Positions 1 to 64,000 of a stretch of 64,000 nucleotides of DNA are shown one piece after another. Source of the stretch: Amphiscolops sp. MND2022 (Eukaryota). The DNA is taken from contig OZ076409.1 of the NCBI GenBank assembly GCA_964187785.1, positions 64,296,001-64,360,000 of the forward strand, given 5' to 3'. Below the pieces are notes generated by a model, which was not told the DNA's origin, did no database searches, and saw only the letters and a program-made list of their open reading frames with translations. Numbering within the stretch: the first letter of the stretch is position 1; every line of letters begins with the position of its first letter. The position numbers and the translations under genes were made by a program.

Positions 1-310
1 AGATGAGTAGTAAACAATGGGAAGGGTGATTGAAGATAACTGAGGTGTTGTTATGAAGCTCTTGAGACAAAGACTGAGTAAGAACTTGAAATCTCATTCT
101 TATGAAGCTTGAAAGGAAACTATCGCTGCACCGACAAAATTTGAGACAAAGCGAATGTGGGAATTTAACCCGGGAAATCGAAGTTAGGAAACCCTCTTGC
201 GGTAAAGGGACATCTTCCAACGGAGGAGTCAGTTTGAAACTGAAAAAGCAACTGAACAGTTACTTTTCCAACTGAAAATTGCGAAGAAAATTCTTCTTGA
301 AAGACCCCTG

Positions 311-934
311 ATGGAGCAACAATTTTACCTTGATCCCGAGCAAGACTCAATGTACTCGGAATTCATCACGATCTCTAGCGACGAGGAAGAGAACTTCAGC
401 GATGGGGTTTCCGTAATCTTCTCAGAGTTCGAAGAGAATATGATGGATGTAGGGGCTCAGTTGATGGCACAGCTCTCTACCCCGGTAGCTGTCAGAGGAA
501 GACAAATGACACTCGAGGTACACGATGACTCTCCCTCACCAAATACACCTCTGCGCTGTGGTGGCCCGTATTCAGGTTTCCGTCCTCGCGGGTTAGGCAG
601 TTTCAGTAACGACCCAATGTTGGGTGCCCGCCAAAAGGAACCCCATCCGATGGTCGTATGTGGTAACTTGATCCCGTTTGTGGATACTCCAACGTCCCCT
701 CCTCCACACGAGAGAGGCTTTTTGAACACATCAACCAATGACTTGTTTCCATCTTACGTCCAGCCTGAGAAGGTGTCAATGTCGGTCCAGACCTTGCCCT
801 CATGGGATATCCAACCTCCCCTAACTCCAATAGTTCCTCCTCCAACGCCGATGATGACAAGAATATCGCTCATTTCCCGTCGGGACAGCAAACACCCAAC
901 AGTCTTACCTATAGTTATTTTACTGATTGTATGA
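311..934 (+). CDS. Acidic/Pro-rich ORF of unknown function, probably a 3' accessory ORF of an LTR retrotransposon
   Basis: 207-aa intronless ATG-initiated ORF, visibly more GC-rich than the surrounding DNA. Lies upstream of a purine tract (1187-1196) and an LTR-like segment. Confidence 0.4.
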   Translation: MEQQFYLDPEQDSMYSEFITISSDEEENFSDGVSVIFSEFEENMMDVGAQLMAQLSTPVAVRGRQMTLEVHDDSPSPNTPLRCGGPYSGFRPRGLGSFSNDPMLGARQKEPHPMVVCGNLIPFVDTPTSPPPHERGFLNTSTNDLFPSYVQPEKVSMSVQTLPSWDIQPPLTPIVPPPTPMMTRISLISRRDSKHPTVLPIVILLIV

Positions 935-1188
935 TATGTGGAAAGCCCTACAAGCAGATAGCTGATGAAATAGTGATTGACTACTTTCACCGCACAGAGT
1001 ATCCTGGGGAGCCCTACTATGTCAAAGAAGCAAGGAGGAGGGCGTTCGTGGAAGGGATGCATGCGGGCACCTACTTTCTCATTCCTCGGGGAGTGTCCCG
1101 GTCGGCCGCCTGCGATGGGAATGTCTACGCTATCCCACAAAATGCAATTATAACAAACGCAACACTGTCAAGCTTGCCTCTTCTCTAA
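802..1188 (+). CDS. Second overlapping ORF with CxxC motif (CMICGK), probably retrotransposon accessory protein
   Basis: 128-aa ORF overlapping the previous one by 133 nt in another frame. Its stop codon runs into the purine tract AAGAAGAAGG. Confidence 0.4.
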   Translation: MGYPTSPNSNSSSSNADDDKNIAHFPSGQQTPNSLTYSYFTDCMICGKPYKQIADEIVIDYFHRTEYPGEPYYVKEARRRAFVEGMHAGTYFLIPRGVSRSAACDGNVYAIPQNAIITNATLSSLPLL

Positions 1189-1200
1189 GAAGAAGGTTCT

Positions 1201-2250
1201 TGCAAACCAAAACTATGAAAACTGTTGAGTCATGTAACTTCTGTATAATGCCATTCATTGCCTCATCGAGACTGTAAATTACAAGTAAAACGGTTAATAA
1301 TCATTAGTACTCAATGTCATTTATGATGTCCTTATGACATCAGTGGACAATACCAATACTTTCATTAGTGCAGTTTATATTGACTAATACTGCTCCCATG
1401 CGTGCATGATAATAACGTTTACATTACGTACGCATGTGCGAAGTGGAGAAATAGCGATAACCCTAAATCAGAACAAAGTAAACACGGTGTTACTATATAT
1501 AGATAGATGACCTGACGTCACCTCCACTTTGATGATGCTATAAATAGAATTACATGTAGTGTGTCATGCAAGGTGCTATTTTTAGAAGGTGACTTGACCT
1601 AAATTTGAGAGTCATGTAATCATGAGTATATATATGGTATGATCCATGAGAGGGGACACAATCTTACTAGAATGCAATAAACGTCACAACCAGATCTTGA
1701 TTATCATTTCAAATTACCAGTTATTAAATTTTCCTCTGAGAATGCCCTCTACGAGGAGCAAAAAGGCAGAAGCGAGAAGATTGAGAGAAGCAGACATAAT
1801 GTCGGATCTAGAGGACATGGATGTTATGCTGGGTTGCGGTGAGTATAATCCTATTGAAAGAGAGATAGATCAAATGACAGGTTTCTCAAACACGCTAGAT
1901 AGAGAGGAATCAAGGGAAAATTATCTCTGCAATAGGATGCTCTTCCCAAGAGAATGAAATCAGAAACATGCCTGAAAACAGGGATCATAATAATTTAGCG
2001 AGACATATAGACGTTCTAACGAACGAGGTTATTCTAAGGATTTCGAGAGAAATGGATAGTTTGTTGAATGGAGTTAATTCCCAAATAGAGATCGCCATTA
2101 GCATGGCTCTATCTGAAAGGGTTATTCCCCAAGTTCAAAACGTCATTGAGAATGTGCTGGCTAGACAGTCTGAGCGTGTCGCGACAATGTCCAGAAGACC
2201 TCACAACTCAGGTAATGATGCGCAGAAGAAGAGAGTCACAGCAAACATAT
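1201..2250 (+). mobile_element. LTR-like segment (copy 1) containing frameshifted ORF MPSTRSKKAEARR...SDLEDMDVMLG; truncated on the right
   Basis: Follows a PPT-like AAGAAGAAGG and starts with TG. TATAAATA at ~1539, AATAAA at ~1676, and motif GGGACACAATCTTACT shared with the 22.4-kb copy. ORFs 1742-1957 and 1968-2252 are similar to 22561-23179 and 31061-31279. Confidence 0.55.
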
Positions 2251-2564
2251 GAAATTATCCGAAGTGTGAAATAAAATGAAGTAAGCTAAATTTATCTATT
2301 TTTACTCAGGAGTATACTAAAGACCTCAATTTCCAAAGAAATCAGTCATAACAGTTTGCTTCCTCGGTTTTGGGCCTTTTTCAACTGAGTTCTCGATAGA
2401 CCAATAGGACTTTAGTATTCAATGAAATTATCCGGATTGTGAAATTAGGTGTGAAGAAATTAACCGGATCTACTTATTCCTACAGCTGCGTGGGACTTTC
2501 AAATTGGGTGAAAATATCCGAAGTGTGAAATTAGGCGGCTTGAAATTATCCGGATTCTACTGTA
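2250..2564. mobile_element. Right end of a Tc1/mariner(pogo/Tigger)-like MITE
   Basis: Several internal copies of GAAATTATCCG(G/A). Ends ...GGATTCTACTG|TA, i.e. TA-CAGTAGAA on the other strand. Confidence 0.4.
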
Positions 2565-3434
2565 TCGGAAATAAATCTAAAACCGTAAAGTGAATCCCCA
2601 ATGGTGTCGAAAAATAGATGTGCCTCACGTATTAAGATAGGAAATGAAATGAAATAACTAAAATCTTTTACAATATTTTATCAAAAAAATTATAAAACCA
2701 ATTTTCTTGATGTAAAAGAGTGCAATGTCTTCAGAAAAAGAAGAACTACTTGTCAAATGGACAAGTTCGAAGTTAGATGCCACATTTTACAAAATTGGCT
2801 GAAATGATGTCCCACATGCCAATTCAGTAGTAAATACAATCATTGAAAAAAGAAACTAGAAAGTTTATTCATTTTTTGCAAACCTGCTTTTCAAGTGCCC
2901 AACAAAACAGTAGAATTTGTTCGATTTTCAAATAACTGGATGATAGCTGACTTCTGAGCTGTTTTTGTTTTGGTCCAATTCTTTTTTTTTACAAATAAAG
3001 GTTCAGTTCATTTCTTACACTATTGTACTTTGCAATTAATGGTAGAATATTCGATGAAGTCTCAAACACCTGTAAAAATATAACTAACTTATGTTAAAAC
3101 CTGCAAACCTTCACGGTTTCGAAATGCCACCAATTTTTAGATGAATCTTTCAACAACTGAATAAAACGTTAAGAAATTTATCAGTTGAAAACCATGATGG
3201 CTTTCTACGAGTTCTACGAAATAATAGAAAATGTTGTTCAAAACATTGGAAAATTGTCAAAAAAATTCAAGCAGTAACAACTAGGGATGTGATTACACTA
3301 TATCGTGCCAAGGTTGCCCAATTTTCACAAATGTTAACAAGACCTCATTCCCGTCCAAAAATAACAAGAGAAAAAAGGTTTAGGTTCTTTGAGGTTAAGT
3401 CCAGACTAATCCTAAACTTTCAGTTTTGTTTCAG

Positions 3435-4689
3435 GTTTTGAACCAAATGAAAATTCTTACAACCGCCTTTTTTTCTGTTCTGGTTTTGAGCAAAAAAATC
3501 ACTCTCGTTCAGTGGCTTGCTATTGCTGTTTTGTTCTTGGGCATCGCCGAGGTGGAGCTTTCAGGAGCAAAAGAGGATTATTCACCCGCGGAAAGAGAAC
3601 AAAGCACTTTTCGGGGAGTCGTTGCTGTTCTGACTTCTAGTTTTTCATCAGGTTAACAAAAACAGCCGATTTCATTGAGATAATTAAATTGTGCTAATTT
3701 GTATGGTTAAAGATAAACAATAAATAAGGAACAAAATTGCCAACTTGAAAAAGACACAAAATGGACTGGTGAACTGAGCTGGCATTATGAAATTGATCCG
3801 AGTTTCAAAACTTGATTCACGAAGCTATCTGAAGGCGCCTGTTAGTTTTTAAAAACAAATCACAATATTCTTTCCATTTGTCCAATTTTTGAAAACCAAA
3901 TTGGCCAGGTGGACAAATGGAAAAAATTATCAAAATTCAGGGCTGTGGAAACATTATCATTACAACATCTTTGATTGTAACTCTTCATTCAACTGTGAAT
4001 TGGCACAAAAACTCCATTTAAGAAATCTGTATGGAAGGTTTATAAAACAAAACAAGAAACCACATTTTTCCATATATGCTCAGTGGTGTTTTAAAAAACT
4101 CTGGAAGTGGTGGATCCAGGTTGTGTGTGGATATAGGATCAAAATGAAGGACATACAAAATTTTTGCTGGTCAGAAAACTGGTCAAAAAATTGCTGATCT
4201 TTTCCACACAAGAAAAAGGCATTATTTTTTCTACTTCAATTGAATGAAATATCCAAATCTAACCATGAATGCTTTGATTTTCAGGTTTCGCTTGTGTTTG
4301 GTTCGAAAAAATCCTTAAGACCAAAGGACAGCCTAAAGGAATATGGTTTGCCAATATCCAACTGGCTCTTCTGTGTACAGTGCTAGGCCTTGGACTCATC
4401 TTTTGCAAAGACCGTGATTCAATAGCAATCGGCGGCTTTTTCCAGGGTTACACTTTGTGTGTTTGGGTGCTCATCTTTTTGCAGGCAGCGGGGGGTATCT
4501 TGGTATCCCTGGTGATGAAATATGCTGACAACATTCTGAAAAGCTTCGCATGCTCAGCTGCTATCGTTTTGTCTTCTATTGGATCTTTCTTTCTGTTCGA
4601 TTTCCAATTTAACCCTCTTTTTGTTTCTGGAACTGCTCTGGTCATATCCGCCATCTTTTTGTACAACAGGAAGCCATTCTCCATAAAAG
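3435..4689 (+). CDS. Nucleotide-sugar transporter, SLC35A family (partial; exons 3435-3651 and 4285-4689)
   Basis: Spliced translation VLNQMKILTTAFFSV...QWLAIAVLFLG...SSG|FACVWFEKILK...NIQLA...GFFQGY...GGILVSLVMKYADNILKSFA matches SLC35A hallmark motifs. GT-AG phase-1 intron 3652-4284 and a GTGAGT donor at 4690. No 5' exons were found in the window. Confidence 0.93.
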
Positions 4690-5406
4690 GTGAGTTTGAG
4701 ATCTTTTTAGTCGGCGCTTTGTAAATAAAACGCGACTATAATAGTGATTTTTCGTTGTATTTCTTTCAGTCCGGTCGTAGTGACCATTTTCATCCTGAAT
4801 GCCAATATTATACAATATATCTACAAAATAGCAAATTATTCCGAAGGGTCCTCCCTTTCAAGTTTTGACAAATTTATTTTAATGAAAAAAATTGAGAGTT
4901 GTTTCGTTACTATGAGTTTTCTTTCGAAGAAATTTCCATTTTCCAATTTGTTCCTTTTTGAAATTCTCCGCACTGTGGGACTTATTGGGAAAATCGAAGG
5001 TGTTTTCACCAAAGGGTTCTCGCTTTACTTTTGGATGTTTCTGGTGGGGAAGAAGGCATAGAAACGTTGTTTTTTATGTTCCTGGTGAGACGAAAAGCGG
5101 AAATCCTTTTTAAACACAAAAAGTCCTCTTTGGGATTTTTCGGGACTGTAAAACTGAGAATTAATTCGAAAGGGACTCCTTGACATCTCGGAGTATTTTT
5201 ATTCACTTTACTTCTCACCTTTTTCTTGTGTTGTGTTATGCAGTCGTTGGAGGTTCGAGTCTAGCGAACGCCGATGTGTTCACTTTTTCAAACCAAATCA
5301 TTTTGATTAGAGTTACGTTTTCAGGTATATCGCGTATATTGTTTTTCATAATGATATAACCCTGACACGACGACAAAAATAGCTTTTTTCACCGTCTTTT
5401 CTATCA

Positions 5407-8052
5407 TGTCAGGCTGAACATGGAGGTTCCAAGTTAGCCAAAGCCAAAGGGTATCTTTCAAACTGATTGGAACAGATTTTTTGAAAGAATTTTTTGATTT
5501 AAAGTTCCTGTCAGGCTGAACATGGAGGTTCCAAGTTAGCCAAAGCCAAAGGGTATCTTTCAAACTGATTGGAACAGATTTTTTGAAAGAATTTTTTGAT
5601 TTAAAGTTCCTGTCAGGCTGAACATGGAGGTTCCAAGTTAGCCAAAGCCAAAGGGTATCGCTCAACCTGATTGGAACAGATTTTTTGAAAGAATTTTTTT
5701 GATTTAAAGTTCCTGTCAGGCTGAACATGGAGGTTACATGTTGGCCAAAGCCAAATGGTATCTTTCAAACTGATTGGAACGGATTTTTTAAAAGAATTTT
5801 TTGATTTAGAGTTCCTGTCAGGCTGAACATGGAGGTTCCAAGTTAGCCAAAGCCAAAGGGTATCTTTCAAAGTGATTGGAACAGATTTTTTTAAAAAGAC
5901 TTTTTTGATTTAAAGTTCATGTCAGGCTGAACATGGAGGTTCCAAGTTAGCCAAATCCAAAGGGTATCTTTCAAAGTGATTGGAACAGATTTTTTGAAAG
6001 AATTTTTTGATTTAAAGTTCCTGTCAGGCTGAACATGGAGGTTCCAAGTTAGCCAAAGCCAAATGGTATCTTTCAAACTGATTGGAATGTTTTTTTGAAA
6101 GAATTTTCTGATTTAAAGTTCTTGTCAGGCTGAACATGGAGGTTCCATGTTGGCCAGAGCCAAAGGGTATCTTTCAAACAGATTGGAACGGATTTTTTTA
6201 AACAATTTTTTGATTCAAAGTTCCTGTCAGGCTGAACATAGAGGTTCCAAGTTAGCCAAAGCCAAAGGGTATCTTTCAAACTGATTGGAACAGATTTTTT
6301 GAACGAATTTTTTGATTTAAAGTTCCTGTCAGGCTGAACATGGAGGTTCCAAGTTAGCCAAAGCCAAAGGGTATCTTTCAAACTGATTTGAACGGATTTT
6401 TTGAAAAAAATTGATGACATAAAGTTCCTGTCAGGCTGAACATGGAAAATCCAAGTTAGCCGAAGCCAAAGGGCATCTTTCAAACTGATTGGAACGGATT
6501 TTTTTAAAAAGTTTAATTTGAAGTTCCTGTCAGGCTGAACATGGAGGTTCCAAGTTAGCCAAAGCCAAAGGGTATCTTTCAAACTAATTGGAACGGATTT
6601 TTTGAAAGAATTTTTTGATTTGAAGTTCCTGCCAGGCTGAACATGGAGGTTCCAAGTTAGCCAAAGCCAAAGGGTATCTTTCAAACTGATTGGAACAGAT
6701 TTTTTGAAAGAATTTTTTGATTTAAAGTTCCTGTCAGGCTGAACATGGAGGTTCCAAGTTAGCCAAAGCCAAAGGGTATCGTTCAAACTGATTGGAACAG
6801 ATTTTTGTAAAGAATTTTTTGATTTAAAGTTCCTGTCAGGCTGAACATGGAGGTTCCATGTTGGCCAAAGCCAAATGGTATCTTTCAAACTGATTGGAAC
6901 GGATTTTTTAAAAGAATTTTTTGATTTAAAGTTCCTGTCAGGCTGAACATGGAGGTTCCAAGTTAGCCAAAGTCAAAGGGTATCTTTCAAACTGATTGGA
7001 ACAGATTTTTTAAAAGAATTTTTTGATTTAAAATTCCTGTCAGGCTGAACATGGAGGTTCCAAGTTAGCCAAAGCCAAAGGGTGTCTTTCAAAGCGATTG
7101 GAACAGATTTTTTGAAGGAATTTGTTGATTTAAAATTCCTGTCAGGCTGAACATGGAGGTTCCAAGTTAGCCAAAGCCAAAGGGTATCTTTCAAAGCGAT
7201 TGGAACAGATTTTTTGAAAGAATTTTTTGATTAAAGTTCCTGTCAGGCTGAACATGGAGGTTCCAAGTTAGCCAAAGCCAAATGGAATCTTTCAAACTGA
7301 TTGGAACAGATTTTTTGAAAGAATTTTTTGATTTAAAGTTCCTGTCAGGCTGAACATGGAGGTTCCATGTTGGCCAGAGCCAAAGGGTATCTTTCAAACT
7401 GATTGGAACGGATTTTTTAAAACAATTTTTTGGTTCAAAGTTCCTGTCAGGCCGAACATAGAGGTTCCAAGTTAGCCAAAGCCAAAGGGTATCTTTCAAA
7501 CTAATTGGAACAGATTTTTTGAACGAATTTTTTGATTTAAAGTTCATGTCAGGCTGAACATGGAGGTTCCAAGTTAGCCAAATCCAAAGGGTATCTTTCA
7601 AACTGATTGGAACGGATTTTTTGAAAAAAATTGTTGACATAAAGTTTCTGTCAGGCTGAACATGGAAAATCCAAGTTAGCCAAAGCCAAAGGGCATCTTT
7701 CAAGCTGATTGGAACGGATTTTTCAAAAGAATTTTTTGATTTAAAGTTCCTGTCAGGCTGAACATGGAGGTTCCAAGTTAGCCAAAGCCAAAGGGTATCT
7801 TTCAAACTAATTGGAACGGATTTTTTGAAAGAATTTTTTGATTTAAAGTTCCTGCCAGGCTGAACATGGAGGTTCCAAGTTAGCCAAAGCCAAAGGGTAT
7901 CTTTCAAGCTGATTGGAACGGATTTTTCAAAAGAATTTTTTGATTTAAAGTTCCTGTCAGGCTGAACATGGAGGTTCCAAGTTAGCCAAAGCCAAAGGGT
8001 ATCTTTCAAACTGATTGGAACGGATTTTATAAAAGAATTTTTTGAATTAAAG
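5407..8052. repeat. 102-bp tandem satellite, about 26 copies
   Basis: Unit TGTCAGGCTGAACATGGAGGTTCCAAGTTAGCCAAAGCCAAAGGGTATCTTTCAAACTGATTGGAAC... starts at 5407 and 5509 and continues to ~8050. Confidence 0.98.
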
Positions 8053-8136
8053 AATAAAATATAAATACTTCGGATATAAAAATATGAAAGTCGAATATAT
8101 CGTATCTTGTTGATTCTAGACTTTCTTGACTTTCAG

Positions 8137-8198
8137 GATTTTTTATGAAGTCATTTCAAGGTTCACCTTTCTCGCTAACTGATGGTTTTACTTTTTAA
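8137..8198 (+). CDS. Candidate last coding exon of the SLC35A-like gene
   Basis: Acceptor CTTTCTTGACTTTCAG in the required phase 1, reading GFFMKSFQGSPFSLTDGFTF-stop. No homology support. Confidence 0.3.
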
Positions 8199-9169
8199 AC
8201 GCAGCTAGTAGAAACAAAATGCTCCCAGCTTTGTTTTTTTTGTGTATATAATTAAATGTTAGATTGATAATTTAGAGGAAACAGCTTTTAGAAGCTGTCA
8301 AGTACTTTAAGAATTCTGAAGCTTAAGTAGGGCTTCTTTATGACGTAAACAGAAAATAGCTTGATATTAAAATATTTATTTTACTTGTTATTACACATCA
8401 ATGTTGTTTTCCTCGTAATCCATGCTCGTTTTTCCAAAATGCTCCATTGATTTGTAAAACCGAATGATGAAAAACAGTGATGTTTGAACAGCAGTATTTT
8501 TTGTATTTTGGAAAAAAGCAGAAGCGAAGAGGAAACGAGTTCAAGTTAACGAGCACGTCGTTTCGGACTTTACGCTGCCAGAGGTATCGGAAGAAAGACT
8601 GTCTATCGACGAGGCAGTGGAGAAAAATGCAGAACAGATTGAGCCATATCAGGAGCTGTCCGACTTGAATATTATGACATTATGACAAGCAAATATTTTA
8701 TTTTCAGTTTATTGTTCTGAATGTATATATAATTCAAAGCCTATTTCATTAACAAAGGAAATTTGTCACCCATCTTTTGTAAATTCAGCTATTCTTGGGT
8801 ATTTGTAGACTGTCCCATTGGATTAACGATTTTTAGCACCAAACGCATTTTCAATCTCATATGTTGAACTTTTTTAATTTTTTGGGTCTTTTTACTCAAG
8901 AGACATATTTTTTCACAAAATAGCTGCACTGATTTATTGCTACGAAAAGGACACAACAGGGTGTGTGTTGGGTGAGTATGATTGCTTACGACCGAACCAT
9001 GAATAAACCGAGTATTTGTTATGCCAATGTTTTGAAGAGGTAAAGTTTGAAGAGGTAATTTATTGTACTCTTTTGAGCAACGTTTTAGTTCAAAAAATGT
9101 GTCTTTTGGCAACCCACTCATTGACTTCAGTACCATTTTTTCTTGCGGATCAAAATTGCATCCAATTCC

Positions 9170-9204
9170 TTCGTTTCGTTTCGTTTCGTTTCGTTTCGTT
9201 TCGT
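9170..9204. repeat. (TTCGT)n microsatellite
   Basis: About 7 perfect pentamer copies. Confidence 0.95.
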
Positions 9205-10140
9205 ATGAATCTAAACACTCTTATTGCATATGTGATATTGTTGTCCTTTTTGGCAATGGTTTGAAAACTGCTTGAACAATTGTTACTGACCTCGCATGGT
9301 AAATGCTTGCATGTCGTAGCAGTCGTGGGGACAGTGATCCACACCATAAGATGCATTTTAAAGGAATACTAAGTTAGTTAAGATTTTACTTACAATACAA
9401 CCAAATAAGCCACAAAGACGAAGATTTGACATAATGAATAGTTGGCAGAAGGTTGACGCGAAGTATATTTTTTGCATCTAAAAACATCTACTAATGAACT
9501 TCCGGTATGACAATTTGCTGATGGAAGGCTAGTACACTTCTGGTTCTGATTCTTGAACAATTTCCATAGCAATCTAAACAAAAAACAGACACAAATTGAA
9601 AATAGAAACTTTATCCATTTGCTCATCCAATCTAAAAGGAAAACTAAACAACATTTACTCCGTGATCCCAACGGAAAACATTCAACCTGAAACATTCACA
9701 ACGCAACAGAACCATCCTACGGCGAATTCAAAATCCAGAATTGCTAACTCAACGAACCAATGGCGTCGTAGCCATTGCGGCATTTTTGCGCTCAAGCCAA
9801 CAAGATTGATTTTTGTGACGTCACTTGTAGGAGAATTGGAATAATTTCTGAGCTTGCGGTAATCCCTCCGTCAACTTAGGTCAGCAATAGCTAATCTAAA
9901 AACAAACGTTGTCAGTACGTTGCATTTGCAGGTTGTCTCTACTAATGTCTGGACTAATCACTAACCGAAAGGATGTTTTTACAGGGAAAAGTGAAGTTCG
10001 TAAGGATTGTAAAAAGGATCATAGTTAACCGGAGAAAGCTGTATTTCAAAACAAAATATGAAACTACCTCTGATTAGTTAACTACATATAGAATGGAATG
10101 TTCGTTTCTCATCAGTAATGAAAACTATAAGACTATTTAG

Positions 10141-10675
10141 AACAAGCCGAGAACGGCCAAAGTCGGCGCCATATCTAAGGCTCAAAATTTAAAAGGGGGA
10201 CCTTTCGGGCTTTGTGAAACTCGAGCTGGTTGCAAAAAATTTTAAAAAAATTGAAGGGGGACTATTTGGAGACATTAAAAAATTCCCCAACAAAAATTTT
10301 TAAATGAGACTTTAAAACAGTGCCACAGTGCCGAAAAATGTAAAAGGGGGGACCTTTTGCGATTTTTTGACATCCATTGTGTTGCAAAATATCGAAACAA
10401 ATGAAGGGGGACCCTCTGATGCAATCCAAAAAACTTCAAAAAAAAGTCGCAAGGTGCCGAAAAAAAGTGGGGCTAAGGTGGGATTTTTGGACGTCTGTAT
10501 TGTTTTTCTTTTCGTTTTGGACGCGCTTCTGAGGTTGGACTTGTTGGGGTTTGAAGTTGTTGAGGTTTAAAGTTGTTGAACAAATGAACAAAAAAGTGGA
10601 CCTTACGCGTCTAAAAGAAAAACTACCCACAGTAATAGTCGGGCACATTTTCTACTAAAATGCGCCGACTAAAAA
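10141..10675 (-). mobile_element. Short interspersed non-autonomous element, HINE/Helentron-like family
   Basis: One end AACAAGCCGAGAACGGCCAAAGTCGGCGCCATATCTAAGGCTCAAA, the other GCGCCGACTAAAAA. The same termini recur many times in the window. Confidence 0.7.
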
Positions 10676-11949
10676 CAGGTTAACAATACGTCGCTTCAAT
10701 GTTTTTCCTGTTTCCTGGACAGACCTCTTAGATTGAGCATTCCTTTTCTCCAATTCTACATTTAACATGATTAGTGCGACGTAAGGGTAGCGTTAACACA
10801 TGTTAAGGAAACTGCCAAAAGTCTCTCCTCCTGTTCAATTATACTACCAATGATTCTTCTAAAGCAACGAGTTTACGGATGTTGTATGTCGTTTACTGAA
10901 GTGATATATGTGTACATATATAGGTTTTATTTTGATTACTTTTCAATAATATCAGACATTTCAAAAAATGATGTGTGAAACTTGCCAACCGTAAGGTCTC
11001 CGTTGTACTGATGTTTAAAGAAGTTAGTCGAAATATGCAACGTACATTGATTGAGACAAGTATTCAATTGTTTTAAAGTCCTGTTGGTTCAAATATAATT
11101 TTGATTGTTATATATCAGTGATCAGAAAACGATCTTCTATCATCGCTTTTCCTGTCGAGTGTTGGTTTGGCATTTTCATGTTGAACATTCTTCCTTTCGT
11201 TCCGGTTGCGTCGGCATTTCTGCTTGTCTTTATTTTGTTCCGATTTTTTCACCTTTCTTAGTTCGAAATAAATAATTGTTCACGCCTAGTGTGCCTTCAT
11301 TGTCAAAAACTCAAAGCGGACTTTAATTCTGCCGCCATTTTTAGGAGGGTCAAAAATGATTTCAACAAAGATGACGAATGGTTGACAGAACTAAAAATAT
11401 CGACACTTGAGTTTTACACGCCGGACTGAAATGCTATGAATCAACGAGACTTTTGAAGGAATAAACACAAACTTCACAATTTTTAGAAAACATTAGGTGA
11501 GGAACAAATGATGCTAAAAAGATATAAATAAGCTGAGCTTCGTAAATGAGTTCAGTTACCCTGTTATTTTTATTTATTCAAATTTATGCAAGCCTCCGCC
11601 GTGATAATAAACGACCACTAGAAACTAGAAATGGAACGCAGTAGAAGATCTAGCCTCGTGCGAGTTTGTGATACAAGAAATGAAATTGGAAGCCAGAAAT
11701 CCAGCTGGAAATCTCGACCTGATTTAAACATCACTTGGGAGAGAATCCATGTCTGACCTTACAAAGAGACTGACTGAGGATTTTCGAAAAAGTTGAAACT
11801 GATAGCCCAATTTCGAAGAAAAATATTGAGCCACAAAACATTGAAATCCCTGAAGAAGCGAATATATTTTTGCACTTACATCTACTCCTATAAGGTCTAA
11901 AACGACTGCTTTGAACGATACTCCGTTAGTTTGTCGTAACAGTTAGTCG

Positions 11950-14715
11950 TGGTGACAGGATTCCTTTCCGATTCCACAAAAATCAACAGGCAAAAAAACC
12001 ACCCGCCGAAGCAAGACGCCAATCGGATGCACTGCATTTTGACCCAACAAAGTAAAAAATTCACGAATTCATCGACACACTCCAAAAATTGCAAAAGAAC
12101 CTTTCGGCCTAGCGGTTCAACAGCTTACTACATGCGATCTATACAAAAATGCCAAATCATATCAAGAAATTATTCAACAGGTCTTATCCAGAGTTTAAAC
12201 CTAACAATGGCATAGTCTTACACTTAGAACGCGAGATGCGACTCAACGGACTAGGCACGCCAGACTAACCTAATAACTCTGTTAACGCCGCCATGTCGGA
12301 ACCAAAGCGATGACAAAACAAAAGAGCCTACTGTTTTCACTGTTGTAAATACGTCCACTATAAAGCAATGAATTACAAATGCTGTTCGGAAACCAGGGTC
12401 AAAAATGAATGTATAACTAACTTGGACACACAAAATCCCAAATGTGCTACCTGCGGAAAATCCCACAAAAGTGAAAACTGCTGGGACGGAGCCAATGCGG
12501 CGGATGAGCTCAGAAAGAAGAAAGAAAAGAGTTTTCTGCATTCCTTCAAACAAGATCAGCGAACAACCGCTCTCAACCACTGAAATTGAGCTAAAAAACT
12601 AAAATCGCCACGCCTACGATTTTGGGGAAAAGGTGGGTTTGAGGGAAAACCCGAATGATGATACTCCAAATCGCTTCGAAGAGGACCTCATTACCGAACG
12701 TAATGAAGAACCTACACAAAACTGGCAAAGACGTTGGAATGTCCAGGCAAATCTACGCAACAATGCGAAACACCGCTCCCTGAGGATTAACCAAAACCAC
12801 TCCCTGAGTGGGTGGACGAATCTCTAGGCAATTACGCCACACTAAAACGCCCTTGCCAGAATCCAAAAAAGCCGAATCTACGTCTACGACGCGGATCACC
12901 GATGCGATGCTTGGGATGAACCAGATCTACGACACCAATTCTTTACCGTTCAAAATCTACGTCCATAATCCCGCGAAAACAGAGGAAGAAATAGCAAAAC
13001 AACTGTCCCCAATTTGGAAAAAAAAACATAGGAATACCCGACACTTGCTGCCACGACAACGTCGACTTCTATGGGATGTCTCCTTGTCTACATGTCTACC
13101 TGTCTGGGCGACGATCCATCAATGCAACCCAGAATAGAAGATCAACCCACCCAACCACTCCAACCAAAAATCGAACCTGAAATTAATCAACAAACCAATT
13201 CAAACACCAACACCAATACGCAAAAAGAGCCAAACACCTTACCACTAGATATAAACGTGATACGCGATCTCATCCAACATGACAAAGACGACAGCTACAT
13301 CCCGTTAATGTCAAAAATCACACTCAGAAAGAAATGAAGAAAGTGTTTCATTCCCTTCGAGTTCAACAACGTCAAACTCGACGCGCTAGTTGACTCATGT
13401 GCGTTAATAAAGGTCATCAGTGAAATGGACAGAGAAAAGATCAGACAAGAAGCAAACCAGTGCATCACCGATACAGCGCCGCCTCAATCTTTCCAAGTTT
13501 AATATACAAATACTGAACTAGAACATGCTCTCACAACCCAACAACCTAAACGATGAAGTTCAAAACAAATGATTTGCTTCCGGAGAAACATTCATATATT
13601 GACCAAAACCTCCATACTCGATAATCGGACTGGCTTTTCTACGCAAGTACTCCACAATACTAGATACTGCACAGGGAACAATTCGGCTCCTAAAAATTCA
13701 GATCACCATCAGCCTCACTAACGAAAAGCAGTAAAAGAACCCAACGCCCTTTACAATCAAGACGGAGAGTAAACTTCGGATTCCAGCACAAGCCACCCGA
13801 ATAATCCACGCGTATAATTACGAACAACGACAAATCGGTAACTGGGACCATACAACCGGTACAACGATTTGACGAATACGCCGAGCTCAGTGTCGCCGCA
13901 GCAATAACAACAACCGGGGGCAAAGGAGTACTCATCAAAAAAACCAATACCACGGACTTTCCATTTACGATAACTCGCAACACCAAATTATCAGACCTAC
14001 GAAGTCTAAAACCAGAGGAAACAAATCCATCAGATTAAGTGACATAGCAGCTCTGAACCTACTAATCAATCACGACGACATAGTAACATACGTCATGCAC
14101 TCATGCAAGTTGCATCCTAGGACAAAAACAAAGGCAACCAATCAGAACACACACCAATACTGTAACATATCCTTAAAGAACTACGGGAACTAGCACAACT
14201 CGAAAAACTAGACCCCAATGTAAGCGAAGAATCCCGAAACAAACTCCTGTCAATGTTCAAATGGGACGACTCTCTAATCACAGGCGAAGACAGAGAAAAA
14301 TTTAAATCCATCATTGTCGAGTTCAACGACATACTCGCGAGACACAGACAAATCATCGGAATGAACACGCAATCCATGGTCACCCAAACACCAGAAGACG
14401 AGAAACCAGTTTTCCTCAGAGCCTACTAGTTCCGATCATTCTCAAGGATGACCTAACAGTGGAGCTGGTACGAATGCACTGCTGCGTCATCATAACGACA
14501 CTGCTTTTCTCGAAGTACGCCAGTCCAATCTTTGCGCAACGCAAACCCAACGGAAAGCCGAGATTGCTGGCAGACCTACATAAGATCAACGCGCTTTATC
14601 AGATTGCTACATCAAAACCAACCACCCATCAGCACCCTATTTGATGCCGCTGAGCATCTCGCATGTAAGAAACTTTTCTGCAAACTTGATTGTACTCAAG
14701 CATACCAGTGTCTTT
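11950..14715 (+). mobile_element. Decayed Gypsy/Ty3 retrotransposon (PBS, gag, protease, 5' part of RT)
   Basis: PBS-like TGGTGACAGGA at 11950. Zinc knuckle CATCGKSHKSENC (~12445-12483), protease-like LDALVDSCA (~13380), and RT motifs SKYASPIFAQRKPNGKPRLLADLHKIN and KKLFCKLDCTQAY. Many stops and frameshifts. Confidence 0.85.
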
Positions 14716-15435
14716 CACCATTGTACGGAAAATGACGAAGAAGCCATCCAAACTCATGGAAGAGATCACGAGATAATTCTGATAGAACACAGATTTATGG
14801 ACATGAATCGCCAAATTGGGGTATTGATGAGCATGGTAAAAGCCCTTACTGAAAAGATGTCTATTAGTACGGAAGAGAAAGGTCAAAGTGTCCGAAACGA
14901 TGAGACGTCACTACGTTCTGACATGGTAACAGGAGTTTCGGCGAATCCAATTCCGACTTCCAACATACAACAGCCACGCAGAACGTCCCAATCGTTCCAC
15001 AAAGCACAAATGGATGACGTCATGACGGAAATCCAGATCATCCCATCATCAATGACAGTTGGAGTATATTACCACCTAAAGAACTCCTTTACAAATTCTT
15101 TTATTCAGAGGAAATCATGTAACGAGTTCAGAGGAAGTATAACAAACTTGAACATCACAGAAGAATCACCTTAGACCTCACTTACACAAATTGACCGAGG
15201 AGCAGAAGCTGAATTTCTCCAAGAGCCTCCTCAGGGACAATGCTATTGATTTCTGGCGAAAAATTTCTCGGAAAAATACAACTGAAACAACGCTGATGGA
15301 CAGTCTGAGAGCTTTTAACAAAGAGTACGCAAACGAAGACCTCGAAAAAGTGTCGAAAAATCACTTTGACCAAATGAGGAAAGACCCAACCACGAAGTCG
15401 TACAATTTCAGAAGAACTGGTCAAAAAGTTCAAGT
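14716..15435 (+). mobile_element. Fragment of a second Gypsy-like element: LTR 3' end, PBS and gag start
   Basis: ...TCTGACA|TGGTAACAGGAGT at 14923/14924, followed by gag-like LTEEQKLNFSKSLLRDNAIDFWR...FNKEYANEDL. Confidence 0.65.
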
Positions 15436-15439
15436 CGAT

Positions 15440-18400
15440 CAATGCAAGCCTCGCAGCTGCTTGCGGCCTCGCACGGCAACCTCTCGTCGCATGAAACAAT
15501 ACATCCTCTTGACAGAAGCAAGAAATCGACGAACGAAAACTATCATCAAAACGAGAGACGTTCGCAGCAGTTGCTTTCGGGTCACGAGTATTTTCACTGT
15601 CAGTATTGGAAATTTCAAAATCTTGCGAAGAGTTCCCAGCAATATACCATGCCACCATACTGGACCAACAGCGTCGAATAATAACTACGTGGTACGAAGA
15701 ACAGGCAACAAACGAAGTTATGCGAGTCTCGAATAAGATCCATCTGAACGCTTTTAAAGGGTTAGCAACGAACAGCCTGTCGTTGGTACGACGGTGTTTG
15801 TCCGGCGAGAAAGACAGAAAGCAACAGTTTGAGGAGACGACTACATTGAATAAAGTTTCGAAACGAGACGATTGCGTCAATCAGGTGTAGAGGGTAACAA
15901 AATTCCGGAACACGGGTGCATTGTTTGGTCTTTCCGGCCAAGTCCTTGAAAAATTTAAAAGAAATCCGTGGGTCTTTTAGCCATCGTGACTCGGTTGTGA
16001 ATCTAAAAACCGGTATTCCTCTGGTGTGATCATCGGTCGGGTTCAAGGCTGTGGGAACAAAACGCCACTGAGACACAGATGAAGTTGAGAGATTGATGAA
16101 TAAACAGTTACATATCCGGCTCTCGGATGAGTTGATCCAGCAAATAACAGTAGTGTTGTCTGTCTAATTCACGATTGAATCAGAAGAAAAGTTTTGCTCG
16201 TCTCATCTAGTTTGACCCCGTTATTTGCTGACAACAGTTCGATGTTGGTGGTGGTCTTTCGTTTGATTGTTGCAACTCCCCGACTTTTTCGTAAAAAACG
16301 GGTAATTCCATATGGACTGGTTGTTTGGACGCTTCGACAAAATTTCAATTGTTTGAAATGTTGAAACTTTTGCTACTTTCTCGAATAAAGCTTTCAAATC
16401 AGGGCAGTGGACAATTCCAGTGCTTGTTTCGCTTCCAACTTTGGTCAAGAGAGGTGTGAACCATAATTTGAACAGGGACAACATACCAAGAGGTTCGAAA
16501 AAGGAAGAAACTTTCTTCAGAAGCGTTTTTTGTGTTAGTTTTATTGGAGTGTTATGAACGTTGATTAGTTGCAAAACAATAGCAATCGTCAAATGGATTT
16601 CATTATACAACTAAAACCCTGTCAGTCTCTCAATGACTTCAATGTTTGTTTTAGCAGGTGCTGAATTCGACCGCTCGGATTCCGGAAAAAGTTGGACTGC
16701 TGATTGAGTTTAAAAAGATTGGACATCCATTTCGTTGGATTGAAACTACCGGTTACTAAAAATGATTGGAGGTCTTTGCGCAATTTCTCGGGTTCTTCAA
16801 GGGTATCAGTGGTTAAATAGGAAGTCTTCAACGTTGATGTGTCGAGCCAGTCAATAGGCCATTTTGTCGTCTTCGACGCAGTCGCACTGTCGAACAGCCT
16901 AGCAAGCAGCACACGGTGAATCGTTCGCGCCCAAAACATGGCGGTTCCTTTCGTGAATTTCGTTTGGCTAAGAATATCGTAACAAACGTCTATCTGAAAT
17001 GAGTTCAGGAACTTGCATGAACATTGCTTCACTGTCAGCGGATAAGGCAACACATTTTTCACGAAAGCGCAAAACCAAACCAGTAAGATTACATAAAAAG
17101 TCTGGTCATTTGGCAAGATTAGAGTTCAGCAATTTACCTTTATAAAATGAGGGTGCGTTGGCAACTCTCCAAATTTTAACAGGTTTATTTACAATGATAA
17201 CATGGTGGCAAAGAAGACACCAAGCTTCTCTTTGATTCGCTTTTAAATCGGGTACAACAGACACAATGCCTCGTTGTGAGTCACAATAGAGGCTTTGTAA
17301 AGAGAAGTTTGTTGAGGTTTCTGTGTCAACTTGACTTCAAGTGGAGTTTTTGGCTACCCATTTGTTACATGACAGAGAGACATGGTTTTTTCAAAGTAGA
17401 ACGATTTCAAAGTACCCCTCAACAAGATTCGCAGTGTTCTTCAAGATGGAAAGCGTTTGCTGATTTTCGGCAGAGAGACTCTTTTTGCCAATCGAGATTC
17501 CAGAGCAATCAATGTGCATCCACTCTTGAACTTGGTGGAAGAAAGCGTCTTATCGAGATTGAAAATTCGTGACATTTGTGACAGCTGTTGTCGGAAGTGT
17601 CGAACGAGAGACAATTGTCCAACAAGTTTGATCGACATAGCCATGGTGTGTTGGGTGGCCCTAGACTCACAATAAGACTATGAATGAAGTCGACTTAATC
17701 TGAACTGATGAGAAGGTCGACAATTGATTGTTTAAGGTAAGGAAATGATATGTGTTTCAGGGGAGGGTACTGTCGACATAATGAAATATTGGGCGCTGAA
17801 TCAAATGTTTGGAGGTTCAAGGTAGGCACCGCCAAAACATTGCGCAACGGCATTGGCGCTGAAGCTTTGTATGGAGCATTTGTCCATCCGATTGGTTTAG
17901 CAGCAATTGTTGATGTAATAGTGACGCCTTCAAGAAGACTAGGAGGATACTCTGGTAAATGAGCCAATGAAGTTCCAGCGAATTTTTTGTTGATCAACGA
18001 CATTGAGCTGCATGTGTCCAGAAGAACGAAAACGTCTGCAGTTTTACCATTCGATAGAATTGTCACACGCTCAATTGGACGGATACCGGGGGTTAGAAGC
18101 AGCGCAGTGGACAAGGTTGTAGATTAAAACGGGTTGTTAGCTTGTCTGTTATTATGGAACAAGGTATGGTGTTTTTCATACATCCAAGGTGTTGAAATTT
18201 TTGCGGTCAATTGGAGAAAAGGCGTTGAAATACTTGCATCTCCCCAAGTAAACACAACATTTTTTCCGGACATGAACTAGTGTTTGACGATGACGGTGTG
18301 ACGAAAGGAGTTTTGGAATTGTGGCCTTCAGTTCGAGCATTTGTTGATGAGGAGGACTGCTTGTTTTCTATAGTTTCAGAGAAAAGAATAAAGCTTTCAC

Positions 18401-19680
18401 GAGATGCTGAAGCAAAGTTTTGATGCCAACGAGCACAATTTCCGAGCGAAAAGTCTTTTCAATCCAGCCTAATATCGGCCGGCAATTTTGAAAGTGAACT
18501 GGTAAGATTGACTGTAGAGAGAATATCATTGAGAAACCTCAGTTATGTGAAGGTATCCATAAAAGAAGAAATAAAATATGCATAGTTCGTATTAGAGTGA
18601 GGATCATCAGTTGATGGCTGCCTGAATGTTTTTAGACGCTGAAGGAATGACATCACAATACAATCAGGTTGGCCGTATCTTAACTTCAATATTGGTAGCG
18701 CGTACTGGTACATCGCGGGATAACAATCAAAAACTGCAATGAACCTGCAGAGAAGCGTTTGTGAATGAATTATCATCTCTGCATGGAAAATTGCAGCAAA
18801 TTCGATGAAAGCGGGAAACAGACTAAACCAATCTAACCAAGCCAAACGATCCCCGTGAACCACAGCTGGTAGAAGTTTTGTTGGTCGACGTTGTGGTTGT
18901 TGTGGTTGCACAGTATCATCTGTATTGACACGAACGGTGTTTGTCGCGCTGGTAGACGCGGGATCTCTAACGTTGACATGCGCAGAAGTGTCGAGTGACT
19001 GCATAATACCAGAAGGATTGGGCTTGATTGTTGTTTGACAATTGGCTCAAACGTGGTTTGTGAAAATGAAACGGCAGAGGTACAGCTTTAGAGTGGTCTT
19101 GTTACGGATGATGCGAAGATGATCAACATGAAATGTCGGATGGAAGGTCAGAAAATGCAGCTGCCGTTGTCAGCTGAACATTAGACATTCTACCAACATA
19201 AGAAGATTTTTACTTCTGGCCAGTGATAACTTGAAGCGTCGAATGTCGAACTTGATAGATGTCAATTTGATGAGAATTTGCCGAGCGAACCAGTTCGGCT
19301 TCAGCAACTCTTAACACCACCGTTACAGAACTTATTCTATCAAAAGCAGTGTCAGCACATCTTTGCCGAGGGATAACTAAATCGCAATTTCCTCTGATGT
19401 AACAAAATGACACTCCGGAAAGTGTTAATTTCAGAAGGCTCCGTCTCGACAGTTTGAGTTTCGGCCGAGGCGGCAACATGGGCACCTTCACCATTAGAGG
19501 GCTCACGATGACGTAAATTATAAGTTTTGAGAGTTATTGTAGAACAGTTTACTATTTTTGTTGGAAACAAGAGATGTTACCATTTTCAGATTCTAGACGA
19601 ACGATCTCTAGACGAATCTCACCCTGATTGACCCGTGCGAGTGACGCACCTTGAATGTGTCAAGGATCAAAAGTTGTCAG
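15440..19680 (-). mobile_element. Decayed BEL/Pao retrotransposon
   Basis: Gag DUF1759-like DRLAWLDWFSLF...LKLRYG (18543-19004), protease VLLDTCSSMSLI (17695-18114), Pao peptidase/RNaseH-region KTLLKKVSSFFEPLGML and QWRFVPTALNPTDDHTRG...RWLKDP. PBS-like TGATCCTTG next to ...CTGACA on the minus strand at ~19661-19680. Confidence 0.85.
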
Positions 19681-20448
19681 CAAAAGGTGTTAATGACTAG
19701 CTTGAGAAGAGAGCCTGTCTTGGTTGTTTTTTTTTGCGCTGTTTCTTCTGGAGAGAAACAAGGTTTCGTTGATGCTTGAGTACAATGCGGAGTAGACGGT
19801 AGTCCAAGGCAAGCGAAAGGTGAACACTACTCAAACAACAAATAACAGAAGGAGCCTTTCTTTTTCGTTGAGACAACTCTTTATGGTTTAGCATCTAGAG
19901 TGCGAGTTCCTGTTGAAAGAAAGATTTTTCCGGCGAACGGGACTTTCGCATCGTGGAATGTAAACTTTTGCGCTGATGCTCTTTCGTAATTCAAACAGAA
20001 GTTGAATCAACATTTCACGTGACAAGGATGGGTAATTATTACTCCGATGCTTCGAATACTGTTACTGATGACACCGTGTGAAATGATTGCGTTTTGTTTG
20101 CTTACTAATGAGTTTAAGACGAAGAAAATCACTTCCATTGTTTCAAAATGTACAATATCTGTACAGACAAAATTGAAAGGCCTATCTTTTTCAGGGAGAA
20201 AGTTCAAACCACATGTAGACAATTCGGCTTACAACAATCAATCGATCGCTGTTCGAGGTCCAAGCAAGGATGTGTTGAACCTTAAGGTTCAATTAATGGC
20301 TCCAAAAATTGATCCGACTTAGAATCAAGCTTCCAAAATTGAATCTGGCTCACAAAAAATTCAAATAGCAAAGTAATGACTGAGTTGCATACAATTGTTA
20401 GCAACTCAGTCCTTACTTTGATATTTAGAATTCATAAGTCAGATTGAC

Positions 20449-21023
20449 TTTTAGTCGGCGCTTCATGAAGTGAAACGCGAATTTTATAGGGATTTTTTTT
20501 CAATCCACACAAACTAACCAAAATGATTCCTCAAAGTTCTACAAAATTTTATGGTCCCAAATTGAATCATTTGCCTAAGCGAACTGAACCAAAAATATTT
20601 TCGCTTTTTTCCGCGTAACATACAACACCGGGCGAGACTAAAGGGTTCCCCCTTTCAGGTTTTTTCGGCTTTGTGAGACGTTTTTCGAAAAAACACTTTT
20701 TTCCCAAAGGGACCTCGTTCAATTTTTTGATGTTTTGCGACAAAATGATTGTTGAAAAATTCCAATGGTCCTCCCTTTCAGTTTTTTCGGCATTGTGAGA
20801 CTTTTTTCTGAAATATTTTTTTCACCAAAAGACCCCCCATTCAATTTTTTGATGGTTTGCAACAATGGAGGTTAAAAAATGCAAAAAGGCCCCCGGCGCG
20901 CTAATTTGGTCCAAATTTTGCGTTTTTCAGGTACTGTCGAAGAGAATATTTTGTCACTTTGAAGTCCTTTTGCTATTTTTGAGCCTTAGATATGGCGCCG
21001 ACTCGGGTCGGTCCCGGCTTGTT
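20449..21023 (+). mobile_element. HINE/Helentron-like family copy
   Basis: TTTTAGTCGGCGC ... GAGCCTTAGATATGGCGCCGACTCGGGTCGGTCCCGGCTTGTT. Confidence 0.7.
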
Positions 21024-21899
21024 GGAGCCTCTTGATATCATTAGCTACATGAACAACGGAGACCATACTACTGATTCATGCAGGCCTTCGAGTCTCAAAT
21101 CAGACTTCGACACGAAACGTCTTTTGTGCAAATGTTCCGTTGGTCAAAAATGTAATGATTAGCTTGCAGTGCTGTCGCAGGCTGCCGCCTGTGACGGGAC
21201 TAGGGTCACAACAACCGCATAAGGACAAGAGACAGCATCTGGCACCCTTCCAATCTACTGACTGAAAGTTAACATTAGAACTTGAACCTTTTACATTAAC
21301 TCATCATTTCTCATACTTTTTTGTTTTTAATGGTGTTGCTTATTTTCTTATTTTTATACGCAAATTCTAGTCTGATAAAACTTACAATCAGAGGATTCAA
21401 ACTGAATGTTCGAAAGAATCAGAATTCGGCAGTGCACTATTATGCTTATAGTAATTGAGGCAAATAACAATGCAGCTAGACGGCGTAAAGAAAACGAGTT
21501 CAAGTGAACGAAACTCCTATTCCGGAGATGTCACTTGAGTTCGTTACTTTAGCCAATCGTAATCACTCGTTTAGTAATACTGTACCAATCTTAACTACTC
21601 GGCCGGTAAAGGCCAGATGACGTAACCTTATTCTTCATAATTGGCATTTCAGTCGAATGGCTGTTTCTGGCCGCCTTGTGCAGATTAAAAAAATTTCACT
21701 AGTTGCTTATATAATTAACCAATGCAGGCTTAGATATGTCTTTTGTGCTAGTTAAGTACCTTTTTGTGGTACTGTGCCTTTTTTAATTAAAGGGCCAAAT
21801 AATGCCGTTTGACACACTAGTGCTTTTGTTGTATGGACAAATTGGAAAGTGGACAGTTCAGACCATTTCTTGAACTTATTATCCGAATACTATGATGAA

Positions 21900-23147
21900 G
21901 GTGTTAATGTAATTTAAACGTCATGTAAATCAACATTTATGTTGGAAACATTCATAAAACCCCCGAAATTGACCTGTGCAAATTACAATAGACCAGCAAT
22001 GACGCAACAAACACCAGTCCTCGGGACTGCTCGGACTATTTCCATTCACCGACCCCATCTGCTTTATAGCCGTATAAGGCGCTATTCATCATGAGAAACA
22101 GCATGCAATGGTGTTGAATGAGTGTTGAATCTGCCTGCTTGTGTAGGCAGGTGCCAACGCTAAATACCGCAAATATTTGTTGTTAAGCAGTACGGGGATG
22201 ATAAATTGTTGATGTCATGAACTATTAATCAGGAATGTTTAGCGTTTGATCGTTAGAATAATTTGTTCAATTTGATGCTTTGATGCAATTGCCAGGTTAG
22301 CCGCTAAAGCGCAAGTCTTTATTGATGTTGCTCATGATTAATCACATGACCAGTTAGGGTCACTACCATATTATGATTTTCTTGATCGAAAAATGTAAGG
22401 AATGCGAGTGTCAGTCTTTCTGGGGTATAAATACCCACACCTCTCCTGAAAGGGACACAATTCTTACTTGCTATACTTCGATAAAGATACCTTTTCTTCA
22501 CAAACAGTTCTCTGTTAGTTTTCCGGTTCTGAATAATTCATTATTTAATCCGGTTTTTTCTTGATGCCTAATACTGGAAAACAGAAGAAAGCTAGGACGT
22601 CTAGAGGACAAGAGATGCTTTCAGATATAGAGAATCTAGACATCATGCTTGGAGAAAATCATTTTAACAGAAATGAAAGAGACATGAGCCTCAATAGTAA
22701 TCATGGTGAAAGGCCCGAGAGTGCCTTGGATGATGAAGGTGAAAACAATATTGAAAATAGGTCCTTAGACTCAAGAAATATCGGTGCTGGTATTGATGTC
22801 GATCATGCCAGAAGCTCATCTAGTGGTAACTCTAGTGCAGAAATCAACAAACTGTCGAGTGAGTTAAACAAGATTATCTAGGGAACCAGATGAAATGATG
22901 AGCAGTGTTAATACCCAAATCCAAAGGGCAATTAGTGATGCAATAAGTTGTCAGATTTTGCCTCAGATCCAGACTGTCCTAAATACCGGATCTGGTCGCT
23001 TGACACAAGATAGATGGAACGTTCCGGCCGAAAGACCGGAGGTATACTCCGAAAGGTTCTGGGCAGAGAAGACTAAAGGAAGCTCAAGAAGTGAGCCAAT
23101 CCGTGATCGTCATAAGGACGAATTCATTGATCCCTGTGCTTACGACA
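21900..23147 (+). mobile_element. Solo-LTR-like segment (copy 2) with Gag-N-like ORF MPNTGKQKKAR...SDIENLDIMLG
   Basis: TATAAATA at ~22425, GGGACACAATTCTTACT motif, ORFs 22561-22881 and 22895-23179 similar to copy 1. Ends in ...TACGACA. Left boundary is approximate. Confidence 0.55.
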
Positions 23148-23206
23148 AGTGCAACCACGGACGCTTTCGCTTGAATTAAAGCTTAACTGATCAGGTAGCT
23201 CACGGT

Positions 23207-23362
23207 CCGAAAGATGGTGATCTACGCTTGGACAGAGAGAAGCCATGCAAAAACCACGCACCGATTCTGACGTGCAAATCGATCGTCAGACCTAATCATA
23301 GGGGCGAAAGACTAATCGAACCATCTAGTAGCTTGTTTCCCCCGAAGTTTCCTTCAGGATAG
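23207..23362 (+). pseudogene. 28S (LSU) rRNA fragment, diverged and internally deleted
   Basis: Conserved eukaryotic LSU blocks CCGAAAGATGGTGA..., CTGACGTGCAAATCG..., ATAGGGGCGAAAGACTAATCGAACCATCTAGTAGCT..., CCGAAGTTTCC.TCAGGATAG. Confidence 0.92.
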
Positions 23363-24040
23363 TAAAACTCGCTAAGGAATTGACGTAGTACTAGTAGTAA
23401 TTTAAGGGAAACTGCTTCACCATTATCCACTACCGATCTGAAACTTTTTCCGATTTTCCGGTTCTTTTTACCGATGCATGGACGTGTGATCAGAGCTTTT
23501 CAACTGATTGGGAAAATGATTGACACTTTTTCAACAGCCCACAAAAATTTTTTCCTGTAAATGTTTAATCGAGTCCTCAGCAAAAATTGAGAGTATGATT
23601 TGCCATCCCTTGTTGAATCCCGAAATTTTTTAATGCTGTCATTATATATACAAGGTTTTTTTTACAAACATCGAAAACTCAGGGAGCATGATGATCATCG
23701 TATGACTTTCATGTTTTATATGTGGCCATCGAATTTAAATGTTTTCCATGAAGAATGTGGTATAATTGAGGAGTTTATTTCTAAAAAACCCTTCCAATAG
23801 TAGTAGCCTTCGGCTGTATAACTTGAAGGTGCAACCGAAGATGAATCAATTTTACCTCTGGTAATGATGGTAATGAAAAACTGATACAGTAAGAAACTAT
23901 ATAGTTGTTGCGTAACTGTTCAACTAGCTTCAAGTCGAGCAATAACACTTTTGTTACAACCAATACCTTCCTTACAGGTAGATTTGTACGTCATTCGCTA
24001 TCAATCATTGATAAGTCAGCTAGTGATGCAAAAAATGGTC

Positions 24041-24657
24041 ACCCGGGTTGACCCTATTACTAGCACTTGGCTGACTTGTAACTGATCTTTCCTGTCGATT
24101 CCGGAGACGGAGAAAAATGGTCTCAAACGTCCAAAGCCACTATCGGAAAGTTACACAGGGAACACTAAGAAATCAGGAAATTCTTTGTATATTCCTATCT
24201 CCCTCTGTCTTTGAGCCTGTTTCAGCGGCCGTATTACTGCTGGAAATGGTGGTCATTGTCCCGGTTTTGGCAATGATTCAGCTCGAGGCTTTTCTGACGC
24301 CGTTGTTGGCGACGGTTTTGCAATTGATCGAACTATTTAATCAGTGCATCCCTAAATATACAACATAAGGACTTTTCATTCAATTTTTATACCTTGCTAA
24401 CAGAAAGTTTTAATGTCTAACAAAATAAATCTGCAAAAATGTCGATTTTTGTTGACTTCCTGTCAGATTTTCTTCTGGCCAAACGGGATTTTGCAATAAA
24501 ATTTTTCTTGGGAACATGGCTCTCTTGATAAGATCTTACCATGACATCTTGCAATTCTTGGCAATATCTTGGCAAGATCTTAGCTAAGATTTTTCCATGA
24601 TCTTGGCAAGATCTTGCCAAGATCTTACTAAGATATCCATGGAGGGTCGAACCGGGT
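24041..24657. mobile_element. MITE-like element with ~15-bp TIRs and (ATCTTGGCAAG)-type subterminal repeats
   Basis: ACCCGGGTTGACCCT at 24041 versus the reverse complement of AGGGTCGAACCGGGT at 24643-24657 (13/15). Repeats at ~24520-24635. Confidence 0.45.
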
Positions 24658-25327
24658 ATTGATAAGTCATTTCAAAATGAAACTGATGTTTCCAAAACAG
24701 TCTCAAGGTTGACCAGTCAGTATAAAATCAGCGGGTAATCACCGGAAATGTGTCGAAACAAAAACTCTCTTTTTGAAAGCTGCTCTGGTTTTTGAAAGTA
24801 CTTGGGTACTTAATCAGAAAAGCGTTCAAAAACGTTCATAATCCTTCACTGAAAGAACACCGGACTAAAATTGCCTTATAAAGCTTTGGACCTCCACAAC
24901 TGCAGCATTACATGAAATATCTGTTGCTGAAATATTTGTTATTTGCAGGTTCCTGTGGCAAAAAGCTCTGATTTTCGCTGATCCTACGTTTTGGAATTAT
25001 TACCTGATAGTTTAGTCGAAATTCACCTCTATAAATTATCGAATTGCACATGAAACTATATGTCAATAAAAATGACAGCAATACAAAACAAATGTGAAAT
25101 ATATCATATAAAATTCAAAACTTTCTGGAAAAAAGTTTTTTCTCAGAGACCTCAAACAAATTGTCAGTCTATCAGTCTATCTGAAAACGAGTGGTATTTA
25201 TATGCTTAATTTTTTCGCTCAGTCCTTTGTTACCCCAAACAGACCCATAACCACCGTCAAACCCATAGATGAAAGTCTACATGTTTTATCACTGGGAATA
25301 TATAGTCCAGGTCATCTGTCCCCGATC

Positions 25328-26734
25328 TCATTCGAAGACTTTGATCTCGCACACGACCAGATTGCTTCCTTCGATGGAGATCAAGATCATGTTCCCAGTC
25401 TTGGGCGCTCTCTCTACAATGGTGCACCAGTCTTTGTCAATTGAGTTAATATTGGCATAGTGCTGACAATGGTTTGCATCATTATTGCACACTTGGATTC
25501 GGGCTCCAATTATAGACTCGCCTGTAACATCATCCGTAAGAGGTTAAACACCATCATTGGGAAAAGTGGTGATAAATACCTGATTACACGACATGACGTT
25601 GTCTCAGTTTATAAAGAACCTCATCTTGTTAAAAGTTGCTAACCGTTGCCTTTTGGAATAAGTGCTACCTTTGAGACTCGAGCAGTTCGAGAAAGATAAA
25701 ACTCAACCCATCCCTGTTTGCTGCTTTGACCAACGAAACAAAATCCTTCCTTTATTTTGTTGCTCAACGATCCATCGTAAGCATTCTGGCAATCATAATC
25801 TCCGTTTTTAGGTTTAATTCGGTCGCATCGCTTGATTGGTACAGGCTGTTGAGTGTTTCCTAAAACGAAACAGCAATATCGTTAAGTACATTTCTAATTT
25901 TTTGCTCCTTGTTCAGCTTGAATAACGGTTTTACTACAGCGTTCTACCCAACAAAATACTGTTTCATTTTGTTATTTGAACAAAAAGATCTTTTCCCGTG
26001 TCGGTCAAGTATGGAAAACTAGTTGTAACTTTCTTAGTTTACTCAGTTGTGAAGATCGATGGGTTTTGTCGAGGGTTTCTTTGGCTTGGCAGAAAAAAGA
26101 CAAAATTGCAGTGCCACTGTATTCAAGTGTAAAGTACTCACTTGTAAAGTCGGGGCATGTGGGCTCGGGTGTTGTTGTAGTTGATGTTGTGGTACTTGAC
26201 GTTGTTGTGGTCGATGTGGTGGGACTATTTATCATCAGAGATTTTGAAACGCAAACATACAGTAAAATTTTATTCAAGAACTTATATACTTTGTATTCCG
26301 AAAACAAAGCAAAAATTGCCGATTGTGTTGATTGTCCTTTACTGAGCAGCTTTAACTCAAACTTGGGAACTTTGTAGAAGTTGGTGTGTGTGGTTGTAAG
26401 ATGTCCTAGGATGTAACAACTCGTTTCAAAAGCCTTTCTGCACTAGGTTGAGACCTTACTGGAAATTCACTCCTCGAGAACAAAAATTCTAAAATTCTCA
26501 CCATGAGCATTAACCCTAGACTTCAATGGTTCTGAGTTGACACAAAGCTGAAGCAAAAACTCGAAATTCAAAACTATTATTGTACGAAATCAATGATTTT
26601 GTCCAGGTTTTACAACAATGGTATATATATAGAACTGAAATCGCCGACTGTGGAAACTTGAATGACAGAAACAAATTATTTTTATTTTCCGCCCATATTT
26701 CATATGGGAAAGGAAAATATTTAAATCAAACGGG

Positions 26735-26766
<32 letters not shown>

Positions 26767-29700
26767 ATTTGCCAAGATTTTATTTATATTTAAATTTAAG
26801 GGTGTTACCCATAGAATTCAACCCACATAAATTTAGCTTCGTGCGATATGTATTTGTAGAGATTTTTGAAGTTTTTTTAAAAAATGACGAAAATGACGAA
26901 AATGACCCCTTAATGACAAAATGACCCCGAAAATGACAAAAATTCCCAAATTTCTCATTTTTAAACATTTTTATGCAATTTTTGCCATTTTTTGAGACAC
27001 CGCGAATTAGAAAAATGGACAAGATGAATCGAAGCTTTCTTTTCTTCGAACTTCTCAGCGTTTTTATAGTGCATTAGTTATTCTTGAGCCTCAAATTTAT
27101 GTAGTTGTAGAACAGTTCGGGGCGGAAAATATCCCGCTCCTCAGCGGGCGTCTTGTTTTAATTTTCCTTACTCCAAATTGCAATAATTTTTTGAGACTTA
27201 TTCTGAAATGATTCGAGTCATTTATTAAATGTATGACCTAAAACTACTTTCTTTCTGAAATTAGTTCAAAATGGTTTCTTTTTTTTGGATTTTATGCACT
27301 CTTTTTAAATAAAACTGTGACTATTTAATATTTTTTGCTTAATATCCCTGGTTGTTGTTGTCGTTGTGGTTATAGGTGCCGGATCTCCTCTGATTTCAAC
27401 TTCGCAGAAAGCCAAGAAATAGTAGCTTCCTTGTTCTATCTGAATTTCGTTTCCTTGCAGAGGTTTACTGCACTCGAATACTGACCACTGCTTGGTTGGC
27501 ACGTCATCTGAGTAACCACCACATTGTTTGCAAGATTTCCCGTTGGTACATACCTTTACAACCACGCTGTTCATTTCCCTTGTGTCTGCAATGAAAGAAG
27601 CATTGATCATTCGAACATTTGTCCGAAAGTATTTCACATCGACTAAAAAGTTAGCAAAACGCCCAAACAGCACTAAATCTTTCAAAAAACTAATTTTAAA
27701 CCTATTTGGGTTATTTTTAAAATCAAACAACTTTTTGCAATATATTGATGGAAATCCAAATTCTTGCAAAAAATGTCCGTCGATTTTTATGAAACACCTT
27801 AGCTGACAGTTTTGGCAATGGCAAGTTTCAATAAATATATGGCTGTTAACTTTTTCTTTTATGCGAATCGCAAATCTCCTGGAAAAATTATATTGTCTAT
27901 ATTGTTAACGATCGAAATGAAAAAAAATACTTCGATTATTTTTTAGCGCCTCGAAGTTTAACTTCTCTGCAAATGATTAATCATGAACATCTTCAGAATT
28001 AATTACAGAACCAAGAATATGACTCATTCTTGGAAACTTTTTCTGAGTTCACCGGGAGTCAACTCTTGCCAGACCTTACCATAGCTTAGGAGCTTCACTT
28101 GTCGAACGAGAGACGAAGGGATGCTGAGTTTAGCGTAGGGGAAGTTTTTGGATTCGGAGTAATAACAGGTGTCTGGAGTGGGGTTCTGTCCTTGCTTCGA
28201 GTATCCAGATTCCAATCTAAAGTTGTTTCCATTGGCAGGAGACGCGGTTCCGCCCGTGGGGAAGATCTGCGAACCTGGAAATCATTTTGCTCATTTCACA
28301 TCATTCAAAAATTGCTCTTCTAGACCTGAGTTATGGAAAATTTCCAGAATTTTTTTCATAATTCCATAATAACAAGAGTTGAGTTAGTTCTCTGACGGGT
28401 TTGAGAAAAAAATTAAAGTAACTGCAACTTTTCAATAACCATTTGCATTTAGCCACTTTAGAAACTTAAGAAGAAATTCAAAATGTGCAACAACTTTCAA
28501 TGAGCTGAACTACAAAAAAACTAAGATACTGTTTTTATACCCTAGTCAGCGATTCTTACTTTTTTAAAACCTAAACTAAATATTCTAAGGGATCAAAGAA
28601 TTGCCAACCGAAATAACAGAGAGCTGACAACTACCCTAACAAAAACCAATGGCACAAAACATTTAAAATGGTGACTGCCACACTCACAGATACAGAAAAC
28701 ATGAACAATTTCAGATGAGCAACATGTTTCTATAGTTTTTGTTTGGGGAGTGAGACTGGATGTCTTATACAAGATGACAAGAGCCAAATAAAATATGAAA
28801 CCAATCCACGCAAAACAATCCAAGAACTGATCAAACTATTCAATTAGTACTATTTACCGCGAAAAATGCATACGAAAATTACCTCTGGTCAGAGACTATA
28901 AATTTTGGCGGAGACTATAAATGCAACTTCAAAGCAGTAGGACTGCTCATCTGAGAATCATTAACACAATTGAGTACACAAAAAACACCACGGAAAACCA
29001 GCGAGACGAAAAACATAGAAACAAAAACTAAGAATGAAGTGCGGCAACTGAAGGTAAAAGGTTTGGAGGAAAACATGTTCGGAAGCAACAAGATCCCACA
29101 AAAAACCAAAACTTTGTACATTCGATGCAGCAGATTTTCCACCAAATGCACCAATCTGGAGCCCCACATACAATTGTCCTGTAAAGATAGACCACTACGG
29201 TGTTATATGCAGGCAAACAAATAAATGGAAAACATAGCCGCAAGGAAATGCCGAGCTGGGCTTCGAGCACATACGCTCCATTTTATTGATGATGCGCTAG
29301 AAAACCAGCATACAAATTAAAATACGAAAATTTTGGAATTTTTCATGTATCTTTTGCAAAAACAAAACATGAAGACTATATTTTTTGAAAAAAAAATTGC
29401 GCAAAAATTTTAGATCGAGTTCTTGTTGTACAGCATATGCGCCTTTTATTAGCATGAAAGAATATTTTCGAAAAATGCTTTGAAATTTCCCAATTTTTGA
29501 TCGACCATTTCTCGGCGGAAAAAGCCGTATAGTAACGAAATTGTTAGAAATTTACGCAAAACATGCTGCTGCATCGATTATTATCCATTTTGGGTCAGTT
29601 TCAAGTTTTGCAGGTAGTGAAAATAAGGAAAATTGGCAAAAACCTCTCAAAAGATTTAGGAAAATTTTTGTTTTCTAAGCTAATAAAACAGCGAAGGCGA

Positions 29701-32700
29701 AACATTTTTCAAAATGTTTAAATGTCGATAGGAAGAGCTTTCAATTGCAAAAAATTTAGCGCAACATGATGGTTTTGCGATGAAAAGGTTTCTAGAAAAC
29801 TTTACTTTTCACAAATACTGAGGGTATGTCACGCAAAAAAACCCAATGGTTGTAAAAATGGAACAATAGAAACTTCTTGCTATATCAAAGTCTTAAAAAC
29901 GAAACATTCAATGACGTTCGTTGCTTCACTTCTCTCCGAGCGATACAGTCTACTGTCCTTGGAAGGACGAACCCCTGAAGCGGCTGAAAAACGGTGACCA
30001 CGGAAGAACCTTGGTGCACTGTTGAGAAGATAGAAAAAAGTAAAGTAACAACAAACACATCAAAATCGGGTTGACAAAAAAGGTTTTTTGACAGAACCAG
30101 ATTTACTATTAAAACTATCAGCAATTAGCATTTGTCGCAAGGTGCCGCTTGCGACAGTAATTATCATCAGGTAACCCTGATAACGATACTTCAACATCTC
30201 CCAGGAACCCTACCAATTTAGAACTGAATGGACACAAGGTCTAGGGGCTCGCGCATATGGACGAGAGCAAAATCTAGCGGCCAAACACAAACTCTAATAA
30301 TACTAGACTTTATAGTATCTTGTATCTTATTTTATAAAGTATTTAATAAGATTATATTGGTAAGCGGACTTGTACTAGTTGTACTCTTTGGTAAAATCTA
30401 TGATAGCATTGAAAAGTACTTGAATCAAAATACAAAGTAGACAGGTGTAGTTGACGCGTAATCCAAACTAAACTATTCACAAATCAAGTCGCCGCCAGTA
30501 TCACCTCTAGGGTCAAACGGACGTTATGTCCACGTTTGCATTCTTATGATGTACTTGTGCATTCTTACAGTACATGTAGCCACTTTCAATACAAGACATA
30601 TAATACGGTAGTACTGTAATTGAATTATTTNNNNNNNNNNNNNNNNNNNNNNNNNNNNNNNNNNNNNNNNNNNNNNNNNNNNNNNNNNNNNNNNNNNNNN
30701 NNNNNNNNNNNNNNNNNNNNNNNNNNNNNNNNNNNNNNNNNNNNNNNNNNNNNNNNNNNNNNNNNNNNNNNNNNNNNNNNNNNNNNNNNNNNNNNNNNNN
30801 NNNNNNNNNNNNNNNNNNNNNNNNNNNNNNTTATAATTTTTACCAGGGCTAGGCAAATGGCGTGTTTTTAGTTAGCTAATTATAGTTGTAGTGAGGCACT
30901 TTTATCCATTTTAAAAACCATGATACCCTAATTTACGGTAGTCTTAGTCCATTGAGAAAAAATATACTATTGAAGGATCATTCTATATAATCTGACACTG
31001 CAATTACCAAACTTTGTTTGTTCGTCAATAATTCAATCTTGAATCAGGAGAATTCTTGAAATGCCATCAACTAGAAAGCAAAAGGCAAGAGAAGAGCGTT
31101 CAAGGCATTCTGATGTACTGTCAGACATTGAAAATCTTGATGTAATTTTAGGAAACATTCCTGAGAACGAATTGGAAAATGACCTTGAAAACGATCCAGA
31201 TATAGAATCATCGGCAGCAGGGCTGCAAGAAAATGCTGATACTTCGAGAGGAGTTTCAGATCTTTACTTAATAAAATGATAAAATGACCTCAAAATGGCC
31301 TAAATTGAGCAAGGAAACGAATAATCTCGTTCACAACGTAAGAGATGGTTTGTCTGAACCGAATCTAACTGACAGATATAATGACAGCATTTGATGTATG
31401 AACAATATTAGACGAAATATTCATCCGTTGGATTAGGGCAGTTAGCAATGGTCTTGTCTGAATGTTTCCTAAAATGGAATTTTCAAAACAACAAGAAAAG
31501 TCTTTTATATAAATTTCACCGAGCACTTCAATTTTCAAATAAAAGTAAATAACTAGTTTGGTGAGCATTTTATAACAAATCTAATTAGCGACACCAAAGA
31601 GCGAGAACGGCAAAAAGTCCCACCGACGAAAAAGCGTAGGTAAAGAATTGGAGAACAAGACGGGCACGTCTAAAGTCAGCACCCGCTTCAGGCTCAAATT
31701 CCCAATTAAATGCTGAAAATAATCTCACGAAATTTGCAAAATTTTCAGTGGTAAAAAGGGGGATCCCTTGGTGAAATGAAAAATTTTGTTCGCGTTCAAA
31801 TAAAGTTCCGGAAGCAGAAACAAAAGGGAACGTCTCAAGTCTGCGCTCCGCTTCAGACTCAAAAATCGCAAGACTCAATGCATTTTTAAAGTAAAATACC
31901 ACAACTATAAGAGTGCCGAAAATACCCAGAGGGAGCCTTTCGTCTTCGGCAAACGCTTTCATCTACCTAAGAATATCAGGTCACATAGTGCCGAAAGCTT
32001 TGGGGGAGAACACTCTACGACGCTCTTGAAACGTATATTGCCTTAACTTGAAACATGAAAAAATCAGAAGGGGACACTTCGGTGAAAAAGTGTCTTAAAC
32101 GTTTCTTCATAAAAATTCGCCAAAGCCGGGAAAATCCTAAGTGGCATTTGGTCTCTCACAAATAGTTTCCAGGGTACGGTAAATATTATAAAAGTTCAAT
32201 AGGAGTACTCTTTAGCTTCTTTGGGTTCTTGTGTCCCTTTTAGAACTTTGACATGAAGTCTGTAAAAAGTGGACCAAATTTGTTACAAAATGCGCCGAAT
32301 AAAAACACCTCGAATCCAGATAACTAGAAAACGAACTACGAAGGTTTTAACGACTAGACTTCAAGAAAAAAGTATTACACAACCAGGTAATAGGGTCGCA
32401 CGAAACTCTGAAAACAAGCCGGACCGGCACGAGTCAGCGTCGCATCTGTGGCTTTTGTGAAGTGTTTTCGAGCTACTGGAGGCTTTTTAAGTTGAAAACA
32501 ACATAGAACATCAAAGAAAACGCTTTGATGAATTGAAAAAAATGTTGCACAGTTCTGAAAAACTCCAACAGAGGTTTCGCTCTTATGCGTTTTACACATG
32601 CTCGACCACTGAGAATGTGAGGCTGGAACAAAGAATATATGAAGCTGGTCATTGCGATAATCATATTTTTGCTTGTTTTGCAACAAGAAGTACCCACAGA

Positions 32701-35700
32701 CGACTAGTCAAAATGTTCAGTAGCATGAATAAAACTCAAATTCCATCTGGGCTCGGATCGTGTTGTTGAAATTTTCTGCATGGAATGTAACCATTCGAAA
32801 AATCGTGTCAATTTCTCTTTTCTATCGTTCTTTTAAAAATATTCTCGCCAATAAAATCTCCAACATGGCCCAAATGTTTGTCCAAAAAGACGTGGGATCA
32901 ATCTCAAACTTTGGTGGACAAGTTTTTCATTACCGAATTTGACGTCTTCGTCACAAGCGATGTCAATTTCACAGAAAGCCAAGTTGCTGTAGTCCTGAGA
33001 GAGTTTGATTTGGTTGCCTCTCACAGAGTAGGGACACACAAAGTAGGCCCATTGGCCAGTGGGCACTGCGGCTGCTGATGGTCCACACTGGGTGCAAGCT
33101 CCTCCCTTTTTACACACTTTCACCACAGTACCATACATTTCAGCCGAGCCTACAAAAATCGTACCGGTGTCATTGTGAGAACAATTTATATGTGTCAATG
33201 TAGAGGGACAGTTTGACTTACCTTTTCGTCACAAAACTTGTTTCAATTACATTTTCGCTTTGAAAAACAAAAGGTACTGACGTTACTTCGAAAAAATCCA
33301 GCAATATTTAAAATGCTGACTGAAATGCGCAACTTAGAAACTGTGGACACTAACCACTTTGCTATTCAGTTATGCATTTTCAGCTTTATCTTTTTTGGAA
33401 AAAAAAACAGAAGTTGATGTTTCTTAGTGAGCTGAACAAACAAAACTAGCCTTTCTCAAATTATTTCTAATAAGTAGACATCATTGAACTCGCTAACTGT
33501 TTTTTTTTGGTTGAGCACGGGCTTGAAGAGCCGAGAAGGCTCATCTCGTGTGAACATTGAATGTTGGAACTTTTAAAATAAGTTTTGGTTTTATACCATT
33601 CAATTGAATTAACTTTCTGCTTGTTTTTCTCCAGAAACAACCGATTGAAAAATAACACTAGCAAAACAAAAATACTGGTAGTTGATACCTTTTATTTTGC
33701 GAGTGTTTGAGAATTGCAACGTTCTTTTCGAAAGTATCGATCTTACCGTAGCTGAGCAGTCTGACTTGTTTGACGTCGTTAGTTGGGATGTCGAGGTAGG
33801 CGTAAGTTCGGGATCTGGCCTCTGAGTAGTAGCAGGAACCGGGGGTTTGGTTCGCACCTTGGCGAGTGTAGCCTTTGCTCAAAGAATAGGCGTTGCTCCA
33901 AGCTTGTGAACCCTCAGCACCGGTCACATAAATGTTACACGCTGTGAAAGAAGGAAAAGGTTGAGTAATGAACAAAGTACCACATTTGGAAGCATGCTAT
34001 CAATTCAATACAAATTGCGCTATCTAAGGAACCTTATGTACATTTAGTTCCATCCATTATCCCTTTGACAATGCATTGGATCCGGGTTGGTATGAAGCTG
34101 CAAAACTTCGATTTCAAAAAAAGACACAAATTGGTTTTTGCAATTTTTTTTTCAATATTTCTCCAAGTTCAACAGTAACTCTGAAACTGTACACTTTTGC
34201 ATATGTCCATGAGTGAACAGCGAATAATGTATACGAATAAGGTATCCTTACCAGTAATCCATTTTCCACCATCTGTCGGATCAGAGCTTCCGCCACCTGA
34301 ACATTAAAAAGTATCCTTTGTTCAAGCTGTTTAAACTTTTAACATGTTTTTGAAGGTTACCGACAACTTTTAGTTGAGATTTAGCAAAGCTCATAAGGAC
34401 ACTTTCATGGCACAAAGCACACCAGCGTGGTAAATCTTGTATGATTGCACTGCAAGTTCAACTAATGAAATTAATTCGGAAATTAATCTTGCATTGTCAC
34501 AGATACGATCATATTATCTTCAGTCTTTGATTTCTAAATTACTCATTCGATATAACCACCTCTTCTCAAATTGCACACTGGAGATATTTTCTAGGTTACC
34601 GTATTTTCTAGGTTTTATGAAAAATTACCTCGATATAGGCCTCAGCATTTAAAAAGTTCCAGCACTGTCGACTATCGAAATGGTTTTTTTTTCAATTCGC
34701 TGGATATATTCCAAGAAAAAAAGAAAAAGAATCTTGTGGGGTGGACTTAAGCGCATCTGTTTTTCTTAATTTGTTTCAAATACTATTTCCCCATCAATGG
34801 TTCGTTTTTGCAGCCAAGTTGTCAAGCAATGGCCCAAGCAAGCGGGTCGGCTTGAAGCTGTTGTTTCAAAGTGACTTGTACAAGGTCACAAAGGTCTGAC
34901 TGGTCACCGTTGCGCTTTTTATTCTGCTTTTCCCCATCAAGTTATTTTTGTCACTTAACAGGCCATACCATTTTTGGCCATACCACTTAACAGGGCTTTT
35001 CAGTCTAGCATGATTTCGAACTTTGATTTTAAACTGCTATACCAACGAGTCACGCTTACTACCGGGTGGCCACGTTCTAAGAGAAGAAATTTTTACTAAA
35101 ATGAAATCTTCATTCCCATCACTTCGAAAATTGCTATTCGATCTTTTGCTGTATTGTTGGCTGCAAAATTTTTTCAAATCTTAGAGGACACAATGAGAAT
35201 TGTGGAACCAATTATACAATTTTGTCAGGGTATGTTCCAGACGATATTTTGTAGAGTGACAACGTGTTTATTTTATAATAATACGAAGGCCATTCAATTG
35301 ATTTTGAAAAATTAGGATTGAAAACCTGGGTTGACGAAGCTATTGATGGTACGCTCAAAAAAGCTCTAGTTCCAAATGCTATATTGAGCAAAATGTTGTC
35401 TGACAAAAACTTCCAAACGAACCTAGATCGATAACCTTTTTCATTCATTTTTTCATGGATCCAAGTGCCCATTTCAAGATGTTGTTTTTCCACCTATCGA
35501 ATAGTGTTTCACACACGAAACATAATTCAATATGCACGTTTCTGACTTGAGTTCAAAAATTTGACCCAATTGCGGGGTTTTGCACAGCCTTCTTCATGCG
35601 CTTGGCTCTAGAATTGGACAATATCACAGTGCCACTGCACGTTTTATCATAATTTACTCACCGTTCTGACAATAGTCTTTGTTCTGATTCCAACTGTAGT

Positions 35701-38700
35701 CACAAATGTATTCGTAGTCCCACCTGCCAAATCTGCTGGAGACTCCGGCTGAAACAAATTAGCAAAAATCGCTCACATTAAAAAATTCGCATTGACATAA
35801 TCGCGTTCTCCATACTCTTTGAGAGTCATAAATGAGAGAGTCCCTTCTGAAAAGGGAAATCACATTGGTCTTTCTGTGAGTTTTTAGCGTTTTAGTGTAA
35901 CCTGTTTTACGCCTATTTTACGTATCGCCTATCATACAGAAAATTTTCCACCAGAAATGATTTTCCACTGCCATGTTATAACCAGTGAAAATTGTTCAAT
36001 ATACAGACGATACCTTTTTATTCGTTGTCAATCAAGTCAGAATTATTCAGTTTGAAAGTGTCATAGAAAACTTATTGATATTTTTCAAAAATCATCAATT
36101 GAATTTAAATGCTACTAAAACAGAATTCATCATTTCTCCAAACAATTGAAGAATCAGGAAAAAATTATGAAGTTATTGTTTCAAATCAACAACTTAGCCA
36201 AATCAAAACAAATTAGTACCTTGGAATTTTTTTCGATGAACATCTCACCTATCAAATTGAAGTTAAAAACATTCTCAAGAAAATTGCTTACGTCATGAAA
36301 AGACTTTATTCGATCAGAGATCTTTTTCCTGAAAAGATTAGAATTTTACTTCTGAATGCTTTTGTAGTCAGTCAATTTCAGTACTCATCCGTTTTACTCG
36401 ATGGAATAGTTTCAATTTGAACGCCACCCTAGAAAAATTGAACTGGGGAATGTAAGCAATTTTCCACAGGAAGAAGTTTGACTCTTCAATTGCTCTAAAA
36501 ATAGAACACAAAGTTTTAACGGTACAATCTTTGTTAGACTTGAAAATGAACGGCGACTTTTGGAAATAGAAAAATCACCTGCTTCCAGCCTTACCGGAAA
36601 TGAAACATTTCACTTTTTACAAATACCGAAAACGAAAGAATAGAAAAACTCGCTCTCAGCCTAAGAGCCACTACTAATTCTGTGGAACAATCCTATTTCA
36701 AAAAAGCACATGTATAGTGGAACACCTTACATCGTGACCCACGAAAACAAGCCGACTACGAGAAAATGAAGAAAGAAAGATCTGAAAAGATGTTCTCTCC
36801 AAAAAACACAGCAGAAGCAGATTATTCAGCAGGAATATATTTAAAAATGTTGGTGTGCCTTTATATTCTACTAATCATGCACTAAATATTAGATTAACTA
36901 ATTAAATCGTGTTGCTCTTCTTTTAACTTTGTCAATTTTCTCTATTCACATGTACACTCACTTAGAATGGACTTTTTAGTTTTCGTTTTATGATGGGAAT
37001 TCAGTGTTTTCTTCACATTTCAACATTTACTCAAAAATTTAATAGCAAAAAATAAAGGCTCTAATTATATTACCTGGTTCGCACTCATCAAAGCGTTAGG
37101 AACCTAATTTACAATTAAAGAACCTTCAAATAACTTCAAAACTTCCAGGTTCCACTTGGTTGTATCTAGCAAGGATTAGAAAAAGAAAATAGTTTGACAA
37201 GAATATATTCTTAACGCTTCAATAATTATATTGTAGTAAGCAATTTGAACCCACTGAGTCACCTAACAAAAATGGCAGATACATTTATGTCACAAGATAA
37301 AACAAACTTTTACTGGACAAAATTCAAACAGTTCACCCTCGGTTTAAAGGTTTCGGCAACAACCTGTTTATCCATTATGGTTCTGGCGTCTAGCTTTTCT
37401 CGATGGTTGTAAAGATTGCATCGGCTTGCTGCCGTTCATTAATGTTTTCTGTTGTCGTCCCCCGGTGAACTTGCTGTTTCTCTATTTCTAACTAGTTTCT
37501 CTCTGTCTCCCGAGTGTTGGACCCACAGTAGAAGAGTATAGTTAGAAGTTTTATTCTCGCTTATCTTCTGCACACTTTAAGTTATGGTTTCCGTTTGGTG
37601 TCTCGTGTGGCATTGGGTGGTTTTTCTTTTGATAGTGATGGTACACGTTTGTCCAATTCTTCGATTGGTACTACGAGCGTTGGCGCGGACAACCAGACAG
37701 TTACTGCAGACATCGCTAACATAAATCACCAAAAACGAAAAAGTAGACCACTTAGTGCTGTTGTTCCTGATGATCAGTTCCTGATAAAAGCAGTAACACC
37801 GGTGCCACTATAGCTACTAGCTATAGTGGCACCGGTGTTACTGCTTTTATCACGAACTGATCATTCAGTACTCTACGGCACTCCCCTCTTAGTGAGAGTG
37901 CGTTCTAGGAAGTAGCACTAAGTGGTTTATTTAGAACGCACTCTGGTTTTCGTTTTTGGTGATTTATGTCAATGTTTATGTTTTTATGAAAAAAACTTTT
38001 TCTTACACCTTGTAGTTTTTTTGGAATTTTTGTAAAACTTCGCATTCCATAGTGAACCAGATTTCCTTCGTTTCGGTGGAGTTTCGGGTTGTTTTGTCTT
38101 TTGTCTGATGAATCCATTTTTGCTTTGTTCGTCTGTGTTTGGCGAGGATGGTGTGCGAATTTTTCATTCAATTCATCAATTGATCGTCTCCCCTTTCAAT
38201 TCCGCTTCTAGCGGTCATGGTGAGCTGTATTTTTCCATTTTCTTCAGTAAAAGTTAATGTCTTCTGGTGTTGCTATACCAAAAACTATAGCTAAAAATAT
38301 ATTTTTCCACCCTGAAGTTAATTTGATTGTTAGACTTTGATTGTACGATTGTTTCTATATCTAACTTTGAGTGCCATTAAGCATCCATAAATGGTAAGGA
38401 TTCTTTTGAAGCTAATAAGGTGTTTAACACGTAAATAACGTCGTAATTTTTAATTGACATTGGCTTTGACTTTGGTTTTTTGCTCACATGTCGCAGTGAG
38501 TTTACTTTTCGAACACGGGTTATTAAGCTGCAACATCGTTTTCGATTTCTATCAGATGGTCAATGAGTCGGTAATCGGTCACCAGCTGGACTCTCCTGCT
38601 ATGAGTTTACAGTGGTAAATGTTTTTGTCCTTACTTTACCATTAGACCTAAGTTGTTCATTGGCTATTATTGCCCCGAATCCGGTAAAAGTTTTCAAGCA

Positions 38701-41700
38701 AATCTGGTTGTTCTCAGACGTCCATCCTCTCTCCTCTCTCTGCCTCAGAGTTGTACCCACTTTTTTGGGCTTACCTGCTTCCCTTTGATGTTTTGTGTGC
38801 AAGGAATATTAATGGTATATTGTTTCAAAGCCAGGAAAAGTTCCGTGTGTTTTGCTGTCCAGTTCCGATCCTTTTTATAACGAGCTCGTTTAAAATAACC
38901 TTAAGCTAATAAAGATTTGAAGTATTGTAAAAACATTGATTTTCAGTCGGTGATTTGTGATTTCAGGTGGACCAAAGTTGTGAGTCATTTTTTTCTGCTG
39001 AAGTAAAACGGTTTGGGGGAAAGGCCTGCAAACGCTTTGTACCTGTTTTTCTCTCATTTCTCGAACTTTCTCGTCATATTTACGATTGTTGGCTATGGTC
39101 TCATCGTCAGATCGAACCCTTTCGTTTGCATTCTACTTTGCGTAGACATATTGATGATGGATTAGTTGCCAGATCTACAAAGCGTCTTCAGCAATTTGCA
39201 GTTTCTGTGAAAGTTTCTTCACCATTGATATTGAAAGTGCAGAAGTTGTTTGTCTTGTCATCCAGTTCTAATTGTCCATATGCAAAAACGAAGTGAAATT
39301 TCATATCCAAGATTTCCACTCCGCGTATTCTTTTCACCTTCTTTGTGATGTTCTGAATACCAGATTCTTAAAATCTGATTTTTAAGCTTTCCTACTGTGT
39401 TGGGGGCTATTTGATTCATCATTTTTCCTCCTTCAAGGTGATTGAAGCGAAACTCACAAACTTTCTTCGGTTACTAGAATTGCTCGTTTCAAGTACCCGT
39501 TTGCTTGTAGGCTCTTCAGTACACTGGATACTCGTTCTTGTCAAGCAAAAAAGTGTCCTTTCTGTTCGAACATATGTGCTTTCTTTTGTGTTTCCGAACA
39601 TTGGTACGCGTCTTGATAGTCGGCACAATTCTGGAGTTTTCAATTGATGTATCTCCATTTGAGTAGGATCTTTTAACTTGTGATGTTTTTGGTGTGATCT
39701 TGTGTTCCTTTCGCAAAGGTGTTTATCCGACGAAGATATTCTATGTATTTCTTTTCAAAATGAATGCATTATGCTGTATCTAGTAAGCTTTAGAAATTGA
39801 GCATCGTTGAAAAAATATATTCTGTACACTCGCTCATAAAAACAGATGGAATAATGCTTCTACTCAAACGTCGAACATGTGTCGATTACAACACTGCAAA
39901 TTAAAGACTGATCAAAATAAGACTCACCTATCCAGCAAGCAAGTGTGATCAAGTTGAAGTATCCTGAAACAAATACTCCGCTGAATCTACAACCAAACTA
40001 GGCGAAGTATCTCGTACATTTCAAAGCGAGTAGGTTAGTAAAACTTAGTAAAACCTAATCAAACTAGTAGAAAATACTTTTAACACGAACTTCGATTACA
40101 TGTTTGTTGGTGACTCTTTGTGAGTTGTATATAAAATAACATCTCTATCAATTAACCAGAATTTCTTTTCTTGAATTTAGACGAAAAGTCTCCGAAAAAT
40201 TTGTTTGGGCGCTGAACTTCGTGGATTAGTTGAAGTTTTTTTCAATTAGTCGCTAACGAAGGCAGTAGTTATCTATAGTTTTTGAGTTTAGTTTTTGATT
40301 CATGGTGATGAACTCAGTCAAATTTTCAAACATGATTTCAATTTTAGTTCCTAATTGGTGTGTTTGCTTATCAGTGACCTTACAGGGCGACGCAAATGCG
40401 CCAGATTTCTGTTTGATCCAAGAGCTCACGTTGGCAGATTAGTTCAAATGCTTTGAAGTTACAGTTGGTGAAATTATAAAGTCAGTCCAACGGAACGTCT
40501 CTCTGAACGAAAATGGAAATGGTGAGAAAAAATTTGGTCACGCGTTTGAAATCCCAATCTGTGAAAATGGTCAGCCTTCGAAAAGTTATAGTTCGTTGCG
40601 TCGCTTGAAAACCTGGTGCTTTCATCCATCGCAGTATGTTCTCAAGGCTCGAACGAGCTAAACTGGATCAACTTTTTAAAACTCTTTAATTGAAGAATTG
40701 ATTTCATAGATTTAAAAAATTGGGTTTGTAGAAATGAGTTTCAAAAAGTATTAGAGATAATTAAACCTTGTAAATGTTCTATGTGTAGAGAAACTAGTTT
40801 TGTTGTAAGATCTCGATGGAAAACTCCCTTAGAAAGTTCCCTTGGAAAGTGAGGATCTTGGAAAGTTCATTATTATAATTAGACGTTTTTTAAGGGAATG
40901 GGAAGCAACATTCAGGTGTTAGTTCACTTCACTCTACGTTAATATCAACCCAGTTTCACAATCTCAATTTGACAGGTGCATGATTGACGTTTGAAAGCGA
41001 TCCTCTTTTTTAACGAAGATTGCATAAGTCAGCCCTTACATAAGTGTATCTGCAAAGTTTAGCATATATGTATATAGGTTCCCTAACAGAAATTCAAGGA
41101 TAAGTAATATCAACGCCTACATTCTGGCGAAACGCTAAAACAACTGGGAGATAACATTAATACTCGGGATATAGCGCATTTTTTTGAAGTTCTATACGTT
41201 AAATGAAAAAACAATATCAGTATAATTATTCAGTTATAGGCTGAGAGTGTTTTTCCATTATTCTTTACAACTGTTTCCAATTTTTACAATACTTTCCGGC
41301 AAAATCAACCTAAAAGTTCCACACAGGAACTGTTGTCAAAGAAAGAAAACCCCTATAAGTTTTATTTTTCTGAGAAAAAAAGAAAACCTGCACCAACCTC
41401 ATGTGACTGTGGGTGGTTATAGTCGAAATTTTCTTGAACCACAGCAAGCATTTTGGAACAAAGAAACAATGAGTTTCTGAAAAATTTACTCTTCTCGAAA
41501 CAAAAGATAAACAATCTATGATCAAATAATCTGAAAGTATTTCGGCAACGTTTTTTATCGTTTCATTGTAACGAATCCGCATGATGTATCAAAAACGCAT
41601 TGATAACAGGTACCAAAAGTTCATTCAAGCACCAAATGTCTTGAAGCCGAAACATGGCACTTACCAGTCCCGCAAAAAGAGCGAAAATATGCAAGACGTG

Positions 41701-44700
41701 TGAAGAAAAACGAGTCTACGTTTAAAACTAACAAAAAACAGACGAGTGCGTACAGCTTTTCGTGAAATTGGGAGCCTACTGTAACTTTTTGTAAAAAAAA
41801 CTTTGTAAAGAAAAGAAGTGAACTTTGCGTAATTAGTGCTGGCGTAAACTCCCAATTAGTTAGCTAGGTGGACTGATGCCGTATTTTATGTGACGTGTTT
41901 ACAGTGCTATCCTTGATTTGGTTTTGTTTGTTTGAAAGCTGCTGCGTAAGTCAATAATTTGGTAGAATCTGAACTTATCAGTTTCGTGGTTCCCGAACCA
42001 GGTTTTCAAAGCCTTTCTAGTAATGGCCTTGAGATCGAACCCGATGCCCACTACTAAGAGCAGTTATTCACGCCATTGCCTCCCCCGGAACAACTCTCTA
42101 AGCGGCCCGCAAACGCTTGTCTTAATGAAACTTTATTTCTCAAAAATAAAAGCAGAAAATTTGGTTTTTGAGAGATTGTTTTCTTTCTGTTTTTTGCCAC
42201 AGTTTCTGACTAAAACTACTAAACGGTTACATGTCATTTCGCCCTATGCAATTTCAACCTATGCAATTTCAACCGTTTGTAATTTCAACCCCTTGCCATT
42301 TCGACGTATTTTAATTTCTTCAAAGTCGTTGCATTCTTTGCGAAATGTTCGCATCGGGAAATTTTTTGCTGATTGCGTTCAATGCTGCTTTTTCACAATC
42401 TGCTACGATGCGATCTGTCTTGGCGTTCGTTTCTTCGCAGAGCAATTCAATCATTCGGGAATAGGTTTTTTCTGTTTTGCTGGGTAGTAGCAAATAAAAA
42501 CAAGGGGGTGCAAAACCTTTTAACTCAATGTGGATTGTGTATATTTGGTAAAAATTGTCCGGTGATAATTTGAAAGTTCCATCAATCAGCCATGTTTTTG
42601 AAAAATTAAGCAAATTTTTCATTGTTGTATCGCCAAACATCAAAATTCGATCGCTGTCATCTTTTCCCCTGTCTTTCAGAAGAAAGGTTTTGAATTCTTC
42701 GGGAATGTCAAAATGGCGATCAATCGGGGTTGGGCGTCAATTCTTTTCTCTTTTTGTCGCTTGCGGCAAGCTGTTCTGATTAAATCTTCTTTTTTTTGGC
42801 AATGAAAGCTGGATTGCATAATCGTCGGAGATTACCGAAATTTCACTTCTTATGGCCACCGTTGGTGTCAATGATTCTGACTTCTGTTTAATTTGGTTAA
42901 CAACTTCTTTCGCTTTACACTCGGAAGGGTCGCTTTTATGAGTGTCACCGTCTTTCAAACTAATGACCACGTTCTGGTTTGTCTTCTAAACGGCAGGGCA
43001 TTTAATTGAATAGTATTTCGTGCATCTCCAATGAATGCAACTAGCAGTGACTTGTTTTTGATTGTAACAGTAGCCGTTGTGTACTACAATATTGCACCCT
43101 CTATTTGATTTTATGATTTGAATTAACATTTTGAGCTTTGAGATTCAAAATTATTGGACTTGTTGTGTGGACTAGTTACAATTCAGTTGACTTCCCTATT
43201 TATACTACTAAAACGTTGCCAGTAATTATCACATTTCATAGTATGAAAGATTATTGTTAGTTGCTGGTCTCTTTTTATAGCTTTACTAATTACCATAAAG
43301 GCTTTCATAATTAGCACGGTTTGAGAACAATTAGGCGGAAGTGTGATAGGTTGAAATTACCGTGTAGATTGAAATTGCAAAAGGTTGAAAGTGTGAACGG
43401 ATGAAATTGCAAGCGATTGAAATTGTGAACTGTTGAATTGGCAGCGGTTGAAATCGCATAGGTTGAAATTGCATAGGACGAAATGTCCTGACACCCTACT
43501 AAACTGACCAAGGCTAGCGTGGTGTTCTCAGTTTGGTGACCGGAGCTTATTTTGAATCTCGCTATTGAATCTCTCTTTTTTCCATCCAGAAAAAATAAAG
43601 AAGACAAAGCAGTACCCATTTGCGTTTTTGCGGCTTCATGTTGTTTTTCCAAACATACTTTGGTCCATTTTTTGAGTCGGCCTAATATCTAAATTGCATT
43701 TCAAAATACGTAGAGGCACTCTCTTGGATTGAAATGAATCAAATTTCAAAAGTGTTCAGGCCTGTAAGAATCCAAACATCGGTTTTTAACTTTTATCGAA
43801 TGTTTTTTTCATCTCACTTGATGGTCTCTTCCTCTTTTTCAGACAGAAAGAAAACGTTTTCCAAGCATGAAATTTTCGGCACTATCCATGAATTATGGTA
43901 CAAGGTTTTCGAAAAGCTAAGCAAGTTTTAGTTTTTTTGAAGTTTGAGTTCGGGTAACGTGTTGTTTAGCCTGGAAGATCCCTTCTTTTTTGATTTTTTG
44001 AACATTCATTTGACCACCGTCGTGAGTTCTCATTCAACCAGTGTCGAGCTTCCGTAACGTTTCGAATTGAACTATATTGAAATCTTTTCCTGATATTCCA
44101 TCTAATTCGATAGAAAAAACGGTTTCCTGATTAGTTCCTATTATATTCTATTTGCACTAAAAGATTACGAATAAAAATTGCAATCGTATTGTTTCAGTTT
44201 CACCACGAACGTTGGGTGTGACTCTGACCTATAACATATTTTGTTATTTTTTTCAACCCGATTTTCAGTCCTCTAAGCTTATACATTTTGTCTATCAATT
44301 GAGGCAGTGAATTGTCAATTTTTCGCAAGGTTGTTAGTTGAATTTGCGAAACACATCGCACTGTCACTGCGCTTTTTGCTATATTTTTTTCAAATATAGA
44401 ATATAGTGCCTGAAACTTAACCATGAATTGAAACATTGGAATGCAAAGTAATTAGTAAAGTCAAGTATCCAAGGAACAATTCAAGTGTATATGTTCTTGA
44501 TGTTTGGTATGCAATGAAGTAAAAAAGAAACCAAAATTGAAAAGTTTCAAAATTTTTCCACTCAAATCTTCTGCAATCGGACTCCAAAACGAACTATATT
44601 CAGATTGATTTACTTTTATATTTCATCAGAGATTTCGTTGTAATTCGACAAAAGTTTGTTTGAAAGTTGCAAAAAATAACTGCAGCACATTTTACAGCAT

Positions 44701-47700
44701 TTTATGGTGTCAAATTGAACCGTTGGCCTAGCGGACAAAAAAGTTTTTATTTTTTTCTTTGTAACATACAAGACCGGGCGAAACTAAAGGGTCCCCTTTT
44801 CAGTTTTTTCAGCATTGGGCGATTTTTTTCCGATAAAAAATTTTCCCCCAAAGGGTCCGCCTTCAATTTTTTGATGTTTTGCAACAAGGGATGTGAAAAA
44901 TCCGAAAAGGTCCCCCTTTTAGTGCGCCAAGTGCACCCGCCCCGTCAGTTCGGTCGTTTGGGTTTTTCAAAAGTGTTTCGGAACTGTTTTTGTGAGTTTG
45001 ATACTTCGTAGTTTTTGACACTTTCATGCCCTTTTGCTATTTTTGAGCCTTAGTTATGGCGTCGACTTATGCCGCTCCCGGCTTGTTTTTTCATTCGAAT
45101 GAACCCTTATTCTCGATGAATTGAGTGTTGACGATTAACAGTCCGATTTATCAACTCTGAAACAAGGCCCGCTTCAGGTTCTAAAAGCGCAATGTCTGTC
45201 GAAATTGGTAAAGCTGTTTTGAGAGATGATTGCAAAGAAACTGACAATGAGAATCAGTCGAAGGGGACCCTTTGGATCTTTCTATTCCAATATGCGATCT
45301 ATCAAAAATCTCATTTTATCGGAAAATGGCGACTTAAAAAAAACTGCAGATGTTAATCATGAAAAGTAGTAGTAAAATTGTTGCCAAAATGCACAACTCA
45401 GTTTGAACTTTGTCATATGAAGAAGCAACACTAGTTACTCTGAGATTCTGAAATTATCATGGGAGGCACCGAACAAACACACTTAGTTGCGAAAAAAAAT
45501 AGAGTTATACCAAACTCAATATCAAAAGCAACATCATTGATGAAAACGTTTTTGATTCATGCTATTGCCTCTATAGATTTAGTCACCAGAACTTCTCCAG
45601 ACCGAGCTACCCAAACAAGATGGATGTTTTACAACGCTTTCAAACAACAAGAAATAGCTAAATTTGGCCAATAAAAAAAAACAATTTTTGGAATTATTTA
45701 ATCAAATATTTTATTAAACGCAAGTGTCAAAACAAAGTGTTCCAAAGAAGGCGGGGTTTCAAATTTAGGTCTCGAACAATTTTGCCGATTAGTGTCAAAA
45801 CTGGTAAATTCTTGTAACGAGTCCCCATTATACAGCAGTAGACTGATGTGAGAAGGAATTTTAAAAATTTGTTCTAGCTCAAAGTGTCTTACGGCCTGAG
45901 GATGTGAAGTACCAGTCCGCAAAAAGTTTGAAAGCGTGCGAGACGTGTGAAACAAAGGCAACACCAAGAATCAGCAATAGAGACGTGCTAACAAAGCGTG
46001 TTTTCTAATCAAAACAGCCGTGCCAGGTGTGAAGGTACGCGCGCGTACAGCCTTCAGTAGAATAGGGAGCTTATCTTAACTCGAAGTAAAGAATACCTTC
46101 CAGAAGATGCAGAGTGCATCAAAGTTGCCTAATTAGTGACAGTGGAAACTCCCAGTTTTTTCAAGAAAAAGGTATTTTTTTACTTGATGTATTTACAGTA
46201 TTGTTCATTTGTTATGTACGATTGAGAGCTGCTGCTAGAATTTATACCTTGGAATTGATCGGAATTTTTTACTTTCGTAGTTCTTGGATCCCTTTCTAAG
46301 AGTGGTGCTCCTGAGGTTTAGCATGATGCCCACTATAGAGAGAAGTAATAGACCAGAATCTGCTAGAGCGCATCCCACAGAGGTGGGACCTCCTCCATTG
46401 GGCCGCGCACCTACGGAGGTAAGTGGGCTGGTTACGAAGAACCGTCAGATCCGCACAACTAAATCATTTACGCTAAGTTCTCGTTTTAGTCGGCGCTTTT
46501 ATAAATAAAAGAGCCCGACTTTTACAGTCACTCGTTTTTTTTTATTTAAGACAGACTCGAAGCGACGAACGTTAACGTTCAACTAAAGGAAACTAAATAC
46601 CAGGGAAACGCATGTAAGTAAATTATTCCAAAGGATCCCCCCCCCCTTTGGTTTTTTACTTTTTAAACGTTACCTACAAGCCCGGACGGGACTAAAGGGT
46701 CCCCCCTTTCAATTTGTTTGGCACTGTGCGACTTTTTTTCGAAATTTTTTTAACGTACCCAAAGGGTCGCCCCTTGGAGTTTTTTGTCATTTTGCTACAG
46801 AATGCGTGTTTATCAATCAAAAAGAGTCCCCCTTTTACATTTTTCGGCACTCTGCGACATTTTCCGAAAGAAAAATTTTTTTCGAAAATTTCAAGTTTTT
46901 TTCCAAAAAAAATGTTTTGCGCTTTTTGAGCCTTAGATATAGCGCCGACTTGAGACCTTCCCGTCTTGTTGTCTATTTGTCTAACTCTAAGCAACCCATA
47001 ACGCATTTCGTTACATTGCTCCCGAAACTTTTACCACCCTGATAATCAAACTGTTTTTCGTTAGCGGCATGTTTTGTATGAACTACGACAAGTTAGTCAA
47101 CTAGTTACTTATTGTCTGAACAAACAAATAACCGAAAGGTTTTGTCAAGATACTTGGTCACAATTTCAATAGAAATTGCTGGATTTTGAACTCTACTTAT
47201 CTGTGTTCCAAAGGTTATTTTTTCGATTTTCTGATTCCCCTCAAACTCTTGAAGTTCCTATTCAAAAATGTTGCAAAGAATTTTGCCATCAGTCAAAAAC
47301 AATTTTTTGTTTCTACTGTAGAATGTACACAATCAGTCTTGACGTTTACAGCAACTTGCAGTAGATTTTACACTAGTGTGCTAATGTGTGTCTCAGCATA
47401 AATATTTAACGAAAATATAAAGTTGAGTACACCGAATTTTTTAAAAGCCAATTCGAGTACGGCAAATCTTCAGTTTAAAACGAGGCTCAATTAAACGAAC
47501 TTTTTTCTATTGATTTCAGTCATAATGTTATAACCGTTTCTATAAACTGCGAACTTTTGGCTTGCTTTTGCTAGAACCGGAAAGCCACCGTTTATCACCG
47601 TAATTTCCCTACAATAGTTTCAATACATGGAAATGTAGGAAACCATATGGCTATAGCTGGAGCTATGATTCCATGCATGGAAGTACAGCGAAGCATCGTA

Positions 47701-48739
47701 AGTTACGCTCTTTTCAAAGTCGTGAGGTTTTAGTTGTTTTTATATACCTTTTTTTAATTTCATATATTCAACCAAAAAGGAATTACTTTTAGCTCAATTA
47801 TGATTAGGTTCTTTTAGGGCAGGCCTAGAATAAATGACCAACATATTGCAAAAAAAAACGAAATTCTATTTTTTCTTGTCCAATTTGTTGCATTTCCGTG
47901 GTTTTTTTAACTTTTGAAACCTCATTTTTCCTAATCTACGATAGATACACGTTTGCTGGTTTATAAAAAATGAAAAGACTTTCGTCCTCAGTTTCAGTTT
48001 CTTGGCCTTTTGCAAATTACCGTAAAAATCCAAATAGAAGCGTTTTTTGTTTGCTTGAAGTCCTTCATCTCGGGTTTGAGGATTGACGCATGAAATGATT
48101 TCACTTCTGGTGGAGCCATCATTTTTGAAAAACTTCCTAAGCAACGATTTACATGGTAAAAACTTTAAACTATTTACGGTGTGTGTGTTTTTTCAAAACA
48201 TTTTCTCAACTTTGATTGCTCAATACATTTAAACTCAAAACAGATGGAGAAAAGTGTTCAATAAAAGTTTGGAGTTTGTGCTCATTTTGGAAACCCTAGA
48301 AGTCTAACTTTTTTCTAGTTTGAATTATTTAATCTTGCATCTGAGGATAGAGGCGTTGTAAATGATTTCACTTCTGGTGGAGCCATCATTTTTGAAAAAC
48401 GTTTGCAATTTCTGTCAAATGCCTTTATTGTTTTATTTGTCAAATGTCTTTATTTTTTGTTTGAAAAACATCATATGATCATTTATTCTTTTAGTTTGCT
48501 ATTTTTTAGTTTCAAAAAGTAAACAGTAATCCATATTCAAATGACGTTTTGAAACTTTTTGTAACATGGTAATAAGTAGCATATTGTCAACAAAAACACG
48601 TTTCTAAATGTTCAATTACGTAACATTTAAAAAAATTAAAGCTCAGCTGTTTTGCATTTCAACAATCATTTATCGCATTGCAAAATTTCTTTAAAAAATC
48701 TAGGTTTCAAAAATATCACTTACCGCTGAGAAGCTTCAT
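25328..48739 (-). CDS. Secreted protein with three F-type lectin / F5-8 type C (discoidin)-like domains and a Thr-rich linker
   Basis: Exons 48724-48739, 39928-39963, 35662-35748, 34252-34296, 33747-33941, 32934-33149, 28080-28274, ~27348-27585, 26142-26224, 25644-25859, 25328-25521. They join via phase-1 GT-AG introns except one unresolved junction. N-terminus MKLLSGYFNLITLACWIAGVSS looks like a signal peptide. Domains end in LAFCEIDI, LAFCEVEI and LVVCEIKVF; the third has NAYDG..CF..W. Confidence 0.8.
30631..30830. other. Assembly gap (200 N)
   Basis: Run of N inside an intron of the lectin-like gene. Confidence 1.
30831..31330 (+). mobile_element. LTR-like segment (copy 3) with ORF MPSTRKQKAREERSR...SDIENLDVILG
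   Basis: ORF 31061-31279 is clearly similar to the ORFs at 1742 and 22561. TATATAA at ~30983. Boundaries are approximate. Confidence 0.5.
35998..36790 (+). mobile_element. 5'-truncated LINE (CR1/L2-like) reverse transcriptase remnant
   Basis: QYTDDTFLF, LNATKTEFIIF, YLGIFFDEHLTY, IRILLLNAFVVSQFQYSS in order, with stops and frameshifts. Confidence 0.8.
37720..37969. repeat. Inverted duplication with near-perfect 95-bp palindromic core (37770-37864)
   Basis: 47-nt arms around base 37817 with one mismatch. Outer inverted blocks ACATAAATCACCAAAAACGAAAA and ACCACTTAGTGCT. Confidence 0.95.
37970..39720 (-). mobile_element. Possible highly decayed Penelope-like retroelement
   Basis: A-rich coding-like minus strand, motif SLPFMDA (~38390) similar to Penelope LPFLD, and an adjacent inverted terminal duplication. 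Weak evidence. Confidence 0.3.
42225..43495 (-). mobile_element. Mutator-like (MULE) DNA transposon, internally deleted, FLYWCH + MULE transposase remnant
   Basis: Perfect 9-bp TSD CTACTAAAC (42216-42224 and 43496-43504). TIRs GGT..CA.G.CATTTCG.CCTATGCAATTTCAACC with subrepeats. FLYWCH-like HNGYCY...HWRC (~43000-43130) and MULE WLIDGTFK...FYQIYTIH...DCEKAALNAI..FP. Confidence 0.93.
44768..45087 (+). mobile_element. HINE/Helentron-like family copy (partial)
   Basis: Ends GAGCCTTAGTTATGGCGTCGACTTATGCCGCTCCCGGCTTGTT. Confidence 0.6.
46484..46970 (+). mobile_element. HINE/Helentron-like family copy
   Basis: TTTTAGTCGGCGC ... GAGCCTTAGATATAGCGCCGACTTGAGACCTTCCCGTCTTGTT. Confidence 0.7.
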
Positions 48740-49292
48740 ATTGGGTTATACTTCTGAAAATGAAAAATGAAGCGTGGTTTTTGAACTTAGCTTTTTTATA
48801 TTTTTTTTCTGTCATGCTTGAATGAAGAGAAAAACACTTGGAGTGGCTCCAACAATTTTGCGCAGACAGAGTTATGGCTTTTGTGTGGGTATCCTTTGAA
48901 GTGTTACTAAGACCAAATTGGCGAGTGGCAAGATTTATAAGATATATACTTTCACCATCACACGGCCTTGCTAAACTGGAATGATTTTCATACTAATTCT
49001 ATGCTTTTTGTTCGGGCTCAGTTAATTTTCTGGTCAATTTTCGAATATCATCGAAATTGAAGGAGTTGAAACACGATTGTTCAAACGCTCCCTTGCCTGT
49101 AGGTTTTTCTGAGGATTCAATTGAGAATTATTAGTCAAAAAAATTTAAACGCAAACAGCAACTGTTTCAAATTACTTCCCGAAGTTTGAAACTGAACAAG
49201 GTCTCCTTTTGTCTTTTATCTGAAACGAACATTACAAGTTTAGGAGTTTTCCAAAAACATTTTTTTCCATTATTCAAGGAAAAGTAATAACA

Positions 49293-50776
49293 AACAAGCG
49301 GGAACGGGCAAAGTCGGCGCTATATCTAATTCTAAAAATGCGCAAAGTTTTTAAAACTGTAAAAGAGGGACCCTTTGGGCTTTTTGAAACTCCAGCTTGT
49401 TGCAAAATATTAAAAAATTGAAGGGTGAACCCTTCGAAGACTTTATAAAAATTTCGAAAAAAATTAGATTTTTGAATAGTGTCACAGTGCCGAAAAATGT
49501 GAAAGGGCAGTTCCCAGATTTTTTAACATCCATTCTTATGCAAAATGTTGAAATAAATGAAGGGGGAACCCTTTAGTGCAGTCCAAAAAATTTCAAAAAA
49601 AGTTTCAAAGTTCCGAAAAAATCTAAGTGAAAAACACCAAAATAGCCAAAAGGGGATCCTTAGTATGTTTTCGAGGTTCTGGACGTCGATTTTGTTTCTT
49701 TTTGTTTTGGACGAGGTTTTCAGGTTTCGAGTGTTTTGAACCTCCGTAGATCAAGTTGTTCAAAAAATGAACAAAAAGGTGGACATTACGCGTCTAAAAG
49801 AACTACCCACTGTAATGTAAGAGTCGGGAACTTTTCTTTAAAAACGCCGACTAAAAACTACCCACAGTAAGAGTTGAGAACTTTTCTTCAGAAGCGCCGA
49901 CTAAACAGAATAACGTGAAACAAGACTGAAGAATTAACAAGCTGGGAACGGCCCAAGTCGGCGCCATATCTAAGGCTTAAAAATGGCAAAAGGACTTCAA
50001 AGTGTCAAGTTTTCTCTTCTACAGTACCCGCATGATGAAAAAATTGAAAAAATCCATTCTTTTGAAATTTTTGATTTTTTTGGTCTCCGGTAAGTCGCAT
50101 AGTGCCGAAAAGTGTAAAAGGGACTTTTTGAACATCCGTTCTTTTGCAAAATAGAAAAAAACTGAAGGGGGGACCCTTTGGAGACAATAAAAAAGCTGCG
50201 AAAAAAAGTCTCACAAAGCCAAAATAACCTGCAGAAAAAATGTTTTGGTCAAGGCCGGGACTCGAACACACGTCCTTCTGCTTAGCAGACCTCAAAAAAA
50301 TACTAATTAACCTCTATTCCAAGTGCCAGTAGAAGTAGTGCGGCAGTTAGTGCTAGTGCAAGTCAGCTTATAGAGCTTATAAAATCTGTCACTTCGTTGG
50401 TATTAAAAAAGAACAAGCCGGGAACGGCCCAAGTCGGCGCCATATCCAAGGCTCAAAAATAGCAAAAGGACTTCAAAGTGTCAAGTATTCTCTTCTACAG
50501 TACCCGCATGAGGTAAAAATTCAGAAAAAAATCGATTTTTTTTCGATAGTTTTTGGTCCGGTAGGTCGCATAGAGCCGAAAAATGTAAAAAGGGACCTCA
50601 AAAAAGCCTAGTTAACCTCTATCTCAAGTGCCAGTAGAAGTAGTGTGGCATTTAGTGTTAGTTCAAGTCACCTTATAAAGCTTATAAAATCTGTCACTTT
50701 TTTCTACGAAAAGCGCCGACTAAAAAAGAAAAGTCACTGCTATAGTCAGCGTTTTCTAGGAAAAGCGCCGACTAAG
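49293..50776 (-). mobile_element. Three head-to-tail HINE/Helentron-like copies (starts 49293, 49936, 50412)
   Basis: Each begins AACAAGC..GGAACGG.C.AAGTCGGCGC. Duplicated GCGCCGACTAA ends at ~49845/49895 and ~50713/50765. Confidence 0.7.
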
Positions 50777-51639
50777 AATGGAGGAATGAAAATTTACTAT
50801 ATCAATATCTAGCTGCGAACTCTTGGCAAGTCGTGTTGGTGAGATTCTTACACGAAACTCTTGCAAAACTATGCCAAAAAGTTCTACATAGAAGCTATCA
50901 AAGATGGATGGATGGATGGAAAAAGCGGCGCCTTCAGCAGAGAGGAAAATTACAAATTCAGTCGCGTTTTTTCAAAAACTTGCATATTTCCAATTTTATA
51001 CCCAAATTTAGAGGATCTTACACAGAATTCAACAGCACCAAAACTGAATTTGTAGCGGCATGTTTTGTATGAACCACGACAAGTTTGTTTACTAGTTACT
51101 CAAAAAATGCAAAATGCTGTATTGGAATTATGTAAAAAATTCAAAAGGTATTCACATTTTTACACGAACTGGAGTTTTTTAACCAGTGAAAACTCTGTCT
51201 TTTGCGGAGCTCCAGAACTTGGCTATTTTTCGAGGTGTAGGAACGCCCCAAACCAAATTTGCCGAGTACAGGGGTCAAGCAAGAAATTTTGTTTTAAAAA
51301 ATACAGCATAGAACCAGTATGAATGATAAGCAAGCGAAAACGAATTCCAAGGTGGCAAAGACTTTTGGTAGTCCATCACAGTTACTTTGTCGCATTTGGC
51401 GGGTATTATGAGGAAATAAAGATACTTAGTTGGGTCGTCGCCGGGCGTCAAAAGAACAACATCTCCTACTACAACATTCTAACACGACAGAAGACTTCTC
51501 AGGGAAAAAACTTGAGAAACTTTTCTTCCTGTAATTCAACGCTGGATAATTGTATCTCTAATTTATATTTGTATGTATAACTTTTTTGACACTTGATCAC
51601 TTTGCCTCTGTGCGTGAAATAAAGCGTGAAACATCACAG

Positions 51640-52620
51640 TGCACAGGCAAGCTTTTCGCTGCTTTTCGTGGAATCCGGGACACGAAAATTGAGAAAAGTC
51701 GTGGAATCCAGGACAAAATTTCTCTTTGATGTTAAGCGTTTCTTGGATTCCACGACAGTGCCTGTCCTGGATTCCACGCCAATACTGCTGCTATAATGAC
51801 ATTTTTGCCGCTGCTCTCTGATTGGTCCGCTCATTTTGAATAATCATTTTATATTAATTCAATTTTATATCAAAGGAAATTGTTTTGATTGACACGAAAA
51901 ATCCAAGAAGTACGAATAGAGATACTCGTGACTGGTACCAAAAATGAAGCATGTCTTCAAATAATGGCAGATTGTGATGATCTGGCAGTTTGTTCAAAAC
52001 TGCTACTAAATTTGAAAATACGAATATTTGTGTAATATAATATTCATTTTGCATGATCATTATTAGAAAGGCAGAAGAACTTGAATTAAATCAATCTTAT
52101 ATCAAAGGAAATTGTTTTGATTGACACGAAAAATCCAAGAAGTACGAATAGAGATACTCGTGACTGGTACCAAAATTGAAGCATGTCATCAAAAAATGGC
52201 AGATTGTGATGATCTGGCAGTTTGTTCAAAACGGTACTAAACTTGAAAATACAAAAATTTTGTGTGATATTGGTGTGATTGTCTGGATCATTTTGAATTA
52301 ATATACGAAAAGTAGTGCATAATATTATGTTTGTTCAGTCTACCACTTGAATTTAATTAAAGAAGAGATGCCGCGTATCGCGTCAAGCATAAAGTCCTGG
52401 AATCCAGGAAATTTTTGATTTCTGCAATCTGATTGGTTCATTTCGCAAAACTTACGTTTTTGTGGAATCCGGGACACCGCTGCATGCCGACAGTTCGTAC
52501 AGCTAAGCATTTGTTACTGGAATCTACGACTAAATCCGTGGAATCCGGGACAAATGACGTAATTTGCGAATTTTGCACGGTTAAAGCTATGGTTGTGGAA
52601 TCCGAGATATTGAACGCACT
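51640..52620. mobile_element. Non-autonomous DNA-transposon-like element with GTGGAATCC(A/G)GGAC subrepeats and an internal ~180-bp direct duplication
   Basis: About 9 copies of the motif in both orientations. 51853-52030 is repeated at ~52085-52260. Confidence 0.5.
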
Positions 52621-53225
52621 ATGTTGCGCTTTGAGCAAATAAGGCTTGCCTGTGCACTCTAATGAATTACGTAGAAATTTCCGTGAATATGTCGTCAAAG
52701 TCCACAAAACTTCTCGTGAAAAATGCATTCGCCTGGTTTATACTATATTTAGCCTGGAATATTTCTTTCTGTGGTACACTATGAATAGCTTGGTTGTTCA
52801 TATGAGAGTAATTCGTTTGCGAGTGAAACGCGGCAACAAAAGAAGTAAATTGATTACACCGTTTCCGCGTTAATTGAAGCATATCAGATGTTAAATGATA
52901 AACCAATAGAAATTGATTAGCTTGCTACAGCAAATCTCGAACAACGTGAACGCAATGGTAGCTTGAATAAAAGTGTAAGCCAACGCCACATACGATTTTG
53001 TGTACATGTAGCATTCTTTGGTCAGAGATTGTTCAATTTGAAAGCGTCGTTGGTGATTCTTACTCGGTAACTCACTTGTAAGCTGATATTGTTCACTTGA
53101 CGTCTGATTGTGAAGCAGTTTTAGTTTGGTGGCTGGTGATTGGCTGAAAATTTGGAACGAAAGCCGAGACGATTCACTTAACTTTTGATATGCTTCACTC
53201 AACGCGGAAACGGTGTAGTAAAATT

Positions 53226-53720
53226 AACAAGACGGGAACGTCTAAAGTCGGCGCTATATCTAAGGCTCAAAAAGCGCAACGTTTTTAAAATTGTAAAATG
53301 GGGGACCCTCTCGACTTTTTGAAAATCCAGAATTTTGAAACAGTTTAATAGTGCCGGAAAAGTAGAAAGGGAGACCCTTTGGGCTTTTTGAAACTTCAGT
53401 TTGCTGCAAAATATCAAAAACCTTGAAAGGGGGACCCTTTGGTGACAAAAAAATTTCAAAAAAAGTCGCACAATGCCGAAAAAATTCAAATGGGGAACCC
53501 TGTAGTCCCGTCCGGTTTTTTATCTTACGTTAAAAATTGAGTACACGACGGGGGGACCCTTTGCACTAACTTAGATGCGTTTCCGCTAGCCGGTCCAGTA
53601 GTTTAGTAGTTCTGTAAAAAGTGTCCACTACGCATACATTCTGTGGTCTGACGAAAAAAAAGAAAAGAAACTTGCCTCTGTAATAGTCGTGCTCATTTCG
53701 TTAAATTGCGCCGACTGAAA
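53226..53720 (-). mobile_element. HINE/Helentron-like family copy
   Basis: AACAAGACGGGAACGTCTAAAGTCGGCGCTATATCTAAGGCTCAAA ... GCGCCGACTGAAA. Confidence 0.7.
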
Positions 53721-54286
53721 AGACTAGTAAATTGATTATCAGGGACACGATGTTGTCGGTGAGATTTTTACAAGAGTGTCGCGGAAAATATCTAGCTGCA
53801 ACTATCCAAAGGGCTTTTTTCAAGAGGAAACAACATTGGTTTTCGGTGCAATGTAGCGTGATATACAACAAATAATATGTATTACTTCGTGGAATGATTT
53901 TTTCCCAATGACCTTAAATAACCAATCTTTCGGAAAACTAGTTACATTTTGTTGGCCCAAAAAGGCCCATCACCACGCTGAAACCCATTCTACAAATTTC
54001 ATCTTTAAGTAGTTGTATCCAGTTCATCTGCCTTCGGACTCGTTCATTTTGACAAGTTATAACCAACCTTGTTTTTTGTGAGAGGAATCTACGAAACAAA
54101 ATAAATATGATAATAATGTGAAAAGTTTTTTAATCACCTTTTGCTTCTGAGTTGAGACTGTCGTCAGCGGTTTCTCTGACCTCAGACTAAAGTAGTGAGA
54201 ACCCCAACATACTGATCTGAACATTTATCAGGTAGCTTGCACCAAATCTTTTTTTTGTTGAAATTTTTTCTTTGGATGCTTGAGTT

Positions 54287-54755
54287 CCTTGTTTTCACGT
54301 TTCTTGTTTGTTTTTGTAAATTTCTAAAGAAGAATATGGTTTTAAAAACTGCCTGGGTTGACAAGTGTCTACTTTCAGCCAATTACGGTGATCCGGTTCC
54401 AGTGGTTTCGGTAATTTCGACGCAAATTAATGCCTAACGGTATTAAAAAATAGGGAAGTCAACTAATTCGGCAACCATCGTCGTCGCCTAAATTTTTATC
54501 AGAAATTCATTAAAAAAACAACATCCCCTTTTCGAAGGTGTTATTTAGCACTGAATTGTTCTTCTTTGTGTTTTTTTTTGCTGTTCGCAGAATGATTAAT
54601 ACCGTTAGGCATTAATTTGCGTCGAAATTACCGAAACCACTGGAACCGGATCACCGTAATTGGCTGAAAGTAGACACTTGTCAACGCAGGCAGTTTTTAA
54701 AACCATATTCTTCTTTAGAAATTTACAAAAACAAACAAGAAACGTGAAAACAAGG
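54287..54755. repeat. Foldback: 160-bp inverted repeat arms (54287-54446, 54596-54755) with 149-bp spacer
   Basis: The arms are reverse complements with one mismatch seen. Confidence 0.93.
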
Positions 54756-57700
54756 GCTAGAGAAACCCGACAGCTCGAAAACTTCGACATTTACAAGCAA
54801 AAATATCTCAGAGTCAAAATTGCTAAAAAAAACTTTTCAAAAAGTCAATTTAGCATATTCAAAGGAGCCTCAAGTGGACTACCAACTTTTGTTCAAGGCG
54901 AATAATCAAAACTAAATATTCAGAAATTCAATCTCGGCTGTTCACAGTGACTTAATTTCAGGCTTTCACGGAACGAAAACAATTTCCTCAAAAATTTGCT
55001 TGACGGACTTTTGCTTGACGGAGAGAGTTATTTCCACCTTTGTTTTTCTAAAGAGAGTAGCTATGTAACAAATTATATAGCGAATTATATAGCTGCGAAT
55101 ATGCTTGTTTTCACCATCGAATTGTTGCCCTGGGACTTCGTTTTTCAAGAATTATTCGGTAGTCTGAGGTTTCTGTAGTTAGTACTTTCCTAGCTTGGTT
55201 TTAACAAATATGTTTGTAAAAATAAAACTAAATTAGTTGAAACTAATGAAAACTGTTTGTATATGCCAAAACTAAATTTCTGTTAATCAAGTTCGCTAAT
55301 TATTCAGTTGCAAAACAACTATTTGAAGAACTCATCGTTCCCACTCGCGAAAAATTCATAGTAGCGAGAGAAATGCGGGAACTTCTTCGTTTTTGTTGTT
55401 GACGAAAACAGGCTTCAGAGGTCTTAGAGAGTGATTCCTGGTGTTTCTATCGAATATCTGAAATTCAATATACCAAAAATTTTTGTATGTCCCCTCTTTT
55501 TCAATTTTGGTAGAATAGCGGACTTGAAAGGCCTTATAAAGTAGTGTCTTGAGAACTCAGAAAAAGAAGAAATACCAAAGCCAGAACGTCTCAAGTCGGC
55601 AAGAGATCAGAAGTGGGGCACCCTGTGATCTCGAAAAAAACACATTTCACGGACAGAAATCATCAAAGAACATTTTGATAAAAACTCGAAGATGGGACTT
55701 TTTGACATGTAAAACGTTTTTCGAAGTTGAAACCGGGACAAACCAAAAGGGCCACTTCGATTTCCAGGATTTTTCCTCAAAAAAGCTGCACGTGCCAATA
55801 AACCTCAAAAGGTGGTACTTTTTTTACTTCCTAGCCTTGTTAATCTTTCCATTAAGTGGTTCGAGATGTGATATGGTCCTAGATATAAATTGCTTCATGA
55901 CGATATTAAATCACTGATGACGTTAAATAAGCTGAATAGAAAATGGACCGTTCGTGTGAACTGACGGAAAAAGGTTTTAAAAAACTTGCGTTTGTAAGAG
56001 TCCACATTTTGTTACAAAAAAAACAAAATTAACTCAGTTTCGAGCGAGACACAAGGGGTGATTTGGGAGATTGAACCAAGTTATTAAAAGAAATAATTTG
56101 GTAGAGACTTTTGACAACTGAAAAGCATAAACATTTCGAAAAAATAAATATTTGAAAGATATCGGTATTTTCACGTAGGAAACTTAGACTAGACAACGAA
56201 CTTGACCAGGATAAGAGTGATGTTTGGTGTTTACTCAAACCGGTAACAGTGAGCCTAAATGGAAGCTCAGCACAGTTTTCATCGCGTGAACAATCGATGT
56301 TTATAGTTGAAATTTTCGAACCGAATTGTATCAATTTTACCAGGGCTTGCATGTAACGACGTTTTGCAAAAGTCAATGCAACGATCTTTTAGATATCACT
56401 GAATGGTACGAACATTCCTGGCTCCATTTTTGAACAGAAGCAAATCACGAGAAGGGGAAAAGTTTACTCAGTGGGCGTGTAAAAAACCTTTGGAACTTTG
56501 ATGATAGCAGACGAAGTTCAACTATCAACTGTTCCATCAAGATTTAAAACAGTTCCACGGTGGTGAGGACCTTTAGCACATGAACTATCAACATGACGAC
56601 TGCTGAGCAGAGAGATATTTTCAGCCCCAAACTGTTCTACAACTATCTAAAATTGATTCTCAAGAATAGCCAAGGCACTGAAAACGCAAGGAAATTCGAA
56701 GAAACGAAAGCTTTGCTTCATCTTAGTCGATTTTTAAAGGAAACATCCAAGTTATCATTTCTGCAGTAGCTGGCTACTTTTCGTTTCTTCGGCACTATGC
56801 GACTAACGAGTGAAGAGAATTTTTTGTAATTTTTTCGAAAACACTTTTTGAAAAACTTTTTTTCGCAATTTTTAGTTTTTGAGGACTTCTGTAAAGGAAG
56901 TAAGTTTCCGAAGACTTGCGGGTGACCTCTTTGTTACTTTTGAACCTATGGAACTGACGAATTTTCTTCAAGACTGTGGAATTTTTCAGTTTTTTCTCAG
57001 CCCTGTGCGTCTTTCCGAAACTTTCATTAGGCCGAAGGGTACCCCCCTTTGCTTCCATAGCTAATTTCGACTTGCAAAAAGTAGTTTTGCGAGCTGAAAC
57101 GTTTTTTGCCATTACGGGACTTTTCCGAAATAATTCAAAATATCGGATTTTTGGTGGTTCCTGTAGGGGAAAAAGTGGTTTCTGAGTCTCAGGCGTATTT
57201 CTTCAAGATGTGGTTCCCAAAACTTCAAGTTCCCAAGTTGGGGTAACTTTTGGCACTGAGAAAATGGTAACTGACAAATGTTTGAAACTAGGGTCCTTTG
57301 CAAGTTTAAGAAAAACTATCATTAGTTTTGGACGCAAACTATCATTGTTAACACTAACGGTAGCTACACGATTCAGTCCCGAGGCATGGGGTTTTCTGAT
57401 TGAAGTAAACTTTCGTAAAGTGTCCAAATTGAGACTATGTTGTCGAAAATTGAGACAGTTCGGCAATATTGACACCTTTGTTGTAAACTTGAGGAACTTC
57501 ATCACATTATTCTCCCAAATTGCATTTCGAATACGTTTTTGTTTCAACGTTCAGGTCAATCACCGTTCTTTTTCACAAAACTTTTCTAGTTTGAACAACA
57601 ATTGAGATTAATGTGTCAAAAAAAGTGGATTTTTTGATTTTGTTTTTCGGAATTTGAGGTGTTTTGAGGAGAACTCCATCAAAAAGTTGCAGTTGCATCT

Positions 57701-58945
57701 TCAGAAATGCCTACTGGATACTAGAGTTATGCAAAGAAGTTGCTAAAAAATATACAAAAATCAATAAAAATGTAAAAAATACATGAAAAATCGAGGAATC
57801 AACTGAATAAGGGGATTGGTCTTTGCTGAGTAATTAAAACTGTTTTATGCAATGAATTACCTCAAAACTTTTACAAATATGTGCTTCAAAAAATATCTAT
57901 GAAAACTTTTAGATAATGCAGTCTTGGGTCATTCTGAGGACACTTTCTATTATAAAATATTATAATATATTAAAAAGTTCTTCAAAAAATGGGCTGCGGA
58001 CCTAGTTTTATCTGGAGTTTTTCGAATTTTTTTCTTACTAAAATTTCTAATTTTAAAAAGATTCATTGAAAATGTCGGAAAGCCTCAAAACTTTCGACAA
58101 GTTCTACTTTTTGCAGTCAATCTTGAGTCATTTTAAAACTGAACTATGCAAGTATTCCCTAAAAAGCCTACTGGATTATATGTTCAATCTTTGTCGAACG
58201 TTTGCCACCATTCTGACTTAAAACGGTTCAAAAGGTACGCAAAAGTTGCAGAAAAACATGAAGGTGTTGAAATTTCCACTCATTTGGAGTTATTCCGAAG
58301 TGTTTTTGATGCAAAACGCTGCAACTTTTTCTTCAAAATTGTACTGCATAGCTTGATTTCTCGTTTTTGATTGTGTTGGAACTTGAAACTAAGATCCTCA
58401 GAAAATGTACAGAAATTGCATCAAAAACGAACGACAAAAACTTCAAAATTATCAAGGTTTTCTGTGTCAGGGGTTTTAACATCCTAGTCTACGAAGTCTA
58501 TCAATAGTTTGACAAATATTGAATAAAAGTTGTGAAAATTGGAAAAGTTTAGAGTTGTTGTCTTTTTCAATGTCAGTTCCAGACATTTTTAATTGGAGTA
58601 TCTGCATTTATCTATTCACTAAGCATGCTGGACAACACATTTTTTCCTCGTTGACCTTTTTCAACATTCTAATCCACAAAGTCCATCGGAATTACGACAA
58701 AAATTGCATAAAAACTTTGTAAATTGGAAAAAATGATATTTTGTCATTTTCAGTGTCTCTTTGAGATATACTTCATTTAGAAAACAACAATTATCACTTC
58801 GAAATAGCCTACTGGACAATGAATTTGTAAATGTTTAGCGTTTTCAACATTCAAATCGAAATCTATCAAAAATTTGACAAAAATTGCTTAAAAATGTTGA
58901 AAGTTTGGAATTCTTGGAGTTTGTGTTATTTTAGGGGTCATTTGT

Positions 58946-61900
58946 TGTAACGTCGGCGAACGAAATTTACAAAATTTTGATGAAAAATTCAAAATGCGCG
59001 ATTCAAAATGTCCGACCTGACAGGTACTGGAAATTAAAAAGGATGATAAAAAAGAGGACAAAGACAATCCACACCCCCCACCCAGCCCAAGAGAGAACAC
59101 CCCGCCGCAGAAGTATCCCCGAAATTGCCGCGTGGTGCCACCTCCCTTGGAAGACATCCCAGTTACCAGCGGAACCCGAAAATGGCCTAGAAGATGAAGA
59201 AACTCAGAAGTTTGCATAGTTTGCATGTGCCACCTAGCAGGTCAAAGACTAGCTGACACTAACGCTTGATGTTTCTTCAATCTATTGTACCGTATTTGTG
59301 ATTTTATTTGGTGATGTTTAACCCCTATTTTTCTTATTTTAGACTTTATTCATCTTATTAAAATGTACTTTAGCTAAACCCCTGTTTTCGGACCTCGGAG
59401 GTATGTTGGAAGTCACAGGAACCTTTAGATACGTTTTTACAGGCTTGTGGAACGTGTCCGGACTTTGAGTGCGCGGGCACGTCGCCACGGAGCTCTAGCT
59501 GAGGAGCCTCCTTTGACGTTTGAAAAAGTCCCTTTTTGGAGACCACTTCGTGATTAAGAACTAATGTCTAGGGCTGTAGTAAGACATAGGTCTCCTGTTT
59601 AAACACCCTAGGCCTTATCCCACTTCTATGATGTACTCGGCTAGGTGGCTGACGTTACATCTAGAATAGTTTATATGGTGCCCCACGAGGAACCCTTTTT
59701 TCACTTTTGCGTCGTACTAGGAGGTTTTCCTGCTTTCCGGCCCCGGAGGGTCCAGATCTAGGAAAACTTATTGGAGAGTCCTAGATTATTTTTATTGCTT
59801 CTGTGAAGCCTAGTAGGTTTTTTCCAACAGAATTCCTGCGTTTCCTGCATGTTTCCGAGGTCTGGAACGAGAAATAACTGATTTATAGCATAATACCGTT
59901 TTGATACCGTTTCTGTTTGTTGAAATTAACCATCTGGTTTAATTGGATTTTGTTTTAAAGGTTCTGTAGCCTCATTTCAGCTTAGTTTCAATCTTTTGGT
60001 ACTGCAAGGACGTGGTGTGAGCGCCACCACTAGCTGTGACGACGGAGTGACGTCCTTCACGGCAACACCCTCTTGACCAACTGGTGGATCACGACGAATC
60101 AACTGGGTTACAATCCCCCTTTTTGTTTTTGTGGCTTCAAAAACCTATTCCCAGGCCTACCCACATTAATAAGAACTGAAAAAAATACCCACTGGGTATT
60201 CCGATTGTTTTCTGAAAAAATATAGTGAGTTTGCTATAACAGCTGATATAGCTCGATTTTCAACTTGGTTAATCTCAAAAGCCAAAATTTTTCAGAAGAG
60301 GGTACGGCCAGTGGGAATACCTAAAAAATGTTCCAACAGACCGATCAGGTCTGGAACCAAATTTTTTGTTTAGCTTAATTTTGAAAAAAGTCAAAAATTT
60401 AGCGATTTTTGATAAGAAACCGTCAAATTTGGCCGCCAAAAATGGCGGCCATTTTGACCAATTTTGACAAAGGCGAAGCCTTGGGCGTTTGATCCCAAGC
60501 TTCTAAAGCAGCCCAAAACCCTTTTTCCTGAACTTGGTAGTACAAAACACTACTGCCAGGACGTTTTCTAGCTTTCCCCAATATAAATTGAAATTTTAAC
60601 CCTTGATTTTCTTTGATACATATATAGACATGAGTAGAGGACCCCATAGACCTGAGAGTTATAACACCAAAACTAATAATTCAAACAACCCCAGTTCCCT
60701 GAAAAACTTTATTACACCTTACTACGTTACGTTTAGAACTAATCTGAACATCTGGGAGCCGAGAAATAAAAAGTTCCTATTGAAAATACGTATTTTTCAC
60801 ATTGTTCCCAGAGTGTAAAAGGTGTAACATGAAAATTTTTTGAGAGACCTTATCTGGAACCTGCCAGATTTCGCTTGCCTATTTTCTATTAGTATAGAGT
60901 ATAACGTTGAAAAAGCAGAAAACCACGAGTGATTCCAAAAGGTAGTTGCCGAGAAACTGCTAAAAACGTGTTATTTCAGTGACAATTTCGGAACACTGGA
61001 GTAGTATTATTGAGACAGGTCGAAATCTCTCCTAGTAAAAGAAGCCCAAAACAATTTGCACCATCATGTAGATTGGAAAAATTTACGCTAGTGGTGTAAC
61101 TTTCGTTGCGCTAGCGTTACTAGTGATTGAGAAATCTTAGCCGGAGTTTTGCTCAAAAACTGTACGAAATTGTCAAAAAAATCGAATTTTAGTTGAGCAT
61201 AGCGCAGTACCTTGCGAATCCCAGCACTAAAATTCTTGCATTTTTGTACACATCGCACTAGATCCCGACGATTTGTGCCTTTTGAGCAGCTTGCTACTGC
61301 CCAACTTGGAGAAATTGACATTTTTGTGAATTTAGACCCGAAAAAGTGACATATAGGGTACATCATAGTTTTGTCAACTTGAAATGCAGAATCTTAACCT
61401 GGACACCCCGCTAAATTGTTTTTCAGTTACGCGGGCATGATTCACGCTCGTATACAAAATTTCAGGTAACTAGGAAGCCTAGAATGCGAGTTTGACAGAC
61501 TTGTGTGAATTTCACGACATAGTCGATTTTTTGAACAACATTGTTACGCGGCCCCAAGTCACGTGTAATCATTTTTGAGGCAATCAGAGGTTAATTACCC
61601 ACCATTCAATATAGTAAACGGTGTGAAATTTCCAGGTCGCTACTAGCTCTACAAGTGATTTTCACCTTTCCCCGACGTGCATATTGGCGAAAAAACTAAC
61701 GATTTTGGGAAGTTTTGCGAAAAAGCGCACAGTTTTCGTAGGTGTAGTAGCAAGTGAGGGCTTAAACAACCCTAGTTCAACCCTAGCTACCCAAAGCACG
61801 TCTCGTTGAAGCATTTGGAATAGAGCTGGCGCAACCCTAAGATCTTGGGTTCGTCGAAAAAACAGCTTACGAGACATAGAGGTGAAAAACCGAAAATGGA

Positions 61901-63930
61901 AATTCGCCTCCTGTCTGCTATCAATGTCACCTAAGTGCAAATTATTCGTTATGAACACGCATGCTTGGTGCCCTGTGTACCTTGTGGGTGCTGGAGCTTG
62001 TTTATTGGCACTTTTAGAGGTTCAGACTTTGAACGCAGTGCGTCTCAAAACAGAAAAACAAGTACAGTGGTGACTGCCATAGTTGAAAAAGAACGCTTTT
62101 TCTGATCGTGCTACAATCGTAAGGCAAGGGCAAGAAATCGCTTCAAACTCAGTGTCGTTTCTTCTGCTCACCCCCAAGGCCTATTCCCAGTCCCTGATTA
62201 CATTTGCGTCTTTACTTGTGCTCTCCAGAAACCGGGCAGCATGAGTGACAGAAAGACGTTTCAGACAACCTAACGTCCGTAGCCTAGCAAGCTTCTCAAG
62301 AATCAGTGTTCGTTGCTCAATTCATGCCTAAGGTGTTCCTTGATTCTCGCTACCACAGTTATGCGAACCATGTCGATGTGAAAACACCGGACAAGAAATT
62401 GGCCCGGGGAGTAACTTGTACCCTCCCAAGAGAAATCAACACAGAGCATGATAAAACACCTGGAGCCTCGAAGCTCTGAATACTGCTTGGCCAACGGTCG
62501 TGTTTTTAAATTTTAAATGACTGCTCTGAAACTTGTTTTCAATGCCAAAATATGTTTTAATGATCTATCATGCCTGATTCTTAACTTCCATGGGTCTTTG
62601 TCTACCATAGCCATCGACATAACCATCATCTATAGAAGCAGTTTACTATCATCTCTTACATATACACTGGTGCTTATTCTACCTAGACAATACTTTTTTC
62701 TGAGCGTACACTGCTAACACAATAGACTGAATGGGTCCTCATTTTTGGTGATATTTTTGAAATTTTGATCTCTGTTTTCCGATTGGTGCTATTTATTGTG
62801 CAGTTTCTATTGGCCATGAACTACAACACTTTAGCAAGACCACAGCTGTTACTTTTATTTTTTGCTTTTCAAGTGCTATCGTGCATTTTGTAAAATGTAA
62901 CCTATCAGGTGGGCCCCCGGCCAATGCCAAACCTGTTGTGATGAGTGCTTTTTATACAGATGCAGTAAAATAAAGTGCTAGGTATCTTAGTGCTTTTCTA
63001 GTGCTAGAACCCATTGTTGGTGTCGAGCCTAAGTAGGCCTGCTAGGCTAGCGCCAAAAACGCATCTTTTTGGGCAATGACCTTTCTCTGGGCAATGACTT
63101 CCATTTAGATTCCTGAAGTACTATGTTACAACAGCATCACTGGATGATGGCAACAAAGACGTGAACATCCACTCTCGTTTGTCGAGGACGACAAACTATG
63201 GCCCGGGGAGGATGTAACGTCCAGCAGTCAGCGAACGAAATTTACAAAAGTTCAATGAAAAATTCGAAATGTGCGATTTAAAATGGCCGACCTGACAGGT
63301 ACTGGAAATCAAAAAGGATGATGAAAAAGAGGACAAAGACACCCCATACCCCCCACCCAGGCCGAGAGAGAACACCCCGCCGTAGAAGTATCCCCGAAAT
63401 TGCCGTGTGGTGCCACCTCCCTTGGAAGACATCCCAGTTACCAGCGAAACCCGAAAATGGCCCAGAAGATGAAGAAACTCAGAAGTTTGCAAATTTTGCA
63501 TGTGCCACCTAGCAGGTCAAAGGTTAGCTGACACTGACGTCTGACGTTTCTTCACCGTATTTGTGGTTTTTGCGGATATTTGGTGATGTTTAACCCCTCT
63601 TTTTCTAATTTTAGACGTTATTTTCTAATTAAAATGTACTTTAGCTAAGACCCTGTTTTCGGACCTCGGAGGTATGTTGGAAGTCACAGGAACCTTTAGA
63701 TACGTTTTTACAGGCTTGTGGAACGTGTCCGGACTTTGAGTGCGCGGGCACGTCGCCACGGAGCTCTAGCTGAGGAGCCTCCTTTGACGTTTGAAAAAGT
63801 CCCTTTTTGGAGACCACTTCGTGATTAAGAACTAATGTCTAGGGCTGTAGTAAGACATAGGTCTCCTGTTTAAGCACCCTAGGCATTATCCCACTTCTAT
63901 GATGTACTCTGCTAGGTGGCTGACGTTACA
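58946..63930 (+). mobile_element. Non-autonomous LTR retrotransposon (~5 kb, BEL/Pao-like); LTRs 58946-59659 and 63214-63930
   Basis: Both LTRs run TGTAACGTC...GACGTTACA. PBS-like TGGTGCCCCACGAGG at 59676, PPT GGGGGAGGA immediately before 63214, flanks TTTGT/TTTCT (5-bp TSD with one mismatch). No long internal ORF. Confidence 0.88.
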
Positions 63931-64000
63931 TTTCTTTTAGAGAACCGCTTTTATTTCTTCATAGAAAACTAATGGAGAACGAATTCTTGCCTTGTTGAAC

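Follow-up and report, generated by a model that had tools for sequence, protein, structure and literature searches.

The three related peptides encoded in the window (the whole 64,000-nucleotide stretch of Amphiscolops sp. MND2022 DNA that was analysed) are very probably what is left, in broken form, of the opening third of a Gag protein, a third that is encoded inside a retrotransposon's long terminal repeat (LTR), the retrotransposon being likely of the Ty3/gypsy kind. The positions of the features on which this reading is based are listed in Table 1.

Table 1. Features of the three copies, of the copy 2 LTR and of a related Gag family in the window
Feature	Position	Strand	Remark
Copy 1, purine tract	1187..1196	+	possible polypurine tract, directly after the upstream ORF; putative role
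Copy 1, candidate promoter end	1627..1681	+	TATATA 1627, shared motif 1653-1668, AATAAA 1676; putative function
Copy 1, Gag N-terminal region	1742..2252	+	74% and 59% to Gag P0330, 77% to P0412
Related Gag family, junction	14917..14933	+	..GACA followed by TGGTAACAGG, read D-M-V-T-G; DNA; outside the three-copy family
Copy 2, left target-site duplication AGTGC	21168..21172	+	exact 5 bp
Copy 2, solo LTR	21173..23147	+	1,975 bp, TGTCGCA..TACGACA; 7-nt inverted ends, one mismatch
Copy 2, candidate promoter end	22426..22485	+	TATAAA 22426, shared motif 22452-22468, GATAAA 22480; putative function
Copy 2, Gag N-terminal region	22564..23147	+	584 nt, inside the LTR; 75% and 72% to P0005
Copy 2, right target-site duplication AGTGC	23148..23152	+	no TGG primer site follows
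Copy 3, Gag N-terminus remnant	31061..31279	+	72 aa; 48% to P0332

Three decayed copies of one protein start

The peptides open with MPSTRSKK (ATG at 1742), MPNTGKQKK (ATG at 22564) and MPSTRKQK (ATG at 31061), and all three then carry SD[LI]E[DN][ML]D[VI][MI]LG. As the preliminary description had stated, the copies are closer to one another as protein than as DNA: tblastn connected all three with E values of 4e-9 to 2e-6, and blastn (word size 7, E <= 0.1) gave no cross-match among them. In a 12-codon core, the second codon positions were identical at 12/12 in all three pairs, and the third codon positions were identical at 4/12, 2/12 and 3/12, depending on the pair. All three peptides are genuine and have the look of coding sequence. 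When the six frames of the window were searched with a profile, no fourth copy emerged (the next match had an E value of 1), and a Pfam search with the three peptides gave no match.

All three copies are broken, decayed remnants. Copy 1 carries one +1 shift near 1924-1935, its first frame stops at 1957, and its likeness to the relatives ceases at 2225. Copy 2 likewise carries one +1 shift, near 22874-22880; the first frame stops at 22881, and the second frame exits the LTR and stops at 23179. Copy 3 begins 230 nt after an assembly gap (30631-30830), and its similarity fades at about 31255. Unrepaired, copies 1, 2 and 3 give products of 71, 105 and 72 aa, respectively. Copies 1 and 2 had been described as continuing into a coiled-coil-like region; the helix region is indeed present in both, but in each it lies in another frame, reached through the one +1 shift. 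Downstream of copies 1, 2 and 3, no Gag core was found. A short local repeat, GAAA[AT]TATCCG, occurs in four copies at 2251-2560, starting at the stop of the second frame of copy 1, and may have disturbed the 3' end of this copy.

The upstream signals were also compared. A TATA-like hexamer precedes each copy, at 1627 (also at 1539 and 1494), at 22426 and, as TATATA, at 30984 for copy 3, just as had been noted; since 43 of the 212 300-nt bins of the window contain such a hexamer, which is common window-wide, it says little when taken alone. The motif GGGACACAAT(T)CTTACT, earlier given as common to copies 1 and 2, was located at 1653 and 22452, and is missing from copy 3. Between the TATA-like hexamer and the ATG, a poly(A)-like hexamer is present as AATAAA at 1676 in copy 1, with the aligned GATAAA at 22480 in copy 2. 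The AATAAA before the ATG of copy 1 could cause solo-LTR transcripts to end ahead of the ORF.

The LTR of copy 2 and the junction with Gag

The 3' end of the copy 2 LTR was set first by the protein anchor (23147), and a matching 5' end was then sought. Because the ends thus obtained are of the TG..CA type and are bordered by an AGTGC duplication, copy 2 is a solo LTR whose ATG lies 584 nt inside the end. A TG..CA repeat with a target-site duplication, the mark of an LTR retrotransposon, is therefore present in the window. By composition, a 5' end like that of copy 2 together with an exact 5-bp duplication is expected 0.002 times per 3 kb; one other such site was found in 127,562 positions, which puts the chance at approximately 0.02.

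Copies 1 and 3, whose ends are not fixed, probably likewise represent parts of an LTR. For copy 1 the end candidates conflict (49..2353 versus an end at 2316), and neither end could be fixed. As a solo LTR of 49..2353, copy 1 would have perfect 7-nt inverted ends, but the duplication matches at 3/4, and the end at 2353 disagrees with the last residues of its subfamily, so that this candidate was not accepted. Judged from the sequence, copy 1 is possibly a 3' LTR that follows the purine tract, or else a longer solo LTR. In their upstream LTR parts, copies 1 and 2 had no protein similarity to each other. At 206-1188, upstream of copy 1 and reaching to the purine tract, a pair of overlapping ORFs (242 and 139 aa) had no Pfam match; the pair is likely a single broken gene, and might represent either an additional ORF of the element or a portion of a long U3. 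A 28S rRNA fragment (23208-23333; Rfam RF02543, 104 bits) lies 60 nt past the end of copy 2.

The relatives of the peptides are protein database entries, with ENA as the source in all rows that show one. With X placed at the frame shift of the query, copy 2 had 738 near-length and 209 longer relatives (788 candidates each). Copy 1 had 82 longer relatives, and its second half led to 139 cluster representatives. Two forms were distinguished among the relatives: the long forms run through M-V-T-G into a Gag of 560-575 aa that has a capsid fold and a zinc knuckle, and the short forms diverge at that point. The junction motif was present in 223 of 582 proteins, with M in 219 of the 223, and 143 proteins of 540-600 aa had the junction at residue 183-198. 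Short and long forms agree as far as a [YH][DNY]-type pair, after which the short forms continue into unrelated tails (116/117 distinct, 6.7% mean identity, median length 18 aa).

If the LTR ends in ..CA, its last A starts the next codon, and the first tail residue can then be only I, M, T, N, K, S or R. The 359 proteins in which the junction had not been recognised were examined in this respect; 193 were anchored and 166 were dropped, and after 17 missed junction forms had been reassigned, 176 anchored short forms were left. The first tail residue fitted the A-codon set in 174 of the 176. At the next four tail positions, which served as the control, the set was found in 74/166, 69/160, 60/151 and 65/144 (40-45%). 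Such a pattern is expected if the LTR ends in ..CA. In the long forms, the same A would open ATG GTN, that is, A followed by TGG, the start of a predicted primer site, and 183-198 codons of Gag likely lie inside the LTR. As DNA, this junction was seen at 14924, solely in the related Gag family of Table 1.

The claim that the LTR holds the Gag N-terminus, ahead of the predicted primer site, was thus supported by the boundaries of copy 2, the 174/176 tails and the identity of the Gag given below. The start codon of gag lies inside the LTR in copy 2, and the frame of the 143 full-length forms is open across the junction. The companion claim, that each solo LTR carries a self-contained ORF of about 190 aa, had to be given up: there is no stop inside the LTR, the tails are derived from the flank, and the three copies encode the shorter products given above. 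Lacking such a stop, a lone repeat would read on into the adjoining DNA. Scans for further loci returned a sole metagenome locus, L001 (1,162 bp), in which the junction is absent; the IMG/VR scan gave no relative, and the tRNA scan gave no tRNA.

One relative, P0126, is a mosaic, the LTR part being identical to P0136 at 196/198 residues and the internal part identical to P0153 at 371/376 residues, with the best breakpoint -2 to +9 residues from the junction. Best breakpoints within 10 aa of the junction numbered 5 of 21, compared to 1.6 expected, and no pair passed a strict threshold for the same LTR part with different internal parts. These breakpoints faintly hint that modules may be swapped at the junction by strand transfer between two RNAs.

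Identity of the Gag and a proposed mechanism

The peptide represents the N-terminus of a Gag because the long forms reach a capsid, a zinc knuckle and, in P0226, a protease. The signals for a Gag with a capsid fold and a CCHC knuckle are moderate singly, and all of them agree. Past the junction, a zinc knuckle was matched by Pfam with an E value of 0.003, which is below the cut-off, and by the MLV NC with an E value of 0.002. The top Atlas match was Arc/Ty3-capsid-like (0.95, 164 features in common), and the Atlas neighbours of the Gag were Ty3-capsid and Retrotrans_gag clusters. The capsid model was that of the relative L001, approximately 75% identical, with a mean pLDDT of 66. In a wide fold search, the best 16 matches were all retroviral or retrotransposon capsids with middling Z scores of 5.0-6.5, with a copia capsid in top position, level with others; a Foldseek search with this model returned nothing at E <= 0.001. 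The best Gag match in Pfam was DUF1759, with 17-27 bits against a cut-off of 25.4. In Ty3/gypsy elements (Metaviridae), pol runs from the protease through a gypsy-type RT and the RNase H to the integrase. An aspartyl protease is joined to the Gag in P0226. The RNase H-integrase in P0403 comes after the LTR end and possibly belongs to another element. BEL-type Gags have three knuckles. These superfamily signals, which include no RT of this family, are mixed; a Ty3/gypsy affiliation is likely.

A decayed gypsy-like element, related to this one, is located elsewhere in the window, at 11950-14700, with a primer-site-like TGGTGACAGG at 11950 and the C-terminal half of a Gag from 12005. The order of its pieces is gag, protease, dUTPase-like and RT-like (RT motifs recognised by eye), and the RT pieces had no Pfam match.

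The LTR-encoded part of the Gag comprises a basic start (mean 6.5 K+R per 14 aa), a hydrophobic motif, a linker that varies and, by prediction, a single long helix, and its most conserved residues are 1-30 and approximately 90-140. Export-signal-like spacing was observed in 340/389 of the sequences, which are related and not independent, compared to 64 in shuffles. The helix at 90-141 was the best-predicted part of the Gag (pLDDT approximately 70); the whole-Gag fold was of low confidence (mean pLDDT 42), and the best Atlas score for residues 1-195 was 0.75, at most a lead. Judged by its motifs, the LTR-encoded part likely serves as a module for the trafficking and self-association of Gag.

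We propose that transcription would start in the 5' LTR near the TATA box, and that Gag translation would begin 75-140 nt after this box, still inside the 5' LTR. The LTR end would be reached after 183-198 codons, and the frame would then continue over the primer site, read as M-V-T-G, into the capsid and the zinc knuckle. Reverse transcription would copy the coding stretch, likely U5, into both LTRs, so that the 3' LTR and solo LTRs would hold the same stopless frame with a tail made by the flank. Since a poly(A)-like hexamer lies between the TATA box and the ATG, R would be short and U5 would be long and coding, with a putative R/U5 position; the minus-strand strong-stop copy would then be about 700 nt long, and would also be coding. 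The solo copies are likely decaying by-products of this process.

Known elements, alternative readings and the fate of solo LTRs

Protein-coding frames in a terminal repeat are known from MMTV sag and HIV nef, both of which are located in U3 and carry a stop of their own. The frame described here likewise lies within the terminal repeat; however, it is the start of Gag, is likely in U5 and is open-ended. The layout in which gag starts in the LTR is itself already known, because Ty1 has it, with about a dozen codons ahead of the primer site. In the available excerpts on this Saccharomyces cerevisiae element of the Ty1/copia group, the primer site is placed within the GAG frame, at nt 94-104 of the RNA (PMC4974528), and the Gag is given a disordered N-terminal region before the capsid, which is required for transposition (PMC10372613). 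The present element resembles Ty1, as far as these excerpts go, in the primer site within the Gag frame and in the N-terminal region ahead of the capsid. It differs, on the same excerpts, in having 183-198 codons before the primer site and not at most about 30, and it is likely of the Ty3/gypsy and not the Ty1/copia kind. The difference from Ty1 is one of scale: a few codons there, a third of Gag here.

With the Gags of the Ty3/gypsy group (Ty3, Arc, PNMA2-type capsid), the element shares the capsid fold, the CCHC knuckle, the 5-bp duplication and the protease that comes next. Most Ty3/gypsy Gags start with the capsid domain, according to the accessible part of PMC10309623, whereas approximately 270 residues lie ahead of the capsid here, approximately 190 of them inside the LTR. 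The same part of that source describes for the GAG/CERV of Cer1 (C. elegans, Ty3/gypsy) a large N-terminal domain before the capsid, with a predicted leucine zipper and nuclear localisation and export motifs. The predicted motif set before the capsid is comparable in the two elements, compared by description and not by sequence; however, the primer site of Cer1 adjoins the 5' LTR in that account, which mentions no start of the frame inside the LTR (PMC10309623). An exact-phrase search of open papers yielded no description of the family or of an LTR Gag segment this long, and the accessible part of a paper on Tor elements (PMC4402516) held nothing that bears on a Gag-in-LTR layout.

In most LTR elements, gag is internal and lies behind the primer site. 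It is this usual build, together with the lack of a two-LTR element among the sequences read, that would favour taking the frame for an ordinary internal gag and the short forms for truncated elements. Nevertheless, truncation would not halt at one base in 174/176 cases, the TG..CA ends and the duplication of copy 2 enclose the frame, and a Gag core follows none of the three copies, which makes this explanation highly unlikely. One might also consider a host gene family, or a Penelope-, DIRS- or LINE-like element without LTRs, in which a first exon recurs or a terminal repeat is present, the LTR-encoded part being without a Pfam family and without an Atlas look-alike above 0.75. However, the long forms reach a capsid, a zinc knuckle and an aspartyl protease (P0226), and a 5-bp duplication flanks the LTR termini of copy 2; such an origin is extremely unlikely.

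With the peptides read as the LTR-encoded start of Gag, a further question concerns the fate of the frames in lone repeats. Solo and 3' LTRs might be transcribed and translated, the module then serving as a dominant-negative brake on the element or tagging the N-terminus of frames next to it. The start motif is in frame in 130/176 anchored short forms, hundreds of frames are open, and four short forms have tails longer than 100 aa. Furthermore, gene calls join the LTR frame to a C-type-lectin-like frame in P0158 (Pfam E 0.009, below the cut-off), to the Gag of another family in P0377, and to RNase H and integrase in P0403. In Ty1, a truncated Gag, p22, is a restriction factor, although it is a different part of Gag, according to the portion of PMC4551931 at hand. 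All three copies in the window are broken, however, and none of them is thus the intact, expressed and selected gene that a domesticated LTR would be. The protein database favours open frames, young insertions are open anyway, and in-frame joins are expected by chance because there are so many insertions. Moreover, selection on Gag in full elements already explains the conservation, and a poly(A)-like signal may precede the ATG. Use of the module in this manner is unlikely. It is similarly improbable that each solo LTR of this very abundant family would pair a promoter with a nuclear-trafficking and coiled-coil tag which, being open-ended, becomes joined to adjacent frames (a lectin-like one in P0158), or would encode a brake on the element acting in trans, with strand transfer swapping the whole module between subfamilies in one step.

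The layout places a strongly selected protein frame in every solo LTR. Gene callers would make hundreds of orphan 'genes' of about 200 aa from such LTRs, and LTR annotators would misplace the start of gag. If solo LTRs were translated, the family would be a ready source of chimeric proteins.

The window also contains a related Gag family (14641-15394), with the junction at 14924, a Gag core at 15188-15394 and a different upstream peptide. The LTR-to-Gag layout may be common to several families in the genome. By its appearance the window belongs to a repeat-rich animal genome and may resemble that of an acoel; LTR elements dominate in an acoel, according to the available part of PMC9911081. A BEL/Pao-like relic, recognised by eye, lies at 15760-19500 (minus strand), and its ORF pieces had no Pfam match. 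Additionally, the window includes a 102-bp satellite with approximately 28 copies (5289-8136), a nucleotide-sugar transporter piece (4278-4724) and a MULE transposase piece (42320-42736, minus strand).
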